DNA of 64,000 nt from Octopus sinensis (Eukaryota): NCBI RefSeq assembly GCF_006345805.1, contig NC_043017.1, positions 24,614,001-24,678,000 on the forward strand, read 5' to 3'. The notes below the pieces were generated by a model. That model made no database searches. It saw only the letters and a list, made by a program, of their open reading frames with translations, and was not told the origin of the DNA. Positions 1-64,000 of the stretch are shown one piece after another. Position numbers and translations under genes: made by a program. Within the stretch, counting starts at the first letter, position 1. The number at the start of each line of letters is the position of its first letter.

Positions 1-522
1 GAGTGTCTACAAAACATGTTACTGCGATTAATTCATCAGCAGCAGCATCGGTTTGAGCATCTACTTTTCTCTGCCCACATGGTTTGGACAGAATGGTTTA
101 AGGTAAATTTTATTTATGGCTAGATGCTCTTCCCGCCAGTAATCGTCAACTGTTTCCAAGGTAATATTTCTCCATGGCCAAACATGTTTAGAAGACTGGA
201 ATTGAAGAACACCACTTGTATGACAGTGACACTCATTTACAGCTACCACAGGATGTTATGGCAAGGATTTGGCCAGTCTGGGGTTATAGTAAACACTTGC
301 CTAAGGTGCCAAATAGTTGAACTGAACCTGAAAGCATATAGTTGGGAAGCAAACTTTTTGATCACACAACCATGCCTGTACCTATAACCAAGACTAATAA
401 GGCAAAAAATTGAAGGAACTTGTACGAGACAAAATATAGCAGATTATGGAGTTAAGAAAAATTACTTCTAAACCATACAAATCTGTAAAAGCAAGCAAAG
501 CAAATATAGCCATGAAGAAAAT

Positions 523-592
523 TGCAAGTCCTCATAATTGCAGGATTATCAGCACAAAAGATAATGAAATAGGTTTAAATCATTGGACTGCA
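523..592 (-). ncRNA. SNORD96: Box C/D snoRNA, SNORD96-like (5.8S rRNA Gm75-equivalent guide), in RACK1 intron 3
   Basis: Minus strand reads TGCAGTCC-A-ATGATTT(C box)...GTGCTGA(C')-TAA-TCCTGCAATT-ATGA(D box)-GGACTTGCA. Terminal stem of 8 bp with one bulge. The 10-nt guide is complementary to 5.8S AAUUGCAGGA, and the D-5 base pairs with the G. Confidence 0.85.
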
Positions 593-2086
593 GAAAGAGA
601 ATCCCACCCCACAAAATTTTTTCTGGTTAAAATACGAGTTTGCTATACAGCCTATCTTCACACTCCAAATTTGTCATTTCACAAGACTCACAAATTTTAA
701 ATAGAGGAATTCAGAAAATTAGCAAAATACCTATATGAAATAAATAAAAAAAAAGGTTCTAATTCATATAGGCACAGATGTGGCTGTCTGACACCTCAGG
801 CAAGAGTCTTCTACTATAACCCTGGTGGAAGCTGAAAGATCATAGTATATATGTTTTTTGTCTCCCACCGCTCAACAACTGGTGTTGGTTTGTCTACAAA
901 CCCGTAACTTAGCAGTTCGGCAAAATAGACTGATGAAATAAGTACCAGGCTTCCAAAAATTTGTAAAGTACTTCTGTGGGTGGGTGAGGCAACTAAATCC
1001 TTTCACGGCAGTACCCCAGCATGGTCACATGCAAATGACTGAAACAATAAAATGATCTAGATATTAAGAACCAGGACAGTCTCGGGTGAAATGGTACTAC
1101 CTGATCAAGATCGTTCACATCCAGCTCAACCACATCATCCATCATAATACTGTACAGCATTCAGGAAGTCTGTAGGACAACCAATCTGTGTATGCATAAG
1201 GATGTACCAGTTGTATTTAGCTTTCCAGTAATGCCTTATAAGGCTTACACATGTCAAACAATATCAGTGCTTGTGAGAAGACTAACAAAGTCTTCACAAC
1301 AATGCCTCAAATACATACATCTGTTACAACCACGAGGGCTCAATAAACACAAACAAAACCTAAAATCTAGTCTCCTTCATATACTAATGAAGTAAACATC
1401 ACAACCACAGAAAAAAATGTAAAAAGTTCATTGTGTGAAAGAATGGACTGTTTTCTTCACAGCCCCCCATATCACCAGGATGTTGTAATTGCTACCTAAT
1501 AATTGAAAGTGAATCAGAGCTGTTGTATGGATTCACTGCCTGATAGATTAGTTATCAATCCTTTTAATACTAACCCCTTTGAGACCACCCTTGGGTTAAT
1601 GATACAAACCCATTTTGAAAGTTTTATGTATATATATATCACCCTTTAGCAATCAGATTATTCTGTCAAATGTGATGTTTATACACATTGATTTAAATTA
1701 ATCATGCATTATCTTATGATTGTTTATTTCTAGAATAATATTGTATGGTAAGTGTGAGAAGCCAGATCTAGCCAGGCTGAAGATAAAACAGAGATTATTT
1801 TGGTTAAATGTAGTCAGTTTAAATGTCAAAGGGTTAAATTCCAAATACCAGCTTTTTTTCTTCTCTCTAGTTTCAGCTCAGAGCTGCAGCCATGCTGATG
1901 CACCGCCGTTATAAAAGGTTAAGTCGACGTTGGAGGAATTTGAACTCAGAACGTAAAGCCTGAAGAAATGCCGTTAAACATTTTGCCTAACGTGCTAACA
2001 AATCTGCCGCTAACTCACTTATTGATGACAAAATTATCACATTTCAACAGAAATAGAACAAAAGAACAGGTCAAGTGTTTGTTTTT

Positions 2087-2157
2087 CTGACTCTCAGAAA
2101 TAGGTGTTCTCATTCTACATCAATAGCTAATACAATTTTTTTCCATCATTGAGTCAG
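2087..2157 (-). ncRNA. Box C/D snoRNA in RACK1 intron 3 (candidate 18S guide)
   Basis: Minus strand reads CTGACTC-A-ATGATGG(C)...TGTATTAGCT-A-TTGA(D')-TGTAGA-ATGAGAA(C')-CACCTATTT-CTGA(D)-GAGTCAG. Perfect 7-bp terminal stem with canonical K-turn spacing. The D' guide is complementary to 18S AGCUAAUACA. Confidence 0.8.
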
Positions 2158-2552
2158 ATATAAAGAGTTATGACCTAAGTGATAATAGTTTTAGAGCTTG
2201 TTGAAAACAACACCTGATATTAAAAGCTAAACTGGAAGATGACAATTTCAAATAGAATACAGCATTTAATATGAGAGCAGCAGGAAAATTTAAATAATGG
2301 AATACACCTCATTGATAGGAATAGGTGTGGTAGTGTGGAAAGAGTTTGCTTCCAACTACATGGCTCTAGGTTCAGACCCACTGCATGGCACCTTGGGCAA
2401 AAGTCTTCTACTATAGTCTTGGGGCCAATCAGTCTTTTTGAGTGGATTTAGGCTAATTGTTCAGTAAGGTTATTAAAAAAGTAAATAAAAATTAAGGGGA
2501 GATTAGTAAAAGAAGCAATTCAGTGTTCCTAAACATGAAATCCTCACTCGCA

Positions 2553-2890
2553 AATCTTAGAGGAATTGTGGACTATCATTCAATTAGGAGAAGCTGGAGA
2601 CAACATTCAGTGGTTAGCACAGCGTCAGCTAATTATAAATATGTATACTTGTGAAAATTGCAATTCACCAGTGGCCTTACTACGCGTGGTGATGTCATTG
2701 ATGGGCACGAGATATGTCTCAAGATATTACACACAAGTCTTCTGTCAGCAGTCGAACTACAATTGTGGATTGGTGTAATGTCGTGTTTGGCCCCAACAGA
2801 ATCCCATAGAAATTGGTGGTTTAGATGCTGATGGACAGCCATTGGTTGTAGAAATTGACAAAAGCAAGTTCTTTAATTGTAAGTATCACG
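2553..2890 (+). mobile_element. Degenerate Merlin (IS1016/ISXO2-like) DNA transposase fragment
   Basis: Broken frames give WLAQRQLI..C..C, SRTTIVDWCN (2750-2779) and NPIEIGGLDADGQPLVVEIDKSKFFNCKYH (from 2800), resembling Merlin TIVDW and VEIDESKF..RKY motifs. Confidence 0.7.
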
Positions 2891-3306
2891 TATGGAAACA
2901 AGACATTTGTACTACAGAGCTGGTTTCAGCCGGGTTGGTAACAAAAGGGTTAAGTCATGTATTCCCCTCTTCGGCAAGAAACCAGCTCCCTGTCCATTTA
3001 CCCTACTTTCTTATCCCTAAATACTTATACCGAACTCAGTTGAGAGGGTCTCGTCTTGTGAATACTCGGTGACCTTACCAGTGCCAGTCATGAGAACAGC
3101 ACTTATGGCATTAGGAAAGACATCTAGCTACAGAAACCATGCCAAGGCAGATATCAGAACTTAGGACGTCCCTCTTTTCAACCCATGCCAGCATGGAAAA
3201 AGGGGACATTGAATGACGGTGACAATACACACTCATTTAGTAAGGTGCATGATTATAATACATTTGCATTTGGGTGATGTGAAAGCAAATCAATAGGTCA
3301 ACTCAC

Positions 3307-3454
3307 AGTAATAGTGTATTTGCAAACACCAAGGGTATTCCAAAGTTTGATGGATTTATCACGGGAGCCGGATACAATCTGACGATTGTCACTTGAAAAT
3401 GAAACACTCAAGACATCTCTATTATGGCCAACAAAGCTTCGTGTCATCATGGAT
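3307..3454 (-). CDS. RACK1: RACK1 coding exon 3
   Basis: TTTTATCCAG acceptor, 148 nt, GTGAGT donor; [24 protein letters not shown]. Confidence 0.97.
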
Positions 3455-6308
3455 CTGGATAAAAAAAATGCATATATAGTCAGGGAAGAAAATACAATTT
3501 CCAAACTTGTTTCTTTTGGAGGCTGTAACAAGGGAATTTTATTGAAAGAGAGGAATACTAAAAGCATCCATATACTGGTTCAATTTTTAGTGTATCCTAA
3601 GAGGGTCATTATGCTAATAATAAACACACACTGGTTGTTTCACTTATAATTATAAAGGTGGCAAGCTGGCAAAATGCTTTGAGGTATTTCATGTCTTTAT
3701 GTTCTGAGTTCAAATTCTGCCACAGTCAAGTTTGCCCTTCATCCTTTCAGGATTGACAAGTACTAGTCAAGTTAGGGGTTTGACCAACAACCCACTTCCT
3801 ATTAATTCCAGGCCTTGTGCTATAGTAGAAAGGATTATTATTATTAGCCAACTAGTTAACCACTTAACCATTCAACTAATCAATTTGTTTGATAATTTGG
3901 CTAAGTTTGTCAAAGCCTTTTCATTGCCATTCAAGACCTCATCAATGACATTAGGTAAATGGTTAATAATAACGGTTAAACAGAACCAGTATGTGTGAGC
4001 AAGTGTTCATAACTGCCACACAATAATCCCAATTATAATTATTTAATGACATGCTAGGGTTGATTTCGTTTTATTGCGTCATGAATGAAATGACAAAATA
4101 CATAATTTAGTAAATGTTTACATAAGACTACAGGTTTAAATAAATATTACAAATATAATTATACACCTGATCAAATGAACACTGCACTGAATTTTTTAAA
4201 TACTTGTTTCAGTCATTAGACTGGGGCACTGCCTTGAAGAAATTTAATTGAATGAATCAATCACAGTAGTATCAGTCTCTTTTGCCAAACCTGTTTATGA
4301 GGACATAAACACACCAATACCAGTTGTCAAGCAGTGGTGGGGAACAGATACATACACACACAACAGGTGTCATTCAGTTTCAGTCTACCAAATCCATTAA
4401 GTCTGGTACATATTTTATAGGTTTCTTTTGCTGAACTGCTAAGCCAAACAAACCAACACCAATTTCAAGTAGTATAAACACGTATAGATTTTTTTCAGTT
4501 TCCATCTAGCAAATCCCTTTACAAGACTTTGGTCAACCCAGGGCAATAGTAGACACTTGCCCATGAAGCTCTGCAGTTGCACTGAACCCAGAACCATGTG
4601 ATTGGGAAGCAAACTTCTTACCACACCTGCTTGTTTGTTCTATTTTTAACAAGTTTTCCACCAACTACCTTTAGAAAACAGGTAACGTTATGAACCAGGG
4701 AAATAAGAATTTTTTTTTATATGGTCCAATCTTGCGAAATGCAGCACTAAAAATTTTCCCATCCTTGTTATTAATAAAGCCATTTTTTTTATTGCTTTGA
4801 ATCTACTTACTGATTAAGATCCCAGAGTCGCAGGGTTTTGTCCCAGGAACTCGAAAGAGCAAAATTTCCATCTGATGACATAACCACATCTGACACAAAA
4901 TAGTTGTGTCCCTTCAGGGATTTCTTGGCATAACCATACTGATGCTGTTCATCTTTGGTCAACTGCCACAGAATTAGAGTTTTGTCTATAAAAAGAACAA
5001 TGTGATTAAGTTTTAAGAATTTAATAGGATTACACTCGTACTAGAATAATTAAAACAGTGCAATAAATTGCTTATACTTTTACAATACACAAAATATTAA
5101 AATTTTTTTTATACAATTCCTAATAATACTTCATTATAAAAATATATGACCTTTTTTTTATATACGTCGAATGGTTATGTAGGTCCAGTAAAGTGGGAAT
5201 CAAAGGGGTCCATAGGTACAAAAAAAAAGTTGAGACGATTGATCTAATACAATTGGTTACTGGGATTTCAAGGATGCAAGTGTGAAGAATATTATCAAAA
5301 AGAAGGAATAGGGGGTTAAAAAAATACAGACCAAGTGAAATGAAGATTTATTTTCGTCTAGTGTACCAACTTCTTGCAGTAGAAGTTCGTAAGAGAGAAC
5401 GGATTTATGAAGACACAGGTCACCAATATTTTCCGAGGTCTTCCATTTATTTTAAATCTTACTCTTTATTTCTGAATTCTTCAAACGTAAAAGGCAGAGG
5501 TATACATCAACAAGTTATCAGAATTCAGGTGGTAGCAATTAAAGAAAGCACATCTGCAGGTTGTTCTTAAAACGAACGTCCACGTATAGCAATGGTTTTC
5601 CATCCTACCTCCACCATGATCTTGTATGTAATTTAAATTTACACCGAGCAAAGGTACTTTCAGTAATAACAGTATATCCATAAAATCAACACATACAAAA
5701 TACATTTAGTAGTGAGAACTGTGAAGGCTACGTTATACTCCGAGATGGCATTCATTGACACAAAACCCGGTGCCACGAAATCATAGCAATTAAAATGAGG
5801 GAAGTGAAAAAAAATATGGGACGAGAAGAGTTTCAACAACTTTTCAATGAAAATCGCGATCGTATAACTATCGCAACTTGCTCTATTTAAATTACATAAG
5901 ACTAACATAAAAGTTAAATTCTGTTGGGTTTTACTCTTCAAACGTCTCAAAGATATATTAGAATCCTAAGCAAGATGTGAGAGACCGATTTCGAAGAGGA
6001 TTTCGGCACTGTGTTTTACATATATTTTATACTAAGTATTATGATTGAAATATTTTCCATAGTTAACAAACATGATATACATTGACTCCAGATAAAATAA
6101 ATATGAATCATCAGAAGGAGAAAAGCTATTTAGTATAAGAACGTGTAAATATGCTGATGGCATTTTTTCCATTTTAAGTGATACATGTGTACATCTTACC
6201 TCTTGAAGCAGAAACAATATTATCTTGATTAATTGGGTTAGTAGCGATTTGTGTAACCCATCCACCATGCCCCTTAAGGGTTCCACGTAAGGTCATCTGC
6301 TCAGTCAT
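3307..6308 (-). CDS. RACK1: RACK1 (receptor for activated C kinase 1, WD40 40S ribosomal scaffold), coding exons 1-3; gene continues beyond the left window edge
   Basis: join(6308..6200, 4985..4811, 3454..3307), all GT-AG. Translates to [144 protein letters not shown]. Exon sizes 109/175/148 match vertebrate 109/172/148. Exon 4 was not found in 1-3306. Confidence 0.97.
4811..4985 (-). CDS. RACK1: RACK1 coding exon 2
   Basis: TTTTTATAG acceptor, 175 nt, GTAAGT donor; WD repeat [12 protein letters not shown]. Confidence 0.96.
6200..6308 (-). CDS. RACK1: RACK1 coding exon 1
   Basis: ATG at 6308, 109 nt, donor G|GTAAG at 6199. Confidence 0.97.
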
Positions 6309-7004
6309 ATTTGTTTTAGTTGTTTTCAATCAGGATTCCTAACGATTAAACTCGTAGAGAAAAATAACCTGATCCACGCCAAATGGCTGCCAACAGGAAG
6401 AGACCTAAAAGGTGGAAGATTAATCTGACTTTCGCAACGAATAAATATTAACTTCCGGTTGAACGATAAATTTTTGCTATTTTGACAATTAAGAAATATT
6501 TTTTAAAGAGAAAAAAAATCATTTAAGTATTTTACTGTGTTTATTTTAATAAAGTGAACGTTTTCAAATATTTAGTTGCATTTGTTGCAGAACATTGTGC
6601 AGGCCAACTGTCATGGACACTGGTGCTCGTCTCAGGGAAGCTATACACATACTTGCACCTTTTGTTTTATTATACGTGTCCATATATAAGTAAATATAAA
6701 ACAAAACTCACCATGCTATATGTATTGAACGAGCTTGTATTTTCATTAGCCTTATATTCAAATCTTGTTAATCGTACGAACGTATATTTACGATCTTCTG
6801 ATCAGTCTACAGACATTGACTACCTGTGATTTCCTGGACTTATATTTATTTATCTTCCGTTCAAACGTTAGTTTTAATTCTTAATGTCTAAAATTTTTTA
6901 ACCTCAAATTATTGCAATTTTATTATATTAAGTTTTCTAAAAGAAAAAAACACAAATTTATTATTCTGTTTGTTTACAGTTAAGTTTATCATACATTTTA
7001 AGCC
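6309..7004. promoter_or_regulatory. Putative bidirectional promoter for RACK1 (-) and PP2A-C copy 1 (+)
   Basis: 696 bp separate the divergent ATGs. RACK1 side: TOP/TCT-like CTCTTCC (6402-6396, -), YY1-like GCCATTT (6387-6381, -), ETS/GABP motif ACTTCCGG (6451-6458). Confidence 0.65.
6867..6979 (+). other. Putative 5'-UTR intron of PP2A-C copy 1
   Basis: GTTAGT donor at 6867 and TGTTTACAG acceptor ending at 6979, 25 nt before the ATG; 113 nt, AT-rich. Confidence 0.5.
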
Positions 7005-7109
7005 ATGGTTGACAGCCAGTGCACAGTTAAAGAATTAGATCTATGGATTAAACAGTTATATGAATGTAACCGACTCTCTGAGACTCAAGTGAAAACATTA
7101 TGCGAAAAA
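7005..7109 (+). CDS. PPP2C-like: PP2A-C copy 1 exon 1
   Basis: [35 protein letters not shown], followed by GTAAAT donor. Confidence 0.93.
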
Positions 7110-7408
7110 GTAAATAACTTTTTAAACTTTCGTGCGCACAATAACAATAATAATTTAGTTGTTTGTTGTTCTCCATCATCATACATAAAGGATACATAAA
7201 GCTAAAAAATCTCTAACAAAAAATAATCTTTGAAAAAAATTAATCGAAGTTGGAGACTCGCGATGTAATTTTTTTTTTTTTTTGGCATTTTTCGATAAAG
7301 GTAAAGGAATTATGAAAGTGTTCGGCAATTTCCGTAAAACATTTTTATTTCTTTAATTTATTTTCGGCCGAATCACTTATATTTATGTATTTTTGGTGCA
7401 TGTATATT

Positions 7409-7439
<31 letters not shown>

Positions 7440-10400
7440 TTGAAAATAGAAAAAGAATGATCACAGTTTAATTAATTTTTTTTATTAATATAAATTTTAG
7501 TTCATAGGTCTTGTCTCCAGCGAGTGCTGTATATATACATACATGCACATACGTAAATATACATTCCATAAAGGAAAGACGGACAAATACATAAATATAC
7601 ACACACAAAAATATATATAAACATAGTATTTACACAGGTGGAGGTAAAGAATACGCACACCACTCGTTTTGGGCGTAACAAAATTCCTAACCCTAATCCT
7701 GAACACCGGGTGTGCATATTCTTTACCTTCGCCTTTACACAAATATACATTCACAAAAAAATACATAAACTGAAGAAAAAAAACTTTCTTACGGAAATTG
7801 CCGAATTAACACTTTCATTTTTCCTCTAGCTTTTATCGAAAGAATACCTTTTTCGCTTTTAAATGGAAATATATATTTAAAAAAAAACAAAAAACAGTTT
7901 AACCTACACAAGTGGTCCACTCCATTCCGAACTTTATTTCCTCATAACTTTCAGAAAAATCGATATCTCAGATTATGTGGATTATGATTATATCGGAATT
8001 TAATGCAGGAAAAAAATAATTGGTGTGCGCTCACACGCACATATTGACACATCACTTCAAAATTTCAAGTTTCATTTTGTATGTAAATATATGTATATGT
8101 GTGCGCCCACCAACTTTTTTTTCATGATCGTAATCTACAGCACTTGAAAGGTATTTGTAGAAAATTTCATTTAAAAATATCCATTTTTCTGAAAGTTATG
8201 AGGAAACAAAGTCGAAAGAGCACACTCGTGCAGGTATGTCAAAATATAGTTGATTGAAATACTGAAACGAAATCCAAAATATTGTTTATAAATTTTATTT
8301 TGTGGACATTTTATTTATTTACTTATGCACTTTTTTGAAAATATCTGATGACACTTAAAAAACGTTACATCTGATGATTTTATAAACGTCATTTCTAATC
8401 AAACCTAAGTCGTCTAAATGCTTTTTCTTGTAATATATCATTTTAAAAGGAAAGTATTGCTGACTCATACGTCTTAAAAAATTAAGAATAAAATTTTTAA
8501 TTGAATACTTATAAATTACGTAAACGTTTCTATTTCCTCATTTATATTCATAATTTTAAAATGAAAGCATTCTTATCTCATTTTATCAGTGTTTTTATAC
8601 GTTCCCATTTTTGAGGAATTTACGCCGCGATTCTCCACATTTACCTTACCAACTTCTTATGAGGATTTAAAATATAAGGATATATATACATAAATTATAC
8701 AATATATAAATTAGCGCAGACGAGGTTAGTAGTCAAGGTTGCTTTGGAATCGGGTGGTTCTTGGTTCAAGATCACTGTGTAGTACGTTGACCAAGTGCCC
8801 TCTACTATTGTTTCAGATAAGTACCCAATCAGCAGAATTTGGTAAATAGGAACTGTTTAGAACATCTCCATCCTATATATACATAGTCAAAATCAGCTTT
8901 AATAATTGATGGATAACTTTCAGACTTCTGTGCTTTTGCATTAACTAACATCGGTTTTCACTTATAATATGCTTATTTGTTCAAATTTATCTCTAATCCC
9001 TAAATCAACTAAACAAAAGATACTTCAAAGAAATCAAACTAATAATTTCGTTTTTGGTTACTTTTTTCTTTATTTTTAACTAAATTAAATTTTTTATTAC
9101 ATATATAACATGTATGTATATGATACATATATAATACAAAAGAAAGACAAAGGGGGGAAAAAGAAAAAAAGGGTGAAAGAAATGGAAGAAAAAAGCATTG
9201 ATGCAGCATCAGGTGATTCAATTGGTTACACACCACAAGGTTCAATGGAACCTACTGAAGCAAGTATGCTCACTGCATTACTATGATCCAGTGGTTTTCA
9301 ACCATGGTTCCGCCAGTACAGTCCAGGGGTTCCACAAGAAGTTACAAAACTGCTAAAATCAGCAGTAATTTTTAATTCTCCTGTGCAGATATGTGTGCTT
9401 AAGACTATTAAATTATTGCACAGGGGTTCCCCGAGCCAGTGGAATGTTTCCTTGGGGTTCCTCGAGCCAGTGGAATGTTTCCTTGGGGTTCCGCTCCAGC
9501 AAAAAGTTTGAAAAGCACTGCTATGATCAAGGCATTGGAAAAGCCAAGCACCCTCTTGGGCATCACCTAACATTTTGGTGAGGTGAGCTGCCAATGATGA
9601 CAAGAATTTTGCCACTAGTGTCCCTCCAAATGCCACAGATTGAATGAGATAGTTCACTGTCAGATCCCGATATGTCAGGTTTTTCTTCTGTTCAGCTATG
9701 GAAGAAGAGACCCTCCCATTTACGACAGCATCCAGGATGTGTGAGAGAGCAAACGAGTCAAAGACTGTGGCGTCCCAGATGAGGCACCTACCTCTTACCC
9801 AGGGACAGAGAGTAAGCCATCACTTCTGGATAATCCCAGCTCCAGAACTGAGGAGATATTAATTCGAGCCAAGGCCTGCTTAATGATTAAGTTTAGCTCA
9901 GTGTGATGAGCAAAGCGACCAGCATTTAGGCAGCAAAACAGATTGTGAAGACCTGTGGTGTCGAGGGTCCTACCTCAGCGACATCTCAGTCCCCTGCAGA
10001 CGTCAACTCCCACTCTGAGTGTGATGGTAAGGCAGAGCTCATCAAGACTGAATAAACCTCTAATGTTGGCCACAGGCAGGGCATCAATTCAGTCCTCCAA
10101 GAATTTTGCACTAGCAGAAAGTAGGTGACACCTTGAAAATGGATCAGATTGATCAAGGAGAGAGTTGAAAGTGGTACCTGAATGCAGATTGTCTCATATT
10201 CTCTGCTTCCGTCTCTCCTCAGCACTTGGTACTGCATTGATGTTTTTTTTTCTTACTCTTCTTTCTTTTTTGCTTTTTTTTCTAAATGGTTTTTGTTTAT
10301 TTTATTTTTGAAATGACATATTAGGTTATACTGGGATATATTTTTGCTTTATATATTGTATAATTACATATAAGGGTGCATAAAGCAATGGTAAGAAATT

Positions 10401-10575
10401 AGTTGGATGTTTGTATTTTGTAATGTTACCATGGCGTTAGGCTGAACAATGCCTTGTGAGGGAAATTAGTGGATGGAAACTGCAGAAACCTGATGTATGC
10501 ACATACATATGTTTGTGTGTTTATATATATGTATATATATATATATATCTATGTATATATGTATATGTATGTATG

Positions 10576-10615
<40 letters not shown>

Positions 10616-12051
10616 TTATCGTTCTTTAACGTCTGCCTTCCATGGTAGCATGGATTAGATGGTTTCAAAAGAGCCGGCCAGGCTGAAACCCGCACCAGAC
10701 TTCTGTGACAGTTTTGGCAGGATTTTTACAGCTGGATGCCCATCCTAACACCAGCCTCTATATATAGGCTCAGACATTGCTGTGTGGTCGGGAGCTTGCT
10801 TCCCAACCACATGGTTCTGGGTTCAGTCCCACTGTGTGATACCTTGAGCGAGTATCTTCTCCTATAGCTTCAGGCCAAGTAAAGCCTTGTGAGTGGATTT
10901 GGCAGATAGAAACTGAAAGAAGCCCACCATATATATATTTGTATCTGTGTCTCTCCCAATCACCACTTAACAACTGATGTTGGTACGTTTACATCCCTGT
11001 AACTTAACAGTTCAGCAAGAGAGATCAATATATGTTCCAGTACTTGAAAAAAATAAGTTATGGAGTCAATTCATTTGACTAAAATTCTTCAAGGCAGTGG
11101 GGCCACAAACTAATGACTGAAACAAGCGAAAGATAAAAGATATATCATCATCATTGTTTAACGTCTGCTTTCCATGCTGGCATAGGTTTGACGGTTTGAC
11201 TGAGGACTGATGGCTGCACCAGGCTCCAATCTGATCTGGCAGAACTTCTACAGCTGGATGCCCTTCCTAACGCCAACCACTCTGAGAATGTAGTGGTGCT
11301 TTTACGTGCCACTGGCACAAGGGCCAGTCAGGCAGTACTGGTGACAGCCACACTCAAATGGTGTTTTTTATGTGCCACCTGCACAGGAGCCAGTCTAGCG
11401 GCACTGGCAACGACCTTGCTCGAATGTTGTTTTTCACATGTCACCGGCACAAGTGCCAGTAAGGTGACGCTAGTAACGATCACACTTGAATGGTACTTTT
11501 TATGTGCCACCGGCACGGGAGCCAGCAGCCCTGGCAACGATCACACGCAGATAGTGCTTTTAACATTACACTGGTTGGGTGCCAGTCATGCGATGCTGTC
11601 ATCGGCCACATCAGTGAATTTGATTTTGCTTGTGATTTCACTTGCCTCAACAGGTCTTTGCAAGCAAAGTTTAGTGTCCAGCGAAAGAAAGGTACATATA
11701 AGTAGGCTGGTTACACCACTGGCATAGGCCACAGATTATGGTCTCACTTGGCTTGTCAGGTCTTCTCAAGTACAGCATATTTCCAAAAGTCTTGGTCACA
11801 AGTCATTGCTTTGGTGAGGCCCAATGTTTGAAGGTCATATATATCTTATATATATTAAATGTACAGAAAACAAAAAACAACGACAGGTAAGGTAACAAGT
11901 TGATGTACTAGCTTGATGCTCAGGAAGAATGGAAAAGTCTTTGATATTTTGAGCCTATGCTCTTCAACAGAAAGGGATGAGTGGAAAAAATGGAGAGAGA
12001 CAGGTAAAAAATGTGTTGGGATTAACAGTTTAACATATTGAAATGTGTATG

Positions 12052-12083
<32 letters not shown>

Positions 12084-14270
12084 ATATATATTATATATAT
12101 GTATGTATGTATATATAAGTTGTTTGAAGTGGCACAAGTGGTTGGCCTCATAGGATGTTTATCCATGATACCTTTAGAAAGTGAACTCTTTCCCACATCT
12201 CAGGTTTGTATAGAGATGATGGCTTGGTAGTGTCACAAAACATGATCACCCTTATCATTTTTCTCTAGACATAACATTAGACAGGTAAGTACCACCCTTA
12301 TGAGAAGCCAGTGAAGAGACTGTACACATCTATCAGAATGCAATAATCCTCAACTAAATTAGAAACAGACACAAGAAGGTGTGGAAAATTAATGACGAGG
12401 CAGCACTCTACCGTAATGAAGTCTTAACAAACAATGGCTTCAGTGAGAATTTAGTCTTTATGAAGAAACCTCCATTCGTCTTGCATCTGAGGAAAACCAA
12501 GACGTGGAAAGTAATTTGATTTAATCTACCTATAGTTTTAAAGATACTAGGGATTTTCTATCTCTTGTACTGCACCACAAAAACACTACATCCATACATA
12601 CAGGCTTTTCCTTTACAGGTGCCAGTGCCATATAAAATGCACTTGTGCCAGAGCTGCGTAAATGCACCTAAGCCAGTGGCACATAAGATGCACCCAGCAC
12701 ACTCTGTAAATGGTTGGTGTTAGAAAAGGCATGCAGCCATGGAAATCATGTCGCAACAGACAACTGGAGTCTGGCCAGCTCCTATCAAACCATCCAACCC
12801 ATGCCAGCATGGAAAACAGATATTAAATTATGATGACGCTGAGTTTAGCTATTTTTGCCTAGCTAACATCAATTCCAGCATTCATCCCCACTCAGCAACT
12901 TATTTGGAACTTCTTAAATTTAGCCACTCAACTGCTGAGGGGATACTTTCCTTTCCATGGCCATGGTATACCAGACTACACTCCCTCTTCTAGATAGTAC
13001 TAACAAAAAAATAAATGGGGCTCGGTATGTCATATGCAACACACACAGTTTTTTAGGTCCAAGGTCAGTGAGAATTCTACTTTCCAGTTTCATTTAGAAG
13101 CTTAGAGATCAGTGCTCTGGCTTCTCCACTACAAACTGATACTTGTACTTGCAGCAGTGTTCACCTGGGCTGGGTTGAGCCAGTTCCAACCAATGAGTCA
13201 TGTTCAGAGTTTCAGTAGGAGTACAAATTCACATGTGGTCCCTGATTCGCATGCATACACTCTTTAGGATAATATGATCTGTAGCAGCTCTCACCATCAT
13301 TTGTTGACCATTGCAGCTCTTCCTGCTATCACTTGTCAACCTTGATAGAGAATTCACTGACCAAGTCACCACTGACTATCAGAGCAGACGTAGCCTAGGT
13401 TTCTATAAACTGATAGGCCCCTGCCTCTATACTCCAGGGAACTTCGTAATTGCTGGCTCTGCCTACCTGAGAAAACTTATGCCCTGATAGCAGTACTTCT
13501 CATGAAAAAAATCTAAAGCAATCTCAAATTGTCATCACTAATCAGTTTTTGTCTTAATCAAGTGCCAACTAATTGATTCAGAAAATAAGGCAACAAAAAA
13601 AATCAAGGAGTTAATTTCTTTACTAATGAAGGTTAATCTTAGTTGAGTTGCTTCCCATAGACTATCAGTATTGCCTTCACAACGTAATACAATTTAGCAA
13701 CAATTTTCGTCATGTCATCTGAGTCTTTGAATATGAAACAAGATCTCTGCAAGTCTTCGTTGCTTAGTCTCTCATTTATTAACCCGTTTATGATGGGAAT
13801 CAGAGATATCCACTCAAAATTTCATTCACTGTGGAAAGCAGTTTATATGTACTAATCTATTTTTGTTGAGGAATGTCATGTTTAAAGCTATTATACTATG
13901 GAGATAGGACAAGTTTATTGGGGCAACATGACTTACAGAAAATACCATATTGGAATAAGCATGAACATTTATTTCTCAGTGAAAGAGCTAAATACACCTG
14001 GTCTATCACAAAAATGAACTGGACAGTTTTGAAACAATGGATATTGCTTTACTTATTTTTCTATATATCACACTTGTCCCCTTCAAATATTTCCATCCAC
14101 TGTTGAAGCACGGGAATAAGAAGTTTGCTTCCCCAACAACATAGTTTTGGGCTCAATTTCACTGCATTTTTCCTTAGGCAAGTGTCTTCTACTATAGCCC
14201 AGGCAAACCAAAGGAAGCTTTGAAATATACCCATCATATCTTTGTGTGTGTGTGTGTCTGTGTATGTATG

Positions 14271-14301
<31 letters not shown>

Positions 14302-14466
14302 CATCGTTGTCATCGTCATTGAACATTTGTCTTCCATGCTGACATGGGTTGGACGTTTTGACTGGAGTTGGCATGGTTTTTACACCTGGATGTCTTTCTA
14401 ATGCCAACCACTTTACAGAGTGTAGCGGGTGCTTTTTACATGGTACCAGCACTGGTGAGATCTGTC

Positions 14467-14502
<36 letters not shown>

Positions 14503-17500
14503 TATGTGTGTGTGTGAGTATGCATATATCTCCTTGATTTGATTAAATTCTTCATTATTTTCAAAACAAACTGAAATGATGGCAGTGTATTTCAAAGGAA
14601 GAGCAGAACTCTGAAAAAAGCATAAAACTATTATACAAATATTGTTGTATTTAGGAATGGTCATATTTTTCATGATAATTCAATTAAAATTGGAAAGCAA
14701 TGAATGTTTCTGATTGTATTTGTGGTGCCATGTTAGCATGCATTCTAACCCCAGCCCTAACTCTAACTTTAACCTTAACCCTAGACCCTAGCCCTATACC
14801 CTAACCCTAACCCAGATCAGATTATCTCACAGTGTTAGCTATGGAAACTGCAGTAGACTGCATAGTAAAGTCGCAGTATATCTGTAAAGTTTGTTTGTAG
14901 AGCTGTTTCTGTGCTTGAAAACGCTAACTTCTCCAGATTTTGGTTTGAGTGTCTGAGTATGAATGTATCCAGCTATCCATTGTGTCTTTTATTCAGAAAT
15001 GGTATTTCCAGAATTACATTATTCACTGAAAATTTCTGGGTTTTTTTTTATGATGGTATGGTGTGAACTGAGGCAGATTTGATTGCCATTTCTAGCTGGT
15101 CGTAATGCCTCCCTCATCAGCTCAAGTGCGTGCATGTGTATATGTGTGTGTTCATTTGTTTTAATACACACAAGTGATTAGTTAGACATTAACCAAAACC
15201 ATCAGCTAGTTTTCATTCCCAGCCTTAGCTATTTCATTTCATTTCATTTATTTTGCTAATGGCCTGTTAATGTCCATTGATCTCATATTACCCATTTTCC
15301 TTCTCCTGGAAATATCGAGTATCATGTTACTAAAAGAAGACTGTCTCCACTATTGGTCATATCTGCTGCTTGTAGTATACACCATCCCAGAACAATATTA
15401 CAATCATAGCAAGTTATGCCAGGAAGTGGATCAATTTTTACCAACATCATCATCATCATCATCATCAACATCATTCAATGTCCACTTTCCATGCATGCTG
15501 GCTTGGGCTGGACAGTTTGACAAGATTTGGCAAGCCACAGGGCCATGCTGAGCTCCAGTTTCAGCTTTAGTATGTTTTTTTATGACTGGATGCCTGTTAT
15601 ATCCTTGGAAATGTTAAATTGTTATAATGCCCACTTCGGTATACTTAGTAAAACCAGTAAAGACTCCACTGTCTCTGACCACCTACTACATACTCCGGTA
15701 CTGTACATACTTCTCTTTACTTATAGTGACTAGGTTATTCCATTCATCACGTGGGAGAGGTGTACCATTATTACTAATTCCCTACAACATCTCCCCTTTT
15801 AAGTTTTTCTTAAATTGTGTCATTTTATTTAGCAATATTTTTTTTATTCACCCCACCTCCCTCTTTTGAGTTTTTTTTCATTCATACGTCGTCATCATCA
15901 TCATCATTTAACGTCCATCTTGTATGCTAGCATGGGTGGGACGGTACCACAAGAGCCAGCCAGGACGAAGTCTCCACCAGACTTCTGTGACTGTTTTATG
16001 GGTGTGATTGTTTATTTTTAGGGCGACATTGCAGAATAGGTGTGAGAGGCTGGATCTGGCCAGTTTGAACATAAAGCAGATAGAATATTTGGGCTGGATA
16101 TGGCCAGTTTAAATGCCAAGGGGTTAATCTCTTCTTAAACTTTCCCCCCTCCCCTCATAGCTTTACGTTCTCCATATCCAAAGTTGCAGACATGACTTTG
16201 GTTTTGGATTCGGTGCCACTATGCAGCACCTGGATCAAGTGCTGCATAGTAGATGGAAACTGGGGAAGCCCATTGTACACACACACGTGTATGTGTGTGT
16301 GTGTTGGTAGTGAAAGTTAAAAGATATATCATCATCATCATCATCATCGTTTAACGTCTGCTTTCCATGCTGGCATGGGTTAGACGGTTTGACTGAGGAC
16401 TGATGGCTGCACCAGGCTCCAATCTGATCTGGCAGAGTTTCTACAGCTGGGTGCCCTTCCTTACGCCAACTACTCCGAGAGTGTAGTGGGTGCTTTTACG
16501 TGCCACCGGCACGAGGGCCAGTCAGGCAGTACTGGGGTGATTCTGCAATTTCTTGCTGAGCAGCCTATGCAGAAGATTTGTTTATAGAGGATATTAGGAG
16601 TTTTCGCCAGGATGACTCAACCTAATAGGTATGCACTCTGAGTGCTTAAATAGGTGTGCCACAAAAAGATAAAGAGTAGAGTTACACTGAATATATTCTG
16701 TGTGACTTTAGTGAAAGAACCTGTTTAATCAAGAATGTGGAAAAGGAGAAAGCAAAGTCTTCAGTGTGAGTATGTGGTTTGTGGGGTCAACCACATCCTC
16801 CGCTTCATTTTTTGTTATTCGCTCATTCTCATTTAATTGTATGTATTTTAATTGTTTGTTTATTCATACGTTTCGTCTCATTCGATACCCTGACCCCAAC
16901 GTTTGTTTTGTCCCCTCTTTTTCTCAACCTTATGGTGAATAAAGAAATACTCTTTCTTTCTTTCTCTCTCCTTTTCTCTCTCACCTTGTTCTATTCCTAG
17001 CCTGTCCACCTTCCCCTTTTTTTCTCTCTCTCTCACTTGTAGCCTTTCTTCTCTCTCTTGCCCTCTCACTTGTATTTGTAGTCTTTCTCCTTTCCCCTTT
17101 CCTTTCTTCCTTTATTTTCTCTTTATCTTCTCTGTCGCATTCTCTCTCTCTCCCTGTCTCCTCTGCCTCCTGCTGACACATGATCCGTGGCCAGTTCTCC
17201 TTCCATGTTCTCTTTCTCACTGGCCTCCAAGTGGTTCGGTCGCAAAAAATCTTTCTCTGTCCCGCCATTCTCTGTTGTCTATATCCTTCAGGATTTTTTC
17301 TAAGCGTTAACTTCCACTCATGTCTTTTGGTTGCAAGTCCAGAATTTTGCTCGTTTTATTTTGTTTGCTTGAGGCCCGATTCTTTGCTTCACCCTCAGGC
17401 AGACAAAAGCCTTGTGAGTAGATTTGGTAGACAGAGACTGAAAGAAGCCTGTCATATGTGTGTGTGTTTGTGTGTCTATGTTTGTCCCGCCCCCCACCAT

Positions 17501-17728
17501 CACTTGACAGCCGATGCTGGTTTGTTTACATCCTCTGTCACTTAACAGGTTAGCAATAGAAACCGATAAAATAAGTACTAGGCTTACAAAAATAAGTCTG
17601 GGGGTTGATCCGTTCAACTAAAGGCGGTGCTCCAGCATGGCTGCAGTCAAATGACTGAAACAAGTAAAAGAAGAATATATGTATATATATGTGTGTGTAT
17701 ATATATATGCATATCATATCATATATAT

Positions 17729-17776
<48 letters not shown>

Positions 17777-17833
17777 ATAAATATATATGTATACATACAT
17801 ATACACATACATATATATATATATGCATACGTG

Positions 17834-17866
<33 letters not shown>

Positions 17867-20800
17867 GCATGTGTGTGTGTGTACTGTTTTTTTATACTTG
17901 TCTGTCACTATTTGACAAGTAATGTTTGTTTGTTTGTGTCCCTGTAACTTAGCTGTTTGGCAAAAAGACACTGACAGAATAAAGCACCAGAATTAAAGTA
18001 AATACTGTAATAGATTTGATTGTGACTGTATCCTTTACGGCAGCACCCCAGCATGGCCACAGTCAAAAGACTTAAACAAATAAAGAATAACAGAATATAT
18101 CCATTGTTCTTCCTGCTTTTTCTCTGCTTCTCTCTGCAACTACACCAGTCACTACTGTATTTTGCCTTTGTTTTGATTCAATCCTACGCATATTTATATA
18201 GTATTCAGCTCATAAAAAACATCCACTCCACTCTGTAAAGTGGTTGACATTTGGAGGACATCCAGCTGTAAAAACCATGCCAAAACAGACAGTGAAGCCA
18301 GGTTCTGTCTTCTGCCTAGCCAGCTCTTGTCAAACTGGCCAGGCGACAGCGACAATTCTAACTGCAAGCTCATCTCTACTTGACACAGTGTGAATGACTC
18401 GAAAATATCCTCAAACTTCAAGTGCTTCCTTTCATGTGCCCACTTCATGTTTGTTTTTTTTTCTCTACCAACTCAACCAAACTAACAACCAGGATGCTTC
18501 TCATCACATTTGAGAACAAGTTATAAGATCCAGGCATTGTTTTGTTATTTCCACAGAAAAACAACACTATTTCACAGAATTTCTTTATAGCTTCTGGCTA
18601 TTCTTGGCAGCCTTTAAGAAAAAGGTCTTGACATTTGTTTGCTTGTCCTCTTGCATATCTTTCTTTTATCATTTATCTTCCACTTGTTTCAGTCTTTAGA
18701 CTGTGGCCATGCTGGGGCACTACCTTGAGAGGCTTACTTAAACAAATTGGCCCCAGAACTTATTACTCTTTGTAAAGTTTGGTACTTATTTTACTGTTCT
18801 CCTTGCAGAACCTCTCTATTACAGGGACGTAAACAAACCAACACTGGTTGTCAAGTGGTAGTAGGGGACAATCACAAGCACAAAAAACTACACACACACA
18901 CACACACATGCATGTTTCTGTTTGCCAGATCCACTCGCAAGGCTTTTGTCAGACCAGGGCTATAGTAGACTGCACCTGCCCATGGTGTCATGCATTGAGA
19001 CTGAACCCAAAACCATGTGATTGGGAAGCAAACATCTTAACCACACAGCCATATCTGTGTGTATGTGTATATATATGTGTGTGTATATATATATAATGCA
19101 AAATGGGACAAAAATGCAAAACATCTGGACAGTTAGGTGATAAAAAATGGGACAATAAAACGTCCAGATAGATGATACAAAGAAAACAAAGACAGGTCAT
19201 TCGAAGTTTTCTTTCCAGTTGAAATTGCAAAGATAATCTGGTACTTGACTGAGGAAAGAAAACTTCGAATGACCCATCCTTGTTGCCTTTGTATCATCTA
19301 TCTGGATGTTTGATTTATTTTGTTGTCCCATTTTTGTATCACCTAACTGTCCAGATGTTCTTGTCCCATTTTGTATTTTATATTCTTTTATTTGTTTCAG
19401 TCATTTGACTGTGGCCATGCTGGAGCACCGCCTTTAGTCGAGCAAATCGACCCCAGGACTTATTCTTTGTAAGCCTAGTACTTATTCTATCGGTCTTTTT
19501 TGCCGAACCACTAAGTTATGGGGACGTAAACACACCAGCATCGGTTGTCAAGCGATGTTGGGGGGGACAAACACAGACACACAAACATATACACAGACAT
19601 ACATATATATATATATACATATATACGACAGGCTTCTTTCAATTTCCGTCTACCAAATCCACTCACAAGGCTTTGGTCGGCCCGAGGCTATAGTAGAAGA
19701 CACTTGCCCAAAGTGCCACGCAGTGGGACTGAACCCGGAACCATGTGGTTCGTAAGCAAGTTACTTACCACACAGCCTCTCCTATATATATATAGCAGCA
19801 TACATACACTTTGGTATCTTATATATATATATATGATGATCACACACACACACACACACACACAGATAGATAGATAAAGATACCCCCCACACACACATTT
19901 GGTGGAGGGTGCTCAGAAAGCATAGTAATCAGAATATAAAACCCATGTGGAAAATTTGAGTTTCTTCAACATGAAGAATCTTTCTTTGAGTGAATAGTAA
20001 ATTGTATGTTGCTTTGCACATGTGTGGTGTGCAATGCTACATGGTAATGAGACATAGGGTGTAAATATAGAGACTGTGAAGGTTGGAGGTAGAAGAAGAC
20101 AGCGTACTTCCTTGAACATGTAATGTTTATATGCATCAGTGGTGTGATATGAATGAGCTGAGAGATCAACTGGGTATAAGAGGAATCAGTTATTTATAGT
20201 GTGTAAGAAAGGCAATTGCATTGGTAAATGGGAAAGACCCCGTTCAGTCATGAATGTCATGAGAGTGCACCTAGTAAGGTCCCTTCTGATGTACAAGTCC
20301 AAGCAAGGTTGTTTGTGGAAGATGAGCATTCACCCATGCATACCAGCCTCCCCTCTCAACAACACTGATGTTGTCCAAGGGAAAGGCAAAGGCCAATACA
20401 GCTTGGCACCAGTGACATTGCAACTCATTTCTTCAGCTGGGTGAACTGGAGCATTGTGAAATGAGGTATATTATTCAAGAATACAACACACAGCCAAGTT
20501 CAGGAATTGAACTCACAATCTTGCAATTGTAAGCCCAACACTCTAACCACTAAGCCATGCACCTTCACCAATTTCATTGGTATGGATGTGTAATATATGT
20601 AAGAATGATAACAGATGGGTGAAGGAGTGTTGGGATATCCAAATGAAAAGAAGCTGTGCAAGAGGAAGGACCACGGAAGATGTAGGCTGAATTGGAAACG
20701 GTAATCTCAGAATGTTGAATCTTAAAAAAGGAGAAAAAGATGCAAGAAATGGTGAGATGCTGTGTTGGAAAAGAACCATCCAACCCATGCTAGCATGAGA

Positions 20801-22025
20801 AAACAGATGTAAGAAAATGATGATGTGTATATATAGATATGACGGATTCTTCCGTCAAAGATGACATATGGGCATTCAACTTTTTGCTGCTTGTTTCTCT
20901 GAAGACTGTCAGAATGATGTGGACACCTCTGATGAGAAGCCAATAAGATTTGAAAATCAGTTAAGGTTTATTATTTTTTTCAGTCTGCAGAGAAAAGGCT
21001 AAAATTAGCCCTGTTTATAATTATGCCATATGTTATATATATAGGGATCTAATGCGCTTGGCTTAGATTTCCCTTGGTGTCTGCCCAGGTCGGAGCAATC
21101 TCAAGATTAATCAGCCGAAATTGCGAAGATGATCCGGTTCTTGACTGATAACTGAGGGCTTTGAATGTCCCGTCCTGTGGTTCTTGTGTCGTCTTCTAGG
21201 TGTTTCACGTTCTTGTCCCAGTTTGTATATATTTTTTACTTTTTACATATATATATATATATATATATATGCAATCACATGTATGTATATATGAATGAAT
21301 AAATTATTTGCCATGTTGTTACTTGTTTAATAAATATTGTTTATTTAGTATTGTTTGTTACAGTTGTCTTCATATTTTTAGTTTTTATTGATGCTATAGT
21401 TTAGGTAATCCGAAGCCACCTCGGTAACTTTGTCGACTGTTTATTTATTAATTTGTTCTTTTTTACTTATCTCTCTTTTGTAGGCTCAAGAAATTTTATC
21501 CCAAGAATCTAACGTGCAGCAAGTAAAATGCCCAGTGACAGTATGTGGGGACATTCACGGCCAGTTCCATGATTTGATGGAACTTTTCAGCATTGGCGGT
21601 CGAATCCCAGACACGAATTACCTTTTCATGGGAGATTATGTTGACAGAGGATACTATTCAGTTGAAACCATAACACTGCTTGTTGCTTTAAAGGTACGTC
21701 TTTATAGGTGCAGGCGTGACTGGGTGGTAAGAAGTTTGCTTCCCAACCACATAGTTCCAGGTTCAGTTCCACTGTGTGGTGCCTCAGGTAAGTGTCTTCT
21801 ACGGTAGTTTCATGCCAACCAAAGCCTTGTGAGTGGATTTGGTAAATGGAAACTGAAAGAAGCCCAGGAGTGGCTGTGTGGTAAGTAGCTTGTTTACCAA
21901 CCACATGGTTCTGGGTTCAGTCCCACTGCGTGGCACCTTGGGCAAGTGTCTTCTACTATAGCCTCGGGCCGACCAAAGCCTTGTGAGTGGATTTGGTAGA
22001 CAGAAACTGAAAGAAGCCCGTCGTA

Positions 22026-22064
<39 letters not shown>

Positions 22065-25000
22065 TTGTCTCCCTAGCATTGCTTGACAACCGATGCTGGT
22101 GTGTTTATGTCCCCATCACTTAGCGGTTCGGCAAAAGAGACCGATAGAATAAGTACTGGGCTTACAAAGAATAAGTCCCGGGGTCGATTTGCTCGACTAA
22201 AGGCGGTGCTCCAGCATGGCCGCAGTCAAATGACTGAAACAAGTAAAAGAGAGTATATGTGTGTCTGTGTTTGTCACTCACCACCACTTGACAACCAGTG
22301 CTGGTGTGTTTATGTCCCCATAACTTAGTGGTTCGGCAAAAGAGACCAATTAAATAAGTACCAGCCTTTTAAAAAAATTAATACTGGGGTCGATTTGATT
22401 GACTAAAAACTCTTCAAGTAAAAGATAAAAGATACGGAACAACTAAGTGCAGATAGGAAGGAAAGCCATGCAGCTTCAAGAATCAGTTTACATAAGCGCT
22501 TTAGGGCGTGCTACTCTTCCTCCCGATCTTGTCACACAAAAAAAAAATGCAATCATGAATGTATGAGGGGGTGCTGAAAAGTTCCTGACTTTAAGGGTAT
22601 TGCAAAAGACCTGGTTGGTGGCCCAATCTTCTGATTTCTTTTACAAGGTTTAGAAAAACTGAAGAACTGCTGCAATAAGTGTGTGAATCTGAGAGAGAAA
22701 TATATAAATATATTCAATAAAGTCATAATTAACTGATCCTCCTGTATTTTCTTTTACCCAAAGATAGGAATTTTTCAACACCCTCTTGTGTATACATGCA
22801 TACATACATGTGCTTGAGGTGACCTATTGAGTCAAGAACATCAACAGCAGCCGTTCAAGAATTTGGACCTGGAGATCTCCATTTCCAGCGACTTCGAGGG
22901 CCACCTCCCAGTGGTGTCGGGCGTCAACGAAGAACCCTCGACTACAACAAGACAACCAAAGTTTTTTTTTCCCAAGGTCTGGGGTCTCCCACCCCTAAGC
23001 CCTAGGCCATCATTTAATCACCCTTACCCGTCTTGTTGCTTAACAACAACAACAACATCAATATCAAAATCAAATCAAATGGAAATTGTGGTTGTGAACC
23101 CCGTGCCAGTAGTACATAAAAAGCACCATCAGCACATGGCCGATACCAGTGCCGCTTTGACTGGCTTCCATGATAAAAAGCACCATCTGATCATAGTCGA
23201 TGCCAGCTCCTCTGGCTCCTGTACTGGTGGCACGTAAAAAGCATCCACTACACTCTTGGAGTGGTTGGCGTTAGGAAGGGTATCCAGCTGTAGAAACACT
23301 GCTAGATCAGATTGGGGCCTGGTGCAGCCTCCTACCTTCCCAGACCTCAGTCAAACCGTCCAACCCATGCCAGCATGGAAAATGGACATTAAACGATGAT
23401 GATGATATGCACATGCACATACATACACTTATGAGGGGGTGCTGAAAGGTTCCTGGTGTTAAAGGTATCGTGAAAGGCCTGTTGGAGGCCTGACCTTTCA
23501 AGTGCTTTTACAGGGCTTAGAAAAAGTGAATAGTGAATCCGAGAAAGAAATATATTGAATAAAATCATAATTAGCTGAGCTTCCTGTATTTTTTTTTTTA
23601 CTCAAAGCCAGGAACTTTTTAGCACCCATTCGTGTGTGCTTGTGTCTCCTTGAATTGACAAGTTTCAACATCAGACTATCTATCTATCTATCCGCTCAGT
23701 CGAAGTCGACTTTCGGTTACTCGATGGATCAGTGTCCTCCACTCAGTTCTATCCTGGGCCGCTTCTTTCAGACTGGCTATGTCCATTCCAGTATCACTCT
23801 TGATGGTGTCAAGCCAGCGGGTTCTTGGTTGGCCTCTTCCTCTCTTGCCACTGACCATTCCGAGCATGATGTCCTTCTCCAGGGATTTTCTCCGCATAAT
23901 ATGACCAAAATATGCCAATCTATGCTTGGTGATCCAAGCTTCCAGCGACAGTTTCAGCTTGATCTGGTTAAGAACTTCTCCATTGGTGAGCCTCGCTGTC
24001 CATGGAATCCGTAAAAGTCTTCTCCAACACCAAAGCTCGAATGCATTAATCCTCTTCAACATCAGACAATCAGTTGAATTCATTTCCAGTATTCTGCAAA
24101 GAAAAAAAAATTGTGCTTGTTAAAGCCATATCTGTATATTAATAGAAATGTTGTTAAACAAGACCACAAACTACTATGAGAATGGAGAATGATATTGTCA
24201 GGTTGTAGCTTTATTGTGAGAGCATCTAATTCAGATGTAACAAAATTGTTCTGCGAAATATTTCATATTTCTTTATGTCTCCTTTTTAATGTTTCTTTTT
24301 TTGTCTCTTTTTTGATATGTTTCTTTTTTGACACTTGTGAACAATTTTGCTGTAAATCAAATTTTCAGTGTTTTTGTTCCCAAATACTCCGGTTTTGCCA
24401 CTTAAAACTGTAAAAACCATGCCTGTTTATTCATAAAAATGTTGTTAAACTTTTTTCTCTTCCAACAGGTCAGATATAAAGACAGAATAACTATACTTCG
24501 AGGAAATCATGAAAGTAGACAGATTACCCAAGTTTATGGATTTTATGATGAATGTTTGAGGAAGTATGGGAATGCTAATGTTTGGAAATTTTTCACAGAT
24601 CTCTTTGATTTTCTTCCTCTAACAGCATTAGTAGACGAAGAAGTAAGTTTGATTTCTTCTTGCTGCTTTGCAGATTGCTTTTGTACTGCTTAGAGATTTG
24701 TTAAACCTAATTTTTTTTCATCATCATCTGGTTGTGCTTATTCTACAGATTGCCATGGTGTGTTCTTCCCAGTCATGTCATTGCATGTTGTAGGTCTTCT
24801 CGGGTGCACTCAGAGTCCTTGCATAGTTGCTTACCTATGCGGCAGGTATTTAAAGGGAGAAATTTGATAAGACAGTCAGTCACCGGCTGACACTCGCTGA
24901 CGATACATCGAAGAGGCCAGGGAACAGAAGAAAGAAGACATGCACCCAACACCAGAGCTGAAGACACCTCCGAAAGGGGGGAGGGCCCGCCACGTCAAAA

Positions 25001-28000
25001 TGGTAGAGGAGTAGGGGCCGAAACCCGATGTGGTTCCTCCTGATGATGTCTTGAGCTAACTGGATCCTATAAAGGAGCTGTTGTGGTAGCAGACCACGAA
25101 ACACGGTTGTAATTCCTGTGGTCTACTGATATTTGCATGCCCATGCTTGAGTTCTCAGAGTAGAACACTGCTGATGACCTCATCCTTTGCTTTCCAACAA
25201 AACTTAGTGATGATGCAGTCACGTTACATACTGTTTAGTTAAAAGGAAATGTTATTTTTACAATATTTTATTAGTTAAACTTTAATATTTAGCACTCATG
25301 TTCTTGTTTCAGTCTTTAGACTGTGGCCATGCTGGGGCACCACCTTGAAAAATTTTCAGTCGAATGAATTGACCCTAGTACTTATTTTTGTTAAGCTTGT
25401 TACTTATTCTGTCAGTCATTTTTGTCAAACTGCTAGGTTACAGTGACGTAAACACACCAACACCAGTTGTCCAGCAGTGGTGGGGGACAAATAAAACATG
25501 AAGACATGCATACACACACAAACACATACATGTTTCCATCTACCAAATCCACTCACAAGGCTTTGTTCAGCCCGAGGTTATAGTAGAAGCTACTTGTTCA
25601 AGGTGCCACACAGTGGGACTGAACCCAGAACCGTGTGGCTGGGAAGCAAGCTTCTTACCACACAGCCTCGCCTTCACCTAGTTAATAAAGAATCGTTTTA
25701 CTTTTTCTTTATTGGCCAAAGAACAAGATCCAAGATCTGCTTTATGGGGGGGAAAATACAGAATAAAATATTTTCTCAAAAATACGAAAATATACCACTA
25801 GTGATGCATATGGCAGCTGTGTGAAGTTTACAATGAACCACCAGTGGTACCTGTTGCAGTTGATGGGATCTATTCAGTTTGACCGGCATTTTTTTCTAGT
25901 GGTGTCATATGAAATTGTCACCCATAATTATGACCCTAGTATCGATCTATGGCATTTCAATCTGTTTTAGGTTTAGGGGTGGAGGGAAGGGTATCTTTTT
26001 TTCTTCAGAAATGTAAATAAACCCAATCTGTTTCTTAAACGAGGGACATATTCATACGGCACAGAATGTTTTCACTTCAATAGACGTCACTGATTGGTTG
26101 AAATTGCAGAAATTGAAGAAAGAACACAACAAATATCTTACAAACTATAGAATTTTCTCAATAAAGCCAAGAGAAAAAGATGTTTTATTAACACATTCTA
26201 CCAGTATACGAAGTTTAAAATTGTTTAGTTACATGGAAATTATTTTAAAAAACTGTCAGTCAAAGTGAAAAGATCCAGTTGCTGTTATAATCTTGTGTAC
26301 ATTCTTCTAAGACTTGCAGTATTTCTTTATTATCTTTGAACACTTGTAAACTTTCTGAGTCTTTCTCTCTTGTTTTTTTCTTTACAGATATTTTGTTTAC
26401 ACGGTGGATTATCCCCTTCAATTTACAACTTGGACAACATAAATACCTTGTTCAGAAAACAGGAAATACCACATGAAGTATGTGTAAATTTATATTGGTT
26501 TCAAATTTTGGCACTGGCTAGCAGTTTCGGGGGGGGGGGGTAGGTAAGTCAGTTACATTGACCTCAGTATTCAATTGGTACTTATTTTATTGGCCCTTAA
26601 AGGATAAAAAGCAAAGTCAACTTTGGCAGAATTTGAACTCAGAACTTAAAGGCAAGCAAAATACCACTAAGAATTTTACCTGGCTTCCTAACGATTCTGC
26701 CACTTCACAGCATTTATTATCATCATCATCATCATTTGATGTTTGCTTTCCATGCTGGTATAGGTCAACAGGAGTTGGCCTGGCAGAAGACGGCATCAGA
26801 TGTCTGTGTCTATTTTGACATGGTTTTTACAGCTGGATGCCCTTCCTAACACCAACCATCCCACAGAGTGGACTGAGTGGTTTTTACATGAAACCAGCAC
26901 AGGCGAGGTCAGATCCTTTCTTCCATAAGCACAAGGGCTGAAATTTTGTGGGAAGGGTCCAGTCAATTACATCAATCCTAGTACTCAATTGGTACTTATT
27001 TTATCAATCCCAAAAGGATGAAAGGCAAAGTTGATCTGGGCAGAATTTGAATTCAGAATGTAAATACAGACAGAATACTGCTAAGCATTTTGCCTGGTGT
27101 GCTAATGCTTCTGCCAGCTCACTTCCTTTATGTATCTCTCTTTATATAAATGGCAGTTTGTCTGCGTGTTTCTGTGTGTCTGTTTGCTTGTACCCTCACC
27201 CTGAAACTTGACACACACATAGCCCAATGTCATAATTCAAAACTAACGCAGCGAAAATTTTGAAAAGTTCACCCAGTTCTGAAAAAAATCGATAAATTCG
27301 ACATGGGGTCGAGAATCAGAAACACAAACCGCAAACTGTCTAGGGGACGCAACTCCACCTTTTTTTACTCAAAAAAAATTTACCATCATTTTTTCCCATT
27401 TTTTTGCTATTTTGTGGCTATAACTCTCTAAAAATGCTTTATAGTTATTTCCCTTACAAACCTGAGCAACGCCGGGCGATACTGCTAGTAACATATATTG
27501 CTACTTGTTTTCAGTCATCATCATTATCACATCCACTTTCTCATGCCTGCATGGGTTAGATAGAATCTATTGAGGTAGAATTCCTACAGTCAGATGCTCT
27601 TCTTGGCTCGAAACCAGGTGATATTTCTTGATAGCCAGATATGTTTCATATGGAAGACTGGTGATGGTGGTGGTGGTGGTGGTGGTGGTGGTGGCAGTGG
27701 CAGAAAAACAAAGATACAAACACACACATGTACACACACTGACATATGTGATGGGCTTCCTTTTCAGTTTCCATCTACCAAATCCACTCACATAGCTTGC
27801 TTGGCCCATGACTATATTAGAAGAAGGTACCATGCTGTGGGATTGAACTTGAAACTACATGTTTGGGAAGCAAGTGTCTTAATCACATTGCTACATCTGC
27901 ACATTTTTTTCTTCTTTTTTTCTACAACTCACTGTGGGATACAATGAACCATACACCCATCAATCTAGAAATTCTGGAAAGGAAACGGGACTGGAGTGGT

Positions 28001-30801
28001 TAAACTCTGAAGCATAGGTTCTCAACCAGAGTCAATGTAACCCTTAGGGGTCCACATAAGATTTTGTGGATAAAATTCATATGCAATAAATTGGTTACAC
28101 TTCTACAATAAACAAAATATCTCAACAGTTTTTATTTATACAATTCTTAATATCTAATTATAAAAATATAAAATATATTCTTTTTTTTTTACGTGGAATG
28201 GCTGGGAAGGCCCATGTGAGTAAAATAGGGATCAAAGGGGTTCATAGATAAAAACTGGTTGAGAACCACTGCTTTAACCCTTTAGCATTTAAACCGGCTA
28301 TATCCGGCCAAAAGTATTCTGCCTGTTTTATGTTCAAACTGGCCAGATCTGGTCTCTCACACCAACCCTACATATATCGTTTTAAAAATTAACAGCTACC
28401 TCATTAAAATCTCATAACTACAAGATAATGTATGATTAGTTCAAAACAATTAGGATAAAAAAGCATTAATTTTGGCAGAATAATGCAAACACTAAAGGGT
28501 TAAAGAGACCTTCAAGTAGAATTGCAAAACAACGGTTAGACTGGCAACCTGAAGGAAAGAGAGAAGTTGGATAATCTAAGAAAACCTGGAAAGGATGCAT
28601 GGAGCATGAAACGAAAACGGTTTCTCTCTCTTGGTCTGAAATCAAGGAGGGAATCCAAGATTGCATCCACTGGCATGAAATGGTCATAGCTCTTTGCTCC
28701 TTACAGAGTAATGTGGACTAACTAACTATAATGCACTGTAAACATGAAGCTAAATATACAGAAATTCTTTTTCAGGGTCCAATGTGTGATCTTCTTTGGT
28801 CTGATCCCGGTACACACAACGGTTGGAGCCTGTCACCGCGAGGCCTTGGTTACACATTTGGCAAATGTATTTCAGAACTGTTCTGTTACTCAAATGGTCT
28901 TTCCCTTATATCTCGTGCTCACCAGTTGGCCATGGAGGTAATTATAATTTCCCTTGTTTCTATATAGTTTGCTCTTAATTCATGCAGAATCATCATCATC
29001 ATTTAGCATCCGCTTTCCATGCTAGCATGGGTTGACGGTTCGACTGGGGATCTGGGAAGCCAGAAGGCTGCACCAGGCCCAGTCTGATCTGGCAATGTTT
29101 CTACGGCTGGATGCCCTTCCTAACGCCAACCACTCCGTAAGTGTAGTGGTGCTTTTTACGTGCCACCTGCACAGGGACCACAGGAGGCTGGCAAACAGCC
29201 ACGATCAGTTGGTGCTTCTTACGTGCCACCGGCACAGAAGCCAGTCAAGGCGGCGCTAGCATCGGCCACATTCGGATGGTGCTTTTTACGTGCCACCGGC
29301 ACAGAAGCCAGTCAAGGCAGCGCTGGCATCGGCCACGTTCGGATGGTGCTTTTTACATGCCACCGGTACAGAAGCCAGTCAAGGCGGCGCTGGCATCGGC
29401 CATGTTCGGATGGTGCTTTTTACGTGCCAATCTGAAACCTTTCGAACTTTTGCGAGGATTTTGATATTTTTAAAGGGCCATTTTTTTGTCTTAGTTATTT
29501 CAGTCATTAGATTGCAGCCTTGCTGGGGCACCTCCTTGGAGAATTCTTTAGTCGAATGAATCGACCCCAATACTTATTTTTTTAAAACCTGCAACTTAGT
29601 CTATCATTCGCTTTTGCTGAGCTGCCAAGTTATGGAGACGTAAAAACACACTAGCACCTGTTGTCGAGCAATAGTGGGGTACAAACACAGACACCCAAGG
29701 CTTCTTTCAGTTTCCATCTACCAAATCCAACTCTCAAGGCTTTGGTCAGCCTGAGGCTATAGTAGAAGACACTTGCACAAAGTGCCATGCAATAGGACTG
29801 AACCTGGAACCATATGGTTGGGAAGCCAGCTTGTGCCTTTTTTTTATTTAAATTTTGATTAATGTCAATCATTTAATTTCTGTAATTGATTTACAAGATT
29901 CTTGAGTTGAACTTGGGTGTTGAAACAGATTTTGTCATATTTTGGGAGGATCATTATGCCAATAATAAACACATGCACTGGTTGTATTTCACCTCTTTAT
30001 TATTTATTTGTCAATAAACTATTTAATTTTTCTTTAATGAAACATCAGTTGATAACGTCCACCATTTAAGGGTTGATCAATTATTCTCTCTTTCTCTCAC
30101 ACACACACACAAACATAATTGTTAAAATAAATAGGAAAAAAATTACAAAAGCAGTTTATTCTCTTCCACAGGGTTACAATATGTGTCATGACAACAATGT
30201 AGTGACAGTGTTTAGTGCTCCAAATTATTGCTACCGATGTGGTAACCAAGCAGCCATCATGCAAATTGAAAGTGGCTCTAAATATTTCTTGTAAGTGAAT
30301 ATTATTATTATTATTATATTTTTTCCTTCTTTCTTCAAATTTTCTTCCGTTTCTCGCCGAGTGTTTTCTATACACCTAGGGCAGAGAAGGGCATTATTGT
30401 ATGCATTCCCAGATTTCACGTGCAAATTCACAGATAAAATATGTATTTAAAAATTAATAAATAAATAAATTCATGGATGGATGTTATTTTCACAGCGATA
30501 GTGCTCTTCTTAGTACATGAGCCATTCCAGTTAACACGATTTTTTGCACTTCCTGTAGGAATGGTAAGCCTGGAATCATTTTCAAATAGGTTTCAGTACC
30601 TTTTTTTATCATTCCTAGAGATCCTACGATCACTGGTACTGTAGTCGCCTTGAGATGCCACATTTTTTCAATTTCTATTAGCAGGTCTTTATATTTACTA
30701 ATCTTGTCAAATTCTTTCGCCGCTATATTGTGATCACAGGGAATACTAATGGCAATTAATAAACACATCCTTTTTGTCTGATCTTTTATAATAATATCCA
30801 G

Positions 30802-30874
<73 letters not shown>

Positions 30875-31632
30875 CTTTGTAAGACAGTGTAGGTAAAAAT
30901 GTACCAGAGTTGTTAGTCATCTGTCAAGTCACAACAAGGACCTCAGACAGATAATACTTTCCTTAAGATGTGCGCTGCGCCCAATAAGGGCTGCTGTTTG
31001 CAAGACATCAATCTTGCATGGGATTTCCAGTTGCCCTAAGAAGTCTTGAAGTTTCAATGGGACTGAGCCCAATGCTCCAATCGCCAATTATCTTTTACTT
31101 GTTTCAGTCATTAGACTGTGGCCATTCTGGGGCAGTCTCTTGAAGAATTTTAGTCAAATGAATTGATCCTGGTACTTTTTTTAAAGCTTGGTACTTATTT
31201 TATCACTCTCTTTTGCCAAACTGCTAAGTTATGGGGACATAAACAGCCCAACACCAGTTATCAAGTGGTGGTGGCAGGGGAGACACATAGATACACACAT
31301 ACACACACACACACACATGCATGACAGGCTTCTTTCAGTTTCCATCCACCAAATCCACTCACAAGGCTTTGGTCTTCCTAAGACTCTAGTAGAAAACATT
31401 TAACCAACATGCCACACAGTGTGATTGAACCCAGAACCATATGGCTGGGAAGGAAGCATCTTGCCACACAACCACCTACATTTGTTTGTGTGTTTGTTTG
31501 TTTGTTTTTGTTAATTAGAAATACTGAAACAAAATCTGTTTATTCCATTTATTTTTCAGCTTACAATTTGATCCGGCTCCCGTGAAAAGAAAACCAAATT
31601 CAGATCACCCAGTTCCAGATTATTTTCTTTAA
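7005..31632 (+). CDS. PPP2C-like: Serine/threonine-protein phosphatase 2A catalytic subunit, divergent tandem paralog (copy 1), complete, 310 aa
   Basis: join(7005..7109, 21484..21693, 24469..24642, 26388..26477, 28776..28937, 30172..30290, 31560..31632) = 933 nt, open frame, all GT-AG. Exon sizes 105/210/174/90/162/119/73 match PPP2CA structure. Motifs [38 protein letters not shown] and C-terminal DYFL* are present. Confidence 0.96.
9226..10240 (-). mobile_element. CRE/R2-superfamily (RLE endonuclease) non-LTR retrotransposon C-terminal remnant, interrupted by a hAT MITE
   Basis: Frameshifted peptides [60 protein letters not shown]...NA.SILAS. Confidence 0.7.
9289..9520. mobile_element. hAT-type MITE with 8-bp TSD
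   Basis: TIRs CAGTGGTTTTCAA...TTGAAAAGCACTG; perfect TSD CTATGATC at 9281-9288 and 9521-9528; internal ~31-bp tandem duplication. Confidence 0.85.
12390..12560 (+). mobile_element. Penelope-like element RT/linker remnant
   Basis: [22 protein letters not shown]...[13 protein letters not shown] resembles the Penelope N..A..Y..AL..SG..E.....R.RKIIWFNPPY region. Confidence 0.45.
13000..13830 (-). mobile_element. RTE-type LINE endonuclease remnant (highly decayed)
   Basis: Fragmentary peptides such as DSDDMTK and WSTNDG; many stops. Confidence 0.4.
14746..14813. repeat. Degenerate (CCCTAA)n-like tract
   Basis: TAACCCCAGCCCTAACTCTAACTTTAACCTTAACCCTAGACCCTAGCCCTATACCCTAACCCTAACCC. Confidence 0.7.
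19095..19377. repeat. Long imperfect inverted repeat (about 120-bp arms, 36-nt spacer)
   Basis: 19095-19216 is the reverse complement of 19253-19377, for example ACATCTGGACAGTTAGGTGATA / TATCACCTAACTGTCCAGATGT and GGTCATTCGAAGTTTTCTTTCC / GGAAAGAAAACTTCGAATGACC. Confidence 0.9.
19386..19782 (-). mobile_element. tRNA-derived octopus-type SINE (young copy)
   Basis: Reverse complement of the copies at 21866 and 35442; Pol III B-box-like GGTTCAGTCCC head. Confidence 0.85.
21484..21693 (+). CDS. PPP2C-like: PP2A-C copy 1 exon 2
   Basis: [70 protein letters not shown]; TAG acceptor, GTACGT donor. Confidence 0.97.
21866..22251 (+). mobile_element. tRNA-derived octopus-type SINE (young copy)
   Basis: GGAGTGGCTGTGTGGTAAG...GGTTCAGTCCC...GCACCTTGGGCAAGTGTC...AAACAAGTAAAAGAG. 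Dozens of older relatives occur throughout the window. Confidence 0.85.
23677..24054 (-). mobile_element. 5'-truncated RTE (BovB-like) LINE with 13-bp TSD
   Basis: Open frame [21 protein letters not shown]...[15 protein letters not shown]...[14 protein letters not shown]; (GATA)n tail; TSD TTCAACATCAGAC at 23664-23676 and 24055-24067. Confidence 0.9.
24469..24642 (+). CDS. PPP2C-like: PP2A-C copy 1 exon 3
   Basis: [58 protein letters not shown]; CAG acceptor, GTAAGT donor. Confidence 0.97.
25865..26278. mobile_element. MITE with imperfect TIRs
   Basis: GGATCTATTCAGTTTGACCGGCA ... TGTCAGTCAAAGTGAAAAGATCC. Confidence 0.6.
26388..26477 (+). CDS. PPP2C-like: PP2A-C copy 1 exon 4
   Basis: [30 protein letters not shown]; CAG acceptor, GTATGT donor. 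Confidence 0.95.
27135..27488 (+). mobile_element. Non-autonomous Helitron
   Basis: Inserted between A and T; 5' TC(TCTCTTTATATA); 3' hairpin CCTGAGCAACGCCGGG about 11 nt before the terminal CTAG. Confidence 0.8.
28278..28499. mobile_element. piggyBac-type MITE
   Basis: TTAA|CCCTTTAG...CTAAAGGG|TTAA. Relatives at about 1640-1838, 32650-32880, 58816-59012 and 63200-63430. Confidence 0.75.
28776..28937 (+). CDS. PPP2C-like: PP2A-C copy 1 exon 5
   Basis: [54 protein letters not shown]; CAG acceptor, GTAATT donor. Confidence 0.96.
28993..29430. repeat. Abundant (CAT)n-tailed interspersed repeat with three internal 67-bp tandem units (29211-29411)
   Basis: Unit GGTGCTTTTTACGTGCCACCGGCACAGAAGCCAGTCAAGG...TTCGGAT starts at 29211, 29278 and 29345. 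Same family at about 11145-11730, 16330-16535, 23100-23400, 45250-45425 and 62820-63008. Confidence 0.85.
30172..30290 (+). CDS. PPP2C-like: PP2A-C copy 1 exon 6
   Basis: [39 protein letters not shown] plus 2 nt; CAG acceptor, GTAAGT donor. Confidence 0.96.
30317..30802 (-). mobile_element. R4/Dong-like RLE retrotransposon 3' end between (TAA)n tracts
   Basis: [22 protein letters not shown]...[29 protein letters not shown]...HVLRRALSL* (decayed PD-D motif), then 3' UTR and a (TAA)n tail. Confidence 0.8.
30803..30873. repeat. (ATT)n microsatellite
   Basis: About 23 uninterrupted units. Confidence 0.95.
30875..31090 (-). mobile_element. Second, distinct R4/Dong-like RLE 3' end
   Basis: [32 protein letters not shown](+1 shift)[10 protein letters not shown]; its 3' UTR ends at the (AAT)n tract. 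Confidence 0.7.
31560..31632 (+). CDS. PPP2C-like: PP2A-C copy 1 exon 7
   Basis: (F)[26 protein letters not shown]; TTTTTCAG acceptor. Confidence 0.95.
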
Positions 31633-31715
31633 AGCCGGACTTTTAGTACAACCATCAACAATATATACTTACAAAGACATACACATACACACAGACATGT
31701 GTGAGTCTATAAATA

Positions 31716-31938
31716 TACAAGGGGGTGGCTGAAAAGTTCTTGGCTTTAAGGGTGTCGTGAAAGGTGTGGTTGGAGGCCCAACCATCTGATTTCTTTTATA
31801 GGGCTTACAAAAACTGAAGGATCACCACGATAAGTGTGTGAATCTGAGAAGAGAATATGTTGAATAAAATCATAATTAACTGATCCTCCTGTATTTTTCT
31901 TTTACCCAAAGCCAGGAACTTTTCAGTACCCTCTTGTA
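31716..31938. mobile_element. Mariner-type MITE in the 3' UTR of PP2A-C copy 1
   Basis: TA-flanked TIRs TACAAGGGGGTGGCTGAAAAGTTC ... GAACTTTTCAGTACCCTCTTGTA. Relatives at about 22562-22790 and 23429-23630. Confidence 0.75.
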
Positions 31939-33179
31939 TATATAGGCATTAGGAAGGGTATTCAGTTGTAAAAACTATGCCAAAACAGTGAAACTTGGCG
32001 TTGTCCTGTGGTTTGCCAGCTCCGGTTAAACCATCCAACCATGCCAGTATGGAAGATGGATGATAAAGTATGATGATATACACATGCACATATCACCATC
32101 ATCATCGGTATTATGTCCACTTTTACAGGCTTGCATGGGTTAGATGGAATATGTTAAGGCAGATTTTCTATGGTCCTGTACCCTTCTTGTCACCAGCCTC
32201 TCCCCTGTCTTCAAGCAAAGTGTAATATTTCCTCATGGCACCGAAGATTGGAAATAAATCACACACACACATATATATAGTGCAGTGTCATGACAAATGT
32301 ATACAAGTATCCTGAGAAAATACCAAACATTCACAAATAGATACCTCAAAAACATACTAAATGACAAATATCTAGAAATTGTAAGGAACAAAAATCGGTG
32401 GGCCAAAGCCAAACAGGTATCCACTAGCCTGACATAAGTGAGAATGTGTAGGCCATATGCGAAAGAAACCACAAGGATGTTTGGTAAGGCAAACCCAGAA
32501 GGAAAAAAATGAGGGCAACATACCTGAGGATAATCCAGTGAAGATTGACAGAAGAGGAATTTGAAATGACAAGGAAATAACGGAAAAGAAAAACACAGGA
32601 ACAACAACAACAACCTTTCTACACAGCCTGCTTCCAACTTAAAAAACAGGTTAACTCTTTTGATACCAACCCAGCAGAAACCACCTCTGGCTCTGTAGTA
32701 CAAATGTCTTGTTTGCCTAAGTTCTGAATTAAAATCTTTCACCAAACCTTAGTCACAATTTATGTCCTTAACACTAGCTTAATGGTAACTAAGTTGTTTT
32801 ACTAAATTTTTTGTTATATTTAAAATTAATTGAAAGAAACACAGAGCATCTCAACAGAAATATGGTAACAAAAGGGTTAACCAGAAGTATGTCCTTTGGT
32901 GCACCATTAGTGCACACTTTTATTCAAACAATTTTGGAAACATTTGTAATGCCTGCTGACAGTTCAAACAATGTTTTATAAAATAAATTTTATATTGGAG
33001 ATCAGTGTTGAATTTGTTTCTTAACACCTGAGAAAATGTGACAAGTAGGTGCAGGTGTGCATCGACATGGCTCCAGGTTCAGTTCCACTGCATGGTACCT
33101 TATAGTGTCTTCTATTATAGCCTTGAGCCAACCAAAGTCTTGTGAGTAGATTTGGTTGAAAGAAAATGAAAGAAGCCCA

Positions 33180-33216
<37 letters not shown>

Positions 33217-34515
33217 GAGAGTGTTCCAAGATACATCTCATAAATGATCCTGAAATATATATCGTCAGTGATGTTTCTGGGATCTCAGGATGTTTTAAAT
33301 GTTTATATGCATGTGTGTGTGAGAAAACAAATATAAGCCAGAGAGGAAGCAAACAAACCATTTGGTATCACATGAATTTTCTTTTTCTCTTGCTTCTTTT
33401 AATTATTTTTCCTCTCTTGCCTCTCTTAATCTATTTCTTTTCTTTGTTTAAAGAGTGTCACCCAAAGCATTAAATTCTCTTCTGTTTCTTCTACCTCTGG
33501 TGTATTTATCTTCATTTGTACATTCTTTTGATTGTTGCATTTTTTACTTTATATTTCTATGCTTTTTCAGTTACGTTTTCATTTGCATGACTCAATGTAG
33601 TTTGTTTGTCTCTTCTTTACCTCATAATCATACTCCTGTTATTTTGATGATTTTATTTTTACCTATTTATATCCTTTTGCTATCTTAGAACGAATTGCTG
33701 CTACTTAGCAGATTGATCACATAACAACAATCCTTATATATATGTGTGTGTTTGCGTATGTAGCCCCATCTATCCATATGCACAAAGACACACTCATATA
33801 TGTATGTGTCTATATCTGTGTATGCATTATACTCAATATATGTATATACATACATACATACACACACACATATATATATATATATATGGTAAATGAATCT
33901 TTATATATATACTCCCACGCACACCCACTGAGATATATGCATTCATGTGTCTGTCTGTGTCTATATATTCAGTGTCTTTATTATTTTTTCTGTGTTCCTC
34001 AGAATACAAACTATATTTTGAAACAGTCTAGAGATAAAAACAAGAAATAATGAACAGCCATTAGTTACATCAAGATATTTTATAGGCACAAAAGATTGTA
34101 GAGTGCAAAAGTGCAGAATACAATTTTTTGTTCTTGGTGCACCAGAGATATTGGTGAACATACAGACAGCTTAATGGATATAAAGTGCTTAAGTCAGGAA
34201 CAGTAGTAGTCATGGTGATAACGGTGGTGGTGTGAGTATTGGTAGTGATAATGATATTGCTCATGGTGAGAATAATGATGATGTGGAGATGGTGACAGTT
34301 GTACTATTGCCACTACTACTACTACTACTACTACTGCTGATGGTACTGGGTGTGTGTGGAAGAGAAGGGTGTAATTTTAAAGAAAATGGCAACAGCAATC
34401 ATTAAGATTCTGTATTCAAAACAATAAAAGAATAACAATGATAAAACACATGTAAAAGCTGATTTAAAATGTATTTTCTTTTTGTTGAGTAATTGGCTCA
34501 TTACTCTCTCTCTTA

Positions 34516-36944
34516 CTCTTTTACTTGTTTCAGTCATTTGACTGAGGCCATGCTAGAGCACCGCCTTTAATCGAGCAACTCGACCCCGGGACTTATTCTT
34601 TTGTAAGCCCAGTACTTATTCTATCGGTCTCTTTTGCCGAACCGCTAAGTAACGGGGACATAAACACACCAGCATCGGTTGTCAACCAATGCTAGGGGGA
34701 CAAACACAGACATACACGCATATATATATACATATATACGATGGGCTTCTTTCAGTTTCCGTCTACCAAATCCACTCACAAGGCTTTGGTTGGCCCGAGG
34801 CTATAGTAGAAGACACTTGTCCAAGGTGCCACGCAGTGGGACTGAACCCGGAACCATGTGGCTGGTAAACAAGCTACTTACCACCCAGCCACTCCTGGTA
34901 AATTCTTTTGTCAATGAAATCCGTTTTAGTTTCAATTTTCACTTGGAAGAGATTCGCTTCCTCTGAGACAGTATCTTTGTCACCATCGCCGCCACCACCA
35001 CCACCACCATCATCATTAATATTATTATGGTGACGAGCTAGAAGATTTGCTAGTATGCCAGGTAAAAAGCTTAGCAGCATTTTGTCCATCTTTACGTTCC
35101 TAGTTAAAAATCCGTCAAGGTCAACTTCACCTAAATCTGTGAATTAGATGATCGCTTTCCAAAAATGATTCTTGATTTAGTACCATTAGAAGCGACAACA
35201 ACATGAAGTATTTGAAATGTGTTACAAGGCTTGAAACAGAATATTTAAAGGAGAATTTGACCGAAATTTTATTGCGTTCTGTTCTAATGGAATGAGTGGT
35301 GTGGAGGAATGAAAGGAGACATCAGAACTGAAAGTGATGTCACATCAAGTGGTAGGGCATTTGAACAGGGCAACAGATATGAAAAATAAGGACATAATCC
35401 CTCTGCAGGCCCTGGAAGACGGTTTTGAAGGCTAACATTCTAGGAGTGGCTGTGTGGTAAGTAGCTTGCTAACCAACCACATGGTTCCGGGTTCAGTCCC
35501 ACTGCGTGGCATCTTGGGCAAGTGTCTTCTGCTATAGCCCCGGGCCGACCAATGCCTTGTGAGTGGATTTGGTAGACGGAAACTGAAAGAAGCCCGTCGT
35601 ATATATGTATATATATGTGTTTGTGTGTGTGTGTGTTTGTCCCCCTAGCATTGCTTGACAACCGATGCTGGTGTGTTTACGTCCCCGTTACTTAGCGGTT
35701 CGGCAAAAGAGACCGATAGAATAAGTACTGGGCTTACAAAGAATAAGTCCCGGGGTCGATTTGCTCGACTAAAGGCGGTGCTCCAGCATGGCCGCAGTCA
35801 AATGACTGAAACAAGTAAAAGAGTACTGTTCCCATTATTTTGTCCAACCCCTGTATTTCAATTAAGCTTTGTGATACTAATAACCTGGTGTGGAACTCGA
35901 TATGTGTACGCTTCTGCATGAAGCATTAGTCGAGCAGTAAGAGGAAAAAAGAAATGACACAGCAATAAACGATTATCTAACAGCTGTTTCTGCTCTAGGG
36001 TGTGGTAGAGTATCAAATATTATTCAGGAGAGCACACACAGATCCTTACCGTTGTTTAAGGTTTATATTTACATGCATGCATGGGTCAGGCAGATTTTCT
36101 TCAGCTGATTGCCCTTCCTGTTACCAGCCCTCCTCTGTTTCCAAGCAAGGTAATATTTCCTCATAGCCAGACATGTTTTCATGGAAGATTGGAAATGAAG
36201 GACATTACTAGTATGACAGAGATGCTCTTTTACAATTATAAGGCTATGTGAAGACGAGACAAAACATGAACATACACACATATATCTCTCTTTTACTTGT
36301 TTCAGTCATTTGACTGCGGCCATGCTGGAGCACCGCCTTTAGTCGAGCAACTCGACCCCGGGACTTATTCTTTTTGTAAGCCCAGTACTTACTCTATCGG
36401 TCTCTCTTTGCCGAACCGCTAAGTGACGGGGACGTAAACACACCAGCATCGGTTCTCAAGCAATGCTAGGGGAACAAACACAGACACACAAACACACACA
36501 CATACATATATATATATATACATATATACGACAGGCTTCTTTCAGTTTCCGCCTACCAAATCCACTCACAAGGCATTGGTCGGCCCGAGGCTATAGCAGA
36601 AGACACTTGCCCAAGATGCTACGCAGTGGGACTGAACCCAGAACCATGTGGTTGGTAAGCAAGCTACTTACCACACAGCCACTCCTATGTGTATATTCTT
36701 TTATTCTTTTACTTCTTTCAATCATTTGACTGTGGCTGTGCTGGAGCACTGCCTTAAGAGGTTTTGAACAAATCAACCCCAGGACTTATTCTTTCTAAGC
36801 CTAGTACTTACAGCTTTATCAGGACCTAGGTTCTGCTGAATCTGTAGCAGTTACTCAGGCACTTAACTATGAGCAAGTCCAACAGAATAAGTTCATAAGA
36901 TAAGCATTTATTCCTCTATCTTCTATTTTTCCTTATATATACAC

Positions 36945-37003
<59 letters not shown>

Positions 37004-37461
37004 CACATATATATATACATACACGCATCCACACACACACATGTTACACACTTACACATATATATATGAATATACATATATAATATATTACACACATACA
37101 TAAATATGCTAGATTCAGTTCAGCTGGCTTTATTCCCTGCTTGGCGTCTTGTGGAAAGGAATCAATATATTCAAACAATTACACTTTTGGCATTTTTCCC
37201 ACTGCCAAAATAAGAACTGCTCTATACACACACGTGCCATGCCACCTCTCACTTCATTTATTATTTAATCTCTCAAAGATCTCGTTTATCCTTGTCATAT
37301 CTGCTTTTATTTTCATGATTTTCTGGAACAAATGAACCATCCTTAGAAAGAAAATATATCATTTTTTTAAAAAATCTCTACAATGCACTTGAAATATGTT
37401 TTTACATCACAAGCACACACACACAAATATGTATATACACACACTCATATACATATATACG

Positions 37462-37493
<32 letters not shown>

Positions 37494-38381
37494 AATATAT
37501 ATATATATGTATATACATACATATAGAGACATATATGAACATATATTTACACACACATATATATAGACATATATATATATGTAAGTATGTATGTGTATAT
37601 AGATGGATAGATATACATATATATATATGCATATATACATATGTATACATACATATACATATAGACATATATATATATATATATATACATACATACATAT
37701 ACACACACACACACACATATATAGAGAGAGTTTGCTTGTGTAGATATATGAAGAACAGTAATGAGCTAGTCACCATCATTTATTTATTTCTTGATGGAGA
37801 GTTTTTTATCCCAAAATATTGAATATACAGTAAAGTGTAACCTTATTTTTCTTTTCATTTCCAATTTTCATTCTCAATGGCTTTTAAAGAACAATTTTAA
37901 TAACTCTAGTACATGATCCGTTATTCAAACTACATTATTCCAATACACAAGATGCAGGCACGGCTCTTTACTCTTTTTACTCTTTTACTTGTTTCAGTCA
38001 TTTGACTGCGGCCATGCTGGAGCACCGCCTTTAGTCGAGCAAATCGACCCCGGGACTTATTCTTTGTAAGCCCAGTACTTATTCTATCGGTCTCTTTTGC
38101 CGAACCGCTAAGTTACGAGGACGTAAACACACCAGCATCGGTTGTCAAGCAATGCTAAGGGGACAAACACAGACATACAAACATATACACACACACATAT
38201 ATATATATATATATACATATATACGACAGTCTTCTTTCAGTTTCCGTCTACCAAATCCACTCACAAGGCATTGGTCGGCCCGGGGCTATAGCAGAAGACA
38301 CTTGCCCAAGGTGCCCCGCAGTGGGACTGAACCTGGAACCATGTGGTTGGTTAGCAAGCTACTTACCACACAGCCACTCCT
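34516..38381. mobile_element. Cluster of four near-identical young SINEs: 34516-34896 (-), 35442-35823 (+), 36288-36686 (-), 37981-38381 (-)
   Basis: Direct visual alignment; CpGs retained. Confidence 0.85.
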
Positions 38382-39622
38382 GTGCCTATGTACGGCTGTG
38401 TAGTTAAGAAATGTACTTCCTAACCGCATAGTCATGAGTTCAGTCCTACTGCATGGTACCTTGGACAAATGTTTTCTATTACACCTCCAGGTCAGTCAAA
38501 GCCTTGTGGGTTGATTTGGTAGATGGAAACTTAAAAAATCTTGTCATACAGGCACAGGTGTGACTATGTAGTAAAAAGCTTGCTTTCCAACCACTTGGTT
38601 CTGGGTTCAGTCCCACTGCATGGCACCTTGAGCAAGTGTCTTCTACTATAACCTTGGGCTGACCGAAGCCTTATGAGTGGATTTGGTAGACAGAAACTGA
38701 AAGAAGCTCATCACACGTACTCATATGTATGTGTTTATGTGTGTGGGTCAGTGTTTGTCCCCACTCTCACCATCACTTGACAACCAATACTGGTGTGTTT
38801 ACGTCCCCGTAACTCAGCGGTTCAGCAAAAGAGACTGATAGAATAAGTATTAGCCTTAGAAAGAGTAAGTCCTGGGGTGGATTTGTTCAACTGAAACCCC
38901 TAAAGGCAGTGCTCCAGCATGGCCACAGTCAAATGATTGAAACAAATAAAACAATATACACACATATGTGTGTGTGTGTTTGTATCTATTACATCCCCTT
39001 TTTAAAAAGATGTTTGACTGCTATTTCTAGCAGGTCGAGCAGATGCGTAGAGAATCCGCTGTTGGCTCGAAAAATTTGGTGCATTGTGTGGAAATAAAAA
39101 AATTTGGGTTAGGGGGGGGAGGTTTACATTCGATATAGTTCAACCCCAACCTTGTCTACAGTTAACAACAACCTGCCTTGCACTACGAAGCGCTTTTAAT
39201 TTGATTTAAGATAAGCTTTTGTTAAATTAATTGTGTCTTTATACATCATATAAAGCCAATAACATACTCTTCCAATAAACTATATAATTACATCTTTCTC
39301 AAGAATTTGGGGATTTCCCGCTTCACACTTGAATTTTTATCTCCCTTTTTTCTGTGGTAAAAGTATCTCTGATCAATGCTTCTTTCATAATATCCGTGTG
39401 ATTTTTATTGGCCACAATCGAATAATGTGTCTATATTTATAACTACTTACGATGGGGAAATATATTTCTCATAGCCTATTAAAAATGAAACGACTAATTT
39501 AAATTTTAAAAAAGTTGGCCTCTTTTATTTGTGGGGAATTACATAATTATCACTTCTTTTACAGTGTTTAAATAAAATTCATGGGGGGGAAAAAAGAAGA
39601 TTGGGTTTATTTATATAGAAAT

Positions 39623-39766
39623 ATAAGGTTGTCCCAAAAGTTCGTAGAAAGTCTTGGAAAATAATGGTCTTTATTTTGAGGAATAATTTTTGTTGTTTTT
39701 GTTAGTACTTGGCGAGTAAAAATTCAATTTTCGCAAGTGTTTACGAACTTTTGGGACAACCTAATA
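39623..39766. mobile_element. Tc1/mariner MITE with 21-bp perfect TIR
   Basis: AGGTTGTCCCAAAAGTTCGTA (39626-39646) / TACGAACTTTTGGGACAACCT (39742-39762). Confidence 0.85.
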
Positions 39767-39971
39767 GCTAAAATTTTCTGTTTATAATTATACCATATGT
39801 AACATATAAATTATTATCAACAATTAAGTCATTTACTTTTTGATTACTATGTCCTACTCCCGTCATGTTACAAAATGTTTTCATGTATTTCATCAATTCT
39901 AATATTTATTTTTACTTAGTGTTTGTCAACATGTTATCAGGCGGGAAATGAAGTAGACAATTCAAACTGTG

Positions 39972-40026
<55 letters not shown>

Positions 40027-40059
40027 TATATATTATGATGCATACCAACACTGCCATCG

Positions 40060-40612
40060 ACTTCGTTTCCTCATAATTTGTTTTGAAAAAAAATTTTATC
40101 TGTGGATAGGGAGTAGAGTTTCGGAAGATTCACACGAGTTAGGTTTGTTTTGAAAAAAAATTTTATCTGTGGATAGGGAGTAGAGTTTCGGAAGATTCAC
40201 ACGAGTTAGGTTTGTTTCCTCATAACTTCTAGAAAAATCGATATTTTTCGATGAACTTTTCAGAGTAAGATTACATGAAAGAGAAAAAAAGAAAGGTGGG
40301 CTTGCACACAACGTATATATCTATAAAATGAAACTGGAAATATTGAAAAGAAAATTGTGATGTGTGGGTGTTCCCCATTTTTCTTTTCCCACTAAATTCC
40401 GATCTAATCGTAATTTACACATTCCGAAAGGCATTTGTAGAAAACTTCATTTAAAAAGGCTCAAAACCGATTGGTGTTGATTTTCCTTTCCCCACAGCTC
40501 GGAAAAAATTTCTCCACAACAAAATTTGGTATATTCTATACCATATAAAACGTATTTGTAGAAAATATCATAAAAAAATATCCATTGCTCTGGAAGTTAT
40601 GAGGAAACAAAC
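40060..40612. mobile_element. MITE with GTTTCCTCATAACTT/AAGTTATGAGGAAAC ends, containing a 67-bp perfect tandem duplication (40077-40217)
   Basis: Related copy at about 7935-8215; duplicated unit TTTGTTTTGAAAAAAAATTTTATCTGTGGATAGG...GAGTTAGG. Confidence 0.65.
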
Positions 40613-42489
40613 TCGAAGGGGCAAATTCGTGTAGTAATGCCTGTATTATATAATTAGATGATGACTTAGCAAGTCGAAACTTCAAAGTCACTGTCAATGG
40701 ACTTCTTGTGATAGAATATGTAGTCTACAAAAAATTGTATGTAAAATATTTATGACTTAAAAATACAATCATTGCGTATCCTAATATATGGAAATTTCTT
40801 TCGAGATGAAGAGAAGTTTTTATATAAAAGCGCAGATTTCCTCTCAGGTTTCTATTTTTAAAAAGGATCGGAGTATACGGAAAAAGATAAACCTGGAGTT
40901 TTCTCCAATTTTCCAGAGGTATGCAACTTAAAGGAAATACAAGTTTTGGACACTTTAGTAGAATATAATTTAGCTGGGCTAATCCAGTTAACATTGGAGT
41001 TTCTCCCCCGATCTGAATCCGGTTAGTCGGACTATTCTGACTGACCAGCTTTGACGTCAAGGAGACTCCGGAGAAACAGTCAAGTACATCGGTATACGCA
41101 CACATGTGTGTACGTGTGTGTGATAATCCCAAACTTAACGCGGGATAACCCGCTCTGCGTATGTCACTCCGAATATAAAAGAGAAGCTATTGGTTGTCTT
41201 TCAATTAGTAAGGTCAACCTTTCCGATTGACCGCAGGAAATCAATCATTAAGTCGGATTGATCAGGTCTGATTTCACATCTTTAAGGTGGATGAAATATA
41301 TATATTTAAATAAGGATAGGATGGTTTGAATATTCTGAGAAGGACGTTTTATTATTTTTTCCGTGAAACAAAAAGCCAGAATCGATAGATTTTTTATTTA
41401 ATAACCCAAACTGAGTAATATTTGAAAATTAGACACATAACTGTAGATTTCGAAGAAGGGGATAAGATAGACAATTCAACCCTGGTATTTTATTTTAAGC
41501 AAAGCTGACATCAGAAAGGTTTAAACAGGAACGTAAATTAAAATCAGCACATGAAAATAATTCCATTATTTTATAATAAAATAATTACATGTAAAGAAAG
41601 GAAACTAAATTAATTGTATAAGCAGGGGATCTTTCGAAAAGATCCTAAGCAGGCCCTAGTTAAAAACTGATGCAAGTCAGTTCACGTCTGGTAAAATATT
41701 TTATCAGTGCAGAATCAAAAATACTTTGTAACGATGTAGTGGTGTCTCTATTCCGAAAATAAATACATTGCTGAAAAGAAATGTGATACACATAAGAAAA
41801 ATATCAGCGAGATACAAGTGGATTTTAATATTATGAACACATCTCTTGTACAAACATGAGAAGGCATTATTATATTCTACAAGTATAGTTACTGAGGATA
41901 ATTCCTGGGAAACCGGATAAATAGTAAAACGTGTAGATTAAAAGGTTGAGAAAAAAAACCCATAAAGTAGAGTTAGTAAAAGAAAGCAATCATAAATGAA
42001 AGAAGCTAGAAGGTAGATGGACTTGAAACAAACTATTTTGGTAGTTGGCTTCAAGTTTAAATCCAGGACAGCGATTTTGAGTGACAAACAGATGATAAAG
42101 AAGCTGTTTTGTTTAATAAAAAATTCTCCCTTTCTTTATCAAGTTTGAAACAAAATAGCAGTCGCTGAGCTGATTATTACCGGGTAGGAAAAAAAAGAGA
42201 TCTGGCACACGCCTGGTCTCAAGAAGGAGAATTAGAAACCGCTAAATTGACAAAGAGGCTGATTTATAAAAGTGTTTAACATAGACTGAATTTCCGGTGT
42301 CGCTTCAGATTCACAAAAAAAAAAGATATTAAAGAAAAAAATAGTTTCCATAACTAGAAATTATCTAACTGATGAATCAGTATAATTATTTTTATCTAAA
42401 CCCCTGTACATTTACTGTAATATGTCTTATTATATCTATATATGAATAGATTTATTTAAAAAAAAAAAAGAAAAAGATAAGAAAATGAT

Positions 42490-42550
42490 ATGCGCAAACT
42501 CGCGTTTGATGACGTCACACTGATGAGGTCGGGTCGGCCATTTTGTAACG
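42490..42550 (+). promoter_or_regulatory. Core promoter of PP2A-C copy 2
   Basis: Full CRE palindrome TGACGTCA (42510-42517) and YY1-like CGGCCATTTTG (42535-42545), CpG-containing, about 200 nt before the ATG and after an A-rich tract. Confidence 0.65.
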
Positions 42551-42745
42551 TCTTATAGAGTTGGCTTGATTGACCTCGGGAACAGAATTTTGTTGGTTTT
42601 TGCCAAGTGAATATAGGCTTGACAATCCATTGAAACTCTTCTTGACTGGTTCCTCTTATTCACTTTCCGTTTCATTCTGTGTAAAGTGCCAGCCAACATA
42701 ACAAATAAAAAAGAAATAAGAGACTATTGAATAAAACCGAAAAAA

Positions 42746-62204
<19,459 letters not shown>

Positions 62205-63498
62205 GTAAGTATATATTTTTTTAACAATTATAAATGTGGATTGTTACTACGCTTGAGCTTTTTGTAGAAAAATTTTAGCCGATATTTTCAGAATTGTTGG
62301 CTATTATTAAGATATTGTGTATCTAGAGTGGTTACTTGTTTGTTCTTTTTACATCAGTAGATGTCTGGTTTCAGAGAAGGAAGTTTAACTTGCTACATGT
62401 GAATATTACTTGGCTAAATAAATAGAGTAGTATTTAAATAACTGGATAATTATTAGTCAAAGATAAAAACTGAGTAGTTATCTCTTCTATATTTCTGGTC
62501 GAGAAGCTTAGCATTCCCGCAGGGCAAATTGCCAGGCTTATTTTGCTGTATGAATCAACAGTGTGGTTGATAAGAATGAAATGTTTCATGTTGCTAGATT
62601 GTTGGAATGAGTGAAGATACGGTGTAATTTTGAAATAAGGATTCATTTGTACTTGTAGAAACAGTTAAAAATGACCTCAAAGAATTATTGAGTAGTTGCC
62701 ATTAATTTATTGAATGACAATTGGCAGTGCTCTGCTCTGTTTCAAGCTGTAAGCAACAAATGCGATGGGAGTAAAACATTTTGCAGATATGGAGCCAGCA
62801 GAAATTTCCTATGATGGCACCTGTGCAGGTGGCACGTAAAAAGCACTCATTACACTCACAGAGTGGTTGGCGTTAGGAAGGGCATCAAGCTGTAGGAACA
62901 CTGCCAGATCAGACTGGGCCTGTTGCAGCCTTATGGCTTCCTAGACTCCAGTTGAACCGTCCAACCCATGCTAGCATGGAAAGCGGACGTTAAACGATGA
63001 TGATGATGGTTGTAAGGCTTGAAAGCATCAGGAATGATTAATGTTAGATGAGCAGTTACCTGCTCAGGGTGGCAAGATTTTGTTGGAATGTATCTTATTC
63101 ATTGACTAGCAGTGTAACAGAACAAGTGTCGCTTGAAGCTAATTGATCAAATTAAGAAATTAAAAAAGAATATAGTACCAGGTAGATCTGGTACTACTTT
63201 AGCCCATTAGCTTTTAAACGGGTCATATCAGTCCCAAATATTCTATCTGTTTTATATTCAAACTAGCCAGAGTTGGCCTCTCATATCTGCTCTACAATGT
63301 CATAACTAAATATATATACAATCACATCATCAGTATTTCAAAGTTATGAGATAATATATGGTTAATTCAAAACTGTGAAATAAGTATTACATTTGGCAGA
63401 TGGCAGAATAATCTGAATCCTAAAGGGTTATTGCTTGGATAGTGGTTGTTAGTTTTATATTAGGACATGCTATATTTTTGGGTGACTTGCTTGCCAGA

Positions 63499-63532
<34 letters not shown>

Positions 63533-64000
63533 ACGGCTGTAAGAGCCATATTATTTGCCTCAGCCTGTTACTGGGAGTTACCAGTGGCAACCACATATTT
63601 CATGCTGTTACACAGCATAGTATAATTGTGCAAGGAAATGTTTTGTTTCTTGTTTTTGTTTTTTGTTTCCCTTCATTTTTACAATATTTTCATGATTAAA
63701 CAATAATATTTAGCACTCATGTTATTGAAATATCCTCAAAACCATGTCAGAGATACAGAATAAAATGTTTTCTAAAACCATGAGAATGTATCACCAGTGA
63801 TGCATATGACAGTTGTGTGAAAGCTTGCTATGATTGTACATGCAGCAGTTAATATGTTATGGATCAGTGTGGAATTTAATTACTCAAAGCCATTGAGGTG
63901 TTTGTAACTAGATACATTTGGAAATTTCTTTCTGCTGATTTGTCCTCGTTCCATTAATCGATTAAATTGCAGATGTAGGGTATTTGAAAAAGGATTAACT

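Follow-up and report, generated by a model that had tools for sequence, protein, structure and literature searches.

An intron of RACK1 in Octopus sinensis raises the question of whether a stretch of about 70 nt, positions 522-592 on the minus strand of the window (the whole 64,000-nucleotide stretch of DNA that was analysed), encodes a counterpart of the human box C/D snoRNA SNORD96A, and how the departures of its boxes from the canonical form are to be read. A sequence-only reading of the same DNA had proposed a SNORD96-like guide for 5.8S rRNA within RACK1, with a compensatory change in its boxes. Our analysis confirmed that observation, in that 522-592 on the minus strand is a genuine snoRNA gene and the counterpart of human SNORD96A. 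We put the probability that it encodes the octopus SNORD96 orthologue, an intron-encoded C/D guide for 5.8S methylation, at roughly 85%.

Anatomy of the element

Read on the minus strand from position 592 to 522, the whole gene is 5'-UGCAGUCC A AUGAUUU AAACCUAUUUCAUUAUCUUUUGUG CUGAUAA UCCUGCAAUU AUGA GGACUUGCA A-3', about 70 nt including the terminal stem. The 5' strand of this stem, UGCAGUCC (585-592), pairs in the MFE fold with the 3' strand, GGACUUGCA (523-531), to give 8 bp and one bulged U, and the 3' strand is delimited by covariation as well as by the fold. The complete C/D architecture reported earlier, with its terminal stem and 10-nt guide, was described accurately to within one base. 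The fold z-score of the element (-1.36) is unremarkable, as is usual for C/D snoRNAs.

Both boxes are variants. Box C, AUGAUUU (577-583), fits the canonical RUGAUGA at five of seven positions; the UGAU core is kept, with the G3 and A4 required for sheared G.A pairs, and positions 6 and 7 deviate. Box D, AUGA (532-535), retains the UGA of the canonical CUGA, and its first base, A, pairs with the U at position 6 of box C. Position 7 of box C is also a U and forms a U.U with the nucleotide preceding box D, where most homologues (12 of the 16 in alignment A1, described below) have A-U, so stem II of the window copy should be weaker than that of its sister copy in the same intron.

Between the boxes, the internal region AAACCUAUUUCAUUAUCUUUUGUG (553-576), delimited by sequence reading, lies upstream of CUGAUAA (546-552), a merged, degenerate D'/C'-like motif placed by the Rfam alignment. 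The UGAUAA of this motif aligns with the C'-like UGaUAc in the Rfam SNORD96 consensus and is likewise found in the Sepia copies. The region 553-576 is variable among cephalopod copies, with the exception of the core CAUUAUCU, and may represent an orphan or degenerate D' antisense element.

The guide and its predicted target

The antisense element UCCUGCAAUU (536-545), 10 nt in length, stands immediately 5' of box D and is complementary to AAUUGCAGGA in 5.8S rRNA, a decamer that was assumed for octopus from its conservation in the 5.8S of other animals. The fifth nucleotide 5' of box D is C, opposite the G of AAUUG in 5.8S. In the human 5.8S sequence, AAUUGCAGGA occupies positions 71-80 and the G of AAUUG is G75. 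This +5 geometry agrees with the earlier proposal, made from the D-5 rule, that the guide points to the equivalent of human Gm75. The predicted guide duplex is 10 bp in cephalopods, compared with 11-13 bp elsewhere.

Modification of 5.8S at Gm74/Gm75 is ancient. Human Gm75 has been assigned to SNORD96A/B (PMC11550049). Gm74 was the sole high-confidence Nm site found in Drosophila 5.8S by RiboMeth-seq and was scored as common to Drosophila, human, Xenopus and Arabidopsis (PMC11014333); a later preprint added Um66 to the Drosophila 5.8S sites. Zebrafish 5.8S carries three sites, two of which are in common with human (PMC7668251).

The 14-mer TCCTGCAATTATGA has a single exact occurrence in the 64-kb window, at 532-545 on the minus strand. 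With one mismatch allowed, at least one match appeared in 25 of 100 shuffles (chance expectation, 0.26 per window). Thus, the guide and box D motif is by itself weak evidence, and it is homology that sets the element apart from a chance match.

The host gene

The host was identified by tblastn, with human RACK1 as the query, and by splice-site reading. Exons 1-3 lie on the minus strand (coding sequence at 6308-6200, 4985-4811 and 3454-3307) and form a continuous 144-codon frame with GT-AG introns. All 144 residues are identical to those of a protein common to Octopus vulgaris and O. sinensis (P0243), and two differ from O. bimaculoides. Three minus-strand exons with 144 of 144 residues identical to octopus RACK1 bear out the earlier naming of RACK1 as the host. 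Intron 3 starts at 3306 and extends past the left end of the window. No exon 4 was found by tblastn within 1-3306, and the window is colinear with the O. bimaculoides RACK1 locus (L001), in which exon 4 lies about 1 kb past the left end of the window; we therefore place the snoRNA, sense-oriented, in RACK1 intron 3. Its distance from the 3' splice site exceeds 520 nt, and the intron also houses other snoRNAs.

With the 144-residue query, no cephalopod was found among the matches, all of which were at most 1.75 times the query length. Cephalopod RACK1 accessions were taken from the cluster listing after a query with a chimeric bait of 318 residues, composed of an N-terminus from octopus, a middle segment from oyster and a C-terminus from human. 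Two adjacent accessions had raised the possibility of tandem octopus RACK1 paralogues; this was rejected, since P0241 and the full-length protein come from one sequence, of which P0241 is a truncated product.

The upstream side of RACK1 yielded an observation of its own. In O. bimaculoides, Sepia, scallop, Lingula and amphioxus, RACK1 has a head-to-head upstream neighbour, a gene that encodes a Metallophos-domain protein about 310 residues long, and the two genes appear to form a deeply conserved divergent pair. The upstream regions concerned are 6309-9204 in the window, L001 1-2314 (O. bimaculoides), L004 1-2504 (Sepia), L006 1-1103 (scallop), L007 1-1033 (Lingula) and L008 1-1090 (amphioxus), and that of the window aligns to its O. 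bimaculoides counterpart at 89% identity.

Homologues in RACK1 introns across Bilateria

RACK1 genomic loci from Lophotrochozoa, Chordata and one cnidarian were reached via protein look-ups and were scanned by motif, with Rfam and with covariance models of our own. Homologues were defined by the guide CCUGCAAU(U/G) followed by box D, an upstream UGAU-type box C and a terminal stem.

Two copies each were found in RACK1 intron 3 of O. bimaculoides (L001 7840-7910 and 9303-9375), Argonauta hians (L003 5724-5796 and 6489-6559) and Acanthosepion (Sepia) pharaonis (L004 11520-11594 and 11978-12051), and the element is thus conserved in other cephalopod RACK1 introns. Among the other lophotrochozoans, the scallop Ylistrum balloti carries copies in introns 1 and 2 (L006 2278-2367 and 3372-3461), and the brachiopod Lingula anatina carries one in intron 2 (L007 2487-2577). 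In Chordata, homologues are located in introns 3 and 5 of the amphioxus Branchiostoma belcheri (L008 2964-3034 and 4346-4417), in the intron upstream of the exon starting near residue 175 and in the last intron of the fish Astyanax mexicanus (L010 4210-4293 and 6430-6505), and in intron 2 of the bird Bombycilla garrulus (L012 4014-4093). Intron 2 of the Pongo pygmaeus gene harbours SNORD96A itself (L011 3168-3251; Rfam, 52.5 bits). As the Pongo locus also holds SNORD95 (L011 1698-1765; Rfam, 93 bits), the joint hosting of SNORD95 and SNORD96A by RACK1, cited from human in the sequence-only reading, was verified in a primate.

No BLASTN match to the octopus intron was obtained at E <1e-3 in the Sepia, scallop, Lingula and amphioxus loci, whose homologues come to light only with motif searches or covariance models. 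In the coral Stylophora pistillata, the one cnidarian sampled, no SNORD96-like element was detected in the RACK1 locus (L009) by regular expression or by our covariance models R1 and R2.

The search of RACK1 introns beyond octopus thus recovered the guide in cephalopods, scallop and Lingula, and its presence in both Lophotrochozoa and Chordata suggests that RACK1 and the guide were already paired in the protostome-deuterostome ancestor. This is the parsimonious reading, and it favours the earlier proposal that the host-guide pairing dates to the bilaterian ancestor. The intron used varies by lineage (1, 2, 3, 5 or last): the intron-2 position is common to Lingula, scallop, bird and primate, and the intron-3 position to cephalopods and amphioxus. 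In addition, the presence of two copies in most species indicates repeated duplication within RACK1. A snoRNA-host association that has moved between the introns of one gene is thereby documented for the two major branches of Bilateria.

Detection by Rfam and by independent models

At gathering thresholds, Rfam made no call in the whole 64-kb window, and SNORD96 matches surfaced only in the permissive E-value mode of the search. In that mode, the best family for 527-589 on the minus strand was SNORD96 (RF00055), at 26.6 bits against a gathering cut-off of 43, with an E-value of 0.005 when 321 nt were searched and of 0.11 for 7 kb; U54 (RF00206) came second, at 23.2 bits. The identification as SNORD96-like is upheld by this ranking and by a guide identical to that of primate SNORD96A. 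In the Rfam search suggested with the first description, SNORD96 thus ranked first, at a score under the cut-off. At such a score the octopus element would be missed by standard annotation, and it is plausible that the cephalopod copies are unannotated.

The shortfall extends to every non-mammal homologue examined (24.3-30.9 bits, with the cephalopod copies at 25.5-30.9), whereas Pongo passes at 52.5 bits, and the family is under-detected as a result. The difference is probably due, at least in part, to the canonical-box consensus of the Rfam SNORD96 model. A genome-wide survey in chicken listed U95 in GNB2L1 and no U96 (PMC2653536), and under-detection of the Rfam type may explain that missing U96.

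Two covariance models of our own were also applied. R1 gave 71.6 bits for the window element, but the window sequence belongs to its training set. R2 was built from nine non-cephalopod sequences only, and its detection of the octopus element is therefore independent and not circular; its top match in the window was 522-592 on the minus strand (32.8 bits, E 6.7e-4 over 116 kb), and it also recovered all other cephalopod copies, at 30-46 bits. A well-supported snoRNA gene that score-thresholded Rfam annotation misses is thus added to cephalopod genomes.

Covariation and purifying selection

Alignment A1 comprises 16 sequences, namely the window element, six other cephalopod copies and nine non-cephalopod homologues. 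Invariant throughout, from octopus to Pongo SNORD96A, are the UGAU of box C, UCCUGCAAU of the guide and the UGA of box D. The terminal stem behaves differently, as all eight of its pairs vary on both sides across the homologues; overall, nine of the ten pairs tested change on both sides. Stem pair 8-90, for example, is CG in nine sequences and UA in seven, and is broken in none. Paired cells amounted to 76.9% observed; shuffling lowered the share to 61.8%, and sliding the partner lowered it to 31.9-55.0%. The covariation score was 0.454 as against 0.187 in shuffles, none of 500 of which reached the observed value.

The window element itself is under purifying selection. It is identical to its O. 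bimaculoides counterpart at 69 of 70 positions, compared with 82.6% identity in the flanking intron (binomial P ~2.5e-5). Moreover, when the octopus intron was compared with the Argonauta locus by BLASTN, only three short pieces aligned, namely the two SNORD96-like copies and the second snoRNA of the intron.

The box C-box D pair and its polarity

Position 6 of box C is U in 15 of the 16 sequences and G in Pongo; similarly, box D is AUGA in the same proportion of homologues and CUGA in Pongo alone. The pair formed by these two positions is accordingly UA in 15 sequences, GC in one and unpaired in none, and all non-primate homologues carry UGAUUN with AUGA, as against UGAUGA with CUGA in Pongo. 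The sequence-only reading had taken the U-A pair of octopus for a compensatory replacement of the usual G-C. Covariation of the two positions, never broken in 16 sequences, sustains the compensatory part of that claim; the change itself is not one of octopus or cephalopods. U-A boxes occur in cephalopods, bivalve, brachiopod, cephalochordate, teleost and bird, and G-C in the one mammal sampled. The presence of U-A in every non-mammal examined indicates that U-A is ancestral and that the G-C of primates is derived.

This unusual pair has a precedent in an accepted snoRNA family, as the curated Rfam consensus of U54 has GUGAUUu as box C and AUGA as box D. Other RACK1 snoRNAs vary at the same place. 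In the second snoRNA of the cephalopod intron, described below, Sepia copies have UGAUUA/AUGA and octopod copies UGAUGG/CUGA, and in one Lingula snoRNA the boxes are GUGAUCA/GUGA, so that the box pair is C-G. Since the first pair of stem II may be U-A, G-C or C-G and is never mismatched, selection seems to maintain the pairing and not the identity of the bases. The RACK1 snoRNA family thus offers a clean natural experiment on pairing in K-turn stem II.

Further C/D candidates with non-canonical but complementary boxes (GUGAUUU/AUGA, GUGAUCA/GUGA and AUGAUUU/AUGA) were noted in RACK1 introns, at L007 3473-3555 and 4234-4316 in Lingula and at L008 2483-2561 in amphioxus.

A second snoRNA and the intron clusters

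The same RACK1 intron contains a second complete box C/D snoRNA, sno2, at 2087-2157 on the minus strand, with the arrangement CUGACUC-A-AUGAUGG ... GUAUUAGCUA-UUGA(D') ... CUGA-GAGUCAG. It has weak Rfam C/D matches, scores 28.9 bits with R1 and forms a conserved island against Argonauta. Its D' guide GUAUUAGCUA is conserved in O. bimaculoides (L001 7092-7166 and 8635-8709), Sepia (L004 9487-9565 and 10141-10220) and Argonauta (about L003 6834-6900), whereas its D guide is not conserved. The D' guide is complementary to AGCUAAUAC in 18S rRNA. Its +5 target is the U of AGCUAAUAC, which is U169 in human 18S numbering and is not known to be a human site. Equivalence to the human 18S-U172 site of SNORD45 was considered and is not supported, since with UUGA as box D' the +5 rule gives U169.

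The sno2 of Sepia (L004 9487-9565) shares its terminal stem and variant boxes with the Sepia SNORD96-like copies (L004 11520-11594), and sno2 is probably a paralogue of the SNORD96-like copies with an 18S-directed D' guide. In Lingula, the SNORD96-like RNA (L007 2487-2577) bears both the GUAUUAGCUA-UUGA D' guide and the 5.8S D guide, whereas in cephalopods the 18S-type and 5.8S guides are carried by separate paralogues. This distribution suggests that an ancestral double guide may have been duplicated and its two guides divided between the paralogues.

Four C/D snoRNAs are found in RACK1 intron 3 of cephalopods (L001 7092-9375; L004 9487-12051). In O. bimaculoides they run sno2-96-sno2-96 and in Sepia sno2-sno2-96-96, a difference that points to independent tandem duplications. 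Four snoRNAs in a single intron would also imply a processing route unlike the one-snoRNA-per-intron arrangement of vertebrates.

Taken together, these comparisons can be assembled into a history toward which we lean slightly. The RACK1-5.8S guide would be at least of protostome-deuterostome age, with an ancestrally U-A K-turn; the canonical boxes of mammalian SNORD96A and, independently, of octopod sno2 would have arisen via paired compensatory substitutions; and in cephalopods an 18S(D')/5.8S(D) double guide, of the kind seen in Lingula, would have been duplicated within one intron and partitioned. If this is true, the RACK1-5.8S guide ranks among the oldest stable associations of a snoRNA with its host in animals.

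Two other features of the Argonauta locus were recorded. A palindrome in RACK1 intron 3 (L003 6907-6991) is probably an inverted repeat or the end of a transposon; its matches to mir-7131, one on each strand, score 43.9 and 41.3 bits and stay under the cut-off of 74. Elsewhere in the locus, L003 10095-10169 on the minus strand matches a tRNA.

Proposed function and alternatives

We infer that the octopus snoRNA is expressed by co-transcription with the RACK1 pre-mRNA and is then released from intron 3, among several other snoRNAs. SNU13, NOP56, NOP58 and fibrillarin would assemble on the AUGAUUU/AUGA K-turn, closed by the terminal stem, and protect the RNA. The first Watson-Crick pair of stem II in this K-turn would be U-A instead of G-C, in what is presumably the ancestral form, and a switch to G-C would have taken place in the sampled primate lineage. 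The 10-nt antisense element is predicted to pair with AAUUGCAGGA, provided that octopus 5.8S has the conserved sequence, and fibrillarin would then 2'-O-methylate the G that corresponds to human Gm75 and Drosophila Gm74, at a distance of five pairs from box D.

An unlikely alternative, though the one that survives best, is that the window copy (copy A) is a redundant or decaying duplicate and that the work is done by a sister copy nearer exon 4, outside the window. O. bimaculoides, Argonauta and Sepia indeed have two copies each in the same intron. In O. bimaculoides, copy B carries a UGAUUA that allows the A-U second pair, sits some 140 nt from exon 4 and outscores copy A both with Rfam (29.5 vs 25.5 bits) and with R2 (42.9 vs 30.6); copies A and B are distinguishable by sequence in the 5' half. 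The sister copy could thus be the main producer, given the U.U, the 10-bp guide duplex and the distance of more than 520 nt to the 3' splice site in copy A. Decay is nevertheless hard to reconcile with a copy A in which boxes, guide and stem are all intact, which is nearly identical between two octopus species amid diverged flanks, and which also forms an alignable island against Argonauta.

Less likely still, the element could be a working C/D RNA that acts mainly in something other than 5.8S modification, either an orphan D' function or control of RACK1 splicing or expression through pairing inside the intron. The D'-region core CAUUAUCU is common to octopod copies and one fish copy, and a pairing of intronic snoRNAs with the intron sequence next to them has been described (PMC10324135). 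However, the D' region differs between paralogues and has no clean D' box, and, boxes aside, the 5.8S guide is the only element invariant from octopus to primate. As for the possibility of no gene at all, only short motifs that happen to coincide in AT-rich intron DNA, the one-mismatch expectation and the Rfam E-value of 0.11 on 7 kb would allow it, but it is effectively refuted by the compensatory stem changes among sixteen homologues in the same host gene from four phyla, by the conserved islands that stand out against Argonauta in otherwise unalignable introns, and by detection with the independent model R2.

Comparison with known systems

The octopus element is a member of the known SNORD96 family and not a new kind of system. 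Its closest likeness is primate SNORD96A (U96a, RF00055; RACK1/GNB2L1), with which it shares the antisense element 5' of box D, the predicted target 5.8S G75, the host gene, the sense-intronic arrangement, and the order of terminal stem, box C, internal region, guide and box D. The two differ in their boxes (GUGAUGA/CUGA with G-C in primate, AUGAUUU/AUGA with U-A in octopus) and in their setting, as primate SNORD96A is alone in intron 2 and the octopus RNA lies in intron 3 beside other snoRNAs. Their internal regions are unalignable, and the octopus RNA is shorter by about 10-15 nt.

Drosophila snoRNA:Me5.8S-G74 (snoRNA:CD34), which is assigned to 5.8S Gm74, the fly counterpart of human Gm75 (PMC11014333; PMC13228274), is a functional equivalent of the octopus guide; a literature search for its host gene gave nothing usable. 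U54/SNORD54 has the same U-A variant K-turn, but its guides and targets differ, and the likeness is limited to the boxes and the generic C/D layout.

SNORD95 is the second snoRNA of vertebrate RACK1, in place of which the second snoRNA of octopus carries an 18S-directed guide. Two SNORD95-like copies were observed in the RACK1 gene of the fish Astyanax (L010 5500-5565 and 6062-6131; 33.6 and 24.9 bits, under the cut-off), and both keep the conserved D guide AGAGGCUGUUU-CUGA. A SNORD95-type guide was absent from the cephalopod, scallop, Lingula and amphioxus RACK1 loci by regular expression and Rfam, so SNORD95 may be a vertebrate addition to RACK1.

The searchable literature contains no account of cephalopod snoRNAs, of a non-vertebrate SNORD96 in RACK1 or of U-A as the ancestral boxes, an absence that is not proof. 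Within a known family, then, what the octopus locus adds is a deep conservation of the host, a corrected polarity for the box change and the under-detection of the family by Rfam.

Follow-up and report, generated by a model that had tools for sequence, protein, structure and literature searches.

PP2A-C is among the slowest-evolving enzymes known. The two vertebrate genes, PPP2CA and PPP2CB, stem from a vertebrate duplication, are unlinked and encode proteins that are ~97% identical. PP4C and PP6C have PP2A-like cores and a methylatable YFL end but different regulatory subunits, and they represent a precedent for the re-wiring of partners with kept chemistry. The male-germline paralogs of Drosophila and nematodes are PP1-type enzymes, many of which are encoded by intronless retrocopies, with demonstrated testis expression.

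We analysed a window of 64,000 nucleotides of the Octopus sinensis genome that contains a diverged PP2A-C gene (copy 1, positions 7005-31632 of the forward strand) and, starting 11 kb downstream in the same orientation, the canonical gene (copy 2, protein XP_029648988.1/CAI9738226.1). The chromosome carrying the locus is CM016879.1. As in vertebrates, there are two PP2A-C genes per genome, but unlike PPP2CA and PPP2CB the octopus pair is in tandem, its products are 79% identical (copy 1 is 76% identical to the human enzyme), and it arose within the cephalopod lineage. Copy 1 shares with human PPP2CA and copy 2 the fold family, the PPP motifs, the catalytic and toxin-pocket residues, the DYFL end and the seven exons. 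It differs from canonical PP2A-C by 64 substitutions relative to copy 2, a re-charged tail and the lack of the ancestral promoter block. Like the male-germline PP1-type paralogs, it is an extra, lineage-restricted PPP whose protein has evolved at an accelerated pace while its active site was retained; unlike them, it is PP2A-type, has kept all introns and exchanges sequence with its parent. The V58I replacement, which creates GDIHG, also occurs in the PP6-like sequence P0033, but copy 1 is no closer to that sequence than copy 2 is (157 versus 159 identities, in a comparison that covers the PP6-like sequence only). From its sequence, copy 1 is clearly a recent PP2A-C derivative. Our favoured reading, to which we assign a probability of about 0.6, is that copy 1 arose by tandem duplication and is a functional, protein-coding gene with conserved chemistry and altered regulatory wiring.

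Table 1. Features of the PP2A-C locus (window coordinates; codons and residues of copy 1).
Feature	Position	Strand	Remarks
RACK1-like WD40 gene, exon 1	6195..6308	-	79% identity to human RACK1 residues 1-38
RACK1-like/copy 1 head-to-head intergenic region	6309..7004	.	696 bp; without the ancestral PPP2C promoter block
Copy 1 exon 1	7005..7109	+	ATG at 7005; codons 1-35; 12/35 aa unlike copy 2, strongly diverged
Copy 1 exon 2	21484..21693	+	codons 36-105; GDIHG and GDYVDRG motifs
Gene-conversion tract A, inside exon 2	21568..21668	+	codons 64-97
Gene-conversion tract B	24330..24635	+	last ~140 nt of intron 2 and codons 107-161 of exon 3
Copy 1 exon 3	24469..24642	+	codons 106-163; GNHE motif, N117, H118
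Copy 1 exon 4	26388..26477	+	codons 164-193; H167 and H191 retained; 8/30 aa changed
Copy 1 exon 5	28776..28937	+	codons 194-247; R214 and H241 retained; 16/54 aa changed
Copy 1 exon 6	30172..30290	+	codons 248-287, phase-2 end; toxin-pocket Y265-C269 retained; W250M
Copy 1 exon 7 and stop codon	31560..31632	+	encodes the C-terminal tail
Candidate polyadenylation signal	31863..31868	+	first AATAAA/ATTAAA-type hexamer past the stop codon of copy 1
Ancestral PP2A-C core promoter/5'UTR block in copy 2	42473..42593	+	TGACGTCA at 42510, GGCCATTTT at 42536
Copy 2 exon 1	42746..42850	+	
Copy 2 exon 2	53497..53706	+	
Copy 2 exon 3	55838..56011	+	inferred donor of conversion tract B
Copy 2 exon 4	62115..62204	+	exons 5-7 past the window end

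Gene structure and catalytic machinery

The seven exons of copy 1 amount to 933 nt, i.e. 310 aa and a stop codon, and GT-AG borders are found at all six introns. Exon lengths (105/210/174/90/162/119/73) are the same in the full canonical copy 2, and the cuttlefish gene yielded seven tblastn hits that break at the same residues as the octopus exon borders. Its adjacent position and orientation, its exon lengths and intron phases, and the exchange of sequence with the neighbouring gene all fit a tandem duplicate.

The copy 1 protein matches Pfam PF00149 (Metallophos) with an E-value of 2.4e-42, and its translation contains GDIHG, GDYVDRG and GNHE. The metal ligands D57, H59, D85, N117, H167 and H241, the phosphate and acid residues R89, H118 and R214, and Y265 are identical to those of human PP2A-C and copy 2; Y307 and L309 are present (human numbering). 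Of the conserved tail motif TPDYFL, copy 1 keeps PDYFL, with Val at T304 and, further upstream, Asp at T301. A sequence-only reading of this DNA had described the full 310-aa frame with six canonical introns at PP2A positions, as well as these catalytic residues and L309. The gene model and the exon breaks of copy 2 and the cuttlefish gene bear out the former, and comparison with the human enzyme bears out all of the latter. Also unchanged are Q122, I123, H191, W200, L243, Y265, C266, R268 and C269, which form the okadaic acid/microcystin pocket in structures 2IE3 and 2IE4. A toxin-resistant PP2A, as might accompany a diet of okadaic-acid-bearing bivalves, is ruled out because each of these pocket residues is unchanged.

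In a PDB sequence search with copy 1 (cut-off E=1e-100), all 13 matches listed were PP2A-C alpha, with E-values of ~1e-171. Foldseek placed PP2A-C at ranks 1 to 30, followed by PP1 and calcineurin at E ~1e-19, with a query model of low confidence. That AlphaFold2 model has a mean pLDDT of 62.6, with low values over residues 188-310, as compared with 61.4 for a canonical control built from the same 33-sequence alignment. As the control is equally poor, the low pLDDT is an artefact of the shallow alignment and is silent on the fold of copy 1. An NCBIfam scan of copy 1 was uninformative, its models being prokaryotic. By sequence, copy 1 is a PPP-family Ser/Thr phosphatase and a PP2A-type catalytic subunit, closest to PP2A-C. 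We predict that it still functions as a two-metal PPP Ser/Thr phosphatase, since metal ligands, phosphate-binding residues, general acid and toxin pocket are intact. Its terminal Leu would likewise still be carboxy-methylated, given that the DYFL end is kept.

Divergence and gene conversion

Over exons 1-4, copy 1 differs from copy 2 at 28 of 193 residues, and relative to human PP2A-C it differs at 16/54, 10/40 and 10/23 residues in exons 5, 6 and 7, respectively; the human reference matches the human PP2A-C alpha chains in the PDB. When a cuttlefish-type sequence served as the outgroup, copy 1 had 63 residues of its own and copy 2 a single one (relative-rate test, chi-square 60, p=9e-15), and the protein rate of copy 1 since the duplication is ~60 times that of copy 2. 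The asymmetric acceleration proposed earlier is thus upheld, and the difference counts given with it were reproduced except in exon 7, for which 10/24 had been reported. The canonical octopus protein differs from cuttlefish-type PP2A-C at one of 310 residues and from the human enzyme at 24 of 309 aligned residues. Among the 64 differences between the copies, 18 fall where conservation reaches 95% or more in a set of 55 PP2A-C sequences, and 32 residue states of copy 1 were never seen in that set. Because those 18 affect near-invariant positions, the changes represent more than surface drift. Near-invariant patches are replaced at residues 175-186, 204-211, 216-230, 244-254, 277-285 and 294-303 (human numbering); the changes in exon 5 include D204G, D205T, R206H, G210S, A216L, D223C, N229C and H230Y.

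Two segments of the catalytic core, one at codons 64-97 and the other at codons 107-161, were overwritten later from the canonical copy, a conclusion that the paralog comparison largely establishes. In tract A, third positions differ from copy 2 in 6 of 34 codons, as opposed to 93 of 182 in the unconverted exons (Fisher p=3e-4). In tract B, whose counterpart in copy 2 lies at 55702-56004, they differ in 6 of 55 (p=4.5e-8), and the intronic part is 81% identical between the paralogs versus ~50-56% at every other exon flank. A conserved intronic element upstream of exon 3 was ruled out, as this stretch is only 57-59% identical to cuttlefish, and so was synonymous constraint behind the low-divergence tracts, the ortholog comparison being normal there. 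The canonical catalytic core of copy 1 is thus partly due to gene conversion of exons 2-3 and not to selection alone, which also accounts in part for the earlier impression that changes cluster on surfaces and spare the core. Copy 1 represents a clean mosaic paralog, with freely diverging exons beside exons held canonical by conversion. Exon 3 is identical between the copies at 165 of 174 nt (~95%), so short reads can cross-map between them.

Promoters, tail and possible partners

The promoter/5'UTR block of copy 2, whose 5'UTR maps to 42531-42745, shares 71% identity across 125 nt with the upstream region of the PP2A-C gene of Sepia pharaonis, a single gene whose head-to-head neighbour is likewise RACK1-like. 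This ancestral block, with a CRE and GGCCATTTT, is common to Sepia and copy 2 only and is absent upstream of copy 1; the proximal promoters of the two copies are unrelated. Between the RACK1-like gene and copy 1, the CpG observed/expected ratio is 1.12, versus 0.38 for the window. The loss of the ancestral core promoter block suggests that the expression pattern of copy 1 probably differs too. This loss, and the lack of assembled copy 1 transcripts in a sparse collection, are no more than indirect hints that copy 1 may be tissue-restricted, as the sequence-only reading had suggested.

The tail of copy 1 departs from the human sequence by R294V, E297K, T301D, R302H, R303P and T304V. Binding of B55-alpha to human PP2A-C is lost or weakened with T301D, and T304A increases binding of B55-alpha and decreases that of B56-alpha (PMC9707111 Table 1). 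By analogy with these human single-substitution mutants, T301D and T304V are predicted to act in opposite directions on B55. With a permanently acidic residue in place of T301 and, instead of T304, a Val that cannot be phosphorylated, the tail would, together with the replaced patches, change the regulatory wiring of copy 1. If the human mutants are a guide, the set of holoenzymes or regulators that copy 1 assembles is most likely different from, and probably narrower than, that of the canonical enzyme. Literature text searched by residue name provided nothing usable for placing the substitutions on A, B or regulator interfaces.

Copy 1 might instead have the same biochemistry as copy 2 and bind the same A, B and regulatory proteins, being kept by a split in expression or by dosage, with its amino acid changes, tolerated or compensated, left over from an early phase of relaxed constraint. 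The unrelated proximal promoters are in line with this possibility, as are the catalytic machinery and DYFL end, identical in both copies, and the conversion that holds half of the core canonical. Nevertheless, we regard it as somewhat unlikely: it does not sit well with 18 replacements at near-invariant positions and 32 states unseen in 55 homologs, with T301D and T304V at experimentally sensitive tail positions, or with changes that were conserved once fixed.

It is quite improbable that copy 1 is a catalytically impaired decoy or regulator, i.e. a protein with a PP2A-C-like fold that catalyses poorly or is poorly activated, perhaps owing to changes in its loop switch (183-195) and loop 204-211, and sequesters scaffold or biogenesis factors. 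Such a role could be read into the radical changes that adjoin the active-site loops (D184F, L186K, D204G/D205T/R206H, A216L and D223C), all the more since two human substitutions at or next to the loop switch, C196R and H191R, lower activity (PMC9748336). However, copy 1 retains all known metal- and phosphate-binding residues as well as H191 and C196, and there would be no need for a decoy to retain them all under selection.

As for an active phosphatase with altered wiring, it is tempting to speculate, albeit tentatively, that octopods have kept a second PP2A-type subunit over tens to hundreds of My, with a hard-wired tail, several replaced near-invariant surface patches, its own restricted holoenzymes and its own promoter. 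It would then have joined the PP2A/PP4/PP6 group as a young fourth member, at an early stage and still exchanging its core with its parent. Copy 1 would show which surfaces of PP2A-C can be re-wired with the chemistry untouched and could help dissect how the tail selects B subunits.

Selection, distribution and annotation

Between O. sinensis and O. bimaculoides, copy 1 shows Nd 5 and Sd 29, with omega values of 0.04-0.06 by four methods. Without the converted exons, Nd is 3, Sd is 10 and omega is 0.075 (binomial p=2.7e-5 against neutrality); the recent-branch counts are small, with 3-5 nonsynonymous changes. Amino acid replacement now proceeds at a rate at least 3-6 times lower than during the early burst. 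Outside the tracts, synonymous sites between the two copies are saturated (pS 0.75), so the duplication can be dated only roughly. It is largely shown by these sequence comparisons that the duplication is old and that a burst in exons 1 and 4-7 gave way to strong purifying selection, in force for no less than the ~34 My that separate O. bimaculoides from O. sinensis/vulgaris. The sequence-only reading had described the gene as rapidly diverged: a burst did occur, but it is old and not ongoing, and the last ~34 My were strongly constrained. Copy 1 is a natural mutational experiment, in which 64 changes were tolerated and then held nearly unchanged.

This constraint effectively refutes the idea that copy 1 is a decaying duplicate, a young unprocessed pseudogene with a frame intact by chance. 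In O. sinensis and O. vulgaris, neither the open reading frame nor any of the 12 splice sites is disrupted, and the sequenced parts of the O. bimaculoides gene are all intact; frame and splice sites have been preserved for long enough for synonymous sites to saturate. With omega at 0.04-0.08 (p=2.7e-5 or lower), the comparison with the ortholog reveals no pseudogenisation, in keeping with the intact gene described earlier. All three O. bimaculoides gene models of copy 1 are broken after exon 5, as decay might predict, but they are wrong because exon 6 lies inside a 350-N assembly gap; a pseudogene reading of these shortened models is thereby ruled out. Decay might also account for the finding that the Logan part of the collection, which is sparse, contains no assembled transcript of copy 1 and some for copy 2. 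The O. vulgaris annotation gives two products for copy 1, and as its alternative forms were added by PASA from transcript evidence (PMC10700109), they indirectly support transcription. An assembly artefact (a haplotig, or a collapsed or expanded duplication), for which only the general frequency of such artefacts speaks, is refuted by three assemblies, deposited separately and from three species, that share the order RACK1, copy 1, copy 2, and is at odds with the 210 of 933 coding positions at which the copies differ.

An ortholog of copy 1 is present in O. bimaculoides, and the syntenic locus of the cuttlefish has one PP2A-C gene. Searches beyond the three annotated Octopus genomes with the full protein, its C-terminal 147 aa or exon 5 alone retrieved nothing similar to copy 1; they have little power, since Octopus's own reads give no copy-1-like fragment either. 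The data available support a restriction of copy 1 to Octopus, as its sequence distribution suggests, and agree with the lineage-specific origin proposed before. What does not hold is the proposal of an undescribed system. Copy 1 is an ordinary lineage-specific tandem paralog, previously annotated and unstudied: RefSeq/ENA list its protein under 'PP2A catalytic subunit beta isoform' for both O. sinensis and O. vulgaris, and accession and keyword searches of the literature found no study of it. Copy 1 is not orthologous to vertebrate PPP2CB: it lies in tandem with a cephalopod gene with which it exchanges sequence, and the cuttlefish locus lacks it. The 'beta isoform' label is a best-hit name and is misleading; the octopus 'PPP2CB' should not be equated with the vertebrate beta isoform.

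Structure and maintenance of the diverged PP2A-C paralog

Copy 1, the diverged gene, is a real, intact and selectively maintained tandem paralog of PP2A-C. A tblastn search of the window with human PP2A-C alpha, a query that agrees with PDB chains, returned two co-linear exon sets, both on the + strand: the seven exons of copy 1 (see table) and exons 1-4 of copy 2, the canonical gene, which starts at 42746. Over 41,632 bases the window agrees fully (100%) with Octopus sinensis chromosome CM016879.1. As the sequence-only reading had it, copy 1 can be reassembled into an intact frame (933 nt, 310 codons and a stop) with GT-AG borders in 6/6 introns and each of the listed catalytic residues. Our recount returned the same 28/193 differences from copy 2 over exons 1-4, and 16/54, 10/40 and 10/23 (rather than 10/24) from human PP2A-C in exons 5-7. 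The notion of an undescribed system had to be dropped: copy 1 belongs to an ordinary evolutionary category and was annotated before, as 'PP2A catalytic subunit beta isoform' (XP_029649068.1 and XP_029649070.1 in O. sinensis and CAI9738227.1 in O. vulgaris, all identical, in NCBI/UniProt). It is only unstudied, and our literature search found no paper mentioning it.

Coordinates of features in the window and of low-divergence tracts in copy 1
Feature	Position	Strand	Remarks
RACK1-like WD40 gene, 5' part	1-6308	-	exons 6308-6195, 4986-4816, 3480-3310
Copy 1 exon 1	7005-7109	+	
Copy 1 exon 2	21484-21693	+	
Copy 1 exon 3	24469-24642	+	
Copy 1 exon 4	26388-26477	+	
Copy 1 exon 5	28776-28937	+	
Copy 1 exon 6	30172-30290	+	
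Copy 1 exon 7	31560-31632	+	
Low-divergence tract	codons 64-97		third positions 6/34, p=3e-4
Low-divergence tract	codons 107-161		third positions 6/55, p=4.5e-8
ORF, 170 aa	32233-32745	-	between copy 1 and copy 2
ORF, 247 aa	44009-44752	-	intron 1 of copy 2
Interspersed repeat	19378-19745, 25319-25635, 29546-29823, 31151-31440, 47065-47398, 50305-50680, 61861-62057		example blastn HSP spans
Second repeat family	23212-23406 / 45245-45414 / 62815-63007		85-88%

A splice-acceptor-like TTCTGTTTGTTTACAG (6980-7004), a good match, ends 25 nt ahead of the copy 1 start codon. It suggests that the 5'UTR holds an intron, with a non-coding first exon upstream, which would fit two O. sinensis accessions with one protein sequence. 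Intron 2 of copy 1 measures 4946 nt in O. vulgaris (24671-29616 of its copy 1 segment, L002) vs 2775 nt in O. sinensis (21694-24468), an insertion or deletion of ~2.2 kb between two species whose split is put at ~2.5 My ago; in intron 4, O. vulgaris has 346 nt less.

At first sight, decay of copy 1 is suggested by the O. bimaculoides ortholog, three models of which (XP_052831380.1, XP_014788030.1, UPI00069592AB) are wrong beyond exon 5. Their C-terminal parts are wrong because an assembly gap removes exon 6: its expected site is a run of 350 N (25459-25808 of the O. bimaculoides segment L001, assembly GCA_001194135.2), with alignment picking up on both sides. The remaining exons and splice sites are all intact, which argues against decay. 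Between O. sinensis and O. bimaculoides, which split ~34 My ago (PMC10700109), copy 1 shows 5 nonsynonymous and 29 synonymous differences, with omega at 0.041 (NG86), 0.063 (LWL85), 0.052 (YN00) or 0.048 (ML); without exons 2-3, the counts are 3 vs 10 and omega is 0.075 (binomial p 2.7e-5 against neutrality). With omega of 0.041-0.075 and intact ortholog DNA, copy 1 is therefore under strong purifying selection, and the pseudogenisation that the sequence-only reading had considered, with omega near 1 and broken frames, does not describe it.

The 310-aa copy 2 protein is identical across O. sinensis, O. vulgaris and O. bimaculoides and differs from that of Sepia pharaonis by one residue. Its CDS (window exons plus segments L004 and L005) has synonymous differences at 5/202 sites (2.5%) between O. 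sinensis and O. bimaculoides; its introns diverge by 5.8%, and copy 1 four-fold sites by 12-19%. These small counts may stem from constraint on synonymous sites of the housekeeping copy, linked to codon usage or to RNA editing. RNA-editing-linked constraint is reported for coleoids.

Tempo of divergence and gene conversion

With a cuttlefish-type outgroup, 63 amino acid states are unique to copy 1 vs 1 to copy 2 (p=9e-15), which bears out the proposed asymmetric acceleration. Copy 2 and the cuttlefish-type CDS differ with dN 0.007 and dS ~1.1; between the paralogs, dN reaches 0.218 in exons 1 and 4-7, against 0.137 overall. The octopod-decapod split lies at ~275 My. If dN 0.218 had built up evenly since a duplication at most that old, our hand calculation predicts ~18 nonsynonymous changes on the two 34-My branches since the O. 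sinensis/O. bimaculoides split, and 3 are found (Poisson P ~2e-5); even with the duplication set at 500 My, 10 are expected (P ~0.01). Divergence thus came in an early burst, after which constraint set in, so that 'rapidly diverged' holds for its size and asymmetry but not for continuing rapid evolution.

Third positions differ between the paralogs at ~51% in exons 1 and 4-7 (93/182-183). The two low-divergence tracts depart from this, and between them divergence is ordinary (5/9). At the 3' end of intron 2, the two copies share 81% identity over 140 nt, vs 50-56% for all other exon flanks, and the O. bimaculoides paralogs are likewise alike there (78%). Deep constraint on this intron end is ruled out by 57-59% identity to cuttlefish. 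Since copy 2 also diverges normally from cuttlefish across codons 64-97 and 107-161, the tracts represent paralog homogenisation rather than deep constraint. They encode D85, R89, N117 and H118; the core of copy 1 has thus been refreshed in part by gene conversion, and its untouched catalytic residues partly reflect recent copying from the canonical gene. Ortholog dS of copy 1 in exons 2-3 is likewise raised by the tracts (0.28 vs 0.12 elsewhere; introns 0.066).

Altered conserved sites, tail and promoter

Neofunctionalisation of copy 1 is plausible and partly supported: an intact, selected, asymmetrically diverged gene with a recoded tail speaks for that proposal. In sequence, copy 1 has a canonical active site. 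Its tail is re-coded, its promoter is a different one, and conserved patches on the putative surface are replaced. It differs from copy 2 at 64/310 residues. Eighteen changes fall at positions at least 95% conserved among 55 diverse PP2A-C sequences, near-invariant examples being (human numbering) D175Y, D184F, D204G, D205T, R206H, G210S, A216L, D223C, N229C, H230Y, V244A, W250M, E277Q, R294V and E297K, and 32 states are absent from all 55. The okadaic-acid/microcystin pocket, H191, C196, Y307 and L309 are all unaltered.

In the tail, Asp stands at T301 and Val at T304. When these sites are mutated in human PP2A-C, B55-alpha binding is lost or halved with T301D and lost with T304D/K/N; with T304A, B55-alpha binding goes up and B56-alpha binding goes down (PMC9707111 Table 1). 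By analogy with the human enzyme, the tail of copy 1 would thus be fixed in states that bias holoenzyme choice, and regulation at T304 would no longer be possible. As for copy 2, a 410-aa isoform annotated in O. vulgaris (CAI9738225.1) diverges after '...RRGEPH' and is without the last ten tail residues, including DYFL. Either the annotation is at fault here, or an alternative 3' end is used that would give an unmethylatable enzyme.

Copy 2 shares a 125-nt block (42473-42593, 71%, E=3e-11) with the region upstream of the cuttlefish gene. The block lies where the mapped copy 2 5'UTR begins and carries a perfect CRE-like TGACGTCA at 42510 and a GGCCATTTT motif at 42536. Neither motif was found in the 696-bp upstream region of copy 1, where conservation with cuttlefish is confined to the RACK1-proximal 52 nt. 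In sequence and promoter alike, the ancestral gene therefore lives on in copy 2; copy 1 has either lost the ancestral promoter or relies on the RACK1-side region. Assembled transcripts match copy 2 (L006, L007), and none of copy 1 was found in a sparse transcript collection. The O. vulgaris annotation has a second, shorter copy 1 product (CAI9738228.1), and its alternative forms came from transcript alignments (PMC10700109).

Age, neighbourhood and other elements

Outside the tracts, copy 1 synonymous sites are saturated (pS 0.75 vs octopus copy 2, 0.80 vs cuttlefish type). A three-point calculation on third positions, with wide error, places the duplication roughly at three-quarters of octopus-cuttlefish depth. 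In 3/3 Octopus assemblies the RACK1-like gene (-) stands head-to-head with copy 1 (+) at a distance of 696 bp, and copy 2 (+) comes next. The RACK1-like gene has a 317-aa annotated product, and the three exons found are 67-79% identical to human RACK1. In Sepia pharaonis the syntenic locus has one PP2A-C gene, head-to-head with a RACK1-like gene 484 bp apart, and no second copy within 10 kb on each side; the pair thus appears older than the octopus-cuttlefish split. Copy-1-like proteins or fragments were not found beyond Octopus, which is weak evidence of absence because identical searches also miss fragments from Octopus runs. As far as can be seen, copy 1 is octopus-specific, in line with the suggested lineage specificity.

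The whole window, RACK1-like introns included, has no Rfam family at its gathering score, and no tRNA genes were found in it. Neither the 247-aa nor the 170-aa ORF matches Pfam, and each is probably a chance frame or one left by a decayed transposon. The interspersed repeat (~150-400 bp, copies 64-76% identical), probably a SINE-like element, is scattered through the introns of copy 1 and copy 2 as well as those of their O. bimaculoides orthologs.

Follow-up and report, generated by a model that had tools for sequence, protein, structure and literature searches.

Interlocus gene conversion between duplicated genes is a textbook process, and the primate gamma-globin genes, the red/green opsins, CYP21A2/CYP21A1P, and RHD/RHCE are its standard cases. 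The pair of PP2A catalytic-subunit genes in Octopus sinensis resembles these tandem duplicates in that a short internal block, intron and silent sites included, is far more similar than its flanks. As in the textbook cases, the exchange is non-reciprocal, the donor is a neighboring gene in the same orientation, and one boundary lies in a conserved exon. Unlike them, the octopus event took place once and long ago (K about 0.2) and is not part of an ongoing homogenization, and the acceptor is otherwise fast-evolving.

Vertebrates also possess two PP2A catalytic-subunit genes, PPP2CA and PPP2CB, which are about 97% identical. The octopus pair likewise comprises two genes for the catalytic subunit, both of which keep all catalytic motifs and the DYFL tail. 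However, the octopus genes are in tandem and lineage-specific, and they have diverged very unequally: copy B has hardly changed, whereas the identity of copy A to it is only 79%. Our literature search found no paper on octopus PP2A paralogs or their conversion.

Results

Two tandem PP2A catalytic-subunit genes

The window, i.e., the whole 64 kb stretch of O. sinensis DNA that was analyzed, contains two tandem genes for PP2A catalytic subunits on the + strand, a divergent copy A and, some 31 kb further downstream, a conserved copy B.

7005..31632, + strand: copy A, PP2A catalytic-subunit paralog, 7 exons, 310 aa, intact, the proposed conversion acceptor (from tblastn and splice sites)
7005-7109, 21484-21693, 24469-24642, 26388-26477, + strand: copy A exons 1-4
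28776-28937, 30172-30290, 31560-31632, + strand: copy A exons 5-7
42746..62204 in the window and running past its end, + strand: copy B, conserved PP2A catalytic-subunit gene, the proposed conversion donor
42746-42850, 53497-53706, 55838-56011, 62115-62204, + strand: copy B exons 1-4 (exons 5-7 lie outside the window)

The gene models of both copies have canonical AG and GT borders. The copy A model matches the annotated O. vulgaris / O. sinensis protein P0002 (310 aa) at 100%. Three Octopus species have the same copy B protein (P0124), and 1 aa separates it from the Sepia protein. O. sinensis CM016879.1 matches positions 32746-64000 of the window with 100% identity.

Only one gene is present at this PP2A locus in Sepia. 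Protein searches in other cephalopods returned no copy A orthologs outside O. vulgaris, O. sinensis, and O. bimaculoides, and the next best match to the copy A-specific C-terminal half was at 71%. The sequence-only reading had considered the duplication to be old. The duplicates are indeed diverged, but their age is relative only: because Sepia has one gene here and the silent sites of copy A evolve fast, the duplication is probably octopod-specific.

Judged by its motifs and scores, copy A is a PP2A-type catalytic subunit of the PPP family. Its best match among solved structures is human PP2A C alpha (E=2e-171, 573 bits), to which it is 76% identical. Other phosphatase types score at most 314 bits, and copy A is nearer to PP2A C than to PP1, PP5, or calcineurin. 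The PPP motifs GDxHG, GDxVDRG, and GNHE, together with HGG and RAHQ, are all found in the copy A translation aligned to the human protein; GNHE lies in exon 3, where it had been placed beforehand. The Pfam domain PF00149 is precomputed for P0002. In the tail DYFL is retained, and the equivalent of human T304 is V (HPVPDYFL, versus the conserved TPDYFL). The reading frame and splice sites of copy A are intact in two species, and the dN/dS between the orthologs is about 0.05, which indirectly suggests that copy A may be an active phosphatase and assemble into holoenzymes. Outside exon 3, the exons of copy A have pN values of 0.05-0.30 relative to copy B.

The silent sites of copy A evolve at an exon rate 2.6 times the intron rate. 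Micro-conversion from B to A was considered as the source of this high rate; it fails for exon 3, in which the changes lead away from the B state.

Divergence between the copies is not uniform across exons

The nucleotide differences between copies A and B number 31/105, 33/210, 9/174, and 30/90 in exons 1 to 4, respectively, and the synonymously different codons 9/23, 22/64, 7/56, and 14/22. All of these values reproduce exactly earlier hand counts made from the sequence, as does the finding that within exon 3 the amino acids differ at the last two codons only (EE versus GQ). The pS values are 0.86, 0.54, 0.20, and 0.95 for exons 1 to 4 and 0.64-0.75 for exons 5 to 7; the dS is therefore not uniform across exons. 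The difference in silent changes between exon 3 and all other exons is significant (Fisher test, p=9e-8), and a window test with codon shuffling recovers the low-divergence block (p=1e-4). At 4-fold sites, 3/19 differ in exon 3 versus 37/74 elsewhere (p=0.009). With a pS of 0.20 against 0.54-0.95, and with 309 nt of adjoining intron alignable, the two genes are mosaic paralogs in which exon 3 and the intron upstream of it are far more similar than the other parts, as the sequence-only reading had proposed.

The tract and its boundaries

The region of high similarity and the elements around its 5' end are located as follows.

24160..24637, + strand: T1, the proposed converted tract in copy A, 478 nt, composed of the last 309 nt of intron 2 (24160-24468) and exon 3 positions 1-169 (24469-24637)
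55446..56006, + strand: counterpart of T1 in copy B, the proposed donor, 561 nt today, with three indels relative to A
24118..24159, + strand: segment X, a 42-nt partial copy of T1's own 3' portion, directly at the 5' edge of T1 (BLAST, 83% over 42 nt, E=3e-6)
24409..24450, + strand: segment X', the stretch duplicated by X, in the 3' part of the intronic tract (BLAST; six-way alignment including O. bimaculoides)
55257..55440, + strand: dispersed repeat in copy B intron 2, at least 20 copies in the window, abutting the 5' end of the tract
23688..24083, - strand: C-terminal fragment of a LINE ORF2 in copy A intron 2 (131-aa ORF), about 35 nt upstream of X

In the intron, A 24160-24468 aligns with B 55446-55837, in agreement with the alignment of 24156-24468 to 55445-55837 claimed before; the indels amount to 19, 16, and 47 nt extra in B. 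The aligned columns contain 18% mismatches (JC 0.17-0.24, K about 0.2). The similarity runs colinear and unbroken into exon 3 in both copies, and the flanks on the intron side are unalignable. The introns next to exons 1, 2, and 4 had been described as not aligning, and we obtained the same result: in introns 1 and 3, the remainder of intron 2, and the upstream regions, nothing is alignable between A and B except dispersed repeats. No homology resumes past the transposable elements flanking T1 in the whole of intron 2.

On the 3' side, fixed A/B differences resume at exon 3 positions 170 and 172. The last 5 nt or so of exon 3 are not part of the tract, which places the EE/GQ codons outside it. 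The 5' side is more complex. X and X' share the terminal sequence AAATGTTGTTAAAC. An origin of X through tandem duplication of an intronic unit is disfavored, as the rest of a first unit is absent. The repeat at 55257..55440 is present in copy B of both species and absent from copy A. The LINE fragment, which we take to be RTE-type, lies outside the tract and marks the non-homologous flank. Because the boundary falls at a repeat in B, and at the LINE fragment and the duplication in A, the original 5' extent of the tract is uncertain.

Dispersed repeats fill both introns, and in copy B one of them lies right against the tract. The intron piece might thus have arrived beside exon 3 in each copy by an independent insertion of a mobile element or high-copy repeat, with chance or codon bias responsible for the low dS of exon 3. 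However, a copy-number profile found exactly one other copy of the intron segment in the window, compared to at least 20 copies for the true repeats there, and in 165 kb of further cephalopod sequence the segment had orthologous or paralogous matches only. In addition, in neither copy is the similarity interrupted at the start of exon 3, and the deficit of silent differences in exon 3 is significant on its own. We give this explanation almost no weight. The same holds for a misassembly in which the two paralogs were collapsed or joined into a chimera, even though tandem paralogs in a repeat-rich genome are prone to errors of this kind. The copies are 13-18% apart across the tract and differ by the three indels; the same structure, with species-specific changes, is found in the independent O. 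bimaculoides assembly, and the annotated O. vulgaris protein is identical.

The tract evolves neutrally between orthologs

The likeness of the two copies in T1 could instead reflect sequence-level constraint on exon 3 and the upstream intron since the duplication, with no conversion at all: double-stranded RNA for A-to-I editing, a splicing enhancer, or an intronic regulatory element might be held in both genes. A-to-I editing is common in coleoid cephalopods, and these animals conserve the sequence around editing sites. Furthermore, copy B is slow at silent sites overall (2/129 4-fold differences between species versus about 5.6% in introns). However, between O. sinensis and O. bimaculoides the intron part of the tract differs at 9/283 sites in copy A and 26/338 in copy B. 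The pooled divergence of 5.6% equals the locus-wide intron divergence of 5-6.5% between these species.

Exon 3 gives the same picture, as its silent divergence is not below that of the other exons in the ortholog comparisons of either copy. For copy B, the silent codon differences in exon 3 and in the other exons are 7/57 and 18/242 (p=0.28), respectively, in the comparison to another octopus, and 17/57 and 100/241 in the comparison to Sepia. The copy B exon 3 pS to the other octopus (0.19) is the highest of all exons. For copy A, the exon 3 sequences of O. sinensis and O. bimaculoides are separated by 6 silent changes. The tract has no excess RNA fold (folding z-scores of -0.19 and +0.87), and a search for its sequence in Sepia intron 2 returned no match. 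Constraint is largely refuted because the ortholog rates are neutral, the RNA fold is not unusual, and the tract is not kept in Sepia; we consider it highly improbable. The earlier argument that the intron similarity speaks against protein-level selection alone also holds, given the neutrality of the tract between orthologs.

Direction and timing

In O. bimaculoides, the same block is present, with A-specific substitutions and indels that are common to both species. The event is therefore ancestral to O. sinensis and O. bimaculoides. Copy A has the derived state of the O. sinensis/O. bimaculoides copy B at three exon 3 sites (21, 39, and 96), with another octopus (transcriptome) and two Sepia-like cDNAs as outgroups; the number of conflicting sites is 0. 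Because these three derived states are shared with copy B, and because copy B exon 3 is continuous with its orthologs, the conversion went from B to A, before the O. sinensis/O. bimaculoides split. The event would postdate the split from the other octopus lineage, a timing that is based on the three sites only. Its age is about 3.4 times the O. sinensis/O. bimaculoides divergence.

The donor is unchanged, i.e., the exchange was non-reciprocal, with copy B exon 3 at the normal distance to its orthologs (the 7/57 and 17/57 given above). The pairwise A-B pattern alone is symmetric and would equally fit copy A sequence having overwritten copy B. But after such a replacement by the copy A exon, about 45% differences to the other octopus would be expected in copy B exon 3, which instead behaves like the other exons. 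Exon 3 also encodes the canonical PP2A sequence, so that in this exon copy A encodes the conserved protein sequence of copy B, whereas the other exons of copy A contain many replacements. Conversion in the reverse direction is thus very unlikely.

In O. bimaculoides, exon 3 has a pS of 0.085, below the value of about 0.2 estimated for K in the intron, although these are small numbers (3 differences versus about 6 expected). A later second conversion in this species is unparsimonious, as A-type sites (3, 120, 170, and 172) and B-type sites (12, 66, 102, 138, and 168) interleave. Positions 12, 66, 102, 138, and 168 are better read as changes specific to O. sinensis copy A. Copy A is known from two species only, and an unconverted ancestral copy A exon 3 has never been seen.

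A probable second tract in exon 2

Exon 2 contains another stretch that lacks differences between the copies.

21607..21669, + strand: T2, probable second conversion tract in copy A exon 2, codons 77-97, over the GDYVDRG motif
53620..53682, + strand: counterpart of T2 in copy B exon 2

T2 has zero fixed A/B differences in either species, and its 16 identical informative codons in a run are significant in a permutation test (p=0.003). In this region 9-11 of 20 codons differ between octopus copy B and Sepia; therefore, silent sites are not constrained there. T2 is a probable second short conversion tract of 50-65 nt, of the same character as T1.

Discussion

The silent-site, intron, and ortholog evidence supports the history first proposed from the sequence alone, in which an old duplication was followed by conversion of exon 3 together with the intron next to it. 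We consider interlocus (ectopic) gene conversion between the two tandem PP2A catalytic-subunit paralogs very probable. The process itself is known, textbook gene conversion; the octopus PP2A pair is a new example of it.

Under this explanation, a tandem duplication in the octopod lineage would have been followed by divergence until the introns were unalignable and the silent sites nearly saturated. A break in copy A near the border of intron 2 and exon 3 would then have been repaired with copy B as the template, overwriting about 480 nt of copy A, namely exon 3 minus its last 5 nt and, before it, roughly 310 nt at the end of intron 2. The 3' end of the patch would have been resolved within the conserved exon, and since the conversion the patch would have drifted neutrally. 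How the break was repaired and what kind of junction formed at the 5' end are inferred from the pattern only. Because the 5' end lies in sequence without A/B homology and carries the 42-nt duplication, an illegitimate or template-switch junction is suggested. In this respect the tract differs from a classical heteroduplex end and is more like a template-switch or end-joining junction.

The proposal that the core was re-homogenized while the C-terminal half escaped needs to be modified. Exon 1 and most of exon 2 escaped as well, and exon 2 contains T2. A broader scenario would make copy A an Octopus-specific, neofunctionalizing subunit in which the segments with GDYVDRG (exon 2) and GNHE (exon 3) are repeatedly refreshed from copy B through short conversions that selection tolerates only there, with the regulatory surfaces and the tail kept divergent. 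The exon-specific silent acceleration would then be due to a further process, e.g., selection for codon usage or a processed copy acting as conversion donor. We regard this scenario as speculative and rather unlikely.

Phylogenies or dS-based dates calculated for the A/B pair with exon 3 and part of exon 2 kept in will be misleading. The locus provides a clean, datable ectopic conversion in a cephalopod genome, with donor, acceptor, direction, and boundaries resolved apart from the original 5' extent. Copy A is an unusual, lineage-restricted, and fast-evolving form of one of the most conserved eukaryotic enzymes, and may merit expression and biochemical study.

The two PP2A catalytic subunit genes

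The composition of the window is that of AT-rich, repeat-rich animal DNA, and positions 32746-64000 are 100% identical to the Octopus sinensis chromosome record CM016879.1. A tblastn search using human PP2A C alpha as a probe only revealed two PP2A C gene copies, both on the plus strand.

Exons of the two PP2A C genes in the window, all with canonical AG and GT borders
Copy A, + strand: 7005-7109, 21484-21693, 24469-24642, 26388-26477, 28776-28937, 30172-30290, 31560-31632
Copy B, + strand: 42746-42850, 53497-53706, 55838-56011, 62115-62204; remainder past the window end

The 310-aa product of copy A is 100% identical to the annotated O. vulgaris / O. sinensis protein P0002, and the product of copy B, P0124, has the same sequence in O. 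vulgaris, O. sinensis, and O. bimaculoides. Identity to human PP2A C alpha is 76% for copy A and about 90% for copy B (exons 1-4). All catalytic motifs and the DYFL tail are retained in copy A, whose top matches among solved structures are PP2A C chains (E=2e-171). In both Octopus species, copy A has V at residue 305 instead of the human T304 equivalent in the regulatory tail (HPVPDYFL; exon 31560-31632), and, ahead of the LHGG motif, it has DEE instead of the nearly invariant DGQ (residues 162-163, 24637-24642). For comparison, the O. bimaculoides sequences of copy A (L001) and copy B (L003) were fetched. Exon 6 of the former coincides with a gap in the assembly (Ns at L001 25459-25808), hence the truncation of its RefSeq model to 262 aa.

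The 11-kb spacer between the copies contains three segments of about 400 nt (34495-34909, 36288-36702, and 37962-38382) that are 88-94% alike and lie about 1.7 kb apart; they may form a tandem array with units of roughly 1.7 kb. Intron 1 of copy B holds a long low-complexity tandem array (44000-44550) that cross-matches similar arrays at 10490-10616, 47430-47560, and 60620-60860. Exon 3 of copy B is closely followed on its 3' side by a (TCTA)n/(TA)n microsatellite (56130-56180).

Divergence between the copies by exon

Our recount reproduced exactly the hand counts of the sequence-only reading for exons 1-4, both for nucleotide differences (31/105, 33/210, 9/174, and 30/90) and for synonymously different codons (9/23, 22/64, 7/56, and 14/22), and agreed that protein changes in exon 3 are confined to its last two codons. 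Nei-Gojobori pS values between the copies are 0.86, 0.54, 0.20, 0.95, 0.64, 0.66, and 0.75 for exons 1-7, the copy B sequence of exons 5-7 coming from locus L002. Uniform dS, which that reading had named as evidence against its account, is thus not what we found: pS is 0.20 in exon 3 versus 0.54-0.95 elsewhere. The silent divergence of exon 3 is lower than that of the remaining exons (Fisher p=9e-8), and when codon columns were shuffled, a window with as few silent differences as exon 3 had p=1e-4. At 4-fold sites, 3/19 differ in exon 3 versus 37/74 in the others (p=0.009).

The shared intron segment and the tract boundaries

The intron alignment adjoining exon 3 is genuine: copy A 24160-24468 and copy B 55446-55837 can be aligned with 18% mismatches once three indels are allowed for. 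Similarity is at random level immediately upstream of the tract and from 11 nt 3' of exon 3, and in the rest of the introns dispersed repeats are the only sequence common to both copies. The segment itself does not behave as a high-copy repeat; it occurs exactly once more in the window, whereas true repeats there have at least 20 copies. Another 165 kb of cephalopod sequence gave matches to it at orthologous and paralogous positions only. The tract starts at 24160 in copy A and at 55446 in copy B.

Elements flanking the 5' end of the tract, with other locations of one of them
55257-55440: dispersed SINE-like repeat, at least 20 copies in the 64-kb window; adjoins the copy B tract of both species
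25509-25676, 27732-27901, 29669-29826, 31305-31475, 54253-54420: examples of other places with this SINE-like family
24118-24159: segment X, 42-nt direct repeat copying, at 82%, the 3' part of the tract itself (X', 24409-24450); adjoins the tract in copy A
23688-24083, - strand: LINE ORF2 fragment (131-aa ORF) of a 5'-truncated retrotransposon; copy A intron 2, upstream of X

We take the 131-aa ORF to be RTE-type LINE ORF2 from its typical C-terminal tail. Segment X is present in O. bimaculoides as well (L001 21432-21473). Throughout intron 2, no A/B homology resumes past the flanking elements.

Within exon 3, fixed A/B differences occur at positions 3, 120, 170, and 172; O. sinensis copy A alone is changed at 12, 66, 102, 138, and 168, and O. 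bimaculoides copy A alone at 153. Because the differences at 170 and 172 are fixed, and both alter the protein, the tract extends no further 3' than exon position 169 (24637). That GTAAGTTTG directly after exon 3 is identical in both copies reflects the splice-donor consensus. The 3' end may have been resolved by homology within exon 3. The 5' end would have been joined without homology, and segment X suggests a template switch, possibly copying the X' region twice, or a partial duplication at this non-homologous junction.

Comparison with other cephalopods

In a four-way alignment, O. bimaculoides carries the same patch, and A-specific substitutions and indels inside it are common to both copy A orthologues; the patch therefore predates the O. 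sinensis / O. bimaculoides split. Jukes-Cantor distances for the intron part of the tract are 0.17-0.24 between A and B, versus 0.032 (A) and 0.081 (B) between orthologues. The pooled orthologue divergence of 5.6% equals the 5-6.5% mismatch found over kilobases of intron at the locus; therefore, the patch evolves neutrally. What makes A and B similar in the patch is recent common ancestry rather than constraint; that ancestry lies at about 3.4 times the species divergence.

Further comparisons used a copy B cDNA (L004) from the metatranscriptome SRR3401912, whose source is given simply as octopus (PMC11662614), a Sepia pharaonis gene (L006), and two Sepia-like cDNAs (L007 and L008). In copy B, silent codons differ at 7/57 in exon 3 versus 18/242 in other exons against the L004 octopus, and at 17/57 versus 100/241 against Sepia; its exon 3 silent sites are not more conserved than those of other exons. 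An alternative specific to coleoids is that double-stranded RNA structure retained for RNA editing keeps A and B alike; however, there was no sign of such structure in the folding z-scores of the tract (-0.19 for A and +0.87 for B).

Direction and timing of the transfer

Three positions of exon 3 (21, 39, and 96) are informative: there, copy A of both species matches the copy B of O. sinensis and O. bimaculoides, whereas the L004 octopus and both Sepia-like sequences have one different, common state. This places the coalescence of copy A exon 3 with copy B inside the octopus clade, after the third lineage branched off; no site contradicts the grouping, which is based on just three informative sites. 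Had copy A instead overwritten copy B, about 45% of the silent codons of copy B exon 3 would be expected to differ from the L004 octopus, whereas 12% do. Exon 3 of copy A also encodes the canonical protein, whereas the other copy A exons have pN of 0.05-0.30. These ordinary orthologue distances of copy B and the canonical exon 3 protein of copy A indicate that the transfer was from B to A.

A probable second tract in exon 2

Codons 77-97, which include the GDYVDRG motif (A 21607-21669, B 53620-53682), have zero fixed A/B differences in either species. Outside exon 3, the run of 16 identical informative codons has a permutation p=0.003. Between octopus copy B and the Sepia-like sequences, 9-11/20 codons differ in this stretch, so its silent sites are free to vary. 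In the remainder of exon 2, 22/46 silent codons differ, a divergence like that of the other exons. A second, short conversion tract probably covers codons 77-97. Between it and the first tract lie 24 nt of exon carrying 8 fixed differences and about 2.5 kb of intron that cannot be aligned, so it represents a distinct event or a distinct patch.

Age of the duplication and silent rate of copy A

In Sepia pharaonis, a single PP2A C gene adjoins the minus-strand WD40 gene that is also the neighbour of octopus copy A (L006 1-21120; L001 1104-9314), with no second copy within 10 kb. In the protein collection, in which many cephalopod genomes are not annotated, no copy A-like protein was found outside O. 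vulgaris, O. sinensis, and O. bimaculoides; the best match to the copy A-specific C-terminal half, after copy A itself, is 71%. Outside exon 3, copy A differs at 82/181 silent codons from octopus copy B versus 103/182 from Sepia (p=0.04). The single Sepia gene, the restriction of copy A-like proteins among annotated genomes, and the slightly greater closeness of copy A to octopus B than to Sepia point to a duplication that is probably octopod-specific, many cephalopod genomes being unannotated.

Between O. sinensis and O. bimaculoides, 16/102 copy A 4-fold sites differ versus 154/2569 sites in flanking introns (p=5e-4), a 2.6 times faster rate; exon 3 silent sites of copy A differ at 6/35 versus 9/283 in the adjacent intron tract (p=0.003). 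Copy B 4-fold sites (2/129) are about 3.5 times slower than introns. Continued B-to-A conversion was rejected as a cause of the fast copy A silent sites, as the exon 3 changes lead away from the B state. With dN/dS of about 0.05, copy A has few replacement changes, which indicates purifying selection.

Gene conversion between the copies

Interlocus gene conversion is a well-known process, and the A/B pattern agrees with it in every testable respect; it is like classical gene conversion in tandem duplicates. The mosaic, the neutral orthologue rates, and the single-copy segment support an old duplication followed by conversion over exon 3 and the adjoining intron. The core of the sequence-only account stands; direction, timing, extent, and the second tract refine it. 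We found no literature on this octopus PP2A conversion, and the instance appears to be previously undescribed. A further reading, which we consider unlikely, is that copy A is a neofunctionalising PP2A catalytic subunit, specific to its lineage, whose two segments with catalytic motifs are refreshed by conversions filtered by selection.
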